Shown piece by piece: positions 1-64,000 of a stretch of 64,000 nt of DNA. The notes below the pieces were generated by a model. That model made no database searches, was not told the DNA's origin, and saw nothing but the letters and a program-made list of their open reading frames with translations. The stretch comes from an uncultured Rhodospirillaceae bacterium (lineage in GTDB: Bacteria; Pseudomonadota; Alphaproteobacteria; Rhodospirillales; UBA2165): positions 78,746 to 142,745 of the forward strand of contig CAZNLR010000003.1 of assembly GCA_964574215.1 (NCBI GenBank), given 5' to 3'. How positions within the stretch are numbered: the first letter of the stretch is position 1; each line of letters begins with the position of its first letter. Position numbers and translations under genes: made by a program.

Positions 1-26
1 GAGCAATTTACGGGCTGCTTCGTAGA

Positions 27-1133
27 TTGACACGTGAGACCACCATTTTATTCCGGATCAGCGTTTTCATCGCTTTGGCCGCTCTGGCGGCATTGGCTTA
101 CCAGCAAAACCGGCTGAACGTTTCTCTCCAGCAAGAGATCGAAAAAAGCGCCTCACGCCTGGAGAGCGTTGCCGGTGCACTGACCCGCGCCCGGAAAGAG
201 GCGTTGACGCCGAGCGATCTGAAGGATTTGCGTCAGGAACTCGGCCACCGGCTGGTTTTGAATGCGGAACGGCTGGCTGCCCTGGAACGGCGCTCCAAGG
301 CCAGCGCTCGTGTCATTACCGATTCAATCCCATCGATCGTATTCCTTCAGGGCGCTTATGGATTCCGGGAAAAATCCAGCGGCCGCATGCTGCGCCAAAT
401 CACCGGTGAAGACGGACGGCCGCTGATCTCGCCCATCGGCCAACCGCTCCTGACCCTGGAGGGCGAAGGTCCGGTCGCCGAGCGTCAATTCACCGGTACC
501 GGATTTGCCGTGAACGACGGCGGCATTGTCGTCACCAACCGGCACGTGGCGCTGCCGTGGGAAAACGACGCCAATATCAAGGCGCTGGAGGAGCAAGGTC
601 TTGAGCCCGTGCTAATAAAATTTATCTCCTACCTTCCGGGCCAGGCGAATTCGGGCAAATTGGAGCTCGTGCGGGCAAGCAAGGAATTCGATCTCGCTGT
701 CCTGCGCCGAAAAGATGCCGCCGGGAAAATACGCGGTCTAAAGCTCGCCGACGCACCGCCGGCCGCCGGTGATGAAGTGATTGTAATGGGCTACCCGACC
801 GGCCTTCGATCGATGCTGGCCCAATCCGGCGAGGCTTTTATCGATGAGCTTCAGAAGACGGGGGACACGGAATTCTGGAGCGTGGCGTCCCGTTTGGCCA
901 AAAAAGGCTATATCGCGCCGCTGGCCAGCCGGGGAATCGTCGGCCAGGCTACCAAGGCGACCATCGTGTATGACGCGGAAACGACCCATGGCGGCAGCGG
1001 CGGCCCCGTGCTCGACATCAACGGTGCGGTAGTCGCCGTCAATGCGGCCATATTGCCCGAATATGGCGGCTCCAATCTGGGGGTTCCCGTCTCCAAGGTG
1101 CGGGCCCTACTCAAAGAGGCCGGTCTTAAATAA
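27..1133 (+). CDS. membrane-anchored trypsin-like (chymotrypsin-fold) serine protease
   Basis: 368-aa ORF. N-terminal hydrophobic helix (ILFRISVFIALAALAALAY) followed by a helical/coiled region. Catalytic-triad contexts VVTNRHVA (His), EFDLAVLR (Asp) and THGGSGGPVLD (Ser). The first start is TTG and the frame stays open to the left window edge, so the 5' end is uncertain. Confidence 0.75.
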   Translation: MTRETTILFRISVFIALAALAALAYQQNRLNVSLQQEIEKSASRLESVAGALTRARKEALTPSDLKDLRQELGHRLVLNAERLAALERRSKASARVITDSIPSIVFLQGAYGFREKSSGRMLRQITGEDGRPLISPIGQPLLTLEGEGPVAERQFTGTGFAVNDGGIVVTNRHVALPWENDANIKALEEQGLEPVLIKFISYLPGQANSGKLELVRASKEFDLAVLRRKDAAGKIRGLKLADAPPAAGDEVIVMGYPTGLRSMLAQSGEAFIDELQKTGDTEFWSVASRLAKKGYIAPLASRGIVGQATKATIVYDAETTHGGSGGPVLDINGAVVAVNAAILPEYGGSNLGVPVSKVRALLKEAGLK

Positions 1134-1145
1134 ATTCCTGATCGA

Positions 1146-2270
1146 TCAGACGCGTTCCAAAATATGCAGACCCCAGTCACGGTCGACTAGATAGATCAAA
1201 CCATCCTCGTCCTGAAACACATCGTTGGACAAGAGTTCGGTGGCGCCCGGCGGCGGATCGGGCTTGAAAAAGGCGACTTCTTCAGGCGCGTGGGGATTGG
1301 CGATATCCACCACCCGTAGTCCCTGAGCGAACCAGGCCACCGGTATTTCCGTCGACCGCACCACCTCGACCGGCTGGTGACAGCCCAGGCGCGCCGGCGC
1401 CGCTTCACCGGACTCCAGACCGTCGACCTGAAAACTGGCGAAGGGCAGCGGCTGGCTGTCGTCGGTTATATCCACCAGCCACATGAAGGCCGGACCGGCG
1501 GGGTGCAGCTTGGCCACGTCCTCGTCGGCCACCAGCATCACATCCATGCCCTGAAGCTGGAAGGGAATGGGCAGGCAGGTGTGGGTCGGATGGGCGTTGG
1601 CGGGCGTATTGGTAAATTTCGAAATGCAGCGGGGATTGCTCATATCCGATATGTCGAGGATCGCCCAACCGGCGTGCCAATAGCTGACATAGAGTTTGTC
1701 GCCCTGGCGGATGGGATGGTGGCAGCGCAGGTATTTGAGCGGCATGTCCGCCTCCTCACCGCCCGCCAGCCATTGCCCGGGCCACCACCAGCGACCCACT
1801 TCCTCCGGCTGTTCGGGATTCTGCAAATCCAAAATCATGCAGATATGCCCGGTGTAGCCCTCAGCCGTCGGCGAAATGTAAGCGTAGCGGCCATCGAAGG
1901 TAAACCGGTGGACCCCTTCCCCGGCGGTTTCCCAGAAATGCAGATGGCGGGGATTGTGGGGATCGCTGACGTCGAAAATGTTAAGCCCGCCCCGGAATCC
2001 CTCACTGGGCTTACCCATATAGTCAATGCTCTCGTAATTGGTCAGCATCAAATCGTTGGCCACCCGCACCTTATGGGCATGAACATTCTGATGCGGGCAG
2101 GTGAACTGATTGACGATATTGGGATTCTTCGGGTCGCGCACGTCGATGATGGTGGTGGCTTCCGGCCCCGCTGTATGGCCCACATAGGCCGTGCCGTTGA
2201 CCACTTCGATCTGTCCGCCGCCCTTGCAATCCACATAGGCGACTTCACGAATTCCCTTGGCTTCAGCCAT
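1146..2270 (-). CDS. LVIVD-repeat beta-propeller protein
   Basis: 374-aa ORF with recurring hydrophobic-x-(V/I/L)-D-(V/I)-x-(D/N)-P strands: TIIDVRDPKNP, LNIFDVSDPHNP, WAILDISDMSNP, MWLVDITDD, LRVVDIANPHAP, IYLVDRD. This is the LVIVD repeat signature. Confidence 0.7.
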   Translation of the reverse strand: MAEAKGIREVAYVDCKGGGQIEVVNGTAYVGHTAGPEATTIIDVRDPKNPNIVNQFTCPHQNVHAHKVRVANDLMLTNYESIDYMGKPSEGFRGGLNIFDVSDPHNPRHLHFWETAGEGVHRFTFDGRYAYISPTAEGYTGHICMILDLQNPEQPEEVGRWWWPGQWLAGGEEADMPLKYLRCHHPIRQGDKLYVSYWHAGWAILDISDMSNPRCISKFTNTPANAHPTHTCLPIPFQLQGMDVMLVADEDVAKLHPAGPAFMWLVDITDDSQPLPFASFQVDGLESGEAAPARLGCHQPVEVVRSTEIPVAWFAQGLRVVDIANPHAPEEVAFFKPDPPPGATELLSNDVFQDEDGLIYLVDRDWGLHILERV

Positions 2271-2381
2271 GTTTACTTCCCCTGATTTAACTCTCGCCCG
2301 TTTCAGGCAATTTTCGGATTTTCAAATTTGAGCTTAACATGATCGACAATAAAGACTACCAATCCTCTCGAGATCAAATAA

Positions 2382-3314
2382 ATGGAAAATGAGACGTCGA
2401 TGCAAGAGGACGCCGAGCAAGCCCTTTCACTGGAAGATTCCAAACGATTACTGCGCCATGTCTACCGGGTGCGGGAAAACCGGCGGCGCATTCTCGACCG
2501 CGTACCCTTTCTCCTCCGCTGGGGAAAATGGCGGAAAAAGAAGGAGCGACAAATCCTGGCCGACTGGACCGGCGGCTATGTGCTGATCAATGACCGGGAT
2601 TATCTTTATTTGCCGGCGGGCATGGACACCATGTCCACCCATTACCTGATCCGGCCCGCCGAGTCCGAGCCTACGGTCAAAAATTTCTGCCCTCCCGGCG
2701 GCACGGTCATCGACATCGGCTGTAATTACGGCGAATGGGCGCTCCAGATGGCCCGGGCCGTCGGACGGTCAGGCAAGGTCTACGCCTTCGAGCCGGTGCA
2801 ACGCCTCGCCGACTGCGCCCAAAAAACCATGGACGTCAACGGCCTCGGGCAGACGGAGATCGTCACCTCCGCCGTCAGCAACCGGGACGGCGAAGCCAGA
2901 TTTGCCGTCAACCTGGACCACTCGGGCAAGTCGGGCTTCGGCAATAGCGGCACCGGCGACGAGACCGAGGAAATCTCCGTCCCCACGGTCACACTGGACT
3001 CTGTCGTCAGGGACCGCAACATCGACCGCCTGGATTTTCTCAAGATCGACGTGGAAGGCCACGAAGCCGACGTGCTGGAAGGCGCCCGGGAAACCCTCAG
3101 GAATTTAAAGCCGGCCATCGTGCTGGAGACAGGCATCGACCCAGACCAAGACCGGGAGAAAATCCACCAAATCTTGACCAGCCTCGACTACCGGATGCTC
3201 GGCCTCATCCTCCCCCACGGTATGGCGGAAAGCGATTGGGAGAGCTATCGGGCACGCAAAGGTGCGTTTGCAACGGATTTCGCCAACGTGCTGTTTGTGG
3301 CCGGCAAAAATTAG
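2382..3314 (+). CDS. FkbM-family SAM-dependent methyltransferase
   Basis: 310-aa ORF. SAM-binding motif VIDIGCNYGEW, VYAFEP, and the family-typical LDFLKIDVEGHEADVLEGA block. Confidence 0.8.
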   Translation: MENETSMQEDAEQALSLEDSKRLLRHVYRVRENRRRILDRVPFLLRWGKWRKKKERQILADWTGGYVLINDRDYLYLPAGMDTMSTHYLIRPAESEPTVKNFCPPGGTVIDIGCNYGEWALQMARAVGRSGKVYAFEPVQRLADCAQKTMDVNGLGQTEIVTSAVSNRDGEARFAVNLDHSGKSGFGNSGTGDETEEISVPTVTLDSVVRDRNIDRLDFLKIDVEGHEADVLEGARETLRNLKPAIVLETGIDPDQDREKIHQILTSLDYRMLGLILPHGMAESDWESYRARKGAFATDFANVLFVAGKN

Positions 3315-3323
3315 GACCGTGCG

Positions 3324-4022
3324 ATGAACGACCAAGAAAAAATTAGAATCGGAATGGTGTTGTTTCCCTATCTGACCCAACTCGATCTGACTGGTCCCTA
3401 CGAAGTGCTTAATGCCTCGCCAATTACGGAAGTCGATTTTTTGTGGCACCGGCTGGAACCGGTCACTGCTCAGGGCGGCATGGTACTCACCCCAACTGCC
3501 ACTTTTTCGGACTATGGCCAGCCCGATATTTTGTTCGTGCCCGGTGGGCCAGGCATCCTGGAAGCCATGGACGACGAGGCGTTGATCGCTTTTATCGCCA
3601 ATGCGGCGGAAGACAGCAAATACATAACGTCTGTATGCACGGGCTCTCTAATTCTGGCGGCAGCGGGATTATTGATCGGCAAGCGGGCCACCTGCCATTG
3701 GAGTTCAATTGACTTTTTGGAACTTATGGGCGCAACGCCCGTAAGAGAAAGAGTGGTCGAAGATGGCAATATCATCACCGGCGCCGGCGTAACCTCCGGC
3801 ATTGATTTCGGTTTGGTCGTGGCGTCACGCCTGCTTGGCCAGGATGCCGCCGAACGCATTCAGCTGTTGTTGGAATATGATCCGGCGCCGCCTTTCCAGA
3901 GCGGCTCTCTGGCTAACGCTGGAGAAGCAACAGCCTCTCAGGTTAAAGAGCTTATGAAAGACATTATCGAAAAGCGCCGGCAGGTCGCCGAACGTATCGG
4001 CCGGGAAAAGCTAAATCTTTAA
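3324..4022 (+). CDS. DJ-1/PfpI family protein (class I glutamine amidotransferase-like fold)
   Basis: 232-aa ORF. Nucleophile-elbow context ITSVCTGSLILAAAGLL, PDILFVPGG, and GAGVTSGIDFGL near the C-terminus. Confidence 0.8.
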   Translation: MNDQEKIRIGMVLFPYLTQLDLTGPYEVLNASPITEVDFLWHRLEPVTAQGGMVLTPTATFSDYGQPDILFVPGGPGILEAMDDEALIAFIANAAEDSKYITSVCTGSLILAAAGLLIGKRATCHWSSIDFLELMGATPVRERVVEDGNIITGAGVTSGIDFGLVVASRLLGQDAAERIQLLLEYDPAPPFQSGSLANAGEATASQVKELMKDIIEKRRQVAERIGREKLNL

Positions 4023-4087
4023 ATACAGAAAATTCGGCGATACCTCGCGGCACCCAGACAGCCGTTCCCGTCAGCTCTCTATCACGC

Positions 4088-4630
4088 CTACCGGCGGATG
4101 ATCCGCAATGGCTCATCTCCGCCACCGACCAAGTCTCGTTGATACCGGTCCGCGTAGCGCTGCACGTCGTAGATCTGCCAGACGTCCGCAAGCTTATCTT
4201 CGGCCACTCCCGTTACTTTTTTTATTTCTTCCGGCGAAATGACGTCGTTCTTTGAGAACTTAATCAGCCAGCACAACGCCTCCCAGCCTATCTTGCCGTC
4301 GAGTCTTGGTTCCCCTTCGACCAATCCGTCACCTTCGGGAGCGCCAGACATCTCGATCCCGTTCCAAAAAGCGATATGGTCTTTGATAACCGCGGCTTGC
4401 GGATAGGGTTCCTGGTAATACCAGGCACCACCCGAATTGGTTAAACCGTCAACGGTGACGTCAAAATATTTGGCGATGCCTTTCCAGTGGCAATAGGTGG
4501 GCTGGATATCTTCATTGGCAGAGAGATATGCCATGGCGATGGCGCTGCGCGGAAAGTAGACATTTCCCTCGACAAACACGAAATCATTTGTTTCGGCGAT
4601 GACAGCGCCATTCCAAGTCGCTTTGGCCAT
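4088..4630 (-). CDS. DUF427 domain protein with a C-terminal extension
   Basis: 180-aa ORF. The N-terminal ~95 aa (AKATWNGAVIAETNDFVFVEGNVYFPRSAI...CHWKGIAKYFDV...AWYYQEPYPQAAVIKDHIAFW) matches the DUF427 pattern. That pattern also occurs twice in the ORF at 49994..50842. Confidence 0.7.
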   Translation of the reverse strand: MAKATWNGAVIAETNDFVFVEGNVYFPRSAIAMAYLSANEDIQPTYCHWKGIAKYFDVTVDGLTNSGGAWYYQEPYPQAAVIKDHIAFWNGIEMSGAPEGDGLVEGEPRLDGKIGWEALCWLIKFSKNDVISPEEIKKVTGVAEDKLADVWQIYDVQRYADRYQRDLVGGGDEPLRIIRR

Positions 4631-4678
4631 ATTCTTTCCTTTCTGAACAAATGAACTCTTGTCCTGAAATTTATCTCC

Positions 4679-4748
4679 TCACCCCTTCTTCAACTTAACC
4701 GCTTTAAACCCGGCCGTCACTTCCGATACCGATTATTCGATGAGGTAT
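4679..4748 (-). pseudogene. decayed copy of the 3' end of the gene at 6603..7445 (gene-end relic)
   Basis: An ungapped alignment by eye of 4679-4748 against 6603-6672 gives about 58 of 70 identical bases. The minus-strand translation YLIE*SVSEVTAGFKAVKLKKG* compares with the authentic C-terminus PIEQSVPEVTAGFKSVKLKKG*. There is an internal stop and no upstream coding continuation. Confidence 0.75.
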
Positions 4749-4883
4749 CTGACCAATCCAAGGTTTTCCCACTGCCATCATTTGTAGCTGCACGGCGCCC
4801 TATATTTACAGCCAAAGTAGAATTCGGGTATCATTGATTGTAACGGCGTTGCATTCGTCACAATTTTAGCTGTCGAGGCTCTA

Positions 4884-6524
4884 ATGAGTGGACGATTTGC
4901 CCTTTTTTTAAACGATAAATCAATATCGGCAATTGCCGCCTCATTGGCGGCGTTGGTGCTGCTGATGCCCGGCATGGCCCAAGGTGCCGGCCGGTGGGAT
5001 GGCGAATGGGTAGGTACTATTGAGAATATCAGTGTAAGAGACTGCACCATCAAATCGACCATACCGGCGGTTATCGTCAAAGACCTCAGGGTTACGATCA
5101 TAATCGGTCCCAGCCTCGAAGCGGCGCAAATCGCCAAATCCGGAGAACTGGGAAAATTCTTGGCAACTTTCTCCAAGGCGATCTCCAAAGACGTCGAGGA
5201 CAATTTCGACTACGAAGGCACCAGTGCATCGGCGAAAATCGATCCATCGGGCAAACTGGTCAAATGGTTGAATCTCGAAGTATTGGACGTTGATCGCAAC
5301 GCTTCTGAAACGGCGGGTGTGAAACTCAGTGGCGCTTTTGCCGACGGCAGGTTCGAGGGCGAGTTGGTGGGTGGTTTGGACAGTGGAGCGATTTGCGTAG
5401 CGACCTTGAGGCTTGGCCCCAAGGAATCGATCCATGCCGATTCCCTGATCACCGGCAAGGACCCAGAAACCATCGCCCGGGAACGTCAGAAAGCCAAAAT
5501 AACGGAAGCGCCGGCAGGTAATCAGAGCGCCGCCGTCCGTACAGAAGCCGATCAAATCGCCAAGCGTCTGTCGGATGAAATAGCGAAACGCCTGGCGGAA
5601 CAGGAAAAAACAAGAAAATTGGAGGAGGAGCGGACCGCCAAGCGTCGAGAATCGGTTAAACGCCAAGAGGAATTGGCCCTGAAACGGCAAGCGGAATTGG
5701 AGGCGCGGCTGGCCAAGCTGGAAGATCAGACCAAACGCAAAACCGAGGAACTGGCCTACCTGCGGCAACAACAATCGGCAAAACCCCATTCGAATTTCAC
5801 GGCCAATATCAATTTCGGCAATTACCATGCTTTGGTGATCGGCATAGACAATTATAAGAACCTCATACCACTCAAGACCGCCGTTGCCGATGCCGAGGCG
5901 GTGGCAAAGGTTTTATCCGAAGCCTACGATTTCAAGGTCACCAAACTCATCAATCCGACGCGCAGCGAAATTTTGGATACCTTGGATGATTTGCGCACCA
6001 ACCTGGAGTTCAAGGATAATCTTCTCGTTTATTACGCCGGTCACGGCTGGCTCGACGAGGCCGGTGACGAAGGCTATTGGCTGCCGGCGAATGCCAAGAA
6101 AAACCGTCAATCCGGATGGGTCTCCAACGCCTCGATTACCACCAACATCCGTGCACTCAAAGCCAAACATGTGATGGTGGTCGCCGACAGTTGTTTTTCG
6201 GGCCGGATGGTTCGAGACGCCAACGTCAAAATTGAAAACGCCGACACGCCCGAATATTTCCAACAAATGTCACGCAAAAAAACGCGCGTTGTGATTACTT
6301 CCGGCGGACTGGAACCGGTCGAGGATGGCAAAGGCGCCCACTCGCCGTTCGCCCGGGCTTTTTTGCAGGTCCTTTACGCCAACAATAGCGTGATCGACGG
6401 TTCAAATCTGTTCAACGCCATCCGTCGCCCGGTAATGGTTGAGGCCAACCAGACGCCTCAATACTCGGATGTTCGCCGCGCCGGACACGACGGCGGGGAA
6501 TTCCTGTTCGTGAGACGGAAATAG
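4884..6524 (+). CDS. caspase-family (peptidase C14, orthocaspase-like) protein with signal peptide and coiled coil
   Basis: 546-aa ORF. N-terminal signal-like segment (ISAIAASLAALVLLMPGMAQGA), an uncharacterised domain of ~170 aa, and a K/E/R-rich coiled coil (AKRLAEQEKTRKLEEERTAKRRESVKRQEELALKRQAELEARLAKLEDQTKRK). The caspase core follows: YHALVIGIDNY, LLVYYAGHGW (His) and VVADSCFSG (Cys). Confidence 0.8.
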   Translation: MSGRFALFLNDKSISAIAASLAALVLLMPGMAQGAGRWDGEWVGTIENISVRDCTIKSTIPAVIVKDLRVTIIIGPSLEAAQIAKSGELGKFLATFSKAISKDVEDNFDYEGTSASAKIDPSGKLVKWLNLEVLDVDRNASETAGVKLSGAFADGRFEGELVGGLDSGAICVATLRLGPKESIHADSLITGKDPETIARERQKAKITEAPAGNQSAAVRTEADQIAKRLSDEIAKRLAEQEKTRKLEEERTAKRRESVKRQEELALKRQAELEARLAKLEDQTKRKTEELAYLRQQQSAKPHSNFTANINFGNYHALVIGIDNYKNLIPLKTAVADAEAVAKVLSEAYDFKVTKLINPTRSEILDTLDDLRTNLEFKDNLLVYYAGHGWLDEAGDEGYWLPANAKKNRQSGWVSNASITTNIRALKAKHVMVVADSCFSGRMVRDANVKIENADTPEYFQQMSRKKTRVVITSGGLEPVEDGKGAHSPFARAFLQVLYANNSVIDGSNLFNAIRRPVMVEANQTPQYSDVRRAGHDGGEFLFVRRK

Positions 6525-6602
6525 ATCGGATCGAATTCACAGGGATTACTTAACCCGGGATACCATCGAAATTCAGATAATTGAGTCTGAAGGTTCCGAC
6601 CA

Positions 6603-7445
6603 TCATCCCTTTTTCAGCTTCACCGATTTAAAACCGGCCGTCACCTCGGGCACCGATTGTTCGATGGGGAAGCGTTCGGCCGAGGAGCCGCCGACATAGC
6701 CGTCGAGGCGGGGTTCGCCATCAAGGAATTTGGCGAAGTCGTCGGGGGTTTCGATGCCGCCGCCGTGGCAGGTGATTATCAGGTCCGAATGCTTGACCTG
6801 GAGGGCGTCGATAACGGTGGCCGTGCGGTCAAGGGAATCTTCCTCGCTCATGACGGATGAGGAGCCGATGGATCCGCCGGAGGAATTGCCGTAGTGAACG
6901 ATGATATTGTCGACGCCCGCTTCGGCCATGGCGAGAGCCTCATCGGGTGAGGTGCAGAAGGCCTTGGTGAATAGCCCCCGGCTCGAGGCGTAGCCCAGCA
7001 CATCGATTTCGTATTGATAGCCCATGCCCGTCTGTTCGAGATCGCTGCGGAACTTGCCGTCGATCAACGCCACCGTCGGGCAGTTCATGATGCCGTCGTA
7101 ACCGGCCTCGGCCAGCTGGTCGACGAAGCGGTTCATGTCCCTGGTGGGATCGACACAGAGAATGCCCGCAATCATCGGTGTCTCCTGCACCATCCGGATC
7201 ATGGCCCGTTCGCCCAGTTCCAGGGTCAGTGCATTGGCGTCGCCGATGGGCAAATAGCCCGCCATGGAGCTCATCCCCTGCATGCGGAAATAAGCCAGAA
7301 TGTGCGTGGTGATCAGATCGGCGCCGCCCTTGGACGCCATTTTGGCGGTCACACCGGTGCCGCAGAGAGCGTTGTAAATCGCTCGCCCGGCGTCCCGTTC
7401 CGCTTTGAGCCGCGCGTTGATCTCGTCCCGCGTAAATTTCGCCAT
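6603..7445 (-). CDS. phosphoenolpyruvate-hydrolase-like TIM-barrel protein (Tm-1 C-terminal domain family)
   Basis: The tracked ORF is 491 aa, but the conserved sequence starts at MAKFTRDEI (ATG at 7445, preceded by GGGGAGAT). Family-typical blocks: GTGVTAKMASKGGADLI, MNCPTVALIDGKFRSDLEQTGMGYQYE, ITCHGGGIETPDD and GGSSAERFPIE. The upstream 211 codons overlap the divergent ADH gene and are rejected. Confidence 0.65.
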   Translation of the reverse strand: MAKFTRDEINARLKAERDAGRAIYNALCGTGVTAKMASKGGADLITTHILAYFRMQGMSSMAGYLPIGDANALTLELGERAMIRMVQETPMIAGILCVDPTRDMNRFVDQLAEAGYDGIMNCPTVALIDGKFRSDLEQTGMGYQYEIDVLGYASSRGLFTKAFCTSPDEALAMAEAGVDNIIVHYGNSSGGSIGSSSVMSEEDSLDRTATVIDALQVKHSDLIITCHGGGIETPDDFAKFLDGEPRLDGYVGGSSAERFPIEQSVPEVTAGFKSVKLKKG

Positions 7446-7520
7446 TTTTATCTCCCCCGAAATTATTGGATGCGAATTAATTTTTTTGACTTTAGGATAA
7501 TCCAATATAGGGGACAACAA

Positions 7521-8615
7521 ATGAACGAAAATAATATTCCAGAGACGATGCGCGCCTGGGTGTTGGGCGGCCCGGGCGAGATCAAAATGATCGACAAGCC
7601 GGTACCGGAACCGGGACCCGCCGAAGTGCTGGTCAAGGTGGGCGCCATTGCGGTCTGCCACACCGATATCGAAGTTCTCCGCCACGGCCATCCGGCCATG
7701 ATCGAGGGCGAGTCGCCCTTCAACAAGGACTTCACCATGGGCCATGAATATATGGGCCGGATCGCCGCGCTGGGCGAAGGCGTCGATGAATGGCAAGTGG
7801 GCGACCGCATCGCCGTCGAAGTCCATGCCGGTTGCGGGCGCTGCCCCAAATGCCGGGAAGGCATGTACACCTCGTGCCACAATTACAGCTACCGCTCCAA
7901 AGGCCACCGGGCTAACGGCTTCACCACCGACGGCGGCTTTGCCGAATACGCCGTCAACAACATCAACACATTGGTTAAAGCGCCGGAACATCTTTCCGAC
8001 GAGGTCTGCACGCTGACGGTTACCGCCGGTACCGCCATGTACGGTCTGGACGTTATGGGCGGATTGGTGGCCGGGCAAAGCCTGGTGGTTGCAGGCGCCG
8101 GCCCCATCGGCCTCATGTTTATCGCCATCGCCAAGGCGCTGGGTGCGTCTCCGGTAATACTATCCGAACCGCGAGAGGACCGCCGGGAAATGGCCAGAAA
8201 TCTGGGCGCCGACATTTTGATCGATCCCATGACGGAAGACCCGGTCGCCAGGGTGCGCGAGCTCACCAACGGCAAAGGGGCGGACTTCACCATCGAGGCT
8301 TCGGGCGTTCCCGACGTCATCAATCAGACCATCCACATGACCAACCGGGGCGGGCGTCTGTGCCTAGCCGCCTTCGCCACCGATCTGGTTCCCACCGATC
8401 TCGCCTATGTGGTGAGCAACAATATCTACCTGTTCGGCATCCGGGGTGAAGGAGAAAGCGCCGTCAAACGGGCCGCCGCCCTCTTGGCGCAGAAGCGGTT
8501 CGATCCCGCCCCCATCCACACTCACACTTTTCCGTTCGAGGAAACGCCGACCGCCATTTCCTATGCCGAGAACCAGACCGACGGGGCGATCAAAGTTGTC
8601 GTGAAAATGGAATGA
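7521..8615 (+). CDS. zinc-dependent alcohol dehydrogenase (MDR superfamily)
   Basis: The start was moved to the ATG at 7521 (MNENNIPETMRAWVL). Catalytic-Zn motifs CHTD and GHEYMG, structural-Zn cluster CGRCPKCREGMYTSC, and Rossmann motif VVAGAGPIGL. Confidence 0.85.
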   Translation: MNENNIPETMRAWVLGGPGEIKMIDKPVPEPGPAEVLVKVGAIAVCHTDIEVLRHGHPAMIEGESPFNKDFTMGHEYMGRIAALGEGVDEWQVGDRIAVEVHAGCGRCPKCREGMYTSCHNYSYRSKGHRANGFTTDGGFAEYAVNNINTLVKAPEHLSDEVCTLTVTAGTAMYGLDVMGGLVAGQSLVVAGAGPIGLMFIAIAKALGASPVILSEPREDRREMARNLGADILIDPMTEDPVARVRELTNGKGADFTIEASGVPDVINQTIHMTNRGGRLCLAAFATDLVPTDLAYVVSNNIYLFGIRGEGESAVKRAAALLAQKRFDPAPIHTHTFPFEETPTAISYAENQTDGAIKVVVKME

Positions 8616-8740
8616 GAACCTCCAAGAAAATGTTTGGGTTTTGATTGAGTTTCCGTAACCGTGGGGTATTTTACGCAAAACCAATGTATTAATTAATTAC
8701 CATCAATAATCTCTATCAATAATCTTCGGGGGAAGACCAC

Positions 8741-9577
8741 ATGGAATCGCCGATCGTAACCACCGACTGGATGGAAAGCCGCATCCTGGAACCCAGCGTC
8801 AAAGTCATCGAGGTCTCTGCGGAGCCCACCGACGACAGGTACCGGGAGGGGCATATTCCGGGCGCCATTTGGTATTTTTGGAAGAACCTCTGCTGGCACG
8901 ACACCGACCGGCAGTTTGTGACGCCGGAAAAACTGGCGGAACGCCTTGGCACGGTGGGCATCAGCGAAGAGGACACCTTGGTTCTTTGCGGCGATCCGGT
9001 GCAATACGGCACCTACGCCTTTTGGGCGCTGACCATGGCGGGCCATCCCGATATCCGCATCATCGACGGCGCCAAAGTTAAGTGGCTGGCGGAAGGCAGA
9101 CCCGTAACATCGGGGTCCAAAGAGGAAGAGGCGGTCGACTACGAAGTGCAAAGCAAGAACGAATGGATGCGCCTGGGCCGCGAAAATGTCCGGGAAAATC
9201 TGGGTAAGGAAGGACGCTTCCTGCTGGATGTCCGAAGCCCCGAAGAATATTCCGGTGAGCGCGTAATGGAACTGGGTAAGTTCGATCACGGCGCCGAACG
9301 GGGAGGTCGCATACCCGGCGCCAAGCATCTGTTCTTTAAGGAACTGCTCAACGACGACGACACGTTCAAAAGCCCGGAAGAACTTACCGCCGCCCTGAAT
9401 GGTGTCGGCGCCGATCCAGAGAAAGTGGACGAGATCGTCGCCTATTGCCGGCTCAGCCACCGGGCTACCCTGGCCTGGACCGCCATGACCTTTATTCTGG
9501 GCTGGGAGGACGTCAAAATCTACGACGGCTCCTGGACCGAATGGGGCAGCATCGTCGGCTTTCCGGTGGAAAGATAA
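8741..9577 (+). CDS. thiosulfate/3-mercaptopyruvate sulfurtransferase (tandem rhodanese domains)
   Basis: 278-aa ORF with two rhodanese-like halves. Active-site loop YCRLSHRATLAW, C-terminal YDGSWTEWG, N-terminal half EGHIPGA. Confidence 0.85.
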   Translation: MESPIVTTDWMESRILEPSVKVIEVSAEPTDDRYREGHIPGAIWYFWKNLCWHDTDRQFVTPEKLAERLGTVGISEEDTLVLCGDPVQYGTYAFWALTMAGHPDIRIIDGAKVKWLAEGRPVTSGSKEEEAVDYEVQSKNEWMRLGRENVRENLGKEGRFLLDVRSPEEYSGERVMELGKFDHGAERGGRIPGAKHLFFKELLNDDDTFKSPEELTAALNGVGADPEKVDEIVAYCRLSHRATLAWTAMTFILGWEDVKIYDGSWTEWGSIVGFPVER

Positions 9578-9583
9578 GGCGGC

Positions 9584-10333
9584 TTATTCGGACACCTGAT
9601 ACACGCTGAGCTCCAGCCCATTGCTGACGGAACCACTGGACCCGCCGGGGCAAGCCGAAACGGCGACCAAGCAGTCGATCTCGGCCACGAACTCCACATA
9701 GTCTCCCTTTTCCGAGACCGAGGGATGGTAATAGGGCCGTCCGTCCTCGTTCATGCCGGTAGTCATAAAAACGTTGAGGGGATCATGGACGTGGGTTTCC
9801 TGCAAGCCGTGCGGCGCGATCACCGCGGCCAGATTGTTCTGGCAATTGGGCAAGCTGGCGTCTCCGTGATTAACCTCGTAGTGGCGGGCATCGCAGCGGC
9901 AAAACAACAGATCGTGGGGTTTGACCCCTTCGGGAAACTCCCGGCCGGCTAAGGAGTCGGCGATAATGGTAAACATCGGCCTGGTGTAGGGCGGCACACT
10001 CCAGAGCCGGTCTCCCACCGACAGATGTCCGCCATGCATGACCCGGGTGCGCGCGGCCCAGAATTTTTCATTTCCGTCATCGGCGTTGAAGGCGATCATG
10101 TCGCAGACTTGTGGCCCTTCATGGCAGGTAATCCGCAACACCGATCCCGCTGGCACCGTGATGGCCCCGCCTTCACGGGCCGGAACTTCCACGGTATCGG
10201 TCTGCCCTAAATTTATCTTCCGGTCGGCAAGGTCGTGATACCTGGCGCGTTCATCCTGGTTTAAGGCGAGATTTTTGACGCCGCCCTTGCCGGCGACCGA
10301 AGGTGGCGGGTTCGTCTTTATGTGATCACTCAT
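9584..10333 (-). CDS. DUF1989 family protein (urea-carboxylase-associated protein-like)
   Basis: 249-aa ORF. The pattern VPAREGGAITVPAGSVLRITCHEGPQVCDMIAFNADD...RTRVMHG...LWS and the C-terminal DYVEFVAEIDCLVAVSACP resemble the DUF1989 cyclophilin-like family. The assignment is from memory of the family pattern. Confidence 0.6.
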   Translation of the reverse strand: MSDHIKTNPPPSVAGKGGVKNLALNQDERARYHDLADRKINLGQTDTVEVPAREGGAITVPAGSVLRITCHEGPQVCDMIAFNADDGNEKFWAARTRVMHGGHLSVGDRLWSVPPYTRPMFTIIADSLAGREFPEGVKPHDLLFCRCDARHYEVNHGDASLPNCQNNLAAVIAPHGLQETHVHDPLNVFMTTGMNEDGRPYYHPSVSEKGDYVEFVAEIDCLVAVSACPGGSSGSVSNGLELSVYQVSE

Positions 10334-10405
10334 TCTTAAACCTCCCCTTTATCGGCAAAGTTAGAGCGAATCGGATTGGCCGTCCAGCGGCGCAGTATTA
10401 AGCGT

Positions 10406-10708
10406 CTAGTCTTTCTTTTTCCGCTCAACCTTCTTGCGCTTGACCTTTTTGGGATCGGCCGTAATGGGGCGGTAGATTTCAACCCGGTCACCGTGATTGA
10501 GGACCGTATCCAATTTGGCCTCCCTACCGAAAACGCCTACTTTCTGAGCGTCCAAATTAATATCGGTAAATTCCTTGAGGATACCGGATTCATCAATGGC
10601 ATCCATCAAGGTCGCGCCAACAGGCAGCCGAATTTTGATCCAGAGCTGCTTGGCCAGCGTGGCGTGGGCAACGCCTACTGTGATCATGTCCCGCTGCTTG
10701 TCCGTCAT
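10406..10708 (-). CDS. rnfH: RnfH family ubiquitin-like protein
   Basis: 100-aa ORF directly after rnfE with an ATGA overlap. The pattern ITVGVAHA...LPVGATLMDAIDESGIL...VGVFGREAKLDTVLNHGDRVEIYRPITADPK is typical of RnfH/UPF0125. Confidence 0.8.
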   Translation of the reverse strand: MTDKQRDMITVGVAHATLAKQLWIKIRLPVGATLMDAIDESGILKEFTDINLDAQKVGVFGREAKLDTVLNHGDRVEIYRPITADPKKVKRKKVERKKKD

Positions 10709-11412
10709 GTGGCCTCGGGCTCCGGCTCCAAATCAAAGTCCTCTGTTGGTTCTACGGGACGTTCAACCGCTTTTTGCTCAATTCGCCCTTCGATAATCCG
10801 CCGGGCGGCCAACAGGAAACCCAACACCAGAAAACCGCCGGGGGGCAGGATCAACAGCAGGAATCCGTCATAGTTGGGGATAAGTTGCAATTCCATGACG
10901 GCAAATACATCTCCCAGCAATAGTGACGCATTGGCAAACAGGGTGCCACTGCCGATGATCTCCCGGCAGGCTCCTAAGATCACCAACCCGACCGTGAAAC
11001 CCAGCCCCATCATTAATCCGTCGAAGGCGGACCTCAAGGCGCTTTCGTTGGAGGCAAAGGCCTCCGCCCGGCCCAGAATGGCGCAGTTGGTGACGATCAG
11101 GGGAATAAACAGGCCCAGAACTTTGTAAAGTTCATGCAGCCAGGCGTTCATCGCCATATCCACCAGGGTCACTACTGCGGCGATGATCAGGACAAAGGCG
11201 GGAATGCGGATTTCCGGCGTAATGACGTTACGCAGCAAGGACACGGTCAGACCGGTAACGATCATTACCGCCGTGGTCGCCAGTCCCATGCCCAGCCCGT
11301 TGGTCGCCGTTCCGGTCACCGCCAGCAAGGGACAAAGAGCCAGCAACTGGGCAAAGACGATATTGTTGATCCAGAGGCCGTCCTTGGCGATATCCCGATA
11401 GGGCGTGCTCAT
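10705..11412 (-). CDS. rnfE: Rnf electron-transport complex subunit E
   Basis: The start was moved to the ATG at 11412 (MSTPYRDIAKDGLWINNIVFAQLLALCPLLAVT), which overlaps the rnfG stop (ATGA). Polytopic membrane protein paralogous to RnfA. The acidic C-terminal tail is atypical. Confidence 0.9.
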   Translation of the reverse strand: MSTPYRDIAKDGLWINNIVFAQLLALCPLLAVTGTATNGLGMGLATTAVMIVTGLTVSLLRNVITPEIRIPAFVLIIAAVVTLVDMAMNAWLHELYKVLGLFIPLIVTNCAILGRAEAFASNESALRSAFDGLMMGLGFTVGLVILGACREIIGSGTLFANASLLLGDVFAVMELQLIPNYDGFLLLILPPGGFLVLGFLLAARRIIEGRIEQKAVERPVEPTEDFDLEPEPEAT

Positions 11413-12065
11413 TTGTCCGCTTCCTCCTGATTGCCTGTACTTGTCACCGCCAGCATTTTTACCTTGTTCGCCTCGAAGAACTCCAGTCCTTCCTTGACCG
11501 CTCTGACCACGCTCCGGGGCGTGATGGTGGCGCCGGCGAATTGATCGAAGTGACCGCCGTCTTTCTTGACCGTCCACTTATCCGGCGTCGGAGATTTTAG
11601 GGACAATCCTTCGAAACCCAAAATCCAATCGTCTTTTTTGGGTTCTATCTTGTCGCCAAGTCCCGGCGTTTCCCCATGACTGAGAACCCTGACGCCGAGT
11701 AGATTGCCGTTCACCTCTATGCCCATGATCAATAATATTTCGCGCCCGTAACCCGGGCCTGAAACCTGATAGGCGACGGCGATAACCCGGCCGCGCCGCC
11801 GCGCCCGGTAGACGATGATCGGTTGGCCATCGCCAGCCGAAAGCTCTATACGATCAGCCAAAATGTCATTGTCGTATAGATTCTTGGGCACCACCTGACT
11901 GATGGAGGCCTTTAGATCTTCGGCCTGCCGGGCCAGAATAGCGTCCTTGGTGCTCAGATTACCCGCCGACAACAGAGCCGCGGCAACCAGGGCGAACGCG
12001 CCCAGCAGAATGGCTTGAAAAACCAGGTTTCTCTTGAGCTTACCGAAATTTGACGGTGAGTTCAT
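11409..12065 (-). CDS. rnfG: Rnf complex subunit G (FMN-binding)
   Basis: The start was moved to the ATG at 12065 (MNSPSNFGKLKRNLVFQAILLGAFALV). Single N-terminal TM helix and the flavinylation-type motif DQFAGATITPRS. Confidence 0.9.
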   Translation of the reverse strand: MNSPSNFGKLKRNLVFQAILLGAFALVAAALLSAGNLSTKDAILARQAEDLKASISQVVPKNLYDNDILADRIELSAGDGQPIIVYRARRRGRVIAVAYQVSGPGYGREILLIMGIEVNGNLLGVRVLSHGETPGLGDKIEPKKDDWILGFEGLSLKSPTPDKWTVKKDGGHFDQFAGATITPRSVVRAVKEGLEFFEANKVKMLAVTSTGNQEEADK

Positions 12066-13153
12066 TACCCCTCCCCGCCCGGCATGGGGTCGCCCTTTTT
12101 GGTGCGCCCGAAAATTCTCGGCTTCATATAGCGGTCGATCAAAGGCGTCATGGCATTCATCAGGAGGATTGAAAAGGCCATGCCCTCGGGATAACCGGCC
12201 CAGGTGCGGATGATGAACACCAGCGCGCCGCATCCCATGCCGAACAAAAGCTGGCCCCTTATGGTCGCGGGCGAAGTAACCAGGTCAGTGGCGATGAAGA
12301 ACGCCCCCAGCATGGTGGCGCCGGACAGAACATGAAACAGCGCATTGGGAAAACGGGACGGATCGGCGACGTTGAACACGGTCGCCAGTACAACCAAGGT
12401 GGCGATCAGGGCAACCGGGATATGCCAGCGGATCACGCCTTTCGCCAGCAGGAATATCCCACCCAAAAGGATCAAGGCAGTCGAGGTTTCCCCCATGCTG
12501 CCAGGAACATAGCCCATCAGCAACGCCCGAAAATCGGCGTGACCGGATAGCGCCTGGGGAACCGTCAGCCCCCGGCTCAGTTCGGTTTTGAGATGGCCCA
12601 GGATCGACGCACTGGAGACGGCGTCAAACGTGCCGAACCCAAAGGTAATCCCCAATCCTTCTATGAATCCGGGGGCGCCTGCGGTCATCAACGGAAGCGG
12701 CGCGACCATGGTAGTCATATGCAGGGGGAACGAAATCAACAAAGCGACCCGCGCCACCATGGCCGGGTTGAAAACGTTCTGGCCGAGTCCGCCGAAAATC
12801 TGTTTGCCAATAACGATGGCAATAAAACTGCCGAGTACGGCGATCCACCACGGCGCCCAGGGCGGCAGACTCATGGCCAACAGCCAGGCCGTCACCACTG
12901 CCGATCCGTCGGTCAAAAACATCCCGACCGGTTTTCGGGCGATCAACAGACTCATCGCCTCGAACAATAGGGCGGAAGCAATAGAGAGAACGAACATATT
13001 GATGGCGGGCCAACCGAACAGGTAGAGATTGTACGCCGTTGCCGGCAGTAAGGCCGCCATTACCAGCAGCATGGTGCGCTGAACGCTGTTCTGTTCGTGG
13101 GCGAAAGGACCGCCCGCGACGTTTTTAGGGGAGATGGAATCACTCATCCGCAT
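12065..13153 (-). CDS. rnfD: Rnf complex subunit D
   Basis: 362-aa polytopic membrane ORF with typical RnfD/NqrB blocks (NPAMVARVALLISFP, LSGATMLGAFFIATD, RTWAGYPEGMAFSILLMNA). The start could be M1 or M3. Confidence 0.9.
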   Translation of the reverse strand: MRMSDSISPKNVAGGPFAHEQNSVQRTMLLVMAALLPATAYNLYLFGWPAINMFVLSIASALLFEAMSLLIARKPVGMFLTDGSAVVTAWLLAMSLPPWAPWWIAVLGSFIAIVIGKQIFGGLGQNVFNPAMVARVALLISFPLHMTTMVAPLPLMTAGAPGFIEGLGITFGFGTFDAVSSASILGHLKTELSRGLTVPQALSGHADFRALLMGYVPGSMGETSTALILLGGIFLLAKGVIRWHIPVALIATLVVLATVFNVADPSRFPNALFHVLSGATMLGAFFIATDLVTSPATIRGQLLFGMGCGALVFIIRTWAGYPEGMAFSILLMNAMTPLIDRYMKPRIFGRTKKGDPMPGGEG

Positions 13154-14624
13154 TCCCCTCTGCCGCAGCCGCTTCTTTTTCCAGGGCCTTGGCCGCCTGC
13201 TCGGCTTTCTTTTTGGCCAGTAAGGCCTTTTTTTCCGCTGCCTGTTTTTCCAGACGGATATTCCGCAGCCGGGTTAGTTTTTTAGTCAAATCCTGTTTGG
13301 TCTGTTTTTCCCGTAAGACACTCAAGCGGCCTTTGGCATAGTTGAAATATTGGACCAGAGGAATGTGGGACGGGCAGATATAGCTACAGGCACCGCAGCT
13401 GATGCAATCCATCAGACCGAGCGATGTCGCCTTATCCAATTCATCTTTTTTAATCCGCGCCGCCATTTCCAGGGGCAATAAACCGCTCGGGCAGACCTCG
13501 ACACAACTGGCGCACCGGATACAGGGCATGATATTCCGCCGCCTCGTTTCCGCCTTGGTCAGGGCGAGCACGCCGTTGGTTCCCTTCAGAATGGGCGCGC
13601 GAAAATTTTCCACCGGCTGGCCCATCATCGGCCCACCAACCAAAACGGTTTCAGGCTCTTCGGTAAGGCCACCGCAATGATCCAACAGATTTTTTACCCG
13701 CGTGCCGATGGGAGCGAGGATATTTTTCGGTTCTGCGACGGCGCCGCCGCTTACCGTAACCACCCGCGAGATTAAAGGGCGGCCATAGCGGACCGCTTCG
13801 TGAACGGCAAAGGACGTCGCCACATTGTGGACGACCACACCCACATCGGCAGTCAGTTTGCCCGCCGGGGTTTCTTCGCCGATTAGCGTCTGCACCAATT
13901 GTTTTTCGGCACCCATGGGGTACTGGGTAGGCACGGCAACCACGCTTACATTGTCGTATCGGTCGGTGATTTTTCGAATGGCCTTGATGGCGTCGGGCTT
14001 GTTGCGTTCGATGGCGATGATGATATCGGGGGTCTTGAGACCGAATGCCATGATGCGGGCGCCATCGACGACACCTTCGGCCTTTTCCTGCATCAGCCGA
14101 TCGTCGCAGGTCAGGTAAGGTTCGCATTCGGAACCGTTGATGACCAGCCGATCCAGCTTGTTGTCATCACCCAGATTGAGTTTGACGGCGGCGGGAAAAG
14201 TGGCGCCGCCCATACCAACGATACCGCAGGCGGCTGCCCGCTGGGAAATCTCTTCCGGTGCCGACTTGCTGGCGATCATGTGGGGCGCCAGATCGGCCCA
14301 GCGGTCGGCGCCGTCCGGTTCCATGGTGATGGTCTGCCAGGTCAGGCCGGAGGCATGGGGCGCCGGAAAACTGTGAATGCCCAGAACGGTACCCGAGGTC
14401 GGCGCATGCACCGGTGCGGAAATTCTGCCCTTAGCCCGCGCCACAATCTGGCCTTTCAGGACATTGTCGCCCCGCTCCACTTCCGGCTCGGCGTGGGCGC
14501 CGATATGCTGCTGCAATGGCAGATGCAGGCGGGCGGGCATAGGGATGGATTCAATGGGCCGGTCTTTGGAAAGTTTCTTCCGACCGTCCGGATGCACCCC
14601 GCCCCTGATTCCAAACAGTTTCAT
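13140..14624 (-). CDS. rnfC: Rnf complex subunit C (NADH-binding, 2x[4Fe-4S])
   Basis: The start was moved to the ATG at 14624 (MKLFGIRGGVHPDGRKK). Two ferredoxin Cys clusters (CIRCASCVEVCP and CISCGACSYICP). A K/A/E-rich C-terminal tail is present. Confidence 0.9.
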   Translation of the reverse strand: MKLFGIRGGVHPDGRKKLSKDRPIESIPMPARLHLPLQQHIGAHAEPEVERGDNVLKGQIVARAKGRISAPVHAPTSGTVLGIHSFPAPHASGLTWQTITMEPDGADRWADLAPHMIASKSAPEEISQRAAACGIVGMGGATFPAAVKLNLGDDNKLDRLVINGSECEPYLTCDDRLMQEKAEGVVDGARIMAFGLKTPDIIIAIERNKPDAIKAIRKITDRYDNVSVVAVPTQYPMGAEKQLVQTLIGEETPAGKLTADVGVVVHNVATSFAVHEAVRYGRPLISRVVTVSGGAVAEPKNILAPIGTRVKNLLDHCGGLTEEPETVLVGGPMMGQPVENFRAPILKGTNGVLALTKAETRRRNIMPCIRCASCVEVCPSGLLPLEMAARIKKDELDKATSLGLMDCISCGACSYICPSHIPLVQYFNYAKGRLSVLREKQTKQDLTKKLTRLRNIRLEKQAAEKKALLAKKKAEQAAKALEKEAAAAEGNADE

Positions 14625-14626
14625 TG

Positions 14627-15202
14627 TCAGGCCGCACTCTTGATTTCGGATGGGGCGTCGGATGGGGATGATGCGGGGGACAAACTCGGTTTCGGCCAGT
14701 GCCAGATCTGCACGGTGACTTCCTCGGGGCGCATTTCGATACACTCCGTCGGACAGATGTCGACACATTTGGTGCAGCCGGTACAGATTTCGCCATAAAC
14801 GGCGTGGATCTGCTTGGGGGCGCCGACAAAAGCGTCGGTGGGGCATTGCTGAAAGCAACGGGTGCAGCCGATGCATAGATCCTCGTTGACGAATGCGACC
14901 ATGGGAACGGATTCTTCAACGGCGCTGAGATCGACTTCGACGCCAAGCTTGCTCGCCAGTTCCGATGCCAGCGCCTTGCCGCCTGGCGGGCACAGGGTAA
15001 CGGCGGCTTGGCCGTCGGCCAGGGCTTCGGCGGCAGGCCGGCATCCGGCGAACCCGCATTGGCCGCACTGACTGCCGGGCAGGCGTTCTTCGATCTCCTC
15101 GATCAATGGGTTGCCGTCGACCTTGAGGTATTTAGCAGCGACACCCAAAAGCCCGCCAAGGACGAGACCCAAAACCGTCAATGTTGCGATTGATGACAGC
15201 AT
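14627..15202 (-). CDS. rnfB: Rnf complex subunit B (ferredoxin-like)
   Basis: The start was moved to the ATG at 15202 (MLSSIATLTVLGLVLGG), preceded by GGGGGGAG. Cys clusters CGQCGFAGCRP, CIGCTRCFQQCP and CTGCTKCVDICP. Confidence 0.9.
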   Translation of the reverse strand: MLSSIATLTVLGLVLGGLLGVAAKYLKVDGNPLIEEIEERLPGSQCGQCGFAGCRPAAEALADGQAAVTLCPPGGKALASELASKLGVEVDLSAVEESVPMVAFVNEDLCIGCTRCFQQCPTDAFVGAPKQIHAVYGEICTGCTKCVDICPTECIEMRPEEVTVQIWHWPKPSLSPASSPSDAPSEIKSAA

Positions 15203-15210
15203 CTCCCCCC

Positions 15211-15792
15211 CTACTTCACCGGCAGGCCCGAAAAGCCCATGAAGGCCAAAGACAACAGACCGGCGACGATGAAACCGATGGGGGCGCCTTCGAAAACGGC
15301 GGGAACATCGGCGAATGACAACCGTTCCCGAAGGCCGGCAAATATTACCATGACCAACGTAAAGCCGAGAGCCGAGCCGACGCCGAACAACAGGCTTTCG
15401 ATAAAGCCGCTTTTCTCCTGAATGTTCAGAAGCGCCACGCCAAGTACCGCGCAGTTGGTGGTTATCAAGGGAAGGAAAATACCCAGCACCTGATAAAGCA
15501 CCGGCGAGATTTTGCGCACCGCCATTTCGGTGAATTGAACCACCGCCGCTATGACCAGAATAAAAGTGAGAATCCGCAAAAAGCCGAGGTCGAAAGGCGC
15601 CAGAAGAACGTGTTCCAACAACCAACTGGACGCCGCCGAAAGGGTCAAGACGAAGGTCGTGGCGAAGCCCATGCCAACCGCCGTGTCGACTTTGTTGGAC
15701 ACACCCATGAACGGACACAGGCCAAGAAATTTGACCAGCACCACATTGTTCACAAGAGCGGTCCCGAGGACCAGAAGAACCAATTCCTGCAT
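15211..15792 (-). CDS. rnfA: Rnf complex subunit A
   Basis: 193-aa polytopic membrane ORF: [34 protein letters not shown]. Confidence 0.9.
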
Positions 15793-16064
15793 GTCGCCCT
15801 TTGACTGTTCAGGTTGTTGCGTTTCCTTTATTCAGTTTCATCTTCCGCTTAATCCTCGGGCGTTTTTTAAACGCCACTCATTATTAATAAGGAATTCGGT
15901 ACCAGAATACCAAATTAGCTAATAAAATGCAAATTTCACCCAATTTGCGGACTAAAATGACATTCTATTGTTCGTAATACAAACATTTTAAATATAAAGC
16001 AATTATTGGTTTATACCTAAACTATTATAATTTTGCAAGCGGCCTGTCTAAAAAGCAGGCGGGA

Positions 16065-17174
16065 CTACAAGGGAGGGCTGAGGACGAGCTTTTTGGGTCC
16101 GTCCTTAGCAAATTCGACCCGCGCTTTCATGGCCGGATTGACGTAGATTGTTCCTTGCTCATCGACCAGGAGAGCGAATTTAATTCTCATTTTCTTGGCA
16201 ATTCGATGCCAGGCAGCCGGACCTGCTACCGTGATGGCGGTCGCGGCGGCATCGGCCGTGGCGCCATTTTCATGGATGACGCTGGCGGAAACGATATGGC
16301 GGACCGGCATTCCGTCCCGGGGATCGATGATGTGGGCGTAGCGGACGCCTTCGTGTTCCCTGAACCGTTGGTAGTTGCCTGACGTATAAATATTCTCATC
16401 GTCCCGCAACCGCACCGAGGCGATGACACCCCAGTTGACCGGGTGCCGGATACCCACTTTCCAAGGCCGGTCTCCCGCACTGCCCCCGGCATTCCCCAGG
16501 GTATTCATATCACCGCCGGCGTTGACGATGGCATTCTCGACGCCGTTGCGCCGCAATATGTCCACCGCCCGGTCCAAGGCGACCCCCTTGGCGAAACCGC
16601 CGAAATCCAGGTGGACAACTGGATTGGTGCTATGGACCATTTCGCCTTCAATAACCACATTTTCCATGGATGGCTTTCTTATAGCCAGGGCCCGAATTTT
16701 TTCCAGGGGTGGTATGGCGCCCTTGGGCATTTCATCGGCATGAAATCCCCAGGCCCCTATCAACGATCCGATCCCCGCATTGAACAAGCCATCGCTCTGG
16801 ATATAAAGGGTCTTGGCCTGCCGGATCAACGGCAGCAAAAAAGGCGATACTTTGGTACTTTTTCCGGCGCTAAAAGCGGCGTTCAACCGGCTTAGTTCAC
16901 CCGGTTTCCAGGCATGCCAATCCTTGTGCATGCGCCGAAATTCCCTATCGACCGCTGAAACGGCCTGCCGCGCCTGATCCTCGTCCACCCCTTTGATGGT
17001 GAAATCGACCAGCGTGCCGAATACGTAAACGGTTTCCTTGTGCTCCTGATCGGCGTCGCTGCACCCGCCGGGCAAAAGGAGACCGGTGATCAATAGGGTG
17101 ATCAAAAGAGTGAAAGTGATCGGCTTTGGTCGGTTAGTCCAGTACACCGCAATCCTCGCCTCTGGAGGGTTCAT
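16065..17174 (-). CDS. apbE: ApbE-family FAD:protein FMN transferase (probable lipoprotein)
   Basis: The start was chosen at the ATG at 17174 (MNPPEARIAV...LLLPGGCSD, a lipobox-like sequence). ApbE blocks FGGFAKGVALDRAV, NAGGD, YTSGNYQRF and HIIDPRDG. Confidence 0.85.
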   Translation of the reverse strand: MNPPEARIAVYWTNRPKPITFTLLITLLITGLLLPGGCSDADQEHKETVYVFGTLVDFTIKGVDEDQARQAVSAVDREFRRMHKDWHAWKPGELSRLNAAFSAGKSTKVSPFLLPLIRQAKTLYIQSDGLFNAGIGSLIGAWGFHADEMPKGAIPPLEKIRALAIRKPSMENVVIEGEMVHSTNPVVHLDFGGFAKGVALDRAVDILRRNGVENAIVNAGGDMNTLGNAGGSAGDRPWKVGIRHPVNWGVIASVRLRDDENIYTSGNYQRFREHEGVRYAHIIDPRDGMPVRHIVSASVIHENGATADAAATAITVAGPAAWHRIAKKMRIKFALLVDEQGTIYVNPAMKARVEFAKDGPKKLVLSPPL

Positions 17175-17604
17175 CAGACGCCGGCCCCAAAACCGTCGGT
17201 GTCGATTGCGCGATGGGCAGGTTTGATCCCGCCAAACCGCGGGCTGCAAACAAACCCAAAATCAATCCAGCGGCGGCGGCTACCGCCACCCACCCGTCCG
17301 GCGCGCCAAGCGAAACCCCCAACGCCGCCGTCAAGATCATCACCGCCAGGGGAATCATGTAAATAATGGAAGCGGCCTTCAAAAGCGCCGATTGCGCAAT
17401 TCCAATTGTAAACCAATCGCCGACTTTCGCTTCAGGTATCGGCGGCGCTTCAAAACTCAGACTCTTATTGCTGAAGGCTTTCGACAAGGTGGAAACGCCG
17501 CAACTCTTGGCCGAAGCGCAGGATGAACAGGCCGACTGGCGCTCGGCGGATAAGACGACACCGCGATCCGTCACCTCGACCACTTGGGCGATGGTTTTAA
17601 CCAT
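17134..17604 (-). CDS. rseC: RseC/MucC-family (SoxR-reducing system) membrane protein
   Basis: The start was chosen at the ATG at 17604 (MVKTIAQVVEVTDRGVVLSAERQSACSSCASAKSCG). It has the Cys-rich N-terminal OB-like part and two C-terminal TM helices typical of RseC. It sits upstream of apbE/rnf. Confidence 0.7.
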   Translation of the reverse strand: MVKTIAQVVEVTDRGVVLSAERQSACSSCASAKSCGVSTLSKAFSNKSLSFEAPPIPEAKVGDWFTIGIAQSALLKAASIIYMIPLAVMILTAALGVSLGAPDGWVAVAAAAGLILGLFAARGLAGSNLPIAQSTPTVLGPASDEPSRGEDCGVLD

Positions 17605-17879
17605 GCTGTCTTCCAAAGAGGGATCGGGACCCGAACCGGGCGTAATTGTTTGCACCAGAATCTCCGCAATAATCATTGCGATGCAGTATAAACCGCCACC
17701 GCCGCCTCACGCTCACTATAGTAGCCGCTCCGTTATTTCAATGGCAAAATCTCTCGCAAAACGCGGCTTGCGCCATAGAAACTTCCCCTCTACCATCCCA
17801 AATTACGAGATGGGCTCGATGACGCGAACGGTATTATAGAGCCAAAGCCAGGCCGAAAACGGAAGGGCGAATAAGAACG

Positions 17880-18836
17880 ATGACCGCGACAACGCTGGAT
17901 ACGGAACACCTATCCAGGATCTGTGCCGAAACCGAACCGGCGGCAACTCCCCAAATTCTTTTGCAAGGTATCAACGACGCCGCAGTGGATCACGATTTTT
18001 CACTGACCTTCACGGAAAAGGGATGGTACCGGGTCGGCGGCATCGTGACTTCTGACGGTAAGCGCGTGGCCGAAAATCTCGAAGAGTGGGTTGAAAGCGA
18101 ATCGGGCGGCGACATTATGGATTTGGTCGCCCGCTATAGCGACAGCGGATACCGGACAACGGCAAAGGCCGGCAAAACCCACTACCTGTCTGCCGTCACC
18201 GGCGATCAGCCCCTCGATTTTATTCAGCTTGAAGTGGAAGAAGTGCAGGAAGTCATGGATCACGAACTGTTCGATCCGGACCGCATTCCCGACACCATAG
18301 AAGACATTGTCGATCCACTGGAAAGTAAAGAGGTTGAACCGACTCCCGTCGCTCCCCCGAAATACGAATTTAAGCAAGCGACCCACTTTACCGATATGGC
18401 TGAAGAGTTGACGTCCGAGTACAGCGGAGACCCGGCCTTCCGGCGGTTTATCGATGACTGGAGAGACAGCAGCGCGGGCGCCACTGTTCCTTTTCACAAA
18501 TGCTGGGTGGTCAACGTCCTGCCCATCCTCAAAGATGTGGGCGAGCACAAGTACGAAGTAAAACTGCTGTCCCCGCATGCCGATATCATTCACGCCTATG
18601 ATATGAGCGGTCTGGGCAGTTGGGGTACCTTGATCAAAATGCTCAAAAGCCTGGACCAGGAAGCCGGATTTCCCATGGCTTGGTACTTTCTGATGCTGAC
18701 CAAAAAATTCATGTCTTACGCCATGGTCAACTCGATTCGGGAAGAAATGAGTTGGTCCAAAACCGATTTCTCCTTTATTACCGATAATGATCGCGTAATA
18801 CTAGAAAAATGGATCGCTGATCCTTACATATTGTAG
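17880..18836 (+). CDS. hypothetical protein (acidic, no recognisable motif)
   Basis: 318-aa ORF in a clean intergenic context with no convincing competing ORF (the antisense ORF at 18000..18593 is low-complexity). I recognise no family. Confidence 0.5.
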   Translation: MTATTLDTEHLSRICAETEPAATPQILLQGINDAAVDHDFSLTFTEKGWYRVGGIVTSDGKRVAENLEEWVESESGGDIMDLVARYSDSGYRTTAKAGKTHYLSAVTGDQPLDFIQLEVEEVQEVMDHELFDPDRIPDTIEDIVDPLESKEVEPTPVAPPKYEFKQATHFTDMAEELTSEYSGDPAFRRFIDDWRDSSAGATVPFHKCWVVNVLPILKDVGEHKYEVKLLSPHADIIHAYDMSGLGSWGTLIKMLKSLDQEAGFPMAWYFLMLTKKFMSYAMVNSIREEMSWSKTDFSFITDNDRVILEKWIADPYIL

Positions 18837-18996
18837 CGCCTCTGTACGGTTTGATTGGGCGAGCGAATTAGAATCAAACGAATCTGTACAATTATAGGTA
18901 AAAAGAAGTATAGTTATATTTCTAAGCTTAGCATTCTGAGTACCAGCATTTAGGAATTTTGACACCGCTGCATTGCGGGCTCACCGGGTTTTCCAA

Positions 18997-20106
18997 ATGG
19001 GCAAGGTCCAGAGTATTTATCTTCATCAATTGGCCAAAGACAAATCGTCTGACGGCAAGAAGACCTTTGCCAAAACCATATCGGATACTTTTCTCAAACA
19101 CTATCCCAGCCTGACCAAACGCGAACGCGGCTTGATGTATGACATCCTGCAGCAAAGCATTCACCAGGCAGAAATGGAAATTCGCGTCCGGGTTAGTGAA
19201 AAACTGGCAACGTCGGAAGGCGTGCCGAGAAATCTCGCAAAAATCCTGGCCAATGACGAAATCGAAGTTGCCTTTCCAATTCTGTCGACCAGTGATGCCC
19301 TGTTGGACGACGATCTCATAGAGATCATTCACAAACGGTCCGTCGAACATCAACTTGCGGTCACCAAAAGGCCCGCCGTCAACGAAGCCGTGTCCGATGC
19401 CCTCGTCGAGAAAGGCAATGAGGACGTCATCGCCAGTTTGCTACTGAATCCTAATTCGAGGATATCCAGCACGACCGTCGAGTACCTCGTCGAGGAATCC
19501 AAGCGATTGACCAAACTTCAGAAACCCATATTGCGGCGCGAAGATCTGGACCCGGCTCTCGGCGAGCGTATGTTCGGGTGGGTATCATCGTCACTGCGCC
19601 AATATATTATGGATAATTACGAATTGGATCCGGACTACGTGAACAAGGTAATCGAAGATTCGGTGCTCGAGGAGATGGAGGCGAAATCCAAATCCGATTC
19701 CCGCGCCCACGGCGACCGGCTTACCGAAGAGATCGCCAGGGACGGTCCCCTCGATCCGGATATCATGGTGCGGGTGCTCCAGGATGGAGACGTGCGCCTG
19801 TTCATATCCATGTTCAAGAAATACACCGGCGTGTCCGATAATCTAATTTTACAAATGCTTAATGACCGGGACGCCACCGGCCTGGCCATCGCCTGCAAAG
19901 CGGCAAAACTGGGCAAGCCCGTATTCTCGTCTTTGTTCGCCTGCGGCTACAAGGCGCGGCAGCGGGGATCGAAGTTGCGCCGTCAGGATATCGGTAAAAT
20001 TCTCGGCCGATTTGACAAGATGTCCGAAGAGGCCGCAGAAAAGGTCGTGGGGAGTTGGCAGCAGAACGCCGGTTACCGTTCCGCCATCCGCGAACTGGAA
20101 ATCTAG
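18997..20106 (+). CDS. DUF2336 family protein
   Basis: The ORF opens at TTG 18973 and the first ATG is at 18997. An all-helical repeat pattern (NDEIEVAFPILSTSDALLDDDLIEII...VSDALVEKGNEDVIASLLLNP) resembles the alphaproteobacterial DUF2336 family. The assignment is from memory. Confidence 0.55.
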   Translation: MGKVQSIYLHQLAKDKSSDGKKTFAKTISDTFLKHYPSLTKRERGLMYDILQQSIHQAEMEIRVRVSEKLATSEGVPRNLAKILANDEIEVAFPILSTSDALLDDDLIEIIHKRSVEHQLAVTKRPAVNEAVSDALVEKGNEDVIASLLLNPNSRISSTTVEYLVEESKRLTKLQKPILRREDLDPALGERMFGWVSSSLRQYIMDNYELDPDYVNKVIEDSVLEEMEAKSKSDSRAHGDRLTEEIARDGPLDPDIMVRVLQDGDVRLFISMFKKYTGVSDNLILQMLNDRDATGLAIACKAAKLGKPVFSSLFACGYKARQRGSKLRRQDIGKILGRFDKMSEEAAEKVVGSWQQNAGYRSAIRELEI

Positions 20107-20128
20107 TTAAGTTTATATTATCCGGAAA

Positions 20129-20398
20129 CTACCAGACTTGCTGTTTGGGATTGTCTAGATCCCGCCGTCCTTTGGGCTGCCGCCGGCGTTCGGCGCCTTG
20201 GTGCTTGGCTTTGTTTTTGCGGCGGTCCGGACCACGCGGCACCATATCGAGGGCGGCGCGCATCTGGGCGTTTTCCTCATGCCAATCCCGATCCTCCAAT
20301 TTCCGCTTATTACTGCGCCGCAATTCGGCCCATTGGGGCTCTTTCTCTTCCCGGTCCCTGCTCTCTTCAAATTGCAGCTGATTCTGGCGGGATTTCAT
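20129..20398 (-). CDS. hypothetical small, highly charged protein
   Basis: 89-aa ORF rich in R/K/E. Several overlapping ORFs on both strands compete with it, and there is no clear RBS. This is a weak call. Confidence 0.3.
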   Translation of the reverse strand: MKSRQNQLQFEESRDREEKEPQWAELRRSNKRKLEDRDWHEENAQMRAALDMVPRGPDRRKNKAKHQGAERRRQPKGRRDLDNPKQQVW

Positions 20399-20545
20399 GG
20401 CGTCGGCAAAGCGCCTTCGTAACCTATCGTCATCAATGGGTTCATTTTTTCCCTCGCAGTAGTTTTGATACTACGTAATTTATAAAAGTTAGGGAATCCT
20501 TGATCTCAAACATTTTTTGTTTTTATGGAATGAATAAATCGCAAC

Positions 20546-20580
20546 ATAAAAACCCCCGCCAGTTGCCCGGCAGGGGTTTT
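20546..20580 (-). terminator. rho-independent terminator downstream of the M24 peptidase gene
   Basis: Minus-sense RNA: CCCCUGCC (loop GGGCAACU) GGCGGGGG followed by UUUUUAU. This is an 8-bp stem with one G-U pair. A second GC hairpin (CGCGCC/GGCGCG) lies at about 20590-20612. Confidence 0.65.
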
Positions 20581-20621
20581 TATGTGTTCGGTAACGCGCC
20601 GTCAGAGGCGCGCCGTAACTC

Positions 20622-21950
20622 TTAGTGATCCCTTCCGTCCAGGCTGGAGTGGTGGAAATCACCGGGGCGGTAGTCGCCGACGGCTTCTTCCATGTGTTCC
20701 ATCTTGGTGAAGATGACGGGACCGTCTTTTGAGACCAGCACGTTCTCTTCGAGACGGCAGGTCTGGGGCAAGCCCGGGTGACCGGCGAACGTCTCAATGG
20801 CAAAATACATGTTTTCCTTGATCTCGGCCGGATATTTGAGCGAGTAGGCCCGGCTCATCCACATGCCCTCATACAAGGTAATGCCGATGGAATGGGCGAA
20901 CTGCTGCAGGGTCACCGTGCCGTACTTGTCGTCGTCGTATTCCGGGAACTTGGAGACCACGTCGGCCGAGGTATTGCCCGGCTTGAGGTTTTCCAGACCG
21001 GCATAGAGCGAATCGTAGGTTTCCCGGTAGAGATCGATTTCCGCCTGGGTCATCTTGGCGGCGCACTTGATACACCGCACGAAGTCGATGTAGTAGCCGC
21101 CCGGCCCCACGGCGTTGATATCGATGATCAGCAGATCGCCCTGCTGAATCAGCTTGTCGGTGGCCCAGCGCCGGTAGGGGCTGGTGTTGCCGCCCGAGGC
21201 GACGATGATGTCGTAGATAATCTCGCAGCCGCGATCGAGCATGAATTTGTGCACTTCGGCTTCGATCTGACGTTCGGTGACGCCGGGCTTCAGCCATTCG
21301 TGTTTGATATGCCACATGGCGGCATCGCCGATGGAAGAGGCCTGCTTGAGAAGCTCGATCTCGTCCGGCGTTTTGACCACGCGGGCGCGGGAGAAAGCGG
21401 GCCAGCCGTTGACCACGTTGATGCCGGCTTTTTCAAAGGCGTGCAGCGCCGGCATATCGAAATTATCGACGCCGATCTTCTCTTTTTCGACGCCATTATC
21501 TTTCAGCACTTCGAGGATGGAAGCCACCATCTTGTCGGCCATTTCGCCGACGGCGCCTTCCGCCCATTGCCAGGTCATGGCGGGCCGGATGCGGTCCTTC
21601 ATCCAGGGCAAATCGATGATAGCGCATTGCAGATCCGAACCGGCGGTTTCGAACAATACCGGCTCGGCATTGCGGCACAGCACCGCATAGCGGATGTTAA
21701 TGTTGTATTTCCAGTTACCCTGGTAGGAACCAGTGATGTAACGGATGTTGGCGCCGGCGAAAACCACCAGGGCGCCGAGATCGTCAACTTCCATTTCGGC
21801 GCGGGCGCGGGCCAGGCGATCCGCCCGCAGGCGTTCGTGATCGACCCTGAGTTGCCAGTCGGCGCCGGTGGTGCTGTACAACCGCCGTGGGTTGGTATGA
21901 TGTTCCTCTTGCAGGAACGTGGTATCCATATCGTATCCGGTATATCCCAT
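20622..21950 (-). CDS. M24-family metallopeptidase (creatinase/Xaa-Pro peptidase-like)
   Basis: The start was chosen at the ATG at 21950 (MGYTGYDMD), 6 nt after AGAGGAG; the tracked ORF starts at a TTG 21 nt upstream. Pita-bread metal ligand contexts: LLIIDINAVGPGGYYIDFVRC (D, D), FAHSIG (H), FAIETF (E), RLEENVLV (E). Confidence 0.8.
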   Translation of the reverse strand: MGYTGYDMDTTFLQEEHHTNPRRLYSTTGADWQLRVDHERLRADRLARARAEMEVDDLGALVVFAGANIRYITGSYQGNWKYNINIRYAVLCRNAEPVLFETAGSDLQCAIIDLPWMKDRIRPAMTWQWAEGAVGEMADKMVASILEVLKDNGVEKEKIGVDNFDMPALHAFEKAGINVVNGWPAFSRARVVKTPDEIELLKQASSIGDAAMWHIKHEWLKPGVTERQIEAEVHKFMLDRGCEIIYDIIVASGGNTSPYRRWATDKLIQQGDLLIIDINAVGPGGYYIDFVRCIKCAAKMTQAEIDLYRETYDSLYAGLENLKPGNTSADVVSKFPEYDDDKYGTVTLQQFAHSIGITLYEGMWMSRAYSLKYPAEIKENMYFAIETFAGHPGLPQTCRLEENVLVSKDGPVIFTKMEHMEEAVGDYRPGDFHHSSLDGRDH

Positions 21951-22111
21951 TGGGAACTCCTCTATCTGCAATCTATTTTCTAGATTTGCGGTAAATATCG
22001 ACCCTGTAAGTCATGCGTTTTAGTCTTATAGAAGACTGTTTCTAGTTTAATCGGAATGGTGAATCAAGCGGCTCTCCCCTATTTTTTGCTCTTTCTTCAG
22101 TCGTTGGTGAT

Positions 22112-23110
22112 TTATTTTATGCTTACGGGCAATCCCGTACCAGCAGATTGGCAGATTGCCTCGAAAACGGCAATGTTTTGAATGCGTTCGTCATTAGTAA
22201 AGGGGTACTCCGCCCGCCCGCGGATGGCGTCCCCCCAGGCATTTAAATTGACCGCCACGGTATCGATATAGTCGTAAGTGGTCTTCTCGATGCTTCCTTC
22301 CTCGCGGCTGATAAACAGATCGGTCGGCCCTTCTTCCGACGGGTGGGAGTAGTCGCGGGCCTCCACCCAGGCTTTGGAACCGTAGACGCAAAAGCGCATA
22401 TAGAGCGGCGTCTCCATGACGCAGCCGAAGAAACCGGTGGCGCCGCTTTCGAACCTTACGGTGAAAGTCAGCACATCGCCGTTGGCGTTGGCGGGATTGC
22501 GGACGGCGGTTTGGGCGTAGACCTCCGAGACCGGGCCGAACGTGGTGAGATAGATATCGGTCTGGTGAATGCCCATGGCGGTCATGCCGGCGGCCGGCGA
22601 TTCCTCGAGCGAGACCCGCCAGTTGTCGGCCGGCAGGTTGGCCAATTTGTCGTGGCTGAAATTGGCCTCCACATGCATGATTTCACCCAGCTCGCCGGAC
22701 TGAACGAGGCGCTTGATTTCCACCATGGCCGGCTCGAAACGGCGTTCGTGGCCCAGCCCCAGGACCACTCCGGCCCGGTCACAGGCGGCGACGGCGCGCT
22801 CGGCGCTGGCCCGGGTTAACGCCAGGGGTTTTTCGCAGAAAACATGCTTGCCGGCCTCGGCAGCGGCGACCACTTGTTTCTCATGCTGGGAATGGGGAGT
22901 GGTTAGTATAACCGCCTCTATCGATTCATCCGCCAGGGCATCGGTCAGATCGGCGGATAGGATCAGATTGTTGGCGCCGGCGAAATCCCTGGCGGTGTCG
23001 GGAGCAATATCTATCGCTCTTTGAATCTCAAACTGGCTGCCGCTTGCACTCAGGGTTTCGACGATATGGCGGCCCCACCAGCCCAGCCCAACGATTGCCG
23101 TGTTGATCAT
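22112..23110 (-). CDS. Gfo/Idh/MocA-family NAD(P)-dependent oxidoreductase
   Basis: 332-aa ORF. N-terminal Rossmann motif INTAIVGLGWWGRH and the family block VFCEKPLALT. Confidence 0.85.
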   Translation of the reverse strand: MINTAIVGLGWWGRHIVETLSASGSQFEIQRAIDIAPDTARDFAGANNLILSADLTDALADESIEAVILTTPHSQHEKQVVAAAEAGKHVFCEKPLALTRASAERAVAACDRAGVVLGLGHERRFEPAMVEIKRLVQSGELGEIMHVEANFSHDKLANLPADNWRVSLEESPAAGMTAMGIHQTDIYLTTFGPVSEVYAQTAVRNPANANGDVLTFTVRFESGATGFFGCVMETPLYMRFCVYGSKAWVEARDYSHPSEEGPTDLFISREEGSIEKTTYDYIDTVAVNLNAWGDAIRGRAEYPFTNDERIQNIAVFEAICQSAGTGLPVSIK

Positions 23111-23191
23111 TTCTTATTCTTCCCGATTTGTTTTTGTTTATTCCCTTCTTTCTAGCTGCCGGACGGCAAAAGACAAGAACGGAAAAAAAAT

Positions 23192-23557
23192 ATGGAAACG
23201 TCGCAGGAAAACTGCCTCTGGGTCCGCCATACCAACTGTATGAAGAAAACCATCGAACAACCGGTCAAAATGCTGGGCCGCCTATTGGGCAACGGGAACG
23301 GAAGCTGGGCCGAAATTGCCGTACTCGTCTATAAGCCCCGTTTCCACGGGACGTTGGAAACCTGGTATTGCCGCATTCATGCGCCGTCACTTCTCGAAGA
23401 AGACACCTTTGTCATGGCGGATGATCCACCTGCGGCGGTCGCCAAAGCCGTCCGATTTGCCAGGCAACTGGCACCGGGATTGGCGGACATCTCCCAGTTG
23501 CCGGATTTTAAAGTATTCGATGCCGATTTCCCCCAAGGCTCCCTCGGTTACGAGTAA
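23192..23557 (+). CDS. hypothetical protein
   Basis: 121-aa ORF with alternative starts at 23240 and 23270. There is no RBS and no recognisable motif. This is a weak call. Confidence 0.3.
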   Translation: METSQENCLWVRHTNCMKKTIEQPVKMLGRLLGNGNGSWAEIAVLVYKPRFHGTLETWYCRIHAPSLLEEDTFVMADDPPAAVAKAVRFARQLAPGLADISQLPDFKVFDADFPQGSLGYE

Positions 23558-23635
23558 TAATTGGAATTATTTTAATCTTTACGCGGGCAAAGGTTTTTGG
23601 TTAGCTTGTCACTACAACCTAACAGGGAGGGCCAT

Positions 23636-24316
23636 ATGTCGAGCAGCACCGTCACCTACACCACCCGCAACAACGAAAAATTCACAGGATATCTCGCCAC
23701 CCCGGACAGCGACGGCCCGGCGCCGGGTCTCCTGATCATTACGGCGATTTTCGGTATCGACGAGGAAATGCAGGAAGCGGCGGATGCGTGGGCGGCGGAC
23801 GGCTATCTCGTCTCCATGCCGGATATTTTCTGGCGCACCATGCCGGGACCGACGGCGGACATGAAAAAGGCGTTTGAACGCTATAACGCTTTCGATCCGG
23901 TGCAGGGCATGCTGGACATCGAAGATTTGGTGACGGATTTACGATCACGGCCTCAATGCAACGGTAAAGTCGCCGTTTTGGGATATTGCTTTGGCGGGCG
24001 CTATGCCCACCTCAGCGCCGCCCGGCTGGGTGTCGACGCCGCTGCGGCCTACCACGGCACCATGATCGGCCAACATTTGGACGAAACGGAGAAGGTCCAA
24101 TGTCCGGTAAGTTTTCATTTCGGTGGCTCTGATCCGGTCGTGCCCATGGACGAAGTCGACGCAATCAAAAACGCCTACGCCGGCCACACCGATGCGGAAA
24201 TCGTGGTATATGACGGCGCCTCCCATAATTTCTCCCAACCGACCAAAGACGGCTATCAGGCCGAGGCCGCAAATGCCTCCCGTGAAGCCGTTTTACGTTG
24301 TTTCAACGCCATGTAG
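23636..24316 (+). CDS. dienelactone hydrolase family protein
   Basis: The start was moved to the ATG at 23636, after GGGAGGG. Nucleophile elbow VLGYCFGG (the Cys nucleophile typical of DLH), FHFGGSDP, and GASHNF (His). Confidence 0.8.
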   Translation: MSSSTVTYTTRNNEKFTGYLATPDSDGPAPGLLIITAIFGIDEEMQEAADAWAADGYLVSMPDIFWRTMPGPTADMKKAFERYNAFDPVQGMLDIEDLVTDLRSRPQCNGKVAVLGYCFGGRYAHLSAARLGVDAAAAYHGTMIGQHLDETEKVQCPVSFHFGGSDPVVPMDEVDAIKNAYAGHTDAEIVVYDGASHNFSQPTKDGYQAEAANASREAVLRCFNAM

Positions 24317-24423
24317 GAACAGCGCCATTACCCGTTCGATAAATGTAATTTGATTTCCTAATAAATTTTATTAATAATAGTTATCAATTACAGCATACAG
24401 CGTTACGGCCTGGAGCGCCCATA

Positions 24424-25137
24424 ATGTTCACTGATAAGATTGAACGAAAAGATTTCGACAAGATGCCCAAGGAGTTCAAGGAACTCCTCATCCGTCTTTT
24501 GGTTATTCAAACCGATAGCGAATTGGGCGGACCGGATCTCTATCTGGAAACATGGGTGCGTAAGGCGCCGACGTTGGAAGACCAGATGCTGCTGGCGAAA
24601 ACAGCCTATGAGGAAATCGATCATCACCGGCGTTTCGCTAAAATATTGGAGGATTTGGGCGTCGACACCAAAGAAATCACCCAACGCCGGCGGGAAGAAC
24701 GCCTCCTCGAGGCCTTTCGTGAGCCCCTGGATACCTGGGCGGATATGGGGGCATTCGGTTGCTTGATTGACCGGGTTGGCCAATACCATCTGGAAGATTT
24801 CAGTGACTGCTGTTACCTGCCGGTGGCCCGCATCATCCCGCGCATCCTGCAGGAAGAACGCATGCATATCCAGCACGGCGAACGCATTCTTAAAAATCTC
24901 TGTGAAACCGATGAAGGCAAAGCCGAAGCCCAGGCGGCGGTCAACAAGGTTTACCCGCGTGGTCTGGATATGTTCGGCAAATCCGATTCGAAACGTTCAG
25001 ACCAATTCCGGGAATGGAATATCAAGGGCCGCATCAATGCCGAAAGCCGTGCCGCCTATAAAGCGGCGGTCGACGCGGCGCTGCTGGATATCGGTCTCGA
25101 CCTGCCTGATCCTCTGAAAAACAGACACTATCTGTAA
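24424..25137 (+). CDS. ferritin-like di-iron protein of the phenylacetyl-CoA oxygenase (PaaA/PaaC-like) family
   Basis: 237-aa ORF. Two E-x-x-H motifs in helical context (AYEEIDHHRRFA and LQEERMHIQHG) plus partner acidic residues (QTDSELGG, YHLEDF). Confidence 0.6.
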   Translation: MFTDKIERKDFDKMPKEFKELLIRLLVIQTDSELGGPDLYLETWVRKAPTLEDQMLLAKTAYEEIDHHRRFAKILEDLGVDTKEITQRRREERLLEAFREPLDTWADMGAFGCLIDRVGQYHLEDFSDCCYLPVARIIPRILQEERMHIQHGERILKNLCETDEGKAEAQAAVNKVYPRGLDMFGKSDSKRSDQFREWNIKGRINAESRAAYKAAVDAALLDIGLDLPDPLKNRHYL

Positions 25138-25204
25138 CTCCTCCACCCGCGCCCCTTGCATCCATTCATGCGGTAACGGAATATGAGCCCAAAAGGAGGC
25201 TTTT

Positions 25205-25993
25205 ATGACCTATGACTTTATCGCCATCGACCGGCACGACCAGATTGCCGTCATCCGCCTCAACCGCCCGGACAACCTCAATGCCTGGAACGTTCAGATG
25301 CGCCAGGAACTAAAAGACGCCGTGCAGACCATGGTCGAGGATGACGACCTCAGGGTTCTGATCCTGACCGGTACGGGCCGCGCCTTTTCGGCCGGCGAAG
25401 ACGTCAAGGGCATGGGCGATCTCAGCGCCATCGGTCCCAAAGCCTTCCGCCGGCGGGTACGTCTGATCCACGGCGTGTTCGACGAATTGGAGCAGATGGA
25501 GATACCGGTGATCGCCGCCATTAACGGCGTGGCCGCCGGTGGCGGCATGGAACTGGCGCTGTCCTGCGATTTCCGCTTCGCCGCCGAAAGCGCCCGGCTG
25601 GGCCTGCCCGAGGGCAATGTGGGGCTGATACCGGGGTCGGGCGGCATATCGAGATTGGTAAAGCTGATCGGTCCGTCCAAGGCCAAACGGCTGGTGATGA
25701 CCGGCGAGATAATTCCGGCATCGAAGGCCTTGGAATTGGGCCTGGTGGACGAAGTTCATCCTGATGACGGATTGTTGGACGCCTGCCTCGACTTCGCCGA
25801 TCTGCTGGCCGCCAAAGCCCCGCTGGCGCTCGGCACCGCCAAACTGGTGATCAATCAATGTGTCAACGTGGACACGGAAACCGGCCGCAACCTGGAACGC
25901 CTCGGCCAGAGCACTCTTAAACTCACGGACGACCACAAGGAAGGCGCTCAGTCATTCGTTGAAAAGCGGAAGCCGGAATTTAAAGGGCGGTAA
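25205..25993 (+). CDS. enoyl-CoA hydratase/isomerase (crotonase) family protein
   Basis: 262-aa ORF. Oxyanion-hole and catalytic blocks: TGTGRAFSAGEDV, IAAINGVAAGGGMELALSCDFR, GLPEGNVGLIPGSGG. Confidence 0.85.
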   Translation: MTYDFIAIDRHDQIAVIRLNRPDNLNAWNVQMRQELKDAVQTMVEDDDLRVLILTGTGRAFSAGEDVKGMGDLSAIGPKAFRRRVRLIHGVFDELEQMEIPVIAAINGVAAGGGMELALSCDFRFAAESARLGLPEGNVGLIPGSGGISRLVKLIGPSKAKRLVMTGEIIPASKALELGLVDEVHPDDGLLDACLDFADLLAAKAPLALGTAKLVINQCVNVDTETGRNLERLGQSTLKLTDDHKEGAQSFVEKRKPEFKGR

Positions 25994-26008
25994 GGTAGGG
26001 ACGCTAAA

Positions 26009-26827
26009 TCAAGCCGCCCGGTGACGCCACCAGAATTTTTCATTGATGGAATAGACCGGCTGGTAGTGGCGGATTTTACGGCTGTCGGCGACGATCTTGA
26101 TCTGGTTGTCGAGGATCAGAATACGGCCTTTTTCATAATAGGCGAGAATGGCGTGACCCACCTTGAGATTTAAATCCTTAACCGCGACGATGCGCAAATT
26201 CTCTGATTTAATGCCGAGATATTTGAGCGCCATATATTTGGCGATGGAATAATCCTCGCAATCGCCAAACCGGGACATGAATTCGCCGGGGGAGGCCCAA
26301 TAGTCCTTTTTTCCCCAGTTTTTGTTGTCTTGGATGTATTTGGACTTATTCATAAATTTGTTGACCGCCTTCACCTGGGTCAAGCGATCTTTGCCCTTGA
26401 GGCTGTCGAGGAACGTCACCCATTTACTGAAGCGTTTTTTGAAGGATGCCATATTGGCCTGTTCTTTGGACATCCGTTCCAGGACCCCGCGCCATTTTTT
26501 AAAGGCTTTAAATTTTGTCGACCGTTTTTCCTTGGTGCCGAAGAGAAGTTCATTCTTATTGTGCCCACCCAATTCCTTGGCGGTCCTGACTGCAGAGGCC
26601 GTCACTGCTTTGCCGCCGCCCCTGGACCGCCGCTTGCTCGAGGACTTGCGGCGGCGTTTTTTGCGGACTTGGATGATATTGGGATTGCCGGTGGTGAGTT
26701 CGGCATTGATGGCGAACATCATGGCGACGGGCCCCGCGGCCACGTCAGGCGAGCCGGTGGCAACCACACCCCCGGCGATGCCCGCACAAAGGGGTAAGAC
26801 CAACAGGCTTTTAGGAATCTTCTTCAA
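26009..26827 (-). CDS. periplasmic transglutaminase-like cysteine protease (BTLCP; LapG family)
   Basis: 272-aa ORF with a TTG start. It has a signal-peptide-like N-terminus and an unusual K/R/S-rich stretch (RKKRRRKSSSKRRSRGGGK). The core is DYWASPGEFMSRFGDCEDYSIAKYMALKYLG...VGHAILAYY...ILILDN...YQPVYSINEKFWW, a Cys-His-Asp arrangement typical of LapG-type proteases. Confidence 0.8.
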   Translation of the reverse strand: MKKIPKSLLVLPLCAGIAGGVVATGSPDVAAGPVAMMFAINAELTTGNPNIIQVRKKRRRKSSSKRRSRGGGKAVTASAVRTAKELGGHNKNELLFGTKEKRSTKFKAFKKWRGVLERMSKEQANMASFKKRFSKWVTFLDSLKGKDRLTQVKAVNKFMNKSKYIQDNKNWGKKDYWASPGEFMSRFGDCEDYSIAKYMALKYLGIKSENLRIVAVKDLNLKVGHAILAYYEKGRILILDNQIKIVADSRKIRHYQPVYSINEKFWWRHRAA

Positions 26828-27054
26828 ATCACCATATTCCGAAATTCAAACTACCGTTTAATGTAGTCGGCGCGCCCAAAGGGCTCAACCGGCTATCACC
26901 ATCTATTGAATAGTAGCACCTATTGGCTCGCGTAGATGTGACAAAAATCACTTAAAATACGACAACGCCACTTCTAAAAACCTCATATTTAAAGTAACTT
27001 AGATCAATACGTTTTGTTCCATATTTTCGATGGAAGCCTGTAGGGGAGAATTCG

Positions 27055-29175
27055 ATGGCTGACGAATCGGCGAAGAACGATAAGGCTGAACAGGAAGCAC
27101 CGGAAGAAACGCCCAAGAGAAAAGTGAATACCATCGTGGCAATCGCCGCCGTTGTCATGCTGGGAATCGTCGGCGCGGGCGTCTATTTCTCATTTCAATT
27201 TGTCGAAAGCGAACGCCTGAGGGCCCTCAACGAATGGCAGATTCGTCTGGGCATCGTCGCCGACAGCCGCGTAGCCGAAGTCAACGAATGGATGGAAATT
27301 AATTTTGATACCATCGCCGAACTGACCGAAAATGCCTCCCTGCAACTCTACATGTCCGAATTGTCGGAAGCCGAGGGAGACTTGGAGAAGGTCGATGACG
27401 CCACGGCCCAGCAAGGCTATTTGAGAAACCTCCTGGTCGCCATGGCGGACCGCAACGGCTTCACGCCGCCGGCGCCGGTCCAGGAAACCAACTCCAATGT
27501 CGAACGCGCCGGTACGGCAGGCATGGCGCTTTTGAGCGCCAACGGCGATCCTATTGTCGTCACGCCGGAAATGCCGCCGCTGTCGGCCAAGCAGCGCACC
27601 GCCATTACCAAGGCCCTCCAGGGAGAGCCGGGGGTGATCGATATGTATAAGGGCGCCACCAACCAGCCCACCATGGGCTTCGCCCTGCCCGTCTATGGCG
27701 TGCAGCAGGAAGCCGGCGCCAAGGGTCTCGGCGTCGCCATCGGTATCAGGGTGATTGAAGAGGATTTGTTTGATCTGCTGAAACAGCCGGGCGACACGTC
27801 GGAATCTGCGGAAACCTACCTGGTCAGAAAGTCGGGCAATGTGGTCGAATATCTGACGCCGTTGAGGGACGGCACCCCGGCGTTAAAACGCACCATGGCC
27901 CTTGAAACCCAGGATCTTGCGGCCGCCTTTGCCTTGGCAACACCGGGCGGATTTGAGATCAAACGCGATTATGCCGGAGAGGAAGTCCTGGTGACATCCC
28001 GCCCCGTTGCCGATCTTCCCTGGGTCCTGGTTCGGAAGATCAGCCGGGCCGAGGCTTTGTCCGCCAACGAGAACCGGTTGCGCACCATCCTGATCGTTTT
28101 CGTGCTGATCATCGTCGGCGTCAGCATTGCCATGATCGCGGTCTGGCGGCACGGCACGTCGCTTCGGGCGGCAGCCGCGGCGGAAAAGTTCCGCGTCGCC
28201 GCAGAACGGTTCGAAAACATCTCGAAGTTCATGCGGGTGATCACCAATAGCCAGCCGACCCATATCGTCGCCGTCGACGGCACCACCACCTATACCTTTT
28301 CCAACGAACCGGCAGCCAAAGCGGCGGGAATCACGCCGGAGGATATGATGGGTAAAACTATGGCCGGGGTGATGGGACCGGTAAAGGCGAAGTATTACGC
28401 CGAGGTGAATAAGGAACTGCTGGCGGAATTCGCCCGGGCCGAAGAACAGGGCATGGAGGATTCCGTCAAAAAGACACGCAAGGCCTATGTGCAGCGCTTT
28501 GAAACCGAAGACGGCGGTATGGAAGTCATCAAATCGGACCACATCCCGCTGCGCGGCGACCGGGATCATCCGCCGGGTATTTTGATGATCATGGACGATA
28601 TTACCGAGTTTTCCATGGAACAGATCAAAAGCGAAAACCGCCTGCGTCAGTTGGTCGGCACCCTGGCCGGGATCGTCGATAAGCGCGATCCCACCACATC
28701 CAGCCGGTCGAACAATATCGGTGAAGTGGCCCGCGCCATCGCCGAAGCCCTGGGCATGGATAAAATCGAGGCGGACACGGCGGAATTCGCCGGCGCCCTT
28801 CGCTATGTGGGATCGATATTGAAAGACAATCATGCTTTGGGCGACAGCGCCGATCTGCTGGAGGACATCGATTTCGAGGGTCCCGTGGTCGACGCCATCC
28901 GCCAATCCGGGGAGAACTTCGATGGCTCGGGTCCGGATGGAATGGAGGGTGACGACATGCTCATGGCGGCCCGGATTGTAACCGTGGCCGATGCGTTCCT
29001 CGCCCTGTGCAATCCCAGCGACGGGTCGTCTGAAATGACATTCGAAGAAGCGGGCAACAAGCTGCTGCTTGAATCGGGCTCCAAGTATGACCGCAAAGCC
29101 GTTACGGCTTTGTTGAATTATCTGGAAAACAGCGGCGGCACCGATAAGTGGGCGGATTTCAACCCCTCCACTTGA
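27055..29175 (+). CDS. inner-membrane sensor: double-Cache-like periplasmic domain, PAS-like domain and a degenerate (catalytically inactive) HD-GYP domain
   Basis: 706-aa ORF with an AGGGGAG RBS. TM1 is IVAIAAVVMLGIVGAGVYFSF, followed by a ~290-aa periplasmic region with Cache-like blocks (PTMGFALPVYG, ETYLVRKSGNVVEYLTPLR, DYAGEEVLVTSRPVADLPWVLV), then TM2 ILIVFVLIIVGVSIAMIAVW. A PAS-like segment follows (HIVAVDG...FSNEPAAKAAGITPEDMMGKT...MDDITEF). The C-terminal ~175 aa align by eye to HD-GYP, with the metal and GYP residues replaced (see findings). Confidence 0.75.
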   Translation: MADESAKNDKAEQEAPEETPKRKVNTIVAIAAVVMLGIVGAGVYFSFQFVESERLRALNEWQIRLGIVADSRVAEVNEWMEINFDTIAELTENASLQLYMSELSEAEGDLEKVDDATAQQGYLRNLLVAMADRNGFTPPAPVQETNSNVERAGTAGMALLSANGDPIVVTPEMPPLSAKQRTAITKALQGEPGVIDMYKGATNQPTMGFALPVYGVQQEAGAKGLGVAIGIRVIEEDLFDLLKQPGDTSESAETYLVRKSGNVVEYLTPLRDGTPALKRTMALETQDLAAAFALATPGGFEIKRDYAGEEVLVTSRPVADLPWVLVRKISRAEALSANENRLRTILIVFVLIIVGVSIAMIAVWRHGTSLRAAAAAEKFRVAAERFENISKFMRVITNSQPTHIVAVDGTTTYTFSNEPAAKAAGITPEDMMGKTMAGVMGPVKAKYYAEVNKELLAEFARAEEQGMEDSVKKTRKAYVQRFETEDGGMEVIKSDHIPLRGDRDHPPGILMIMDDITEFSMEQIKSENRLRQLVGTLAGIVDKRDPTTSSRSNNIGEVARAIAEALGMDKIEADTAEFAGALRYVGSILKDNHALGDSADLLEDIDFEGPVVDAIRQSGENFDGSGPDGMEGDDMLMAARIVTVADAFLALCNPSDGSSEMTFEEAGNKLLLESGSKYDRKAVTALLNYLENSGGTDKWADFNPST

Positions 29176-29316
29176 AAGCAACACGGCGGGCCCGCATCTT
29201 CCCCAAAGGCAATCAAGGCCCGGACTCCGTCTGCAAGAAAGCCATCCAAATCGAAAGAAATCGCTGAAGCGAATACGCTCAGGCAGCAGGGAAAACTGGA
29301 CGAATCGGAAGCTCTC

Positions 29317-30681
29317 TTGAGGGCGCTTATCAAAGACGGCGAAAAGGGCGCCGCCGTGTTCCGTGGGCTGGGTCTGACGTTGCGCAACAAAGGCAAACTG
29401 ACCGAGGCCGCTGCGTGTTTCCGCCGTGGCCTTGCCGCCGATCCCGAGAATTCGAACATTTTTAATCTCCTCGGCAACACGCTCATCAGGATGAATGATC
29501 TGGAGCGCGCCGCCCGGGCGTTTGAACGGTCGATCGATATTCTGCCCCGGCAGTTGCAGCCTTTTATCTCACTCTCGGCCGTTCAGCGCGCAATGAAAAA
29601 ACCGCAGCTGGCGCGGCGGACCCTGAGGGCCGGCGTCAAGCGGACCCCCCTATTAGTCCGCCCGTGCCGGAATGAACCGAAAGCGCGCGTATTGCGCATC
29701 CGGGGCGTACAGAACGCTTACTACACGCTGGGTCAAAGCCGGGACGGCAGTCCGAAGCTAAAGCTGAGAGGGGGTAATTTCTCCAACCGGTATCTTTGGG
29801 GGCAGGACGATTTCACGACCATCAACTATATGGTCCTGAACGACAACTTGCTTAAGGAGCAGGACCTGCCCGGCTTCGACGTAGCGGTCAACACCATCGC
29901 CGATCCCGATGTCGAAAGCGAAACCTTGCAGACGCTGGCCACCTTCGCCCATCAGAACCCGGACATCAAAATCATCAACGACCCGGTACGGGTCCTGGAA
30001 ACCAGCCGGGACCGCAACTATCGGCGCCTCAAGGACCTTCCTGGTTTCACCATGGGTAAAACGGTTCGTGTACCGGCCGATGACGCGAAGGTCGGCAACC
30101 TGATCGCCCTGGTGGCAAAGGAAAGACTGGCGTTTCCCGTGCTGATCAGGCAGACCGGGACCCATACCGGCCGAACTTTCATTAAGACCGACACCAAAGA
30201 AGAATTCGAGGCCGCCGCCGGCGAACTGGCGGGATCGGAAATATACCTGACCCAGTACATCTCATGTCCCTACCGGGACGACTTTTTCCGGAAAATGCGG
30301 GTGTTCTTCATTGATGGGAAGATTTATCCGGTGGTTCATCACATCGACGGTTTCTGGAACGTCCACGGCTCCAACCGTACCAATTTGATGGCGGAAAACG
30401 ACTGGATGATGGACGTTGAAATATCCTACATGGCCGATCCCGAATCCTTCCTGGAGCCGGACATCTATCAGCGGCTCCAAAGTCTTCATCAATTGATCGG
30501 CCTGGATTTCTTTGGTGTGGATTTCAATATCACCGATGATGGGGACATTTTGATCTACGAGATGAACCCGGCCATGCGCCACGCCCCGGACCACGGCCAG
30601 AACTTCCCCTACCTCCTCCCCTACATGGACAGGATTACCGAAGCTTTCAAACAGATGATCATCGACCGGTCACGGGATTAA
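29317..30681 (+). CDS. TPR-repeat / ATP-grasp (RimK-like ligase fold) protein
   Basis: 454-aa ORF from a TTG. N-terminal TPR units (GLGLTLRNKGKLTEAAACFRRGLAADPEN; LLGNTLIRMNDLERAARAFERSIDILP). The C-terminal half has ATP-grasp-like blocks (FPVLIRQTGTHTGRTF, IYLTQYI, RKMRVFFIDGKIYPVVHHI, GLDFFGVDFNITDDGDILIYEMNPAM). The 5' end is doubtful: the frame is open back to the TGA of the upstream gene. Confidence 0.6.
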   Translation: MRALIKDGEKGAAVFRGLGLTLRNKGKLTEAAACFRRGLAADPENSNIFNLLGNTLIRMNDLERAARAFERSIDILPRQLQPFISLSAVQRAMKKPQLARRTLRAGVKRTPLLVRPCRNEPKARVLRIRGVQNAYYTLGQSRDGSPKLKLRGGNFSNRYLWGQDDFTTINYMVLNDNLLKEQDLPGFDVAVNTIADPDVESETLQTLATFAHQNPDIKIINDPVRVLETSRDRNYRRLKDLPGFTMGKTVRVPADDAKVGNLIALVAKERLAFPVLIRQTGTHTGRTFIKTDTKEEFEAAAGELAGSEIYLTQYISCPYRDDFFRKMRVFFIDGKIYPVVHHIDGFWNVHGSNRTNLMAENDWMMDVEISYMADPESFLEPDIYQRLQSLHQLIGLDFFGVDFNITDDGDILIYEMNPAMRHAPDHGQNFPYLLPYMDRITEAFKQMIIDRSRD

Positions 30682-30708
30682 AAAGAACGGGCGCCCTAAA
30701 GCACCCGT
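30680..30708 (-). terminator. rho-independent terminator of the giant adhesin gene
   Basis: Minus-sense RNA: ACGGGUGC (loop UUUAGG) GCGCCCGU followed by UCUUUUU. This is an 8-bp stem with one G-U pair, beginning 25 nt after the adhesin stop. It overlaps the stop codon of the convergent ATP-grasp ORF. Confidence 0.6.
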
Positions 30709-30732
30709 CCCAATTTCGATGTGGCGATACGA

Positions 30733-33700
30733 TTAACCGCCAGGTGTATCGATGATGATATTGACCGTGCCGTCGCCGGAATCGGTGACCGAGTAGCCAC
30801 TGCCGACGCTGTCGCGTTCTTCTTCATCCATATCCTTGGCGGCGTCTTTCAGCTTAACCTGGTTACCTTGTTCGCCGTCGGCGCCGATTACGGTAACGAC
30901 AACGTCATCACCGTCGGCAGCGATTTCTATGGAGTCGCCGTCATTGAGATTGATGCCGTCGAAGGTCAGCACATCGCCGTTGTCGAAGTCGTAGACCGTG
31001 TCATCGCCGTCACCGAGGCTGAAGATGAACTCATCGTCGCCGGAACCGCCGTAAAGCTGGTCGTTGCCCTCGCCGCCGATGATCACGTCGTCGCCGCTGC
31101 CGCCGTAGATGACGTCGCCGCCTTCGCCGCCGTCGATATAGTCGACACCGGAGCCGCCGAACAATTCATCGGCACCGCCCTGGCCTTCGATGGTATCATC
31201 ACCGGCACCTCCGAAGAGCTCATCGTCAGCGTCCACATCGGCGTCGGAGTCGTCGTCATCATCCGTATCGGTCCCGACCAATTGATCGTCGGTATCCTCG
31301 CCGAGATTGTCATAATCCTCCGGGTCGCCCAGTTCGACATCGATATCCATGGTCTGGGTCGTGCTGGCCGAATCGCCGTTGGCTTCGGTCGAGGTAGAGG
31401 TTACCGTTAATTCGAAATCGGTGGTTCCTTCCGGCACCGTCATGGACAGTCCGTCAAGATCACCCGGTTCGAGTGTCCAGCTGCCGTCTTCATTTGGCGT
31501 ACCGGCCGACAGGGTCGTACCTTCCGGCAAACCGTCAACGGAGACGGAGATCGACAATGTTTCCGAACCGTCCGTATCGGTCAGCGCCGTTGTGATATCC
31601 AGATCATATTCGATACCGACTTCGTTGGGTGTGAAGTCGAGGGATTCACTGGCCACTTCGACCGGATCTGGCGTGACATCCAAGGTGACGTCATCGAAAT
31701 CGATCTTGGTTTTTTCGTCATCCGTGGTTTTCTTGTTGTTGTAGCCGCCGATCATTACGGTGTGATCGCCCGGCGCCAAATCGCCGAGATCGATGGTGAC
31801 TTCCGTCCAGGCGACATCTCCGTCATAGACGCGGTCGACGTAATCATTACCGCCCACATTGACCAACTGACCATCGATGCTGACCAGCACTTCGGCGTAT
31901 TCGTCGTCTTCATATTTGCTGCTCATATCGATCTTGTAGGAGAAGGTCAGTGAACCGGTGCCGTCTTCATTGACCGTGAAGGTCTGCTCGAAGCCACCGG
32001 ACATATCGGTGATGTCGTCGTCGTCCTGACCACCCAATTGGACACGCATATAACCGTCGTCGCTACGGCGGCCGCCGTCTTTGAACTGTCCCTTGGCGTA
32101 ATCGCCTTCATCGGTGCCGCGGAAGGCGTCATCGGTATAGCTGAAGCCGTCATGGGCGCCATCGGTAAATTCGGCGCTGATCAGGGTTTCAGGCGTCGTT
32201 GAATTGGTCACTGAAATATCCAATTGGATATCACTGGAGTCGCCATCGGCCGGGTTGATCGTCAGATCATCCAGTTGATCGCCGGAAAGTGTCCAAGTGC
32301 CGTCGCCATTATCCGTACCGGCGCTTAAGGTCGCGCCATTGGGAACACCGGATACCGTCACTTCATGGGAAGCGTCCGCCGCTTCCAAGGTTTCCTGAGA
32401 AACCGGCACATCGGTCTCGGCAGAGGTGGACGCAACCAAGGTCGCCGATACATCGAGGGTCGGCGCATCAGCGACACCCGCGACTTCCACGGTTGCCGTC
32501 TGGGCGACGCTCTCCTCGCCATCGGTGATGTTGTAGTTCAACGTCACCTCACCGGAGAAGTTCTCATCGGGCGCATAGGAGTAGTTGCCGTTGGCGTCCG
32601 GGCCGGTCAAGGTGCCTTCACCGTTGTTGACCACCAGATCGGTCACGCTCAGCGCATCGCCGTCGCCGTCGGTCGATCCGGCCAGCAACTGCGCTTCGCT
32701 GATGGTCAGCGTGCCGTCTTCGTTCATGGTGAATTCAGGCGAATCGCCTGCCACCGGCGCTTCATTGGAATTTTCAATTGCTGTGGTAACGGTCGTCGTG
32801 GCGGCATCACCGTTGTCTTCCGTAGACGTAACCGAAACGGTCAAATCAAAATCGCCTGAACCATCTGGCGCCGTAACCGTTAAACCGCTCAACTGATCGG
32901 AAGGAATTTCCCAATCCCCGTCAGAATTCAATGCACCTGCGCTGAAGGTTGCGCCATCGGGCATGCCGTCCATTTCAATGGTAACAGTCGACAGGGACTC
33001 AGATCCATCCGTATCCACCAGCGCCGTAGATATTTCAACGGGGAAGGTGACAACGTCTTCGGCATTTTGGCCGGTTTCGAAATCGATGGAATTGATCAGG
33101 AAATCATCTCCATAGCCCGGGGCAGTGAATACGATCTCGTCAAAAGAGGCGCCATTATCCGCCGACAAGGTAACCGCCGGATCGATACCGTCACTGCCGC
33201 CGACGATCGTTCCTTCACCGACTTTCACACCGTCCTCATAGAGTTCATATACAGCGTCTTCACCGGCATGTTTCCATGCGAAGGAAACGTCGGCGGACGA
33301 TACACTGTCATCGAAAGAAACGATTAACTGTTCGGAAATACCGGCGTCACTGTCGTAGCCAAGCTCGGAATCGGCTCCGGAAGCCTCGCCACTAACGCCA
33401 AAGCCCTGAGGATAGCTATCCTGGACACTGATATTGTCAGCCGAAGCATCCGTCAATTCACCGTTTTCATCGATGGCACGGGCCGTCACGGTGAAACCGT
33501 TATCGGTATTGGTGACATTATCCATGCCGATCGAGACATCAACGGCTTCGCCGCCAACCGTCGATTCGACGCCTTCACCGACCGCGACCGTGAGAGTCGG
33601 CGCATCGGCGACGCCGACCACCGTTACTTCGGCGGTTTGGGCGACGCTTTCTTCGCCATCGGTGACGTTATAATTCAAGGTCACCTCACCGGAGAAATTC

Positions 33701-36700
33701 TCATCAGGCTCATAGGTATAGTTGCCGTTGGCATCCGGTCCGCTCAGCGTTCCTTCTCCGTTGTTTACGGAGAGATCGGTAACGCTGAGTTCATCACCGT
33801 CTGCATCGGTCGAGCCGGCCAGTAATTGAGATTCGCTGATCGTGATCGTACCGTCCTCGTTCATGGTGAACTCGGGCGAATCGCCAGCCACCGGCGCCAC
33901 GTTGACGTCGCCTTCGACCGTCACGGTCAACGCCGCCATATCCGTGCCGCCTTCACCGTCGGAAATGGTATAGGTGAATACGTCTTCGCCGCCGTCAGCC
34001 GTTCCAGGTGTTTCATATTCGACGCCCTGGATCTTGAAGTCGCTCTGGCTGCCCGACATTTGCGTCGCCGTGAAGACCACCGTCTGGAACTCGGCGCCGC
34101 CGGTATCGATGCTCAAGGTGCCGACATTGCTGTTGGCGTGATCGACCGTGTCATTATTGATATCGCCGGTGGCAACCAGATTGCCGTCGGCATCGAATGC
34201 CTGCCACTGCCCCATTTCGCCGGTGGAACCTTCGCCGCTGTAGAGCCGTGAGACGGTAACGTCGGCGCTGGATACACTGGTATCGAAGGTCAAAGCCAGG
34301 GCTTCGCTGTCACCGGAGTTGGGATCATATTCAATCTGGGTTGACGCCTGGGCACCGCCCTGGGTGCCTTCAACGCCCAAACCTTCGCTGGTAACCACTA
34401 CACTGTCGTCGGCCAAGGAGGCATCAAAATTACCGTTGCCGTCCGTAAATGACGTACCGAAATCGAAGGCCGAGATCGACACACCTGCATCGGACCAATC
34501 TCCGGCATCCGAACCGTAACCACCGGCGGTTACCGTTTCGCCGCCGACACCATCTTCTTTTTCATAGGTGTAGGAACCGTCGGTGTTAATGGTCAGCGTA
34601 CCGTGATCACCTTCAATGGTCAGGGAGTCAGAACCTGGATCGAAGCTGTGGGTTTCGCCGTTAAACTCGACCTGGGTGACGCTCAGGGCGTCGCCGTCGG
34701 GATCGCTGTCATTGGTGATGACGCTGCCGTTAATGGTGTCGGCTCCGCCGTCGCCGATTAACGCACTGTCGTCGACCGCGACCGGACCGTCGTTAGTGCC
34801 GTTTACCGTCACCGTGGCGACCGCCGTGTCGGTGCCGCCGGCACCGTCAGAAATCGTATAGGTGATCTCGACATTTTCACTGTCGCCGACACCCATCGCG
34901 TTATAGCTGTCGCCCGGCGTGAAGGTGATAGAACCGTCTTGATTAACGGTCACCGTACCGTCCACGTCGTCAGGCAGGGTGGCGCTGGTAACGCTCAGAT
35001 CGTCGCCGTCGACATCCGTATCGTTGTCCAGGACATTCAGGGTAACGGCAGCGTCTTCGGACGTGCTGCCGCTGTCATCGGCGGCAACCGGGCCGTCATT
35101 GACGGCTTCGACAGTTACAGTAAAGTCCTCGGAGACCGTGGCGATATCGCCGTCCGCCTCTTCCGAGGTCGCCGATAAGGTCATGTTCATTTCGCCATTG
35201 AAATCCTCTGGCGGCAGGACACAGACCAGGTGCAATTGCTCGGGAGAGACCGTCCATTCGCCACCACCAAGATTGGTACCCGGGCTCAAGATCGCACCGT
35301 CGGGAACGTTACTTATGGTGACGCTCAAAGTCTCCGAGCCGTCCGTATCGGTGAGTTCCGCATCCAAGTTCAACTGGGTCCACTGATCTTCTGATCCGGT
35401 TTCGTCGCTGACCACGATCACCGGATCGTCGGCAACGCCCGTGACCGACAAAGTCACCGTCGCCTCGGACGTGCCGCCGTGGCCATCGTCAACGGTGAAG
35501 GTAAAGCTGTCGGTGCCGGAGTAATCTTCATCCGACGTATAGGAGTAGCTGCCGTCCGCATTGACGGTGACAGAACCGTGCGCCGGCCCGCCGTTTTCGG
35601 CGACGGAGAATTCCAGTGTGTCGCCGTCCACATCGGAGGCCTGCAACTGACCGGTAAAGGTGGTGTCTTCCAGCAGATCGCTTTCCGATCCGCCGACCGC
35701 CACCGGGCCGTCGTTGGTGCCGGTCACGGTGACCGTTGCGGTCGCCGTATCGGTGCCGCCTTGGCCGTCGGAAATCGTATAGGTGATTTCGACCGTGGCG
35801 TCTTCTCCGACCGCCAGATCGTTGTAGTTATCCTGCGGATCGAAGGTGAGTGAACCGTCGTCGTTGATGACAACCAAACCAGCGCCGTTGGCGATGGTGG
35901 CGCCCGTTACCAGCAACTGGTTGCCGTCGGCATCGGTGTCGTTGGCCAACACGTTGATGGTCACCGCGCTGTCTTCGTCGGTGGTGGCAATATCGTCAAC
36001 CGCCACGGGCGCGTCGTTTTCGGAATCCACCGTCAGGTTTACGGTCGCCGTGTCTGAACCGCCCTGGCCGTCGCTGATGGTGTAGGTGAATTCGGCCGGG
36101 CCGTTGTAATTGGCTTCGGGGGTAAAGGTCACCGTGCCGTCGTCGTTCAGCGTCACTGTACCATGAGAGGCCGATCCGACATCCGTGATCTCCAGCGTGC
36201 CGCCGTCAATGTCGCTGTCGTTGCTCAGCAAGTCGGAGGCATTCAAGGTTAACGCCGCATCTTCATCCGTGGTGAAACTGTCATCGTTCGCTACCGGCCC
36301 GTCATTGGTGCCGGTTACGGTCACCGTGGCGGTGGCCGTATCGGTACCGCCCGCACCATCGCTGATGGTGTAGGTAATCTCCACCTGCTCCGTCGCGCCC
36401 GGCGCCAGATCATCAAAATCCGTGCCCGGATCGAAATTAACGGTGCCGTCGTCGTTGATGGAAACCGAACCCTGACCGTCGCCGATATTGGCGCTCGTCA
36501 CACTCAGGGTATCACCGTCGATATCCGTATCATTGGCCAAAACGTCGATATCAATGGAGACATTTTCCTGCGTCGCCGCGGCATCGTCCGCCGCTACCGG
36601 GCCGTCATTGACGGCTTCAACGGTTACCGTGAAGTCTTCGGATACCGTCGCTGCATCGCCGTCCGCTTCCGTCGAGGTCACCGACAGACTCAGGTCAATT

Positions 36701-39700
36701 TCGCCGTTGAAGTTGGCCGGCGGCCGGATGCACACCAGGTGCAGTTGCTCGGGCGAAACCGTCCATTCACCGTCGCCCAAATTGGTACCCGGGCTCAGAA
36801 TGGCGCCTTCCGGCACGTTGCTGATGGTGACATCAAGGGTTTCCGAACCGTCCGTATCGACCAGGTCAGTATCCAAATTCAATTGCGTCCACTGGTCTTC
36901 CGCACCCGTCTCGTCGCTCACCACGACGATGGGATCGTCGGCAACACCCGTAACGGACAGGGTTACCGTTGCCGTATCGGTGCCGCCATGACCGTCATCG
37001 ACGGTAAAGGTGAAGCTGTCGGTGCCGGAATAGTTCTCGTCGGCTTGATAGCTGTAGCTGCCGTCCGGATTGATGGTGATGGTACCGTGCTCGGGCCCAC
37101 CGTTCTCGGACAGCGAGAATTCCAGATCGTCACCGTCAGCGTCGGTCGCCTGCAATTGGCCGACAAAGGCCGTGTCTTCCAACAGATCGTCTTCCGCGCC
37201 GCCAATGGCCACCGGAACCTCGTTGGTGGGATCGACATCGATGGTGAAGTCTTTGGAGGCTTCGCCTTCGTTGGACGTCGCCGTCAAGGTCGCACCGATG
37301 GTGCCGGAATAGTCGCCCGGAATATTCAGGCTGAGATCGGCCAGTTCGGCTTCCGTACCGGTCCACACGCCGTCGGTCAGCGTACCCGTGGTAACGCTGG
37401 CGCCGTCGGGCAGGTTGGTGAAGGCCACTTCGATGGATTCATATACTTCCGAACCGTCGGAGTCCGTGATGGACGCCGACAGCCCCAAATCGACCGTCAG
37501 ATCGGCCCCGTCGCCATCATCGTCGCCACCGTCATCATCGGCATCGGCGTCAGCATCGGCGTCAGCATCCGCATCGGAATCATCGTCATCATCCGACGCA
37601 CCGTGGGATTCGACCACAATGGTATCGTCTTCGACGCCAACGTTGACGTCGCCGGTCGCTTCGACCGTAACGGTAAACGTGTCGGAGGCCGTGCCGCCTT
37701 CGTTGCTGGTGACCGTCAGTTCACCGGAGATTTCACCGGACCAGTCGGCGGGCGGCGTGACGGAAAGATTGGATAATTCGTCGGCCGTACCCGTCCAGAC
37801 ACCGTTTTCCAAAGCGCCGGCATTAACCGTCGCGCCATCGGGAAGATCGGTGAAGGCGACTTCTATGCTCTCGAAAGTCTCCGATCCATCACCGTCGGTA
37901 ATCGCGGTCGACAGGTTCAGCGGTATGGCGCCGCCGTCTTCAAAGCCGGAAACATCATCGGCCGCGACGGAAACATCGCCTTCCGGCGTGATGGTCAAAT
38001 TGACGGTCGCCGTATCGGAACCGCCCTGGCCGTCGCTGATGGTATAGGTGAACTGCGCCTCGCCACTGTAATCCTCGTCCGGCGTAAAGGTTACCGTACC
38101 GTTCTCATTCAGCGTTACCGAGCCGTTGGTCGCATTGCCGACACCGGTAATTTCCAACGTGCCGCCGTCGATATCGCCGTCATTGCCCAGAAGATCGGAT
38201 GGGTTCAACGTCAAGGCTGCGTCTTCGGCAAATGTAAAGCTATCCTCTGCTGCCACCGGGCCGTCATTGGTACCGGTGACCGTAACCGTCGCCGTTGCTG
38301 ACGCGGTACCACCCTCACCGTCGCTGATGGTGTAATTGATGACCACGTCTTCCGTTGCACCCGGCGCCAGATCGTCAAAATCCGTACCCGGATCGAAATT
38401 GACCGTGCCATCTTCGTTGATGGAGACTGAGCCTTGGCCTTCGCCATCAATCGTCGCGTCGGTCACCGTCAGATCATCGCCGTCAACATCATAATCATTG
38501 GCCAGCACATCGATATCGATACTGACGTTTTCCGTCGTGTCGTCAAAATCGTTGACCGCCACAGGACCGTCGTTGGTATTGATAACTTCGAGACCATAGG
38601 TGTCGTCGGCTTCCCAACCGGACTGGTCGGTCGCCGTCACCGTGATGTTTAACTCACCGAGATCATCATTGCCGGGAACGCCGGAAATAACACCGGTCTC
38701 GGGATCGATGGAAACCCAATCGGGCAGCGGTGAGCCGTCTTCCAGCTCCGCCGAATAGGTCAGCACATCACCGTCGTCGATATCGATGAAGTTTTGTGAG
38801 GCGTCATAGGAATAAGCGCTATCCTCGCTGATGGTCGCATCGGCAATTTCCGTCGTCAGGACCGGCCCGTCATTGGTGCCGGTGATGGTGATGGTCGCTT
38901 CTTGGACCAACGTACCGCCGTTGCCGTCATCAATAGTATAGGTAAAGGTTTCGGTCGTCGTGTCGCCCACACCCATGTGATTGAACACGGTTTCACCGGT
39001 CGCCGGGTCTACATTCGGCGTATAGGTCACGCTGCCGTCGGCGGCGATTTCGACCGTTCCGTTTTGCGGTTGGGTGTATTCAGTTATCGTATGAGTGTCC
39101 GTCGCATCCGGATCATCAACGGTGATATCGTCAAAGATGTTGAAGGTCGTACCGTCGTCTTCAAGCGTATCACCCTCGGCGCTACCGACGACCGTAAAGC
39201 CGTCATTGGTGCCGTTAATGGTCACCGTGGCGACCGCCGTATCGGTGGCGCCGGCTTCATCGGTAATGGTGTAGGTGATCTCGACGGTTGCTTCCTCGCC
39301 CGCCGCCAAATCGTTATAGGCGTCGCCCGGATCAAAGGTAACGGTACCGTCGTCGTTGATGGTCACCGTACCGTCGGCACCACCTTCGATGACCGCATCA
39401 GACACCGTCAGCTCATCACCATCTAAGTCGTAGTCATTGGCCAACACGTTGATGGTTACCGATGAATCCTCATCGGTGGTCGCACTGTCATCAATTGCGA
39501 TCGGCGCGTCGTTATCCGGATCGAGGCCGATGGTCAGCGTCGCCGTATCGGTGCCGCCGTCGTTATCGGACAACGTATAGGTAAAGACATCCTCGCCGCC
39601 GGAACCGGTGCCCTCATAGTCAACGGAGAACATGAGATCATTGTAATCTTCGTCGCCACCGCCCCAGAGATCTTCAAACCCGATCATCAGTTCGCCGGAA

Positions 39701-42700
39701 TCCTCGTCGACACCCGCATTGGTGTGGGCAACATTGTCTTCGTTCAATTGACCGTCGGTCAGGTTGTTGTCGACCGAATGGAACACATCGGCGCCGTCAA
39801 TTTCGTGGTTGCCGACAGGGTTACCAGCCGGGTTGATCTGCTGAATATTGCCGTTCTCGTCGAACGCCAGCGTATGGTCGGCCGGAATGTTGTCGATCCA
39901 GTCATATTCATTGGCGCCGTTTTTGACGATGAAGAAGCCGAAGGTTTCACCCGGCCCCAAATCGTCAATGGTGAATTGGGATTCACCGGGCACCAAATCG
40001 CCGCCGCTGCCCTCTTGCGAGGCGTCGGCCCAGGCGATCTGTGGGTCAGACGGATTGCCGTCGGCGTCAATTTTGTAATAGCCGACCGTATTGTGATAAC
40101 CGGCAACCTCACCTTGGAAGGTGACGGTGACGGATTCGCCGCCTTCCGGCATGGTCAGGTTTTCCTGGCTCACCTGCACCGGATCGAGGTCTTCCATTTC
40201 CTCCGGATCAACCCAGGTCGGCGTGCCTTCGGCCCAATCATGGTCGAAATCGCCGCCTTCACCTTTTTCGAAGGTGTAGGAACCGTCGCTGTTGATGGTC
40301 AATTCACCGAGATCGCTATCGATGGTCAGTGGGTCTCCATTTTCGGGGAAGGTGTAGGTCACGCCTTCGTAGGTAACGTCAACGATGCTCAATGTATCGC
40401 TGTCGATATCGGTATCCTCGCCGCCTGTTTGGCCGGCAGCGGTAATGATGTTGCCGGAAACCGTATCGCCGAGATCATCGCCAACAACATTTTCATCGTC
40501 GACGGCGTCCGGGTCGTCATTGACCGGATGAACCGTAATACCCGACGTCTGCGGCACATTTGCCGTGCCGTCCGACACGTTATAGGCAAGGTCAACTTCG
40601 CCGTTCCAGTCTTGATCCGGGACAAAGGTGTAAACTCCGTCAACCGGGCCGCTCAACGTTCCCTGACCGCCGGTCACTTCAAGCGAGTTCACACTCAGCT
40701 CATCGCCGTCTATATCGGAGGCGCCTTCCAACAACTGGTCTTCGGTGATGGTGATAACCCCGTCTTCGTTCATTTCGAACGCCGGCGAGGATGAGATCAC
40801 GGGCTCGTCGTTTACCGATGCGACATTGACGTTAAAGCTCTGAGAGGCCGTCCCTTCATTACTGTCGACGGTCAATACGGCACCAAAATCACCATACCAG
40901 TTTTCCGGCGGCGTCACGGAAACACCGGCCAACGCGGCTGCCGACGGAACCGAATAGGTGCCGTCTTCGTTCTGTGTCGCGCCATTGACCACGGCGCCTT
41001 CTGGCAGATTCGTAAAGTCGATTTCTATGGCGCTGAGCGTTTCTGAGCCGTCTGCGTCGGTAATATCAAACGAATCCGTGCTAAGGCCGAGATTAATCGT
41101 CGTATCTTCAGCACCGGTTACGTCCTCAACAGAAACGGTCACATCGCCGGTCGGCGTCACGGTCACGGTAAAGGCGTCAGGCGCGCTTTCACCTTCCGTC
41201 GTTACGGCGACGGCGGAACCGGTGAAGTCACCCGCCCAGTCGTCCGGCGGATTGATGGTTACAGAGTCGATATCGGCAGCCGCAACCGTCAACACGTTAC
41301 CCACCAACGTGCCGCCGGAAACTTCGGTGCCCGCCGGAAATTCACTGTCGAAGGTGATAACCACTTCCGTCAGATTTTCGCCCGCATCGGTGATGATGGC
41401 GTTGAGATCCAGCGCCACATCCGCGCCATCCTCGGCGCCGCTCACGTCGCCGGCAACCATGGTCACGTCGCCCTCCGCACCCACATCAAGCGAGACTGTC
41501 GCGGAACTCGTGCCGCCGTCGCCATCGGAGATCGTATAAGTGAACTGGGCCGGGCCGCTGTAGTCGGGATCCGGTGTAAAGACGATTTCGCCATTGACGA
41601 TTTCGACGGAGCCGTTCTGAGCTTCACTGACACCGGTCACGGTCAGTTCACTGTGCGGCGTATCAATGTCCTCATCATTGGCCAGCAATGTCGCCGGATC
41701 GATGGTCAGGGCATTGTCTTCCGTCGTCGTGAATCCGGAGTCCGCATAGGCCACAGGGTCATCATTGGTGCCCTCAATGGTAATCGTCACCGTTTCCTCA
41801 GCGGTACCGTCAACCGATGTCACCGTGAAGGTTTCCGTCATGGTGTCGCCGACACCCATGGCTTGAACCGCAGGATCATCGTTATCCAGCGAAAAGCTCC
41901 AGTTGCCGTCGGCATCCATAGAAAAGGACCCATGCTCACCGTCAGCTTGATCAACCGCATCAAACAGGCTCTCACCCGTGTCGGGATCGCTGACATTTAA
42001 CACACCGCCAACGTCCAGCACACTATCTTCGACGACCGTTCCCGTATCCGCGCCGGAAATTGTTGCACCGTCATTGGTGCCGGTGACCGTGATGGTCGCC
42101 GTCGCGGTGTCTTCACCTCCATGGCCATCCGAAATTGTATAGGTAACCGTGACAACCTCTTCCTGGCCATCCGGCAAATCGTCAAAGTCGGTGCCCGGTT
42201 CGAAGTGGAGAGTACCGTCTTCGTTGATGGTGACCACGCCCTGTCCGGTGGCCGGGTTGCCGCTGGCGTCCACGATGGTGGCGCTCTCGACGTTCAGTTC
42301 ATCACCGTCAACGTCATAGTCGTTGTCGAGAACATCGATATCGATGGCAACGTTTTCAGTTGTTTCGGCTACATCGTTGATCGCCACTGGGATTTCATTG
42401 GTGGGATCGACCTGGATGGTGAAGTCCTTGGAATCTTCGCCTTCGTTACTGGTCGCCGTCAAGGTGGCACCGATGGTGCCGGAATAGTCGCCTGGGATAT
42501 TCAGGCTGAGATCAGCCAATTCGGCTTCCGTGCCGGACCAGACACCGTCCGTCAACGTACCGGTATTGACGCTGGCGCCATCGGGCAGATTGGTAAAGGC
42601 CACTTCGATGGATTCGTAGACTTCGGAACCGTCCGAATCGGTGATGGCCGAGGACAGACCCAAATCGACTGTCAGGTCGTCGCCGTCACCGACACCGCTG

Positions 42701-45700
42701 TCATCATCGGAATCTGAATCCGAGTCGGCATCCGAATCGTCATCGTCATCCGCCGCACCGTGGGATTCGACCACAATAGTGTCATCTTCAATGGCAACGG
42801 TCACATCGCCGGTCGGCGTCACGGTCACGGTAAAGGCGTCAGGCGCGCTTTCACCTTCCGTCGTTACGGCGACGGCGGAACCGGTGAAGTCACCCGCCCA
42901 GTCGTCCGGCGGATTGATGGTTACAGAGTCGATATCGGCAGCCGCAACCGTCAACACGTTACCCACCAACGTGCCGCCGGAAACTTCGGTGCCCGCCGGA
43001 AATTCACTGTCGAAAGTGATGACCACTTCCGTCAAATCTTCGCCGGCATCAGTAATAATGGCGTTCAGATCCAGCGCCACATCCGCGCCATCCTCGGCGC
43101 CGCTCACGTTGCTGGCAACCATGGTCACGTCGCCTTCCGCGCCGACATCAAGAGAGACTGTCGCCGAACTCTCGCCGCCCTGGCCGTCGGAGATCGTATA
43201 AGTGAACTGGGCCGGGCCGCTGTAGTCGGGATCCGGCGTAAAGACGATTTCGCCATTGACGATTTCGACGGAGCCGTTCTGGGCGTCGCTGACACCGGTC
43301 ACGGTCAATTGGTCGTGCGGCGTATCAACGTCCTCATCATTGGCCAACAATATCGCCGGATCAATGGTCAGGGCATTGTCTTCGGTCGTCGTAAAGCCAC
43401 TGTCGTCCTTCGCCACCGGACCGTCATTGGTGCCGGTGACAGTTATCGTAATCGTATTGGATGCAGTTGCCCCTTCGGGATCGGTTACCGTGTAGGTGAA
43501 GGTTTCCGTCGCTGTTTCGCCATCGGCCAAACTATCGTAGGAGCCGGCCGGAGGCGTAAATGTAACATCCGTTCCGTCGACGCTGGCGGACCAACCCGTT
43601 TGTGCGGGATCTGTGGTTACGGTTAATTCGGCGTCCGTATGATCCAAATCGTCGATTTCATCGGCGACATTGACCGTCACCGAGACATCGTCTTCACCCA
43701 TGGTGCCGGAATCGGCTTCGGCGGTCGGTCCGTCGTTGACGGCGATAACTTCTACGTCAACGGTGGCCGTACTGCTTACCGCACCGTCGCCATCGGTCAG
43801 CGTAATGCTGACCGCCCGGTCGCCTTCGACGGGGTCTTCGCTGGTATTTTCAAAAGTGACCTGATTGAGAACTTTTTCGGCGATATCGTCTGTCGCGTTC
43901 TCGTTAAACGTAATCACCAGATCGGCGCCGTCGACGCCGCCTTCGAATGTACCGATCACTTCGCCGCCATAGGACAGCTCATTACCGCTGACGCTAACAC
44001 CGCCCGGACCGAAGGAAAGCTGGTCGTTGACCGTTTCGCCGTCCATGGCAATGGTCATCTGGCCGCCATCTAAATCTTCAGAATCGGGATCAATGATATT
44101 AGCGCTGGGCGCTATTTTGACGGGGTTCTGGCCCTCGGTGAAGGTCTTGTCGCCGCCCGGGATGGTAATCACCGGCGGATCGTTATCGATTTCAGTATAG
44201 GTGACGTTGAAGTTCGCCGTTGCTGTCGAATTGTCGGCATTGTTGCCGTCATCGATCGTGTAGGTGAAGTTCACCTCGCCGGAGAAATCTGGATCGCTCG
44301 GCGTGAACGTCCAATTACCGGCATCATCCGGGCCGGTCAGAACACCTTCGGCACTGTCCGTTTGAACATCCGTTACCGACAGTACATCGGACGCATCTGG
44401 GTCATAGTCGTTGGCCAACAGTTCGGCCGGAGTAATGGTGATGGGTTCGCCCTCGCCAGCCGTGCGGCTGCTGTCTACCGCCACTGGGCCATCATTCGTA
44501 CCCGTGATGGTCACCGTCACCGTATCCGTCGCCGTGCCGTCAACCGACGCATCATCGTTATCCAGCGAATACGTCCAGTTGCCCGTGTCGTCCATCGAGA
44601 ACGTGCCGTGGTCACCCGCTTCGCCGGTCACCTCGTCAAACAGGCTCTCGCCCGTATCGACATCGACAATGTCCAGATTGCCCGTGGCGCTCAGAATACT
44701 GTCCTCGGTCACCGCGCCGGTGTCCTCACCGCTGATGGTCGGCACGTCGTTGGTGCCCGTGATGGTGATCGTCACCGTCTCAGAAGCCGTGCCATCAACG
44801 GAATCAACCGTGAAGGTCTCGGTCATGGTCTCGCCCGCCGGCAGGGCCTGAACCGCCGCATCGTCGTTATCCAGCGAATACGTCCAGTTGCCCGTGTCGT
44901 CCATCGAAAACGTGCCGTGGTCACCCGCTTCGCCGGTCACCTCGTCAAACAGGCTCTCGCCCGTGTCGGGATCGGTTACATCAAGATCGCCACTGACACT
45001 AAGAAGGCTATCTTCGGTAACGCCGCCGACATCCGTGCCAGTAATCGTGGCGCCGTCATTGGTGCCGGTAATGGTGATGGTCGCCGTCTCTACTGACGTG
45101 GCGCCATTGCTGTCGGTTACAGTATAGGTGAAGGTGTCGGTCGCCGTTTCCCCTTCGGGCAGGCTGTTGAAAACGCTCTCACCCGTAACCGCATCCACGT
45201 TCGGCGTGTAAACCACACTGCCGTCGGCGGCCACTTCCACCGTGCCGTTGGAGGGTTGGGTGTAGTCTGACACACTATGGGTGTCGGACGTATCCTCGTC
45301 GGTCACCGTAATGTCGTCGAAAACATTAAAGGATGCCGTGGCGTCGTCTTCCAACATGTCATCTGCGGCAGCGCCCACGACCGTAAAGCCGTCGTTCGTG
45401 CCGCTGATCGTCACTGTCGCCGTCGCCGTATCCGTGCCGCCTTGGCCATCACTGATGGTGTAGGTAATGTCGACCGAAGCACTTTCGCCAACAGCCATGG
45501 CGTTATAGCTGTCGCCGGGCGTAAAGGTGACCGTGCCGTCGGTGTTAACGACAACATCGCCGTCAACGCCTTCAGGCAAGGTTGCGTCCGACACGCTCAG
45601 CGTGCCACCGTCCGGATCGTCATCATTTTCAAGAACGTTGATGGTGACCGCCGTGTCTTCGTCGGTCGACGATATGTCATCAACCGCCACAGGAACGTCA

Positions 45701-47676
45701 TTGGTGGGATCGACGGTCAGGGTCACGGTTGCCGTCGATGTATCGCCGTCGGCGTCGGAAATCGTGTAGGTGAAACTGTCGGTACCGCTAAAGTCGGTAT
45801 CCGGCGTGTATTCGACCTGGCCGTCGACGATCTGCACCGAACCGTTTTCCGGTTGAGTAACGGAATCCAGGCTCAAGGCGCCGTCGCCACCCGTGTCATT
45901 GGCCAAAACGTCAATTCTTGTCGAGGAATCCTCATCGAGAGTAGCCGAGTCTCCAGTGGCTGTCGGCTTCAAATCTTCCGTCACAGGCTCGGGCTCATCA
46001 TCGGGATCGTCTTCGGGATCCGGGTCAGGATCGGGGTCAGGATCGGGGTCAGGATCGGGATCGGGATCAGGATCGGGATCACCCTCGCCGGGCAAACCGC
46101 CAGCCGTAACATTTTCATCGCCATAAACGAAGCCGGGATCATCGGGATCATCGGTGTCCGGACCGCCGTCGCCGGTGCCGTCACCGCCTTCGTCACCGTC
46201 ACCCTCGCCTTCTTCCTCACCGCCGCCGGCGGTTTCGAAACCGTCCAGATCCTCGTCGGTGACTTCGCCGTCTTCTGCCGCCCCTTCGCCGGTCTCCTCA
46301 GCAGTTTCTTCGTTAGATTCTTCCTCTTCCTGACCGGAGGCGGTTTCAAATCCGTCTAAATCTTCGTCGCCGACCTCATCCTCATCAGCTTCATCACCGG
46401 CCTGCTCTTCCGCGAATTCCTCTTCGCCGCCTTCCTCGCCTTCTTCATCACCGGCGTCAGCCTGCTCTTCGGCGAATTCTTCATCTTCGCCATCCTCTTC
46501 CTCTCCGGCGGCGGTTTCAAATTCCTCCAGTTCCTCTTCGGATTGTTCGCCTTCTTCCTCTTCGGCTAATTCCTCTTCTTCTCCCTCTTCTTCGGCGGCC
46601 GCTTCCTCTTCACCGGCTTCCTCTTCAGCGGCTTCTTCGGTCTCCTCTTCTTCCGCTTCGCTTTCCTCCTCACCTTCCTTGTCGGCATCGTCATCACCGA
46701 CACCATAATTATTGCCTGTTCCCACTTCGGTCGGCAGGGACTGCAGGGCGTTGCTGAAGGATTCGGCGATTTCCGCGCGATCGAAGACACGGGGTTCGGT
46801 CGGCGCCTGGTTGGAACTCAGCACGCTGGCGCCCTGATCAGGCAGGTTCAGAATCTGGATACCCGCGCTGTTGGAGATCACGACCTCGCCGACAAACCCG
46901 TCGGATTCCTCCATCAGCACGATCTTCATCGGCTCGCCGCCTTCACCGGTCAGATCGATACCGACCTGCGTACCGCGGATACCGATTGTGGCGACCGGGG
47001 TTTTAAGCACCATGGCGTCAGGATCGACTTTCGCCACCTGGCCGGAAACGAAGGTAAACACGCCCTTGAGGACGGACATGGATATATTGCCTTCCTGGGT
47101 GCCGGGGTCGTAGACCATTTCGTCCAACACCATGCGGCCGCTTTCCGCCATGGAGAATGTCGTTTCATCGGCAAGCACCACACCGACAGAGCCATCGGGG
47201 CTCGATTCCAGAACATCGCCCTGGAACACCGGATCACCGGTTTGTAATTCAACCCGTGTACCGTCGGCGCGGATGGCCGTTACCGTGCCGGAGACGCTTT
47301 CCACCTGACCAATGGGCTGGGCGTCCGCGGCGGGAGCGGACTGAGCATATTGACCATGGGTGGGGGAATTGACCTGGGCCAACCGGACGGCCGTGGTGCC
47401 GGCCAGTTCGCCGCCTTCGGGGGTGTGGAGATCGGGGGGAGGGTCTTGCTGATAATAGTCTTCGATAACGACCTGCTGGCCGTCGGGCGTCGTCAGAACC
47501 AGATCTGGGCCAGAGGGTACAAACTGGGCATCACCGAAATTAATGCCTTCAGGCAGATCGACAGGACCGTCGCCTGCTTCGAGGACAATCGCGTCAGGTG
47601 ATACCTGAGCGTCGCCGCCTAATTCTTCATTAATGGAATCCGAACCGCCACTGCCGGTTAATGTTTCATCAGCCAT
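30733..47676 (-). CDS. giant (~5,650 aa) RTX-type repeat adhesin, presumed type I secretion substrate (LapA/BAP-like)
   Basis: Uninterrupted ORF of 5,662 codons. The start was chosen at the ATG at 47676 (MADETLTG), 6 nt after GGAGGAGG. The parts are: an N-terminal beta domain, an acidic linker, at least ~25 cadherin/VCBS-like modules of ~100 aa joined by [TV]N[DE]xP[VI]A junctions (for example [12 protein letters not shown]), several non-repeat inserts, C-terminal GGxGxDxUx nonapeptides and an acidic tail. Confidence 0.9.
   Translation of the reverse strand: [5647 protein letters not shown]
31033..31221 (-). repeat. RTX nonapeptide (Ca2+-binding) repeat block within the adhesin
   Basis: [65 protein letters not shown], which is about seven GGxGxDxUx units. 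About 100 aa follow that would carry the secretion signal. Confidence 0.85.
31680..32185 (-). other. non-repeat beta-rich domain just upstream of the last module and RTX block (candidate ligand-binding domain)
   Basis: The sequence [23 protein letters not shown]...YMRVQLGG...[28 protein letters not shown]...[30 protein letters not shown] does not match the surrounding module pattern. The composition suggests a jelly-roll or lectin-like fold; this is an inference only. Confidence 0.4.
39615..40105 (-). other. DUF4114-like domain inserted in the adhesin
   Basis: [18 protein letters not shown]...FGFFIVKNG...[26 protein letters not shown]. The terminal G-F-E-D...D-x-D-Y-N-D-x-x-F block is the hallmark I recall for DUF4114. 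Confidence 0.6.
45991..46695 (-). repeat. ~235-aa acidic low-complexity linker (E/D/G/A-rich) of the adhesin
   Basis: ORF residues ~343-577: [42 protein letters not shown]...[14 protein letters not shown]...(DP)10...[10 protein letters not shown]. It contains three FETA[A/S/G]G motifs. Confidence 0.9.
46021..46080 (-). repeat. hexanucleotide tandem repeat (10 units) encoding (Asp-Pro)10
   Basis: The plus strand reads cgggtcaggatcggggtcaggatcggggtcaggatcgggatcgggatcaggatcgggatc, which is 10 x GGRTCN. It translates on the minus strand to [20 protein letters not shown]. Confidence 0.95.
46942..47313 (-). other. N-terminal FecR-like / retention-module-like beta domain of the adhesin
   Basis: [66 protein letters not shown]...[18 protein letters not shown]. 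This shares the pattern hGxVxxxxGxVxxxxxDGxxRxLxxGDxhxxGDxhxT seen at the N-termini of LapA-type adhesins (from memory). Confidence 0.6.
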
Positions 47677-47846
47677 TTTAGGCCTCCTCCGATCGGTCTT
47701 TGCCCAAAAATTGAAACCCACATTCTGTTGGTTTCCGTGGTCATCGCCGAAATTTCTCTATGGAAATTCCCACCCGGCGAATCGCTTTAGACGGACAAAA
47801 GTCATAAATTACCAGTTGTCATGCTATAGAAGAGTGGTAAAGAGTT

Positions 47847-47864
47847 CTGTGATGGCCATCACAG
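47847..47864. promoter_or_regulatory. perfect 18-bp palindrome in the adhesin / Sel1 divergent intergenic region (candidate operator)
   Basis: CTGTGATGGCCATCACAG is its own reverse complement. It lies 171 nt upstream of the adhesin ATG and 197 nt upstream of the Sel1-repeat gene ATG. Confidence 0.35.
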
Positions 47865-48060
47865 CGTGACCAATTATTTATGTCGGAAAACCACAATGAT
47901 CTACGGCGCTATTTTATGGTGACCACGGTAAATAACGGTAAGAACGGAAGTTGTAAGCTGCAGAACTGTACGGGGTGCCTTTATCCCGATAAGTAATATT
48001 ACCAATTTAAAAAAAATACTATTTTGACTATAAAATGGTAATCGGATGGAGGAGTAAAAG

Positions 48061-49002
48061 ATGCGCGCGCTAGGACTGGCCTGCCTTTTATTAATATCCT
48101 TGATTTCGACCGGTTACGCTGACTACCGAGCCGGCATTGAGGCCAACAAGAAACAGGATTTCATAACCGCCTTCCGGGAATTTAAACTTCTCGCCGATAG
48201 AGGGCAGGCGCCGTCCCAGTACAATATTGCCCTGCTGTACCATCACGGCAGGGGTGTCAAACGCAGTACTTCGAAAGCCTTTAAATGGTATCTTTTGGCG
48301 GCGAAACAAGGCCATGCGGGCGCCCAGAATAATTTGGGATCATTGTACCGAAGGGGGGACGGCACCAAGAGAAACTATGCCCAAGCGGCATATTGGTATG
48401 CGCAGGCGGCCCCCAGGCATCTCATTGCTAAAAATAATTTGGCCTACCTGCACCGTTATGGCTTGGGCGTAAAGAAAAGCAACAAGGAGGCGGCGCGACT
48501 CTATAAGGAAGCGGGCGACGCGGGCCACGCCAAGTCTATTTACGATCTCGGAAGACTTTACGAAAAAGGCAGAGGTGTTAAAAAAGATATCAAGGAGGCC
48601 GTCCGGCTCTATCGGAAAGCCGCCCTTAAAAAATATGCCCGCGCACAGTATTCCCTGGGACTACTTTATCAATCCGGCAAGGGTGTTCGCCAAAGCTTTG
48701 AACAGGCGGCGCGCTGGTACGAATTCGCCAAGGACCAGAGATATTCCTCCGCCTATTACGGGCTCGGTCTTCTGTACCGTGACGGTAAAGGCGTGGATAA
48801 AAACCTGAAAGAAGCAGCCCGGTTGCTCCGTCTGGGCGCCAAGAGAGGTCACCGTATCGCTCCCTACGAACTCGGCCAACTTTACGAAAAAGGTCTGGGG
48901 GTTGAGAAAAACCTCACGGAAGCCCTGAAATGGTATGAATTAGCCGTTAAAAGAGGCTTTGCCAGAGCCCGTGAAAGAGTAACCGCGCTCTCCGGTTCTT
49001 AA
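48061..49002 (+). CDS. Sel1-like repeat (SLR/TPR-family) protein with signal peptide
   Basis: 313-aa ORF after a GGAGGAG RBS. Signal-like N-terminus, then about seven units of the SLR pattern (A..WY.kAA.qGha.Aq.nLG.lY..G.GV.k.). Confidence 0.85.
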   Translation: MRALGLACLLLISLISTGYADYRAGIEANKKQDFITAFREFKLLADRGQAPSQYNIALLYHHGRGVKRSTSKAFKWYLLAAKQGHAGAQNNLGSLYRRGDGTKRNYAQAAYWYAQAAPRHLIAKNNLAYLHRYGLGVKKSNKEAARLYKEAGDAGHAKSIYDLGRLYEKGRGVKKDIKEAVRLYRKAALKKYARAQYSLGLLYQSGKGVRQSFEQAARWYEFAKDQRYSSAYYGLGLLYRDGKGVDKNLKEAARLLRLGAKRGHRIAPYELGQLYEKGLGVEKNLTEALKWYELAVKRGFARARERVTALSGS

Positions 49003-49021
49003 TTGCACCGACAGTTAAATC

Positions 49022-49978
49022 TCAAGACGGTTCGATTACCCGAATCGGCGCGCCGTTAATCCACGCTTGAATATTCTCGACAATCTGGCTGAAACTCAGC
49101 CGGTAGTTCTCTTCGACCACATATCCGATGTGAGGAGTCAGAAGCACGTTATCCAGTTGACGGAGCGGATGGTCCGCCGGCAACGGCTCGGTTTCATAGA
49201 CATCGATCCCGGCGCCGGCGATCTGATTCGTTTCCAACGCTTCAATCAAAGCCGCCTCATTCACCAGCGGTCCCCGCGACGTGTTGATCAGGTAGGCAGT
49301 CGGTTTCATTCGAGAAAATTCCTCCTTGCCGACGATGCCGCGACTGCGTCCACTCAACGGCATATGCAGGGTGACGAAGTCGGATGTGCCGAACAGTTCA
49401 TCCTTGTCGCCCCGCCGCACACCGGCCTCCGCCGCTTTCTTATCAGTCAGATTGGGGCTCCAGGCGATGACGTCCATGCCGAAGGCCAGACCGACCTTGG
49501 CCACCGGTACGCCAAGCCGGCCCAGTCCCACGACCCCAAGGACACGGCCTTTTAACCCGATGCCGAGCTGGGTTTGCCAGCCGCCCTGCTTCATTTGGCG
49601 ATCCTCTTCATGTATTCGTCGCGCCAGGCCGAGGATCAGCCCCCACGCCAACTCGGGCGTCGGCGATCCCAGCATATCCGTACCGCAGACCGTGATCCCC
49701 TGTTCAGCCGCCGCAGCCGCATCAATGGAGAAATTGCGTTTACCGCTGGTCAGCAGCAATTTCAAATTCGGTAATTTGGCAAGTTGGGATTTCAGAAACG
49801 GTGTGCGCTCCCGGTTCATGACGACGATATCGAAATCTTTCAATCTTTCGGCAATTTCATCCTCGTCGGCGAGATGATCTTTGAATAAGATAACCTCCGC
49901 GTCGCCGGCAAGACTGCTCCAGTCGGCCATATCCTTGGCCACGTTCTGATAATCATCCAGAATTGCCACGCGATGCAT
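49022..49978 (-). CDS. D-isomer-specific 2-hydroxyacid dehydrogenase family protein
   Basis: 318-aa ORF. NAD-binding motif LGVVGLGRLG, plus INTSRGPLV, AGIDVYETEP and TPHIGY. Confidence 0.85.
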   Translation of the reverse strand: MHRVAILDDYQNVAKDMADWSSLAGDAEVILFKDHLADEDEIAERLKDFDIVVMNRERTPFLKSQLAKLPNLKLLLTSGKRNFSIDAAAAAEQGITVCGTDMLGSPTPELAWGLILGLARRIHEEDRQMKQGGWQTQLGIGLKGRVLGVVGLGRLGVPVAKVGLAFGMDVIAWSPNLTDKKAAEAGVRRGDKDELFGTSDFVTLHMPLSGRSRGIVGKEEFSRMKPTAYLINTSRGPLVNEAALIEALETNQIAGAGIDVYETEPLPADHPLRQLDNVLLTPHIGYVVEENYRLSFSQIVENIQAWINGAPIRVIEPS

Positions 49979-49993
49979 TAGTCGATACTCCCG

Positions 49994-50842
49994 TTAAACA
50001 ATGTGTTCCGGCCCGTCCAGGGTTTCCGGCAAAAAGCGCGTGGACCATTTGGTTTGGACCTGTTCGGTCTTTTGGCCATCGACGACGATGGCGTCAACGT
50101 TCTCGTTGAAAAAACAGTAATAGCCTTTGATCTTCCCAACTTCGGGAAGCGGATCGGGATAGCTCCAAACGATATCCTCGAACGTTTCGCCTCCAACCAT
50201 CACCGACCAGTAAACGGCGGAACCTTTGTAGGGACAGCGTGTCTTTGTCTCCGTGCTCGTCAAAAAATCCATGCGTATATCTTGTGGCGGAATATAATAT
50301 CGCGTCGGCATGCCCGTTTCGAAAAGAAAGACCGCTTCCTCGGTCTCGGCAACCTCTTCGCCGCCAATGACAACCGTCACCGGCCGTGAACTTTTGATGG
50401 CGTCGATGCGTTTATGGGGATCCCTGGGATGGACGAAGATTTCCTCGTCTTCTTCGAACCATCGATCGACCTTGTTCCAGTAAAATGCCAGATGATTTTT
50501 GATCGCCCGCGCTTCGTCGAAAGGCGTTTGGTAACACCAGACGGCGTCTTCGGCTTCTTTATCGCCAACCAGGAGCGAGCGGTAAGATGCTTCACCTTTA
50601 AAGGGACAAAAAGTGGTCCGTTCCGTCCGTTCCATCAAATCCAAACGGACCTGGTCAGCGGGAAAATAGTACACCGGCACGTGATTTGATTCGAGAAGCA
50701 CCAGGACTTCCGTCGAATCGGCTATGAATTCGTCGTTGAATTCGACCCGCACCCGGCGGGGGCAAGGCTCGACAATTACTCGGTAATCCGGATGTTTGGC
50801 AAATCCGGGCGCCGATCCGGCGGTCGTCGCGACGGTGCTCAT
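49994..50842 (-). CDS. tandem DUF427 domain protein
   Basis: 282-aa ORF with two copies of the DUF427 pattern (VPVYYFPADQV...CPFKGEASYRSL...AVWCYQTPFDEARAIKNHLAFY, and PTRYYIPPQDI...CPYKGSAVYWSV...IVWSYPDPLPEVGKIKGYYCFF). Confidence 0.75.
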   Translation of the reverse strand: MSTVATTAGSAPGFAKHPDYRVIVEPCPRRVRVEFNDEFIADSTEVLVLLESNHVPVYYFPADQVRLDLMERTERTTFCPFKGEASYRSLLVGDKEAEDAVWCYQTPFDEARAIKNHLAFYWNKVDRWFEEDEEIFVHPRDPHKRIDAIKSSRPVTVVIGGEEVAETEEAVFLFETGMPTRYYIPPQDIRMDFLTSTETKTRCPYKGSAVYWSVMVGGETFEDIVWSYPDPLPEVGKIKGYYCFFNENVDAIVVDGQKTEQVQTKWSTRFLPETLDGPEHIV

Positions 50843-50872
50843 CTCTCAACCCAACTCCCAATACTGCTTGGT

Positions 50873-51634
50873 TCACATGATGCCGAACTGCTCCAAAGCG
50901 TCTGCCAAATCCTCACCGAAATTGTTGTCTTTGCGCAATAGGCAGGCCTTTTCGGGCAGGTTTTTCAACGAGGCATGGCTGCGGGAGAAGCTGGTCATAA
51001 CGGCAAATGGAATGTCGGTCGTGGTGTCCATGGCGGCGAGAGCGCAGCCGAGTTCCACACCGCTTATCTCGTCCAGAACAGCCGATGAAATCACCATATC
51101 CGGCAAGGTGCGGACGGTCAGTTCCAAAGCCTCGAACGCCCGGTTACAGGTGGTCACTCGATAACCGCAATTGACCAGTTCCCGGGTAAAAATTTTGGCG
51201 GACGATGATTGCGGATCGACCAGCAGTATCTCGATATCCAGATGATCCAGATCATCCAGGTCAACTGGCCGGCGTACGGGAAGGGAGCGGACAAATTCCG
51301 CCTGGTCGGCACTTTCTATTTCGCCGTCGAGAATGCCGCGGATAACATCGAGAAAAGCGTCGATGTCGTCCATTTGGCGATCCGTCGGATCTTCCAAATC
51401 CGCCGCATAATCGAGCATGCGCCGGACACCCAAATCGATCAGAGGCTGGTTGGCCCAATGACTTAATCTTTGCAATTTGCCGCCTTCGAGCGCCAATTCG
51501 CCGAGCGCATCCTGAGAAGAGGAGGTGTGAGAGCGCATATTCGATACCGCTATTTCAAGGGAGGAGATGGTGTCGCGTGCTTCTTCCAGGAATTCCGCAT
51601 CAATTTGATCGGCGTAATCTGTCTTATCGGCCAT
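50873..51634 (-). CDS. receiver-like (pseudo-receiver) domain protein with an N-terminal helical domain
   Basis: 253-aa ORF. The C-terminal ~120 aa follow the CheY-like beta-alpha pattern (IEILLVDPQSSS...PDMVISSAVLDEISGVEL...FAVMTSF...LLRKD). The position of the phospho-acceptor Asp is occupied by Ser. Confidence 0.5.
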   Translation of the reverse strand: MADKTDYADQIDAEFLEEARDTISSLEIAVSNMRSHTSSSQDALGELALEGGKLQRLSHWANQPLIDLGVRRMLDYAADLEDPTDRQMDDIDAFLDVIRGILDGEIESADQAEFVRSLPVRRPVDLDDLDHLDIEILLVDPQSSSAKIFTRELVNCGYRVTTCNRAFEALELTVRTLPDMVISSAVLDEISGVELGCALAAMDTTTDIPFAVMTSFSRSHASLKNLPEKACLLRKDNNFGEDLADALEQFGIM

Positions 51635-51705
51635 TATTATTATTCCTTACACTATTTATATCTGCTCTTTGTATGTGCGGATTGTCGGCCTCAATTACGA
51701 CCTGT

Positions 51706-52392
51706 TCAAACGATTTTTTCCCGCCCGTAGTAAATCCGCGCCAGCCGGTCCGGTGAAACGCCTAAATGGTAAAGCGCATGAATTTTCAGCCAGCCCCAGA
51801 CAATACCCACCGCCGAACGTCCGGCAAACTTCCGGGACGACGTAATGAGAGGCGGATCGTCAATGCAACAGGTGCGGCCCGAGCGCTCCAGGCGGCGGCT
51901 GAAATCATAATCTTCCATCAGTGCCAGCGGTTTGATGCCGCCCAATTCTTCATAGACCGACCGTAGAACAAAAATTCCTGAATCACCGTAATACAAGCCG
52001 CGTTTTCTGATCCAAGCATAGAACCCGGTCAGCCATCGGCTGAAGCCGGTGTCGCCATCGAACTCGAGCCTAAAATTCCCTCCAACCATGTTCGACGAGC
52101 CCATTTCCCGTTCAATAGAGTCAAGCCCGCCCGGTGGAAGAACGGAATCGGCATGGAGGAATAACAATATTTTTCCGGTCGCCGCCTGTGCACCTTCGGC
52201 GAGCTGGATACCCCTTCCCTTTTTCGCCTGGACAACCCGGGCGCCCAAGGATCGTGCAATCGCTATTGTCTCATCGGAACTACCCCCATCGGCGACAATG
52301 ATTTCATGGTTAGTGTTACTCTGCACCAACTGCGCCAACAGGTCGCTCAGCCGGGCTTCTTCGTTGAAGGTGGGTATGACGACCGATATCAT
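51706..52392 (-). CDS. family-2 glycosyltransferase
   Basis: The start was moved to the ATG at 52392 (MISVVIPTFNEEARL), which overlaps the upstream stop (ATGA). Motifs: EIIVADGGSSDET, LLFLHADSVLP, GDSGIFV, MEDYDFSRRL. Confidence 0.8.
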   Translation of the reverse strand: MISVVIPTFNEEARLSDLLAQLVQSNTNHEIIVADGGSSDETIAIARSLGARVVQAKKGRGIQLAEGAQAATGKILLFLHADSVLPPGGLDSIEREMGSSNMVGGNFRLEFDGDTGFSRWLTGFYAWIRKRGLYYGDSGIFVLRSVYEELGGIKPLALMEDYDFSRRLERSGRTCCIDDPPLITSSRKFAGRSAVGIVWGWLKIHALYHLGVSPDRLARIYYGREKIV

Positions 52393-53153
52393 GGTGACGC
52401 CATCGCCGCTTCTTCCGGCGTAACCAAGTCGATTTTCCGCAGCACTCTTTCTTGACGCTGCCAATTTTCCTGCACCCAATTGCCACCGAGCTGGGTGACC
52501 ATGGCAACCGGTAGCGTGTATCTCCCGGCGGCCGTTTCGGCACATTGCCGCCAAATCTTGCCGACATGCGCATAAATGGCGATACGTTCTTTAGCGGAAA
52601 GCCTGCCTATATTCTGCCGCACGAAATTGACGCCAAAGGCGATGTGCCGGGCCTCGTCGGCCCTTATCTGCCGGTTGATGTCACGAAACAGGGGACAGGG
52701 GAAACAATGGCTAAGGCGCTCCAGCAATTTCACCGCACCGCCCTCGAACACAACGTGAAAGGAAATGATTAGACCTAGTGGCGAACCCAGGTCTGACCCC
52801 CGCCATTCAAGGCTGCCTCGCAAGGCCGCATCAAGGGCGGGTTCAATGGGGGCAATATCGCCCATGCGCTCGATATAGGTTTTAAAAATCTTTTCATGCC
52901 GAGTTTCATCAACCAGTTGCGACCGCACAAATTCCTTGGCCTCGCCGGCACTTAGATCATCGATTAACCTCCGGCACATCATCTGCGTCAAACGTTCACC
53001 GTGGTAAAATTGACTGACGGTTTTAATGTAGGTCCGTTTGCGAAACCAAAGGGGGAATTTGATGTCTTGATTCCAATCGATTGCCGTACCGGCTGTCGGA
53101 CAGCCATCAATTTCTGCTACGGTATGTCGATTCACCTGGCTTATGTCATTCAT
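52389..53153 (-). CDS. ferritin-like di-iron carboxylate protein (unknown oxygenase/oxidase)
   Basis: 254-aa ORF with two E-x-x-H motifs in helical context (LVDETRHEKIF and RADEARHIAFG) plus partner acidic residues (FYHGERL, FHVVFEGG). Translationally coupled to the GT2 gene. Confidence 0.6.
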   Translation of the reverse strand: MNDISQVNRHTVAEIDGCPTAGTAIDWNQDIKFPLWFRKRTYIKTVSQFYHGERLTQMMCRRLIDDLSAGEAKEFVRSQLVDETRHEKIFKTYIERMGDIAPIEPALDAALRGSLEWRGSDLGSPLGLIISFHVVFEGGAVKLLERLSHCFPCPLFRDINRQIRADEARHIAFGVNFVRQNIGRLSAKERIAIYAHVGKIWRQCAETAAGRYTLPVAMVTQLGGNWVQENWQRQERVLRKIDLVTPEEAAMASP

Positions 53154-53238
53154 ACGGTGAAAAGCCTAACCCGAAATCACACCGGCAAACAATCCAATGT
53201 AGTCAATCGGCAGATCAATCTTCCGTTATAAATATTGA

Positions 53239-53252
53239 TATGTGGCCACATA
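53239..53252. promoter_or_regulatory. perfect 14-bp palindrome in a divergent promoter region (candidate operator)
   Basis: TATGTGGCCACATA is its own reverse complement. A half-site copy, ATGTGG, recurs at 53273-53278. It lies between the di-iron/GT2 operon (minus strand) and hyuA (plus strand). Confidence 0.3.
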
Positions 53253-53462
53253 CATTCTAGCTTTTATTCAAAATGTGGCGATTGATAACGTCCAAGGAGA
53301 TCACAAGCCAATTCAGTCCGATCAAACAACAGACTATTAACGGGGAGAATATATTCCGAACGCCGCCGCACCATCAAAGTAGGAGCGTTTCGGCCCGGCG
53401 GTATGTTAACGCCGTCTCTAGAACAAATAAAAATGATCAAGGGGAGGACTAGTCGTAGAGCC

Positions 53463-55526
53463 ATGAGATTTGCAAGCGACACGGGCGGGACATTCACTGA
53501 TCTCATCGTTGAGGACGACAATGGCGCTCTATCCATGTACAAGGCGGCAACGACACCGGACGATCCGGTAAAGGGCGTTCTGGAAGCGCTGGGCCACGCC
53601 GCCGACGACCGTGGCGTAACATTGGATGAATTGCTTGCTGCCGGTTCTATACTAATTCACGGCACCACTCACGCCCTCAACGCCATCATCACGGGCAACG
53701 CCGCCAAGACGGCTTTTCTGACCACCCAAGGCCACCCGGATATTCTGGTCCTGCGGGAGGCCGGCCGCTTGGAACCATTTAATTTTCATGTCCCCTACCC
53801 CGCCCCCTATATACCGCGGTCCCTCACGTTCGAAGTACCCGAGCGGGTCGACAGCGCCGGCGGCATTATGCTCAAGTTGGACGAAGAAGCCGCCATCAGC
53901 ACGATCGCAAAACTTAAAAAACTAAAGGTCGAAGCGGTTTCGATCTGCCTGTTGTGGTCCATCGTCAATCCCGCCCATGAACTGCGACTGGGCGCATTGT
54001 TGGAAAAGCACTTGCCGGGCGTTCCCTATACCTTATCTCACCAATTAAACCCGGCCTTGCGGGAATACCGGCGGGCTTCGTCCGCCGCTATCGACGCGTC
54101 GCTGAAACCGTTGATGACGCGATATCTCGGCAGCCTTACAGACCGGCTGGCCAAATCCGGATTTCAAGGTCGAACGTTGGTGCTGACCTCTCAAGGCGGC
54201 ATGATCGACGCCCATGAGCTGGCTGAATGGCCCATTCATGCAATTAATTCCGGCCCGTCCATGGCGCCCATCGCCGGACGCTATTACGCGGGTCTCGACA
54301 GCAAGCTGCCCAACGCCATCATCGCCGATACGGGCGGCACCACCTATGACGTGAGCCTGGTGCGGCGGGGACGCATTCCCAGGACCCGTGAAACCTGGAT
54401 CGGCCAGCCCTATCGGGGGCACATGACCGGTTTCCCTTCCATCGATATCAAGAGCGTTGGCGCCGGCGGCGGTTCCATCGCCCATGTGGATGAAGGAGAT
54501 ATTCTGCATGTCGGCCCCCAAAGCGCGGGGGCGGTGCCCGGTCCGGTCTGCTATGGCGCCGGCGGCGCAGAACCGACTTTGACCGATGCCTGTGTGGTGC
54601 TCGGCTATCTCGATCCGAAATTCTTTTTGGGCGGCGCCATGCGGTTGGACGTCACGGCGGCACGAAAAGCAATCAAAGAAAAAATCGCCGAGCCGTTAGG
54701 TTTAAGCGTCTTGCAGGCGGCGGCTTCGGTGGTCGGCGTCGCCACGGAAAACATGGTCCAGGCGATTTCGGAAATTACGGTCAATCAGGGCATCGACCCG
54801 GCAGACGCCGCGCTGGTCGGCGGCGGCGGCGGAGCGGGGTTGAATTCCGTCTTTATCGCCCGGCGCCTGGGATGCCCCCAATTGGTGATCCCGGAAACCG
54901 GCGCCGGACTGAGCGCCGCCGGGGCAACCATGTCCGATCTTTCCAACGATTTTCCCGCCATGTTTTTCACCACTTCAGCCGATTGGAATGAAAAAGGCGT
55001 CAACGCCGTATTGCGGGAATTGGAATCTCGATGCCGCGCCTTTCGAAAGGGGCCCGGCAAAGGGGCGAAATCCCATAAAATCGAATTCACCGTCGAAGCG
55101 CGGTACGCCAGCCAGGTTTGGGAAATCGATGTGCCTCTGAGAAAATCGCGGTTTTCGAGAAAGGCCGATCTGGCCGATTTGGTGGCGGATTTTCATGCCG
55201 CCCATGAAGAAATCTTTGCCGTGCGCGATGAGGATTCGGTGGTCGAGTTTGTCGGCTGGACAGCGTCCGTAAGCTGTAGTTTCGGACGCAAGAAAGCGGG
55301 ACGGCTGAAACATACGGCGGCAGAGGATGTCGTCATCGGAAAGCGAAAAGCCTATTTCGATGGCCACGGCTCGATCGAGACCGCCATCCACACTTTGCAT
55401 TCCCTGAAGATCGGCAAGACCCATGAAGGCCCGGCAATCATCGAATCTCCTTTCACCACCATCGTCGTCGATCCGCAGGCCACATTTAAGCTGGCCAAAT
55501 CGGGCAGCATCGTCATTACCCCTTAA
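53463..55526 (+). CDS. hyuA: hydantoinase/oxoprolinase family, A (beta) subunit
   Basis: The start was moved to the ATG at 53463 (MRFASDTGGTFTDLIV), the canonical N-terminus of this family, after AAGGGGAGGA. It shows ASKHA-fold glycine-rich blocks (IIADTGGTTYDVS, VGAGGGSIA, LVGGGGGAGL). Confidence 0.85.
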   Translation: MRFASDTGGTFTDLIVEDDNGALSMYKAATTPDDPVKGVLEALGHAADDRGVTLDELLAAGSILIHGTTHALNAIITGNAAKTAFLTTQGHPDILVLREAGRLEPFNFHVPYPAPYIPRSLTFEVPERVDSAGGIMLKLDEEAAISTIAKLKKLKVEAVSICLLWSIVNPAHELRLGALLEKHLPGVPYTLSHQLNPALREYRRASSAAIDASLKPLMTRYLGSLTDRLAKSGFQGRTLVLTSQGGMIDAHELAEWPIHAINSGPSMAPIAGRYYAGLDSKLPNAIIADTGGTTYDVSLVRRGRIPRTRETWIGQPYRGHMTGFPSIDIKSVGAGGGSIAHVDEGDILHVGPQSAGAVPGPVCYGAGGAEPTLTDACVVLGYLDPKFFLGGAMRLDVTAARKAIKEKIAEPLGLSVLQAAASVVGVATENMVQAISEITVNQGIDPADAALVGGGGGAGLNSVFIARRLGCPQLVIPETGAGLSAAGATMSDLSNDFPAMFFTTSADWNEKGVNAVLRELESRCRAFRKGPGKGAKSHKIEFTVEARYASQVWEIDVPLRKSRFSRKADLADLVADFHAAHEEIFAVRDEDSVVEFVGWTASVSCSFGRKKAGRLKHTAAEDVVIGKRKAYFDGHGSIETAIHTLHSLKIGKTHEGPAIIESPFTTIVVDPQATFKLAKSGSIVITP

Positions 55527-55540
55527 TCCTTGAGGCCGAT

Positions 55541-57346
55541 ATGAGCAGTAAACAGAGAAAAAAAACCCGAGTAAAAAAACAGCCGCAACAGTTGGACGGC
55601 GCCAAGCTGGCGATCCTGGCCAACCGGTTCGGCGGCATTTGCTCAAAAATGGGCAACACGCTGCTGCGTACGGGCCGTTCCGGGGTTCTCAACCGGGCCA
55701 AGGATTTCTCCTGCTGTATCGTCACCAGGGATTGCGAGCTCTTGCACGCGGAAGAGAGCCTGCCCATTCATGTGCTGTCGGGTCCCGATCTGATGGCGAA
55801 ATCGATGCACGAGTTTCACCCCGATCTGAAACCGGGCGACGTTTTCCTTCACAACTCTCCCTATCACGGCGATTCCCATCCGGCGGACCACACGCTGCTC
55901 ATGCCGGTCATCGATAAAAAAGGCGTACATCACTTCACCCTATTGGCCAAAGCCCACCAGGCAGATATCGGCAATTCCATCCCGACCACTTATCACGGTA
56001 CGGCGCGGGATGTTTACGAAGAAGGTGCTTTGATCTTTCCCGCCGTCAAGGTCGTCGATAACTACGAGATTGAGGAGGACATTATTCGCATGTGCCGGAT
56101 GCGCATTCGCGTCCCCGACCAATGGTACGGCGATTTTCTCGCCATGCTGGGCGCTGCCTTTATCGGTGAGCGGGAGGTGCTGGCCCTGGGCGAAGAGGTC
56201 GGGTGGGATATGTTGCACTCCTTTACCGACCAGTGGTTCGACTATTCCGAACGGCGCATGGTCGCCGCCATTAAAAAAATGCCTCATGGCACGGGTGTCG
56301 CGAAATCAACCCATGACGCCATTCCCGGCACGCCGCCCGACGGTATTGGCATTACTTCGAAAGCAACAGTCGATACCAAGAAGGCGATGATCGAAGTGGA
56401 TTTGCGGGACAATCCCGATCAGTTGGCATGCGGTCTAAACGTATCGGAGGCCTGCACCCGCACCTCGGCCATGATTGGCATCTTCAATTCGGTCGATCCC
56501 AGTGTGCCCAAAAACGCCGGCGCTTTCCGGCGGGTAAGGCTTCATCTCAAAGACGGTGGTGTGGTCGGTATTCCCCGCCATCCCATCAGCTGCTCCGCCT
56601 CCACCACCAACCTTGCCGACCGGGTGCAGAACTCCACCCAGAGAGCGCTGGCCGCCATCGGTGATCCCTTGGGTATGGGAGAGATCGGCTGCTTTTGTCC
56701 ACCGTCGACGTCGGTCGTGTCGGGAACCGACCCCCGCTCGGGCAAGCCTTATGTGAACCAGCTGTTCCTGGGGCATACGGCGGGCGGCGCGGTCGCCTAT
56801 CAGGACGCTTGGTTGACCATGCTGCATGCCGGCAATGGCGGCATGTGCTTTATCGACAGTGTCGAACTGGACGAGGTCTATACGCCCATCGTGGTTAAGA
56901 CCCGCCGCCTCATCCAGGACAGCGAAGGCGCGGGACGCTATCGCGGCGCGCCCGGTATCGAAGTGGAATTGGGTCCGGTCAATTGCCGCATGGAAGCGGG
57001 GTTCGTCGCCGACGGCAACATCAATGTTCCCAAGGGGGCGCGGGGCGGCGGCAACGCCGCCCGGTCCGATCAGTTCCGACGCGGTAAAAACGGCAAACTG
57101 GAGCGGCTCGATCAATGCTCCCAGGTGTGGATCGAGGATGGGGAAATGATGGTCTCCATCGCCTGCGGCGGCGGCGGCTACGGTGACCCCAAAAAGCGCG
57201 ATCCCAAACGGGTAAGGAATGACGTCGAAGAAGGACTGATCTCGAGGAAAAGGGCCCGTGAGATCTATGGTGTCGCGATAACTGCGGCCAATCAAATAGA
57301 TATCAAAAAAACCAAGGAACTGCGTCGCAAACGGCGTCATAAATAA
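55541..57346 (+). CDS. hyuB: hydantoinase B/oxoprolinase family, B (alpha) subunit
   Basis: 601-aa ORF directly after hyuA. Family blocks: RSGVLNRAKDFSCCI, NSPYHGDSHPADHTLL, GGGGYGDP. Confidence 0.85.
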   Translation: MSSKQRKKTRVKKQPQQLDGAKLAILANRFGGICSKMGNTLLRTGRSGVLNRAKDFSCCIVTRDCELLHAEESLPIHVLSGPDLMAKSMHEFHPDLKPGDVFLHNSPYHGDSHPADHTLLMPVIDKKGVHHFTLLAKAHQADIGNSIPTTYHGTARDVYEEGALIFPAVKVVDNYEIEEDIIRMCRMRIRVPDQWYGDFLAMLGAAFIGEREVLALGEEVGWDMLHSFTDQWFDYSERRMVAAIKKMPHGTGVAKSTHDAIPGTPPDGIGITSKATVDTKKAMIEVDLRDNPDQLACGLNVSEACTRTSAMIGIFNSVDPSVPKNAGAFRRVRLHLKDGGVVGIPRHPISCSASTTNLADRVQNSTQRALAAIGDPLGMGEIGCFCPPSTSVVSGTDPRSGKPYVNQLFLGHTAGGAVAYQDAWLTMLHAGNGGMCFIDSVELDEVYTPIVVKTRRLIQDSEGAGRYRGAPGIEVELGPVNCRMEAGFVADGNINVPKGARGGGNAARSDQFRRGKNGKLERLDQCSQVWIEDGEMMVSIACGGGGYGDPKKRDPKRVRNDVEEGLISRKRAREIYGVAITAANQIDIKKTKELRRKRRHK

Positions 57347-57370
57347 ACACCTTAACCAGGAGGACAAACC

Positions 57371-58132
57371 ATGAGATTGAAAGACAAAGTTGCCATCGTC
57401 ACCGGCTCGTCCATGGGCATCGGCGAAGCCATCGCCAAGCGGTATGCGGCGGAGGGGGCGAAAGTAGCAATCAATTATTTCAAAAGCCCGGATGCCGCGG
57501 ACGCCGTTGTCAAATCCATCCAGGATGCCGGGGGCGAAGCCAAAGCCTACAAGGCCGATGTGTCGAAAATTCCGGAAATCGAAAAACTGGCCGCCGATGT
57601 CATCAATGATTTCGGCCAGGTCGATATCTTGGTCAACAACGCCGGTGTGTTCCGCACCGTGCCCGTGATGGAAACCAGCGAGGAGATTTGGGACGAACAA
57701 CTCGATCTCAACCTCAAGGGATATTTCTTTTTCGTCAAAACCCTGGTTCCCCACTGGCGGAAGATCGGCGGCGGCAAGGTGGTCAGCATTTCCTCCATTG
57801 CCGGCACCGGCGGCTTTCCCAATTGCCCTGCCTACTGCGCCTCCAAAGGCGGCGTGGTCAATATGACCCGCGCCCTGGCCGCCGAACTGGGCGTCGAGAA
57901 TATCAATATAAACTCGATCGCGCCCGGTAATGTGGCGACACCGCTGAACGCCCATGTGCGCGGTCCCGGCAATGAGGAATATGTCGAGTTGATGAAAACC
58001 TTCACGCCCACCGGGATTGCTTTCCTGGATCCCGAGGACATGACCGGCACAGCCGTCTTCCTGGCCAGCGACGACGCCAAGCTCATCCACGGGGAGACCA
58101 TTATCGTCGACGGCGGCTGGTCGGTCTGGTGA
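57371..58132 (+). CDS. short-chain dehydrogenase/reductase (SDR)
   Basis: TGSSMGIGEAIA (TGxxxGxG), NNAG, SSIAG...YCASKGG (S...YxxxK). Confidence 0.85.
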   Translation: MRLKDKVAIVTGSSMGIGEAIAKRYAAEGAKVAINYFKSPDAADAVVKSIQDAGGEAKAYKADVSKIPEIEKLAADVINDFGQVDILVNNAGVFRTVPVMETSEEIWDEQLDLNLKGYFFFVKTLVPHWRKIGGGKVVSISSIAGTGGFPNCPAYCASKGGVVNMTRALAAELGVENININSIAPGNVATPLNAHVRGPGNEEYVELMKTFTPTGIAFLDPEDMTGTAVFLASDDAKLIHGETIIVDGGWSVW

Positions 58133-58911
58133 GTCCGGGCGGCGTTCTATTGAGCCAACGGGCAGTTGTAACAGCGGGCGCCTCGGGGATCGGCCGCGCT
58201 ATTGCCGATTGCTTTCTTTCGGCGGGCGCCGCCGTCCATATCTGTGACGTGTCCGAGGAAGCGCTGGATTCCGCCCTTGCCGATCACAGCACCTTATCCG
58301 GCACAGTGGCCGATGTCGGCAACCCAAAGGATGTCGAGCGAATGATGGCAGACGCCCTCGACCGGCTGGGCGGCTTGGACATTTTGGTCAACAACGCAGG
58401 CATCGGCGGACCCCGCGCACCCATCCAGGATATCGGCTACGAAGACTGGGACCGGACCATCAACGTCAATCTCAGCGGCATGTTCTATTGCCTGAAAAAC
58501 GCCCTGCCGCCGATGACCGAGCAGAAATCAGGCTGCATCATCAATATTTCCACCGCCTCAGTGCGGACGGGCCTGCCCCTGCGCACGGCTTACGTGGTGT
58601 CCAAGCAGGGTGTCATGGGACTGACCCAGAATGCAGCCCGGGAACTGGGACCCCATAACATCCGCTGCAATGCCATTCTGCCGGGCCTGATCGACAATGA
58701 CCGGGGCCGGGCGCTGGTGGGCAATTATGCAGATGAGCACGGAATTTCGGAAAAAGAGGCGGAGGCCAGCTTTCTCAAATTTATTTCGATGAAAAGCTGG
58801 ATCAAGCCGGAAGAAATAGGTGAAGCCGCCGTCTTCCTGGCTTCCGACGCGGGACGGCATATCTCCGGGCAATTCCTCGGCGTGGACGGTAATTTCGAGT
58901 GGGAGGAATAA
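58129..58911 (+). CDS. short-chain dehydrogenase/reductase (SDR)
   Basis: The GTG start overlaps the upstream TGA (GTGA). Motifs: TAGASGIGRAIA, NNAGIGG, STASV...YVVSKQG. Confidence 0.8.
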   Translation: MSPGGVLLSQRAVVTAGASGIGRAIADCFLSAGAAVHICDVSEEALDSALADHSTLSGTVADVGNPKDVERMMADALDRLGGLDILVNNAGIGGPRAPIQDIGYEDWDRTINVNLSGMFYCLKNALPPMTEQKSGCIINISTASVRTGLPLRTAYVVSKQGVMGLTQNAARELGPHNIRCNAILPGLIDNDRGRALVGNYADEHGISEKEAEASFLKFISMKSWIKPEEIGEAAVFLASDAGRHISGQFLGVDGNFEWEE

Positions 58912-58920
58912 GGCGGCAGG

Positions 58921-59112
58921 CTACTCTTCGTCTAACTCATCCTCGTCGTAGTCGTCGGTTTCGACGACCGGCACGCGGTACTCTTCGTTCAGCCATTTCG
59001 ATAGATCAAGTTGGGCACAGCGCTGGGAGCAAAAGGGCCGAAACTTAATGACCATCGGCTTACCACATTGGGGACATTTTTTACCGGTGTCCGGCGGGTT
59101 CTTGCTGGCCAT
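58921..59112 (-). CDS. yacG: DNA gyrase inhibitor YacG (zinc finger)
   Basis: 63-aa ORF. CPQCGKP...[19 protein letters not shown] followed by an acidic tail. Confidence 0.85.
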
Positions 59113-59121
59113 GTCAGTTCC

Positions 59122-60564
59122 TCATTCCTGCGACGCCGTCACAGTAAAATCCAATGCCGCCAAGGCGGCATCGCCTTCCAACGTGATCATACCGCCGCTT
59201 TGTTTTTCCGCAATTTTCAAGGCTGGTGCAACCACTCCCCGAAAAGCCTCAAGAATTGAAACGCCAACGGCAATATTGATCTGCCGGCCTGGATTTTTAT
59301 TGAGTTCCCGCAATGCCGACCTGATGGCGTCAATAGCTACCGTCTCTGCGGATTTTTGATTTTCGTTCGGAGCCAGCAACCGTTGGGTGAGGGACTTCCC
59401 CTGACGACGGCGGGTCAACTCCATCAGCCCAAGCCTGGTAAAGCCGAAAATATTTACGGCTCCCCGGTCCGGCGCCAGCGCCTGCCGCAATGCCTCCGCA
59501 ACAGCGTCACGGTTCTCCTTCTTTTTTATGGGCAGAAAATCAATCGCGAACTGGCCCGACAGGTTGCGCAAACGGATTTGCCGGCCGGCTTCGTGCGCCG
59601 CCTCCAGGTTGACCGCCAGCGCCCAGCTTTCGGCGTTGCCCTGTCGGGAACCACCGCCACTGTTGACGTCAATGGCGACCAATGCGGCTGTTTCTTCGAT
59701 AATAATCTCTCCGCCACCGGGCAACGGCGCCGCGGGCGAAAGGGCATCATCGATTTGTTGAGAAAGTTCATAAGTTTCGAAGATATCTTCATGGCCCTGG
59801 TGCAGGGATAGGAGATTATCAACGTCGGCCATGCCTTCGCCGAGTGATTCCCGCATCTGATCGAGCAACAGCGCATCATCGACCACAATACGGCGCCAGC
59901 CGCCGGCGCCGCTATTGTCACTTAAGAATCGTAATATCGGCCCTGGCGCCTCGTGCAGCAAAGCGGGCGCCTTCATCGTCTGTGGAGACGCTTGCATATC
60001 AACCCAGGAGTCGCACAATATCTGCGCTTCAGTCCTTAAATCACTTTCGGCTGCATTTTGGGCATGGGTTCGAATGATGAGACCCGCGCCGTCCAAGGCG
60101 AAACCGTTGAATACTTCCTTCAACCTTTGTCGGTCGCCGTCGCCGGTAATGGATTTGGAAACGGAAATTCCCGGCCGGGCCGGCGTCAATACCAGATTGC
60201 GGCCAGCGATCGATATGCGGGCGGTCAGTTTGGCGCCTTTGCCGTCCTCTTCATCCCGGGTCGCCTGAACCAGAATAATATCGCCTTCGTTATATAACTC
60301 ACTGATAGGCTTTGGTTTTTCGCGGTCCCGGTCGAATATTTGAGCGTCGGGCGCCGCCAGGAAACCCGCATTGTCTTCGCCGATCTGGACGAATGCCGCA
60401 TTGAGGCCAGTCATCACCTTTTCCACCCGGCCCAGATAGATGTTGCTAGATTGGTGCCGGTCACTGTCCCTGGAAATCACCAGTTCCTGCAATAAACCGT
60501 CGTTCGTCAAAGCCAGCCTGGTTTCGCCGGGGGATGCGCTGATGAAAACCTCTATATCGGACAT
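59122..60564 (-). CDS. rng: ribonuclease E/G family protein (RNase G-like)
   Basis: The start was chosen at M6 (ATG at 60564), which avoids overlap with maf. S1-like N-terminus (NIYLGRVEKVMTGLNAAFVQIG), the catalytic block LVAIDVNSG, and FGFTRLGLMELTRRR. Confidence 0.75.
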   Translation of the reverse strand: MSDIEVFISASPGETRLALTNDGLLQELVISRDSDRHQSSNIYLGRVEKVMTGLNAAFVQIGEDNAGFLAAPDAQIFDRDREKPKPISELYNEGDIILVQATRDEEDGKGAKLTARISIAGRNLVLTPARPGISVSKSITGDGDRQRLKEVFNGFALDGAGLIIRTHAQNAAESDLRTEAQILCDSWVDMQASPQTMKAPALLHEAPGPILRFLSDNSGAGGWRRIVVDDALLLDQMRESLGEGMADVDNLLSLHQGHEDIFETYELSQQIDDALSPAAPLPGGGEIIIEETAALVAIDVNSGGGSRQGNAESWALAVNLEAAHEAGRQIRLRNLSGQFAIDFLPIKKKENRDAVAEALRQALAPDRGAVNIFGFTRLGLMELTRRRQGKSLTQRLLAPNENQKSAETVAIDAIRSALRELNKNPGRQINIAVGVSILEAFRGVVAPALKIAEKQSGGMITLEGDAALAALDFTVTASQE

Positions 60565-60575
60565 GGCGGTTTCCC

Positions 60576-61166
60576 TCAATCCACCGGATAGCCGAGGCCG
60601 CGCAGGAGCTGCACAGTCTCATACAGTCCCAATCCGACGACATTGGAGTAAGAGCCGTTGACGGCGCTGATAAATCCGGCGGCGCGGCCCTGAACGGCAT
60701 AAGCGCCCGCCTTCCCCTGCCACTCGCCCGACGCAAGGTAGTTTGAGATTTCCCCACCGGTGAGACGCTTGATTCCCACCGAGGTCGAAACAACCCGTTT
60801 GTGTGATGCACCGCCCGGCGCAATGACGCAGATACCGCCCCAAACTCTGTGACGCCGCCCGGACAGCAGGTTCAGAAATTCCCGCGCTTCCTGTTCGTCC
60901 TTGGCCTTGCCGAGTACGCGCCGGCCGCAGGCAACCACCGTATCGGCGGCGAGAACATAAGCGTCGGGAAAATCGGTGACAACCGCCTGGGCTTTATCCG
61001 CAGCCAGGCGTCCCGCCAATTGACGGGGCAACTCGCCTTTCAGCGGCGATTCATCGATTTCGGCGGGAACGATATCGTCGGGTTCAATACCCACCTGGCC
61101 GAGCAAATCCACCCTGCGGGGGGAAGCAGAAGCCAGAACCAGATGCGGTTGAGAGGTCTTCGGCAT
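60576..61166 (-). CDS. maf: Maf-like nucleoside-triphosphate pyrophosphatase
   Basis: 196-aa ORF. LVLASASPRRVDLL, LAADTVV, GKAGAYAVQG. Confidence 0.9.
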   Translation of the reverse strand: MPKTSQPHLVLASASPRRVDLLGQVGIEPDDIVPAEIDESPLKGELPRQLAGRLAADKAQAVVTDFPDAYVLAADTVVACGRRVLGKAKDEQEAREFLNLLSGRRHRVWGGICVIAPGGASHKRVVSTSVGIKRLTGGEISNYLASGEWQGKAGAYAVQGRAAGFISAVNGSYSNVVGLGLYETVQLLRGLGYPVD

Positions 61167-61197
61167 AGGAGTTCACCTTTGCCAGGCCACGATTGCT

Positions 61198-61416
61198 TTA
61201 CTTAAAACGGAAGGTGATCCGACCTTTGGTCAAATCATAGGGGGTCATTTCGACATTTACACGGTCGCCGGCCAAAACCCGGATGCGGTGCTTGCGCATT
61301 TTCCCGGCGGTGTGCGCCAGAATTTCGTGGTCATTATCCAACTTGACCCGAAACATCGCATTGGGGAGCAGTTCGGTAACCGTACCCTCAAATTCCAATA
61401 ACTCTTCTTTCGCCAT
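61198..61416 (-). CDS. infA: translation initiation factor IF-1
   Basis: 72-aa ORF: [72 protein letters not shown]. Confidence 0.97.
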
Positions 61417-61533
61417 ATCTTCTCTTTGTTTTCGTTAAATGCGCCCCGAAAGTGGTCGTGCAGGGCGCTCAGGTCAAGTCTTTTAAACGTTAAATTTCTT
61501 TCTTACAACGCCCCGGAACTCGATAGAGTGAGA

Positions 61534-61971
61534 TTAGCCAGTGGGTGCCAGGGGGAACTTGCTTTTAATTTTTCCCACCAGCTCGTCCCGCACCTGCCGG
61601 TATCCGTCCAGCCTGCGCTCGCGGCTGCCGGTAACGTCGGAAGGATTGAAGGTCGGCCAATACTCCACTTCGCAGGCCATCCAGCGGGTCAACTCGACGG
61701 CGGAGTGCTGGGCCTCCGGCGACAGGGATATCACCAGATCATAAGACGTGTCTTCCAGCACCTGAAACGTCTTGGGTTTGTGCGCCGACATATCGATGCC
61801 GATTTCAGCCATAACTTCGATCATAAATCCGTCGCTCTCGCCTTTGTGCACACCAACCGAATCCACATAAATCCGCTGGCCGTGATAATGTTTGAGGATA
61901 CCCTCAGCCATTGGTGACCGGATCTGGTTCAAAGTGCAGCAGAATAAAACGGCGTTGGGCAGATCGTTCAT
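61534..61971 (-). CDS. low-molecular-weight phosphotyrosine phosphatase / ArsC-like protein
   Basis: The start was moved to the ATG at 61971 (MNDLPNAVLFCCTLNQIRSPMAEG). C-x5-R-S P-loop (CTLNQIRS) and a downstream DP-type general-acid region. Confidence 0.75.
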   Translation of the reverse strand: MNDLPNAVLFCCTLNQIRSPMAEGILKHYHGQRIYVDSVGVHKGESDGFMIEVMAEIGIDMSAHKPKTFQVLEDTSYDLVISLSPEAQHSAVELTRWMACEVEYWPTFNPSDVTGSRERRLDGYRQVRDELVGKIKSKFPLAPTG

Positions 61972-61978
61972 CTGAGAC

Positions 61979-62449
61979 TCACCGAATATGCAGAACGCAA
62001 ATGAGGGTGAAAATCCGGCGCGCCGTGTCGAAGTCCACTTCCACATGTTCTTTCAGGCGCTCGAGCAACGTTTCCGAGCCTTCATTGTGGACGCCCCGCC
62101 GTCCCATATCCAAGGCCTCGATCTTGGACGGGCTGGCGTTCTTAATGGCCTCGTAATAGCTCTCGCAGATGACGAAGTAATCCTTGATTACCGTCCGGAA
62201 TATGGACAAGGGCAGGTTGAATTCCAGGAGTTCGCCATCCGCCTCGTCCCGGACGTCGAAACGCAGCCGGTTCTCCTCGATGCTCAGATGGAGATTGAAC
62301 GGACCCAGGATTTCACCGGCCGGCGCGAAAAAATTTTCCTCCAAAAGATCAAAAATGGCGACGGCGCGGTCGTGCTCGATCTCGGGCTTCCGCCGTCCCA
62401 CCGATTTTTCGTCCAGGAATACATTGACGATGCGTCTGCGCTCATCCAT
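61979..62449 (-). CDS. UPF0262 family protein
   Basis: The start was chosen at the ATG at 62449 ([14 protein letters not shown]). The pattern [17 protein letters not shown]...[19 protein letters not shown] is typical of this alphaproteobacterial family, which usually sits next to hisD. Confidence 0.7.
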
Positions 62450-63752
62450 CGCCCTGCTCCTCACCTTTGAGTCGTAGAGAAACCGACAAAGCGTGGGCGT
62501 CCAGCCCTTCCGCCTCGGCGAGGGTCACGGCCGCCGGACCGATTTTACCGATAGATGCCTCATCGGCCCGCAAGGTGGTGGTGCGTTTGAGGAAATCCAT
62601 CACACCCAAACCCGACGAGAAGCGGGCGCTGCCTGACGTGGGCAGGACGTGGTTCGGCCCCCCCACATAGTCGCCCAACGCCTCCGGCGTATGGCGGCCG
62701 AGAAAAATGGCGCCGGCATTGTCGATTTTTTCCGCCAAAGCTTCGGGATCGGCGACTGCCAGCTCCAGATGCTCAGGTGCGATGCGGTCGACCAAAGGCA
62801 CGGCTGCCGCTAAATCGCCGACCGTAATTATTGCACCAAAGTCCCGCCAGCTTTGAGCGGCGATTTCGCTTCGGGGCAAGCGTTGGAGCAAAACGTCCAC
62901 GGCCTGAGCAACATCGTCGGCAAATGCCTCGTCATCGGTGATCAAAATAGCCTGGGCGGCGGTATCGTGTTCCGCTTGGGACATCAGGTCAGCGGCGATC
63001 CAGGCGGCATCGTTGTCTTTGTCGGCCACCACCAGGATTTCCGATGGACCGGCGATCATGTCGATACCCACCGTTCCGAACACCTGACGCTTGGCGGTCG
63101 CCACATAGGCATTGCCCGGCCCGACGATCTTATCCACCGGCGGCATCAAATCCGTACCGTAGGCCAGGGCCGCCACCGCCTGAGCGCCGCCGATGCGGTA
63201 AATTTCATCGACCCCGGCGATACCGGCAGCCGCCAGCACCAACGGATTAATTTCCCCGTCGGGCGTCGGCACCACCATGACCAGCCGGGAGACCCCCGCC
63301 ACCTTGGCCGGAATGGCGTTCATCAACACCGAAGAGGGATAAGACGCCGTCCCGCCGGGAACATACATGCCCACCGCCTGGATGGGCCGCCACCGGTAAC
63401 CCAGACCGACACCATCATCATCGGTGTAGCTTTGATCCTCGGGCATCTGTTTTTGGTGAAATGCGCGGATGCGATCGGCGGCGATGTTCAGCGCCTCGAT
63501 CTGGTCGGTGGGGCATTGATCCAGGGCAGACTTTGCCTCATCGCTTGAGATTGCCAGATTTACCGCCGTCAACCGGAACCGGTCGAAACGTTCGGTATAG
63601 TCGAACAGGGCGGCATCGCCACGGGCGCGCACATCGGCAACGATCTCAGCGACCGCCGTTTCCACGTCGATTTCGGACTCGCGTTTTGCTTTTAAAAAGG
63701 TTTCAAAGGCGAGTTGGAAATCGGCATTTTTATGATTAAGCCGCGACGGCAT
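62442..63752 (-). CDS. hisD: histidinol dehydrogenase
   Basis: 436-aa [68 protein letters not shown]. Confidence 0.95.
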
Positions 63753-64000
63753 CTACGGCCTCACGGAATCGCTCGATCCAGCCGGTAATTTCTTCGGACC
63801 GGGTTTTAAGCGCCGCCCGATTGACTGCCAGCCGTGACGTAATTTTGGCGATCTCCTCCACTTCCACCAAGCCGTTGGCCTTGAGGGTCGAGCCGGTGGA
63901 CACCAGATCGACAATGCGGCGGCAGAGGCCCAGGGATGGCGCGATCTCCATGGCGCCATTGAGCTTGATGCACTCGGCCTGTACGCCTCGCTGGGCGAAG
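63736..64000 (-). CDS. hisG: ATP phosphoribosyltransferase, C-terminal part (gene continues beyond the window)
   Basis: The frame is open to the right window edge. The sequence [17 protein letters not shown]-type block (here [23 protein letters not shown]) is typical of HisG, and the gene overlaps the hisD start. Confidence 0.85.

Follow-up and report, generated by a model that had tools for sequence, protein, structure and literature searches.

In the DNA analysed here, a protease of the LapG family lies back to back with a membrane protein standing in the usual place of the receptor LapD, and a giant RTX adhesin is encoded nearby. The question is what kind of adhesin-release system this represents and whether its receptor still answers to c-di-GMP. 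The window, meaning the whole stretch of 64,000 nucleotides, comes from an uncultured marine Rhodospirillales-like alphaproteobacterium, and we put at about 0.8 the probability that it carries a Lap-like module of the DvhDG type, which would retain and release an adhesin and in which canonical c-di-GMP gating has probably been lost. The preliminary description had proposed an undescribed wiring of adhesin release. That proposal does not hold, because the DvhD/DvhG/DvhA system of Desulfovibrio vulgaris has the same architecture and is already published (PMC10990149; PMC13090378). What appears to be new, judging from alignments, is a sub-clade containing the window receptor that lacks most of the c-di-GMP-contacting residues of DvhD.

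Layout of the locus and kinship of its receptor to DvhD

The protease, receptor and adhesin genes named in the preliminary description were all recovered with unchanged boundaries. The protease gene (26009..26827, minus strand; Pfam, NCBIfam and PDB matches) and the receptor gene (27055..29175, plus strand; 706 aa; Pfam, PDB, AF2/Foldseek and a transmembrane scan) diverge from an AT-rich intergenic region of 227 bp that was read directly (26828..27054) and is presumed to be a common promoter region; a ribosome-binding site, GGGGAGA, can be read ahead of the receptor ATG. The adhesin gene, whose product is an analogue of DvhA and LapA (30733..47676, minus strand; repeat and RTX domain matches), converges on the receptor gene. 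The gap of about 1.5 kb described between these two genes exists, but it is occupied by a gene that had gone unmentioned (29317..30681, plus strand), encoding a 454-aa protein with strong TPR and weak R2K/RimK ATP-grasp matches.

The architecture proposed for the receptor, with two transmembrane segments, a periplasmic dCache domain, a PAS domain and a catalytically dead HD-GYP domain, was borne out by Pfam, the transmembrane scan and AF2, and this protein does occupy the place beside the protease that LapD usually takes. On the plus strand, TM1 (27133..27195, about residues 27-47) and TM2 (28081..28143, about residues 343-363) flank the periplasmic dCache domain (27196..28080), and the PAS domain (28225..28614) and the degenerate HD-GYP domain (28690..29154) follow. 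Pfam matches are to dCache_1 (4.4e-10, which is under the gathering score), PAS_4/PAS, and HD_5 (2.4e-15). The AF2 model of residues 48-342 has a double-Cache fold with a pLDDT of 87. No match to a LapD/MoxY periplasmic domain, HAMP, GGDEF or EAL was found in the receptor with Pfam and NCBIfam, so that, unlike the Lap system, the locus has a receptor unrelated to LapD.

The receptor is a homologue of DvhD, and no other HD-GYP or dCache protein of solved structure is as close to it. As a single sequence its best PDB match is DvhD (9RC0/9RBZ, E 1.2e-18), and with a profile of its family the match to 9RC0 reaches an E value of 1e-79, compared with 1.6e-40 for the next HD-GYP protein. The family profile did not reach the DvhD dCache structure 9RC2 at E<=0.01, and the kinship of the periplasmic domains therefore rests on fold comparison: 9RC2 ranks first in a Foldseek search with the modelled domain (E 2e-12, TM 0.77), the other matches being chemoreceptor or kinase ligand-binding domains only, and the broken alpha1/alpha1' helix is common to the receptor model and the DvhD dCache. 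The likeness to DvhD of Desulfovibrio (Nitratidesulfovibrio) vulgaris Hildenborough extends over the whole order of parts, from TM, dCache with broken alpha1/alpha1' and TM to PAS, stalk and an HD-GYP domain free of metal ligands. DvhD/DvhG/DvhA has been reconstituted in P. fluorescens with c-di-GMP binding demonstrated (PMC10990149, PNAS 2024), and the DvhD structures 9RBZ, 9RC0 and 9RC2 were solved in 2026 (PMC13090378, Nat Commun). Homologues listed in Supplementary Data 1 of the latter study already include those of the alphaproteobacteria Kiloniella, Pelagibius, Sneathiella, Fodinicurvata, Oceanibacterium and Denitrobaculum (PMC13090378). The host of the window system is likewise a marine alphaproteobacterium, unlike the sulfate reducer that hosts the Dvh system.

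The family numbers 373 clusters (50% identity) at E<=1e-30, and of the large parts of the receptor it is the periplasmic domain that has been best conserved across it. The dCache model has a helix break at residues 92-93, followed by helix alpha1' (residues 94-105, ASLQLYMSELSE; 27334..27369, plus strand), which was delimited from conservation and the model. N93, beside the helix, and S95, within it, are each present in 90% or more of the 59 family members compared, whose overall identity goes as low as 29%. AlphaFold 3 work on DvhD proposes the corresponding alpha1' helix as the surface on which DvhG docks (PMC13090378), and by analogy alpha1' may be the protease-docking surface of this receptor.

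The protease, the adhesin and their genomic linkage

The protease, a protein of 272 aa with a TTG start codon, had been assigned to the LapG family of Cys proteases, and this assignment stands. It passes the Pfam model PF06035 (Peptidase_C93/BTLCP) at 2.8e-15, with 56.9 bits against a cutoff of 27, and aligns with the crystal structures of LapG (4FGO, 4U65; about 1e-23), with GDCED, GH and LDN visible; the triad Cys190, His225 and Asp240 is intact and the D-C-E calcium motif is present. Against the NCBIfam LapG model (NF045674) it scores 1.3e-31 and 109.5 bits, well under the equivalog cutoff of 320. By its sequence scores it is thus a member of the BTLCP family but not a LapG equivalog by the NCBI criterion, a difference from the Lap system. 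Residues 4-25 are hydrophobic and the N-termini of orthologues are similar, and this stretch looks like a signal peptide; the window protease shares such an N-terminus with most DvhG orthologues, although DvhG of D. vulgaris does not have one. As in the Dvh system, the protease gene adjoins the receptor gene and its product combines a C-H-D triad with a D-C-E calcium motif, but it differs in a polybasic insert at residues 55-75, which is clade-specific when orthologue N-termini are compared.

The adhesin is 5,647 aa long from the first ATG (47676), with the reading frame open to a GTG at 47721, and contains dozens of Big_9/Cadherin_4/Cadherin_5 repeats as well as DUF4114 and He_PIG domains. 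It had been described as an RTX adhesin with a retention-type N-terminus and a TAAG motif, and each of these parts was found, as C-terminal RTX repeats, a beta-fold model and a conserved FETAAG. RTX nonapeptides (HemolysinCabind) lie at the C-terminus (31024..31212, minus strand, from domain matches), and the retention-type module lies at the N-terminus (46807..47595, minus strand, from sequence matches and an AF2 model). Within the module, a small anchoring or prefix-like beta domain (about 47407..47595, minus strand) precedes a beta sandwich that resembles FecR (about 46807..47319, minus strand). Sequence matches of the N-terminus are to FecR (3e-6) and, weakly, to the BapA prefix-like family, and the match to retention_LapA (NF033682) has 36.8 bits against a cutoff of 50 and covers only profile positions 4-68 of 145. 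The AF2 model has a pLDDT of 83, with helices at model residues 300-312 and 328-357 and then a low-confidence coil, and Foldseek places it with FecR/anti-sigma domains (E 2e-6). The small beta domain superposes on 5IX9, annotated as a "cell surface anchoring domain", with a TM score of 0.78 and an rmsd of 0.8 A over 62 residues, which fits a role of the N-terminal beta domain as an outer-membrane plug. We take 5IX9 to be the N-terminal anchoring domain of the Marinomonas primoryensis ice-binding adhesin MpIBP. Unlike in MpIBP, a large beta sandwich of the FecR kind and a long polyacidic linker come ahead of the cleavage site in the window adhesin, and its repeat domains and ligand-binding regions are different.

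Motif and model together place an acidic helix and linker, ending in the predicted protease site EELEEFETA|AGEEE, at 46504..46695 (minus strand). The TAAG itself lies at 46504..46515 (minus strand, from its position in the sequence; the segment around the predicted cut is EELEEFETAAGEEE), and two degenerate repeats can be read downstream of it, FETASG (46333..46350, minus strand) and FETAGG (46222..46239, minus strand). L..FETAAG recurs in about 35 homologues of the adhesin N-terminus. LapG and DvhG have the specificity [T/A/P]AAG, and by analogy the protease may cleave the adhesin at FETA|AG. Like the Dvh system, the locus has an RTX adhesin in which a retention module of beta structure opens the N-terminal region and a helix and a TAAG site come after it; unlike DvhA, the window adhesin gives no serralysin-like or vWF domain match. 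The LapD/LapG/LapA system of Pseudomonas fluorescens and other Gammaproteobacteria also has a BTLCP protease, a di-alanine site after a retention module, an adhesin of the type I secretion kind, and a protease-adjacent inner-membrane receptor with a dead c-di-GMP-type domain. In LapA the cleavage site lies about 108 residues from the N-terminus. The window adhesin differs in having its site about 390 residues from the N-terminus, and, unlike in LapA, no DP motif precedes the TAAG.

Co-occurrence of protease and sensor across genomes had been named beforehand as a check on the pairing. Of 21 loci related at 38-75% identity, 20 have the protease gene next to the receptor gene, upstream of it and divergent; the remaining one is a 1.8-kb contig, so that every locus of sufficient length (20 of 20) shows the pairing. 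The C-terminus of an RTX adhesin is convergent downstream of the receptor in 16 of these loci, and the protease-receptor-adhesin triad occurs on two further contigs, P0022 and P0087. The receptor is therefore a conserved partner of the protease.

Type I secretion genes had been noted as missing from the window, and the scans agree: Pfam found no ABC, MFP or TolC gene in a set of 30 larger ORFs lying beyond the locus (the window has 82 ORFs of at least 150 aa), and no ORF combining a Walker-A motif with LSGGQ was found in six frames of the window or in 21 related loci with 10 kb on either side, by a scan that is crude and, in the related loci, blind to MFP or TolC genes. Many neighbourhoods in Supplementary Data 1 carry T1SS permease or ATPase genes (PMC13090378); unlike these, the window shows no T1SS genes in the 26 kb upstream or the 16 kb downstream. 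The window's remaining ORFs of 500 aa or more are those of a caspase-domain protein, RnfC and two hydantoinase subunits, together with two frame-overlapping ORFs, and no candidate for LapD was seen in a scan that covered the first four and one of the frame-overlapping ORFs. The scanned frame-overlapping ORF carries alcohol-dehydrogenase domains.

The TPR/ATP-grasp gene between receptor and adhesin is a further difference from the Dvh system. It was found in the six closest loci only, and P0022 and P0087 lack it; in other contexts its homologues form fusions with TauD/TfdA dioxygenases, and the PDB matches of the protein are to TPR only. The gene is an insertion specific to this lineage and probably does not belong to the core of the system. 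A role as a partner tied to the erosion of the receptor pocket was considered and rejected, since the gene is absent from the P0022 locus, which has an eroded pocket; its restriction to the six closest loci and the unrelated contexts of its homologues also count against such a role.

The eroded nucleotide pocket of the receptor

The HD-GYP-like domain belongs to the same fold family as the active phosphodiesterases PmGH (4MCW), PA4781 (4R8Z) and V-cGAP3 (5Z7C), with HD_5 at 2.4e-15 and profile E values of 1e-22 to 1e-40, but all metal-binding motifs of these enzymes are replaced in the receptor and the lid loop is deleted. Compared with active enzymes, HD has become RY, HH has become SG, GYP has become G-P without the Tyr, and DxxDAL has become AFLAL. 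The metal-ligand sites of DvhD itself read SQ at HD and MN at HH. By motif, the receptor domain is without metal-coordinating catalytic residues and does not qualify as an active phosphodiesterase.

The loss extends to the pocket that in DvhD holds c-di-GMP (28684..29031, plus strand, from alignments to DvhD, the family and active enzymes). The canonical site of DvhD consists of Y523, L577, K582, Y621, M646, R650, Y652 and E668, and the bridging site of K520, P567 and R569; when pocket residues are placed by sequence alignment to DvhD, the two sites are not conserved in the receptor. The motif DP(F/Y)xxxHS is replaced by DPTTSSRS, (HD/SQ)xGK by RYVGS, and PR(A/S)YR by PSDGS, and DGSG-PDG stands without the GYP tyrosine. 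The aligned substitutions are Y523T, P567D, R569H, R650S, Y652G and R653S, with Y621 absent; K520R and M646L are conservative changes, and the retention of E668 depends on the alignment. A deletion of 19 aa after residue ~590 (about 28822..28830), in frame, removes the lid and with it L577 and K582. In DvhD, the mutants R650A, Y652A/R653A and P567T are impaired in their response to c-di-GMP. The preliminary description had suggested c-di-GMP sensing through the HD-GYP domain as one possible input; such sensing is established for DvhD, but for the window receptor the suggestion is weakened because the contact residues are mostly missing.

This erosion is not general in the family. Orthologues at <=57% identity mostly retain F/Y523, H527, P567, L577, R582, M646 and R-x-Y-R, the protein of a Magnetovibrio MAG being one orthologue with an intact motif, and distant alphaproteobacterial orthologues keep the c-di-GMP signature, which is patchy across the family. 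The HD-GYP domain is the least conserved of the receptor, with a mean identity of 56% against 70-84% in the other parts, and within the clade its divergence is about twice that of the dCache and PAS parts. It is nevertheless still under purifying selection in the eroded clade, with a dN/dS of 0.047-0.18 among closer pairs; pairs of the window sequence with a relative were left out because of saturation at synonymous sites, where dS exceeds 1.2 or is undefined. An assembly artefact was rejected as the origin of the lid deletion, which is in frame and present in several independent metagenome assemblies. A single deletion event was rejected as well: in a neighbour-joining tree of the dCache-PAS region, a crude tree on which the number of events is uncertain, three distinct branches carry the deletion. 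Its recurrence suggests that the lid is dispensable in the clade.

Signals that may set the switch

If the receptor were fully DvhD-like, it would bind c-di-GMP (or 3'3'-cGAMP) regardless of these changes, and high c-di-GMP would keep the protease inactive as in D. vulgaris. The architecture and nearest homology are those of DvhD, the HD-GYP-like domain remains under purifying selection, and the c-di-GMP sites were reported as conserved over 78 homologues, alphaproteobacteria included (PMC13090378); with K520R and M646L conservative and E668 perhaps remaining, a remodelled mode of c-di-GMP binding can be envisaged. Every position at which mutation impairs the response of DvhD is, however, changed non-conservatively (R650S, Y652G, R653S, P567D), Tyr523 has become Thr, the lid with L577 and K582 is deleted, its loss on three neighbour-joining branches suggests that it is dispensable, and the HD-GYP part diverges at about double the rate of the dCache and PAS parts within the clade. 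We regard retained c-di-GMP control as a serious but rather unlikely account. Decay, in which the erosion of the HD-GYP domain would reflect loss of the system from the lineage, would explain the low conservation of that domain and its deletion, and type I secretion genes were not found nearby and the receptor gene was called as two pieces in one other assembly. Yet the three large ORFs are intact, one of them a reading frame of 17 kb, the dN/dS of the domain in the eroded clade is 0.05-0.18, the lid deletion is in frame and common to several independent metagenome assemblies, and the protease triad and the adhesin cleavage motif are conserved, which together leave a non-functional locus very improbable.

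The preliminary description had also raised direct coupling to an external ligand, and such coupling may apply to the window receptor. In a different account the receptor would be a conventional outside-in sensor whose dCache domain reads a periplasmic small molecule, with the protease a mere neighbour that it does not control. Domains of the dCache type are usually ligand sensors, the Foldseek matches that remain after DvhD are ligand-binding domains, and no other large part of the receptor is as well conserved across the family as the periplasmic domain. Against this account, the HD-GYP domain is dead and the receptor has no catalytic or DNA-binding output domain; the divergent pairing with the protease is strict from 38% to 75% identity, the homologue DvhD controls DvhG (PMC10990149), and alpha1', the proposed DvhG-docking surface, falls within the periplasmic stretch of highest conservation. 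This account is improbable, though less so than decay.

The reading that we prefer is a Dvh-type switch with altered input. The adhesin would be exported by a type I system encoded outside the window and held in the outer-membrane channel by its N-terminal beta module, whose fold is modelled and whose plugging role would follow that of known retention modules. The secreted, calcium-dependent BTLCP protease would release it by cutting between the alanines of FETA|AG, past the acidic helix, and the DvhD homologue, with its dCache-TM-PAS-dead HD-GYP order, would gate the protease from the inner membrane, probably through the nearly invariant alpha1'. Most pocket residues and the lid are lost and the domain is still constrained, so c-di-GMP at the canonical site has probably ceased to set the switch; more likely inputs would be the well-conserved PAS domain, a ligand of the periplasmic dCache domain, another nucleotide or another partner. 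A stronger form of this proposal can be read from the alignments, in which a sub-clade of marine Rhodospirillales DvhD-like receptors would be blind to c-di-GMP, with a remodelled pocket, recurrent lid loss, a constrained dimeric switch and another signal gating release; we give this form about even odds.

Replacement of LapD has already been published, and for this reason the main contribution of the locus is to carry a known system over to marine alphaproteobacteria that are abundant and uncultured. If the sub-clade is c-di-GMP-blind, it would offer a natural Lap-type inside-out switch uncoupled from c-di-GMP, and erosions elsewhere (the RTGEPP, GARAE and DARRE variants of other sub-clades) would mean that uncoupling has occurred repeatedly. 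The eroded variants bear on whether Lap-type release can be rewired away from c-di-GMP, and the combination of a patchy c-di-GMP signature with a constrained domain provides natural variants for probing what the HD-GYP switch requires. Since the DvhD-like family is large (373 clusters) and its members are tightly linked to a protease and to giant adhesins throughout the Rhodospirillales, DvhDG-type control may be one of the main ways in which marine Alphaproteobacteria attach to surfaces.

Locus architecture and its precedent

The locus had been put forward in the preliminary description as an undescribed, Lap-like wiring of adhesin release, with the receptor in the place of LapD. Its observations (the genes, their domains and motifs, and the lack of secretion genes in the window) were accurate, but a Lap-like locus without LapD is already known from Desulfovibrio vulgaris, with adhesin DvhA, protease DvhG, and receptor DvhD (PMC10990149, PNAS 2024). 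The role given to the neighboring receptor stands; because that literature covers the same architecture, the claim of novelty does not. The DvhD periplasmic domain has been solved and is a dCache domain with a broken alpha1/alpha1' helix, DvhG needs calcium to cut at [T/A/P]AAG sites, and most DvhG orthologues have signal peptides; the 78 DvhD homologues in Supplementary Data 1 include those of the marine alphaproteobacteria Pelagibius, Denitrobaculum, Kiloniella, Fodinicurvata, Oceanibacterium, and Sneathiella (PMC13090378, Nat Commun 2026). The locus is very probably (roughly 0.8) a DvhDG-type system; however, by alignment the window receptor has lost most contact residues of the c-di-GMP pocket, one of the features that define DvhD.

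The protease gene (26009..26827, minus strand, 272 aa) and the receptor gene (27055..29175, plus strand, 706 aa) are divergent, with an AT-rich spacer of 227 bp between them. A 17-kb adhesin ORF (30733..47721, minus strand; 5,647 aa from the first ATG at 47676) is convergent with an intervening gene at 29317..30681 (plus strand, 454 aa) that had gone unmentioned. The three-gene linkage is conserved in relatives. Co-occurrence of the protease-sensor pair had been proposed for analysis, and among 21 loci from species-representative genomes (receptor identity 38-75%) the protease gene is divergently upstream of the receptor gene in 20, the remaining locus being a 1.8-kb contig; the C-terminus of an RTX adhesin is convergent downstream in 16 of those loci, and the triad is also found on two further metagenome contigs. 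As previously reported, ABC, MFP, or TolC genes were not found in the window, either by Pfam domain searches of 30 of its 82 ORFs with at least 150 aa (larger ones, lying outside the locus) or by a six-frame ABC motif scan. None of the 21 loci, each covering up to 10 kb on either side of the receptor gene, has Walker A and LSGGQ in one ORF, so the T1SS genes appear to be unlinked in this lineage.

The intervening gene encodes TPR and ATP-grasp-like regions, the latter with weak R2K/RimK matches. It is limited to the six closest loci, is missing from other loci whose receptors likewise lack most DvhD c-di-GMP contacts, and is treated here as a lineage-specific insertion. In cyanobacteria, homologues occur as fusions with TauD/TfdA dioxygenases, a sign that the family may consist of peptide- or protein-modifying enzymes. 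An identical copy is present in ENA scaffold SUTE22-1_SAMN10231922 scaffold_5679 (L024), where the receptor (1..1859) is called in two pieces: the 158-aa product of a partial gene running off the locus start and the 547-aa P0001 (100% identical, 77% of the query). The split may reflect a frameshift or faulty assembly, or a difference between strains. A gene for a Sel1-repeat protein (48061..49002, plus strand; seven repeats, E 9e-60) is divergent from the adhesin gene and lies just upstream of its start; since two distant loci (L009, 5195..5995; L017, 1512..2405) have homologues with 34-36% identity close to the protease and receptor genes, this gene may be an accessory with loose linkage to them. 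RnfC-like (Complex1_51K/RnfC_N/4Fe-4S) and ApbE genes upstream (13140..17249, minus strand) point to an electron-transport cluster of the Rnf/Nqr type, unrelated to the locus. Near the window start are a trypsin-like peptidase (27..1133, plus strand) and a protein of 546 aa with a caspase (Peptidase_C14) domain at the C-terminus (4884..6524, plus strand).

The protease and its putative substrate

The protease, described earlier as a LapG-family cysteine protease, scores 56.9 bits for Pfam Peptidase_C93/BTLCP, where the cutoff is 27, matches the crystal structures of LapG (4FGO and 4U65; ~1e-23), with GDCED, GH, and LDN aligned, and misses the NCBI LapG equivalog score (109.5 vs 320). Judged by alignment, the active site is intact, with Cys190, His225, and Asp240 as catalytic residues. 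The hydrophobic N-termini of the protease and 18 orthologues resemble signal peptides, and that of the window protease is a putative export signal. Proteases of the window's clade carry a polybasic insert, RKKRRRKSSSKRRSR, with 12 K/R among 30 residues; the insert RKKRRRKSSSKRRSRGGGK (protease residues 55-75, window 26603..26665) is present only in this clade.

Repeats of the Big_9, Cadherin_4, and Cadherin_5 families number in the dozens in the adhesin, and RTX nonapeptides lie at its C-terminus. The retention-type beta domain and TAAG motif previously noted are confirmed. In the AF2 model of the N-terminus (pLDDT 83), two beta domains are followed by short helices, a long acidic helix, and a disordered stretch holding FETAAG. 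The small beta domain superposes on the "cell surface anchoring domain" 5IX9 (TM 0.78, rmsd 0.8 A) and the larger is FecR-like, while L..FETAAG is found at the matching place in about 35 N-terminal homologues; the modeled N-terminus thus combines a retention-type fold, a helix, and a conserved TAAG. The predicted cleavage region (46162..46700; adhesin residues ~341-520, GTG numbering) is 54% Asp/Glu across 180 residues with one K/R; besides FETAAG it holds two degenerate repeats, FETASG and FETAGG. Its acidity may be complementary in charge to the polybasic insert of the protease, and a role in electrostatic docking is possible. FETASG (46333..46350, minus strand) and FETAGG (46222..46239, minus strand) each follow DEDLDGF and lie beyond FETAAG, and some homologues have two to four perfect FETAAG copies (e.g., P0166, P0167). 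A (PD)n dipeptide run, GDPDPDPDPDPDPDPDPDPDPEDDPDDEPEP (46000..46100, minus strand; adhesin residues ~545-570), stands between the acidic linker and the first Ig/cadherin-like repeat. The metagenomic P0215 (449 aa) has the FecR-like adhesin N-terminal domain and Peptidase_C93 in one gene call, perhaps because the two are fused or because the gene was wrongly called. FecR-domain proteins with TAAG of just 350-550 aa on contigs of 100-400 kb (P0127, P0154, P0158, P0165, and others) may be truncated calls in repetitive giant genes or truly short retention-module proteins.

The receptor as a DvhD homologue

Pfam matches (dCache_1, under the gathering score; PAS; HD_5), a TM scan, and alignments agree with the earlier account of a two-TM protein with a Cache-like periplasmic part, a PAS domain, and an HD-GYP domain that lacks catalytic residues: compared to active HD-GYP enzymes, HD is RY, HH is SG, GYP is G-P, and DxxDAL is AFLAL. 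Sequence and modeling indicate that the receptor is a DvhD homologue in both halves. Among PDB entries it matches DvhD best (9RC0, E 1.2e-18), over PAS and HD-GYP, and a profile from 59 family members finds 9RC0 at E 1e-79, with the next HD-GYP protein at 1.6e-40. That profile does not reach the DvhD dCache domain. In Foldseek, the AF2 model of residues 48-342 (pLDDT 87) has the DvhD structure 9RC2 as its top match (E 2e-12, TM 0.77), outranking every dCache domain from a chemoreceptor or kinase, and the helix is broken as in DvhD (alpha1, residues 49-91; alpha1', residues 94-105). An AlphaFold 3 model of DvhD proposed alpha1' as the DvhG-docking surface (PMC13090378); by analogy, the protease would dock on alpha1' of the window receptor, where N93 and S95, beside and within this helix, are conserved in 90% or more of the family, whose members go as low as 29% identity. 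A word-indexed search gives at least 673 matches, headed by proteins from MAGs of marine Rhodospirillales and Rhodospirillaceae, and at E<=1e-30 the family comprises 373 clusters (50% identity).

The nucleotide pocket and a proposed mechanism

In DvhD, c-di-GMP is bound at a canonical site (Y523, L577, K582, Y621, M646, R650, Y652, E668) and a bridging site (K520, P567, R569), and R650A, Y652A/R653A, and P567T impair the response (PMC13090378). DvhD residues 394-689 were recovered from the receptor-DvhD alignment, with the numbering checked, and most of these contacts are by alignment lost in the window receptor. K520 and M646 are conservatively replaced by R and L, and E668 is possibly kept, depending on the alignment; Y523 is T, P567 is D, R569 is H, R650 is S, Y652 is G, and R653 is S, and L577 and K582 are gone with a 19-aa deletion of the lid loop. 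The GYP tyrosine Y621 is missing in the window receptor and in every other alphaproteobacterial member that was compared. Relatives with no more than 57% identity mostly have DP(F/Y)xxxHS, NLGKIFIP, the LLTKTxxLTxEER lid, and PR(A/S)YR, while Y523 and Y652 are missing throughout the window's clade (P0002-P0029, sharing 60% identity or more). The lid deletion, in the window, P0002, P0003, P0005, P0012, P0014, and P0015, falls on three separate branches of a neighbor-joining tree of the dCache-PAS part only. Other sub-clades have their own erosions (RTGEPP, GARAE, and DARRE variants). R-x-Y-R is eroded independently, with lid length kept, in P0031-P0055, P0032/P0045/P0051/P0066, and others (RTGEPP, GARAE, DARRE, NARRN), so the c-di-GMP signature is patchy across the family.

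Within the clade, HD-GYP has the lowest mean identity to the window (56%), followed by dCache (70%), PAS (78%), and the TM2-linker segment (84%). The remodeled domain is nevertheless under purifying selection rather than decaying: for pairs with unsaturated synonymous sites, dN/dS of the HD-GYP-like domain is 0.047 (L001-L002), 0.115 (L004-L007), and 0.18 (L003-L004). Low dN/dS with fast divergence is the pattern expected if the domain's function has changed and its new state is under conservation. That this DvhDG-type system is also blind to c-di-GMP is about as likely as not.

In the proposed mechanism, an unlinked T1SS would export the adhesin and the N-terminal module would keep it retained, the secreted protease would cut between FETA and AG, and the receptor would gate the protease via the dCache alpha1' surface. 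In the window's clade, c-di-GMP at the canonical site probably does not set this gate; likelier inputs would be the PAS domain, a ligand in the periplasm, or some other nucleotide.

Follow-up and report, generated by a model that had tools for sequence, protein, structure and literature searches.

A degenerate HD-GYP domain in a DvhD-type receptor, with neighbouring genes for a LapG-type protease and a giant RTX adhesin, in an uncultured Rhodospirillaceae bacterium

Two couplings of cytoplasmic c-di-GMP to the proteolytic release of giant surface adhesins are known, LapD and DvhD. In the LapD/LapG/LapA system of Pseudomonas fluorescens, the inner-membrane receptor LapD reportedly controls the periplasmic protease LapG, which cuts at a di-alanine site and frees an adhesin that has a retention module (PMC3032553, PMC5231407). 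DvhD (DVU1020/BfsD) of Nitratidesulfovibrio (Desulfovibrio) vulgaris Hildenborough binds c-di-GMP and does not hydrolyse it (Karbelkar et al., PNAS 2024, PMC10990149; Font et al., Nat Commun 2026, PMC13090378); its affinity is ~0.1-0.3 uM despite a metal site dead in a similar way to the one described here, no hydrolysis was seen with any metal tested, and its cytoplasmic module has the stalk/HD-GYP dimer for a structural core (Font et al., 2026, PMC13090378). The published list of DvhDG homologs already has marine Alphaproteobacteria (Kiloniella, Sneathiella, Pelagibius and Oceanibacterium).

Partial loss of the HD-GYP signature, a feature that our receptor shares, is found in Bd1817 (3TM8, HDG"Y"P) and in the N-terminal pseudo-HD-GYP domain of V-cGAP3, both thought to be regulatory, and PA2572 (YN-GYP) is a further non-canonical HD-GYP protein. 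These proteins differ from the receptor in being soluble, in having other partner domains and in showing no coupling to a LapG-type protease, and the metal site of Bd1817 is intact; Bd1817 and the first V-cGAP3 domain were also weaker matches in our sequence and fold searches.

We analysed a stretch of 64,000 nucleotides (hereafter the window) in which an earlier note had described a folded but non-hydrolytic HD-GYP domain with every catalytic signature replaced, and had inferred that it acts as a nucleotide sensor or a docking surface. We propose, with a probability of roughly 0.55, that this HD-GYP is a non-catalytic, probably c-di-GMP-blind lever or docking module of a DvhD-type adhesin-release receptor. 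The receptor would be an alphaproteobacterial, HD-GYP-based LapD analogue partnered with a divergent LapG-type periplasmic protease, and the two would decide whether a giant RTX adhesin is kept on the cell surface or clipped at a TAAG site.

Layout of the receptor and its neighbourhood

The receptor, its segments and the neighbouring genes are located in the window as follows.

27055..29175, + strand: DvhD-type inner-membrane receptor, 706 aa (ORF; Pfam dCache_1, PAS and HD_5)
27118..27207, + strand: TM helix 1, residues 22-51 (Kyte-Doolittle, 19-residue window, peak 2.5)
27208..28068, + strand: periplasmic dCache domain, residues 52-338 (Pfam dCache_1 and fold match)
28069..28158, + strand: TM helix 2, residues 339-368 (hydropathy peak 3.3)
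28225..28599, + strand: cytoplasmic PAS domain, residues ~391-515 (Pfam PAS_4/PAS, NCBIfam sensory_box)
28600..28689, + strand: stalk helix joining PAS to HD-GYP, residues 516-545 (AF2 helix 3-29; alignment to the DvhD stalk)
28690..29097, + strand: degenerate HD-GYP core, residues 546-681 (Pfam, profile alignment, AF2 model)
28843..28848, + strand: lid-deletion junction D597|S598, ~19 residues missing (alignments)
29098..29172, + strand: family-specific C-terminal helix and tail, LNYLENSGGTDKWADF followed by NPST (invariant columns, tail analysis)
26009..26827, - strand: LapG/DvhG-type calcium-dependent cysteine protease (BTLCP; Pfam Peptidase_C93, E 3e-15)
29317..30681, + strand: protein with TPR and ATP-grasp (RimK/CofF-like) regions (Pfam TPR; weak R2K_3 and weak RimK/CofF hits)
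30733..47721, - strand: giant RTX adhesin, 5662 aa (ORF; C-terminal HemolysinCabind repeats, N-terminal FecR/LapA retention hits)
46732..47334, - strand: N-terminal retention module of the adhesin, residues ~130-330 (NCBIfam retention_LapA; Pfam FecR, E 3e-6)
46504..46515, - strand: predicted di-alanine site for cleavage by LapG/DvhG, TAAG at residues 403-406 in LEEFETAAGEE (motif match)

The whole degenerate domain covers residues 530-706 (28642..29172, + strand), and the four peptide strings that the earlier note had quoted for it were all recovered there, in the frame of the 706-residue ORF. Taken together, ORF, Pfam, hydropathy and fold comparison give the receptor the layout TM-dCache-TM-PAS-stalk-degenerate HD-GYP, which is also the order found in DvhD, and DvhD is the closest match for all three soluble domains (9RC2, 9RC0 and 9RBZ). 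The full-length family profile aligned PAS plus HD-GYP to DvhD 9RC0 in a single stretch (E 1e-46), with the receptor PAS placed on the DvhD PAS. The dCache_1 match (E 4e-10) lies under the Pfam gathering score, and the AF2 model of the periplasmic domain is of moderate confidence (pLDDT 67, N-terminal helix poor); its best PDB fold match is the periplasmic domain of DvhD (9RC2, E 2e-7), with numerous dCache sensors ranking behind it, and 9RC2 was missed by the full-length profile sequence search and recovered by fold comparison only. Directly after TM helix 2 there is a highly conserved juxtamembrane segment (AVWRHGTSLRAAAAAEKF..FENISKFM), with invariant columns at W364, R365, H366, G367, S369, R371 and R385-N388. 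At the other end of the protein, Trp699 of the C-terminal helix is invariant and the tail of this receptor has 4 residues only; the LENxGGxxKW helix is specific to the family of the receptor and sets it apart from DvhD.

Divergent from the receptor gene and upstream of it, an arrangement found in 51 of 57 related loci, lies the protease gene. Its product has an N-terminal signal-like segment and contains the motifs GDCEDY, VGHAIL and ILDNQ, that is, the C-H-D triad of BTLCPs and the adjacent calcium-binding D-x-E; it matches NCBIfam CystProtLapG with E 1e-31, under the equivalog cut-off. The giant RTX adhesin is the likely substrate of this protease. Its retention module, whose retention_LapA match (E 4e-9) is under the cut-off, is strongly conserved with the adhesin of a related locus (L004), and giant adhesins with Cadherin, Big_9 or RTX domains occupy the matching position in homolog loci. 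The di-alanine cleavage consensus is [T/A/P]AAG (PMC13090378), and nothing but TAAG matches it in the N-terminal 2400 residues of the adhesin; a distant family member has an adhesin with an identical EFETAAG. As with DvhD, the genes near the receptor code for a BTLCP/LapG-type protease and for a giant adhesin of T1SS type that has a retention module and the [T/A/P]AAG motif.

The comparison that the earlier note had drawn with degenerate receptors such as the EAL of LapD is apt at the level of the system: as in P. fluorescens, a membrane receptor with a degenerate c-di-GMP-metabolising domain goes with a LapG-type protease and adhesin, so that the receptor stands as the LapD analogue of the module. 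The two receptors are nevertheless not homologous, the periplasmic domain here being a dCache and the cytoplasmic module PAS/HD-GYP, and a domain profile search of the receptor found none of LapD_MoxY_N, HAMP, GGDEF or EAL at E <= 10.

The locus also departs from the dvh operon, which has a TolC-like gene, since no T1SS genes were found among the transporter-candidate ORFs (>=150 aa) of the 64-kb window. These ORFs are housekeeping genes (Rnf operon, hydantoinases, SDRs, RNase G and others), and genes for GGDEF or EAL proteins were not seen either. A further difference is the additional TPR/ATP-grasp gene, which is co-oriented with the receptor gene, lies immediately 3' of it and precedes the adhesin. 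Some homologs of its product have PF08443 RimK, and an E-x-N..AMRH motif is conserved; a PDB sequence search with the ATP-grasp half gave TPR hits only. We considered this protein as a dedicated accessory of the receptor and set the idea aside: distant homologs (<=44% identity) sit in unrelated neighbourhoods, and the gene was thus recruited in a subset of loci and not co-inherited throughout.

Metal site and c-di-GMP pocket

Pfam HD_5 matched with E 2.4e-15 in the whole protein and 3.5e-17 in the fragment (57-63 bits, the cut-off being 27.2), and by these sequence scores the HD-GYP call is beyond chance. The family profile aligned to the DvhD HD-GYP domain (9RBZ) in a single stretch (198 positions, E = 6e-46) and, after DvhD, to V-cGAP3, PmGH, PA4781 and Bd1817 (PDB sequences). 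In the AF2 model the domain has a mean pLDDT of 82.7, with low confidence in the shortened lid loop; its top fold matches are 9RBZ/9RC0 (TM 0.77-0.79), and those to 9RBZ, 4R8Z, 4MCW and 3TM8 have a probability of 1.0. An alternative register restoring H..HD..H..HH..D was rejected, because phmmer, the hmmsearch profile and MAFFT L-INS-i give an identical register.

The metal ligands of PmGH, which we take to be E185, H189, H221, D222, H250, H276, H277 and D305, served as reference; this numbering reportedly comes from Bellini et al. 2014, and in the sequence of 4MCW the residue at each number is of the type expected. Column by column, seven of the eight positions are substituted or deleted in the receptor, which has, in the same order, T547, R551, R583, Y584, a deletion, S618, G619 and D646. 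The roles of the HD and HH motifs in metal binding are confirmed (PMC13090378). Several substitutions had been read correctly by eye in the earlier note, namely the loss of the first His (H189 to R551), RY for HD (H221/D222 to R583/Y584), Ser for the Lys of HDxGK (S587) and the replacement of HH in HHE (H276/H277 to S618/G619), and the alignment also bears out the scaffold that it had listed (RDP, DGSG, ARI..ADAF). Its reading of GPD in place of GYP was off by one: G626 and P627 match the Gly and Pro of GYP, and the Tyr is lost by a one-residue deletion, which is common to all 119 relatives and backed by the register of the downstream PxG(L/M)xG(D/E). Leu does stand at the second Asp of DxxDA (L649, PmGH D308), as it had proposed, but the ligand Asp, D305, is kept as D646; and its statement that every catalytic signature is replaced, correct for seven of the eight ligands, is overstated because D646 and the Glu of HHE (E620) are retained. 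It had also overlooked a deletion of ~19 residues between D597 and S598, which takes out the segment bearing PmGH H250 as well as the counterparts of DvhD L577 and K582. As a displaced H250 ligand we considered H593 (in KDNHAL); the alignment places it instead at the loop position of DvhD R569.

With the catalytic HD-GYPs (PmGH 4MCW/4MDZ, PA4781 4R8Z, V-cGAP3 5Z7C and RpfG) the receptor thus shares the fold, RDP, the Glu of HHE, DGxG-P and ARI..A(D)xF, whereas it lacks the E/H, HD, H and HH ligands, the GYP Tyr and the RxY nucleotide-binding motif, and its lid is shortened; neither the metal-ligand set nor an intact GYP is present. The HD and HH motifs are found in none of the 119 relatives. 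The automatic annotation given to these proteins, HD-GYP c-di-GMP phosphodiesterase / RpfG family, is wrong for the whole receptor family. Since seven of the eight metal ligands are absent, phosphodiesterase chemistry is not expected. The description folded but non-hydrolytic is well supported by the AF2 model (pLDDT 82.7), the DvhD match (TM 0.79), the ligand losses and the inactivity of DvhD. The retention of D646 (PmGH D305) and E620 could still point to a phosphodiesterase that has weak activity or is differently metallated, but the six ligands of H..HD..H..HH and E185 are absent or deleted, and DvhD, which has two His ligands more (the equivalents of H189 and H250), hydrolyses nothing with any metal tested, which makes such an enzyme extremely improbable.

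HD and HH are lost in both DvhD and the receptor, but the first His, the His equivalent to H250, the Tyr of GYP and an undiminished lid, all missing here, persist in DvhD. The difference extends to the nucleotide pocket. The DvhD dimer binds three c-di-GMP, and of its ten mapped contacts the receptor keeps three (R544, L651 and E673) and lacks seven; including Y621 and R653, four of twelve are kept and eight lacking. At the canonical site, DvhD Y523, L577, K582, Y621, M646, R650, Y652 and E668 correspond to T547, a deletion, a deletion, a deletion, L651, S655, G657 and E673, with two of the eight contacts kept; at the bridging site, K520, P567 and R569 correspond to R544 in the stalk (a conservative change), D591 and H593. 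The DvhD variants R650A, P567T and Y652A/R653A lose stabilisation by c-di-GMP (PMC13090378), and at these binding-critical positions the receptor has S655, D591, G657 and S658. Dimerisation of DvhD requires the ligand, and P567T mimics the ligand-bound state. Identity to DvhD in the HD-GYP domain is only ~26%, and the loss of binding is read from homology to DvhD; moreover, the contact map may not transfer exactly, because the family, which lacks the GYP Tyr (DvhD Y621), mostly keeps the other contacts.

From this comparison, c-di-GMP sensing in the manner of DvhD has probably been lost from the HD-GYP domain of the receptor. Under the proposed lever or docking role, the c-di-GMP pocket would also have decayed in this lineage, beyond the metal site. 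The nucleotide sensor proposed in the earlier note is accordingly its weak part, with three of ten contacts, Ser, Asp, Gly and Ser at the binding-critical sites and the lid deleted; a docking surface is possible and is the more likely of the two options that it gave.

It is possible, if doubtful, that the receptor still responds to a cyclic dinucleotide, c-di-GMP or a related nucleotide being bound by a remodelled pocket that operates the inside-out switch known from DvhD. The prototype, after all, binds c-di-GMP at ~0.1-0.3 uM with its metal site likewise dead, about half of the relatives have 8-9 of the ten contacts, the domain is under purifying selection, and E673 (the counterpart of DvhD E668, which makes a guanine-specific hydrogen bond), R544 and L651 count against a loss of sensing; E620 and the DGxG-P loop, both invariant, are kept too and could reflect a remodelled ligand site. 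Against it stand the replacement of R650 by Ser, P567 by Asp and Y652/R653 by Gly/Ser, the deletion of the lid with L577 and K582, the loss of Y523 and Y621, the low model confidence in the shortened loop and the hypervariability of the binding-critical positions in the closest relatives.

Pocket erosion, selection and regulatory input

The receptor has more than 673 relatives, and a match was confirmed in 170 species-level genomes, so that the DvhD solution is common among Rhodospirillales, marine ones and others. Eight or nine of the ten DvhD contacts are kept in 44 of the 71 complete relatives and in about half of the alphaproteobacterial ones. The same ~19-residue deletion is present in the orthologs P0001-P0003, L001, L007 and L008, and lid deletions occur at no fewer than two places in the tree (neighbour-joining, without support values), with differing boundaries. 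Sister lineages without the deletion (P0006 and P0011) are already variable at the binding-critical sites, and the position of R650, hypervariable in those relatives that are closest, is filled there by S, S, E, I, Q and H. We read this as a stepwise erosion of the pocket, from the GYP Tyr in all members to the Y652 equivalent and then to R650 and the whole lid, with selection throughout.

In the HD-GYP core pN is 0.24 and pS about 0.75, with no stops or frameshifts, and by these substitution counts the domain is still under purifying selection. The estimates are rough because synonymous sites are saturated (pS 0.6-0.9), so that what can be used is the qualitative pN << pS and the relative dN. 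The core evolves ~2x faster than dCache and PAS, and the ratio of HD-GYP to sensor divergence, 1.3 for pairs that retain the contacts, is 1.5-1.7 for eroded pairs.

Such numbers bear on whether the HD-GYP is a vestige heading for loss, with no function except to leave folding undisturbed and with the receptor acting through dCache and PAS alone. It is the fastest-evolving folded domain (64% amino-acid identity to the nearest ortholog, against 80% for dCache and PAS), and internal deletions recur in the clade. We nonetheless judge this very unlikely, as pN is about one third of pS, none of the 71 complete relatives is truncated or frameshifted, DFEGPVV, E620, DGxG, ARIVxVA and the C-terminal LENxGGxxKW (with its invariant Trp) persist through the eroded clade, and the stalk/HD-GYP dimer is the core of the DvhD cytoplasmic module. 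The reading that we prefer, a lever or docking module, would have the HD-GYP retained as a dimeric helical scaffold that sets the conformation of stalk, PAS and transmembrane helices, possibly also as a docking surface, and regulatory input would likely have moved to the unit of juxtamembrane segment and PAS, which is very highly conserved, to the dCache domain in the periplasm or to a protein partner. Provided that the eroded forms are indeed blind to c-di-GMP, nature has run an experiment in them on the roles of the HD-GYP scaffold apart from ligand binding, and they would show how adhesin release can uncouple from c-di-GMP.

For the protein partner we offer one speculative and rather unlikely candidate: at least two Rhodospirillales lineages may have dropped c-di-GMP sensing and placed the receptor under the control of the co-recruited downstream TPR/RimK-like ATP-grasp protein, in which case a second-messenger receptor would have been rewired to a protein-ligase input for the control of adhesin release. 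The TPRs could dock on the eroded HD-GYP, or the ligase could extend the truncated C-terminus of the receptor post-translationally, replacing the genetically encoded acidic tail that all receptors without the ligase gene have.

Domain composition and relation to DvhD

The window receptor joins a membrane-anchored sensor part, with two transmembrane helices placed by hydropathy at residues 22–51 and 339–368, to a C-terminal HD-GYP domain (Pfam HD_5 model on residues 538–681, E = 2.4e-15):

28642..29172, + strand: C-terminal 177 residues of the receptor (530–706), within the 706-aa ORF 27055..29175
Receptor residues 69–326: dCache_1 (Pfam)
Receptor residues 392–520: PAS (Pfam)

A profile built from the stalk and HD-GYP region of 30 relatives retrieved as top match the HD-GYP domain from DvhD, the Desulfovibrio vulgaris LapD analogue (PDB 9RBZ, a single 198-position stretch, E = 6e-46), followed by V-cGAP3 (1e-26), PmGH (5.5e-17), PA4781 (2.5e-13) and Bd1817 (1e-8), and the DvhD PAS/HD-GYP crystal construct 9RC0 aligned with the full-length family profile as one stretch (E = 1e-46). 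The AF2 model of residues 516–706 (mean pLDDT 82.7, low confidence solely in the shortened loop) matched 9RBZ and 9RC0 best in the PDB (TM 0.77–0.79), ahead of PA4781, PmGH and Bd1817; the model of the periplasmic part, of moderate confidence (pLDDT 67), matched best the periplasmic dCache of DvhD, 9RC2 (E 2e-7), and then many dCache sensors. Every soluble domain of the receptor has its best match in DvhD (9RBZ, 9RC0, 9RC2), and both proteins are encoded beside a LapG-type protease, with a giant adhesin carrying a di-alanine site. The named sources of the relatives' loci are all alphaproteobacterial MAGs (Rhodospirillales, Thalassospiraceae, Magnetovibrio).

DvhD binds c-di-GMP at ~0.1–0.3 µM via a catalytically dead HD-GYP domain, without hydrolysis, and controls the LapG-like DvhG, a protease whose cut at a di-alanine site frees giant adhesins (PMC10990149, PMC13090378). 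That a LapG-type system can have a degenerate HD-GYP domain for its receptor module is already known (published 2024 and 2026), and the published list of DvhD homologs already holds marine Alphaproteobacteria (Kiloniella, Sneathiella, Pelagibius and Oceanibacterium). In the literature searched, the DvhD paper alone brings HD-GYP, dCache, LapG and adhesin together, and we found there no description of this family's stepwise nucleotide-pocket erosion, of its recurrent lid deletion, or of its linked ligase gene with tail truncation.

Metal ligands and nucleotide pocket

We take the metal ligands of PmGH to be E185, H189, H221, D222, H250, H276, H277 and D305, in the numbering of Bellini et al. 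2014; in the 4MCW sequence all of these numbers fall on residues of the type expected. The metal-ligand roles of HD and HH, and the DvhD residues contacting c-di-GMP at the canonical and bridging sites, are given in PMC13090378; for DvhD, chain index + 490 in 9RBZ puts each named residue on the correct letter.

Window receptor residues at PmGH ligand and DvhD contact positions
PmGH E185: T547
PmGH H189: R551
PmGH H221/D222 (HD): R583/Y584
PmGH H250: within a ~19-residue deletion
PmGH H276/H277 (HH): S618/G619
PmGH D305: D646, kept
DvhD Y523 (canonical site): T547
DvhD L577 (canonical): deleted
DvhD K582 (canonical): deleted
DvhD Y621 (canonical): deleted
DvhD M646 (canonical): L651
DvhD R650 (canonical): S655
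DvhD Y652 (canonical): G657
DvhD E668 (canonical): E673
DvhD K520 (bridging site): R544
DvhD P567 (bridging): D591
DvhD R569 (bridging): H593

In formal alignment and profile comparison with characterised HD-GYP proteins (PmGH, Bd1817 and others) the register is secure, since three independent aligners agree. The four motif replacements described in the earlier note hold in substance in this ligand mapping, with three corrections: L649, read there as replacing the Asp of DAxDA, occupies the non-ligand second Asp of DxxDA, and D646 is kept; in GYP the Tyr is missing altogether, not exchanged as 'GPD' implied, and G626-P627 is present; and a deletion in the lid, at the D597/S598 junction, had been overlooked. 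The Tyr deletion occurs in 119/119 relatives examined, with G626-P627 followed by a canonical xG(L/M)xG(D/E). Together, the ligand mapping, the AF2 model and its top fold match, the DvhD HD-GYP domain, argue that the domain is folded and not a hydrolase, as had been proposed.

Relatives are named in databases 'HD-GYP domain-containing protein (c-di-GMP phosphodiesterase class II)' or 'response regulator RpfG family c-di-GMP phosphodiesterase'. The HD and HH motifs are absent from every family member examined, which makes an enzymatic label incorrect across the family.

The DvhD mutants R650A, P567T and Y652A/R653A each lose c-di-GMP-dependent stabilisation and dimerisation (PMC13090378); where DvhD has R650, P567, Y652 and R653, the window protein has S, D, G and S. 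With conservative substitutions allowed, 8–9 of 10 contacts are kept in 44 of 71 complete genomic relatives (pattern RFPELRMRYE), and 3 of 10 in the window protein as well as in the orthologs nearest to it; the family overall is not eroded at the pocket. In a receptor tree restricted to the dCache and PAS regions, the pocket-eroded forms are a derived clade, and the relatives P0006 and P0011, sister lineages with the lid present (the segment holding the PmGH H250 and DvhD L577/K582 equivalents), are already variable where DvhD has R650 and K582. The lid has been deleted at no fewer than two places in this tree, with differing boundaries. The pattern is the signature of relaxed pocket constraint, then deletion.

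Retention of the domain and proposed mechanism

When the window receptor is compared with the two orthologs nearest to it, which share 75% and 72% identity with it, the HD-GYP core shows pN 0.24–0.26 against pS ~0.75, with no stops or frameshifts, and evolves about twice as fast as dCache and PAS (dN 0.29 versus 0.14–0.15). The divergence ratio of HD-GYP to sensor domains is 1.32 in contact-retaining pairs versus 1.5–1.7 in eroded pairs. DFEGPVV, E620, DGxG and ARIVxVA are invariant throughout the eroded clade, which also keeps a family-specific C-terminal LENxGGxxKW helix with its invariant Trp. Given pN far below pS, the intact frame and these persistent motifs, something other than catalysis keeps the domain in place, and probably it is not DvhD-style nucleotide binding either.

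DvhD switches by a c-di-GMP-induced splaying of the stalk helices linking PAS to HD-GYP (PMC13090378). The window receptor would likewise act on a protease: as a dimer, it would restrain or release the LapG-type protease through its periplasmic dCache, and the protease would clip the adhesin at A404|A405, past the retention module. Architecture, homology and context place it with DvhD, and the ligands and contacts are lost; we infer that c-di-GMP binding has been lost too and the input re-routed. Most likely, its HD-GYP domain would serve as the structural base of the stalk and as a docking surface, and the signal would enter elsewhere, with the juxtamembrane-PAS unit (where conservation in the receptor family peaks), the dCache or a partner protein as candidates. 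The juxtamembrane segment AVWRHGTSLRAAAAAEKFR..ERFENISKFM (window 28144..28240, residues ~364–395) and the PAS strand HIPLRGDRDHPPG show the highest conservation across the family, above HD-GYP, which hints that signalling is centred on them.

Neighbouring genes

26009..26827, − strand: Peptidase_C93/BTLCP protein, divergently upstream of the receptor (NCBIfam CystProtLapG, 1e-31)
29161..29172: receptor C-terminal tail, NPST
29317..30681, + strand: TPR/ATP-grasp gene, weak RimK/CofF-type matches, directly downstream of the receptor
30733..47721, − strand: giant adhesin ORF, 5662 aa, downstream of the receptor past the TPR/ATP-grasp gene

The C93 protein has intact D-C-E-D, His and Asp motifs, and a survey of 80 loci from species-representative genomes and six metagenomic loci left 57 with sufficient flank, of which 51 have a C93 gene upstream of the receptor; giant ORFs follow in most. 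The 5662-aa ORF has an N-terminal LapA-type retention module and C-terminal RTX repeats; in its LEEFETAAGEE, past an acidic segment, TAAG (residues 403–406) fits the [T/A/P]AAG consensus, and a distantly related member of the family has an identical EFETAAG in its adhesin. No T1SS, GGDEF or EAL genes were found within the 64-kb window.

Adhesin residues ~398–505 (window ~46200..46530, −) hold three spaced (E/D)L(E/D)(E/G)FETA(A/S/G)G copies in a poly-acidic segment past the retention module, the first alone with the consensus TAAG, the others with TASG and TAGG. The distant adhesin of locus L004 has tandem FETAAG/FDTAAG, and an IS66 transposase and a DruA (Druantia-like) gene lie there (6362..9876) between the protease and receptor genes. 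A Sel1-repeat protein (7 repeats; window 48061..49002, +) is divergent beside the adhesin start.

Some homologs of the TPR/ATP-grasp protein match PF08443, and the E-x-N motif is conserved. The gene lies directly downstream in 14 of 16 loci that have lost the Y652-equivalent aromatic versus 1 of 37 that keep it (Fisher p = 7e-10, kinship ignored); besides the window, the homolog loci with the adjacent gene are L001, L002, L006–L012, L014, L017, L019, L021, L029 and L035. Tails were scored at 43 loci: receptors end exactly 4 residues past an invariant W..F, with almost no acidic residues, in 14/14 with the gene, and carry tails of 5–31 residues, mostly acidic and of RE.PE type, in 29/29 without it. 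From this split, the ligase and the C-terminus of the receptor seem to be linked; that the ATP-grasp protein acts on or binds the receptor is speculation. Its family is small (84 matches) and distant members lie in unrelated contexts, so the gene was recruited to the locus and is not an obligate partner. Near one distant homolog (L089) lies a 967-aa Sel1 protein.

Elsewhere in the window, two DUF427 (NTP_transf_9) paralogs were found (4088..4630, −, and 49994..50842, −, the second with two domain copies), and a 253-aa protein (50873..51634, −) has a weak receiver domain (residues 136–220), the ~130 residues ahead of it giving no family match. The left-end cluster comprises a trypsin-like peptidase (27..1133, +), an LVIVD-repeat protein (1146..2270, −) and a 546-aa caspase-domain (Peptidase_C14) protein (4884..6524, +). 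An Rnf-type electron-transport operon (9584..17676, −) encodes RnfC, RnfD, an FMN-binding RnfG, an Rnf-Nqr subunit and an RnfB-like Fe-S protein, together with ApbE and RseC/MucC.
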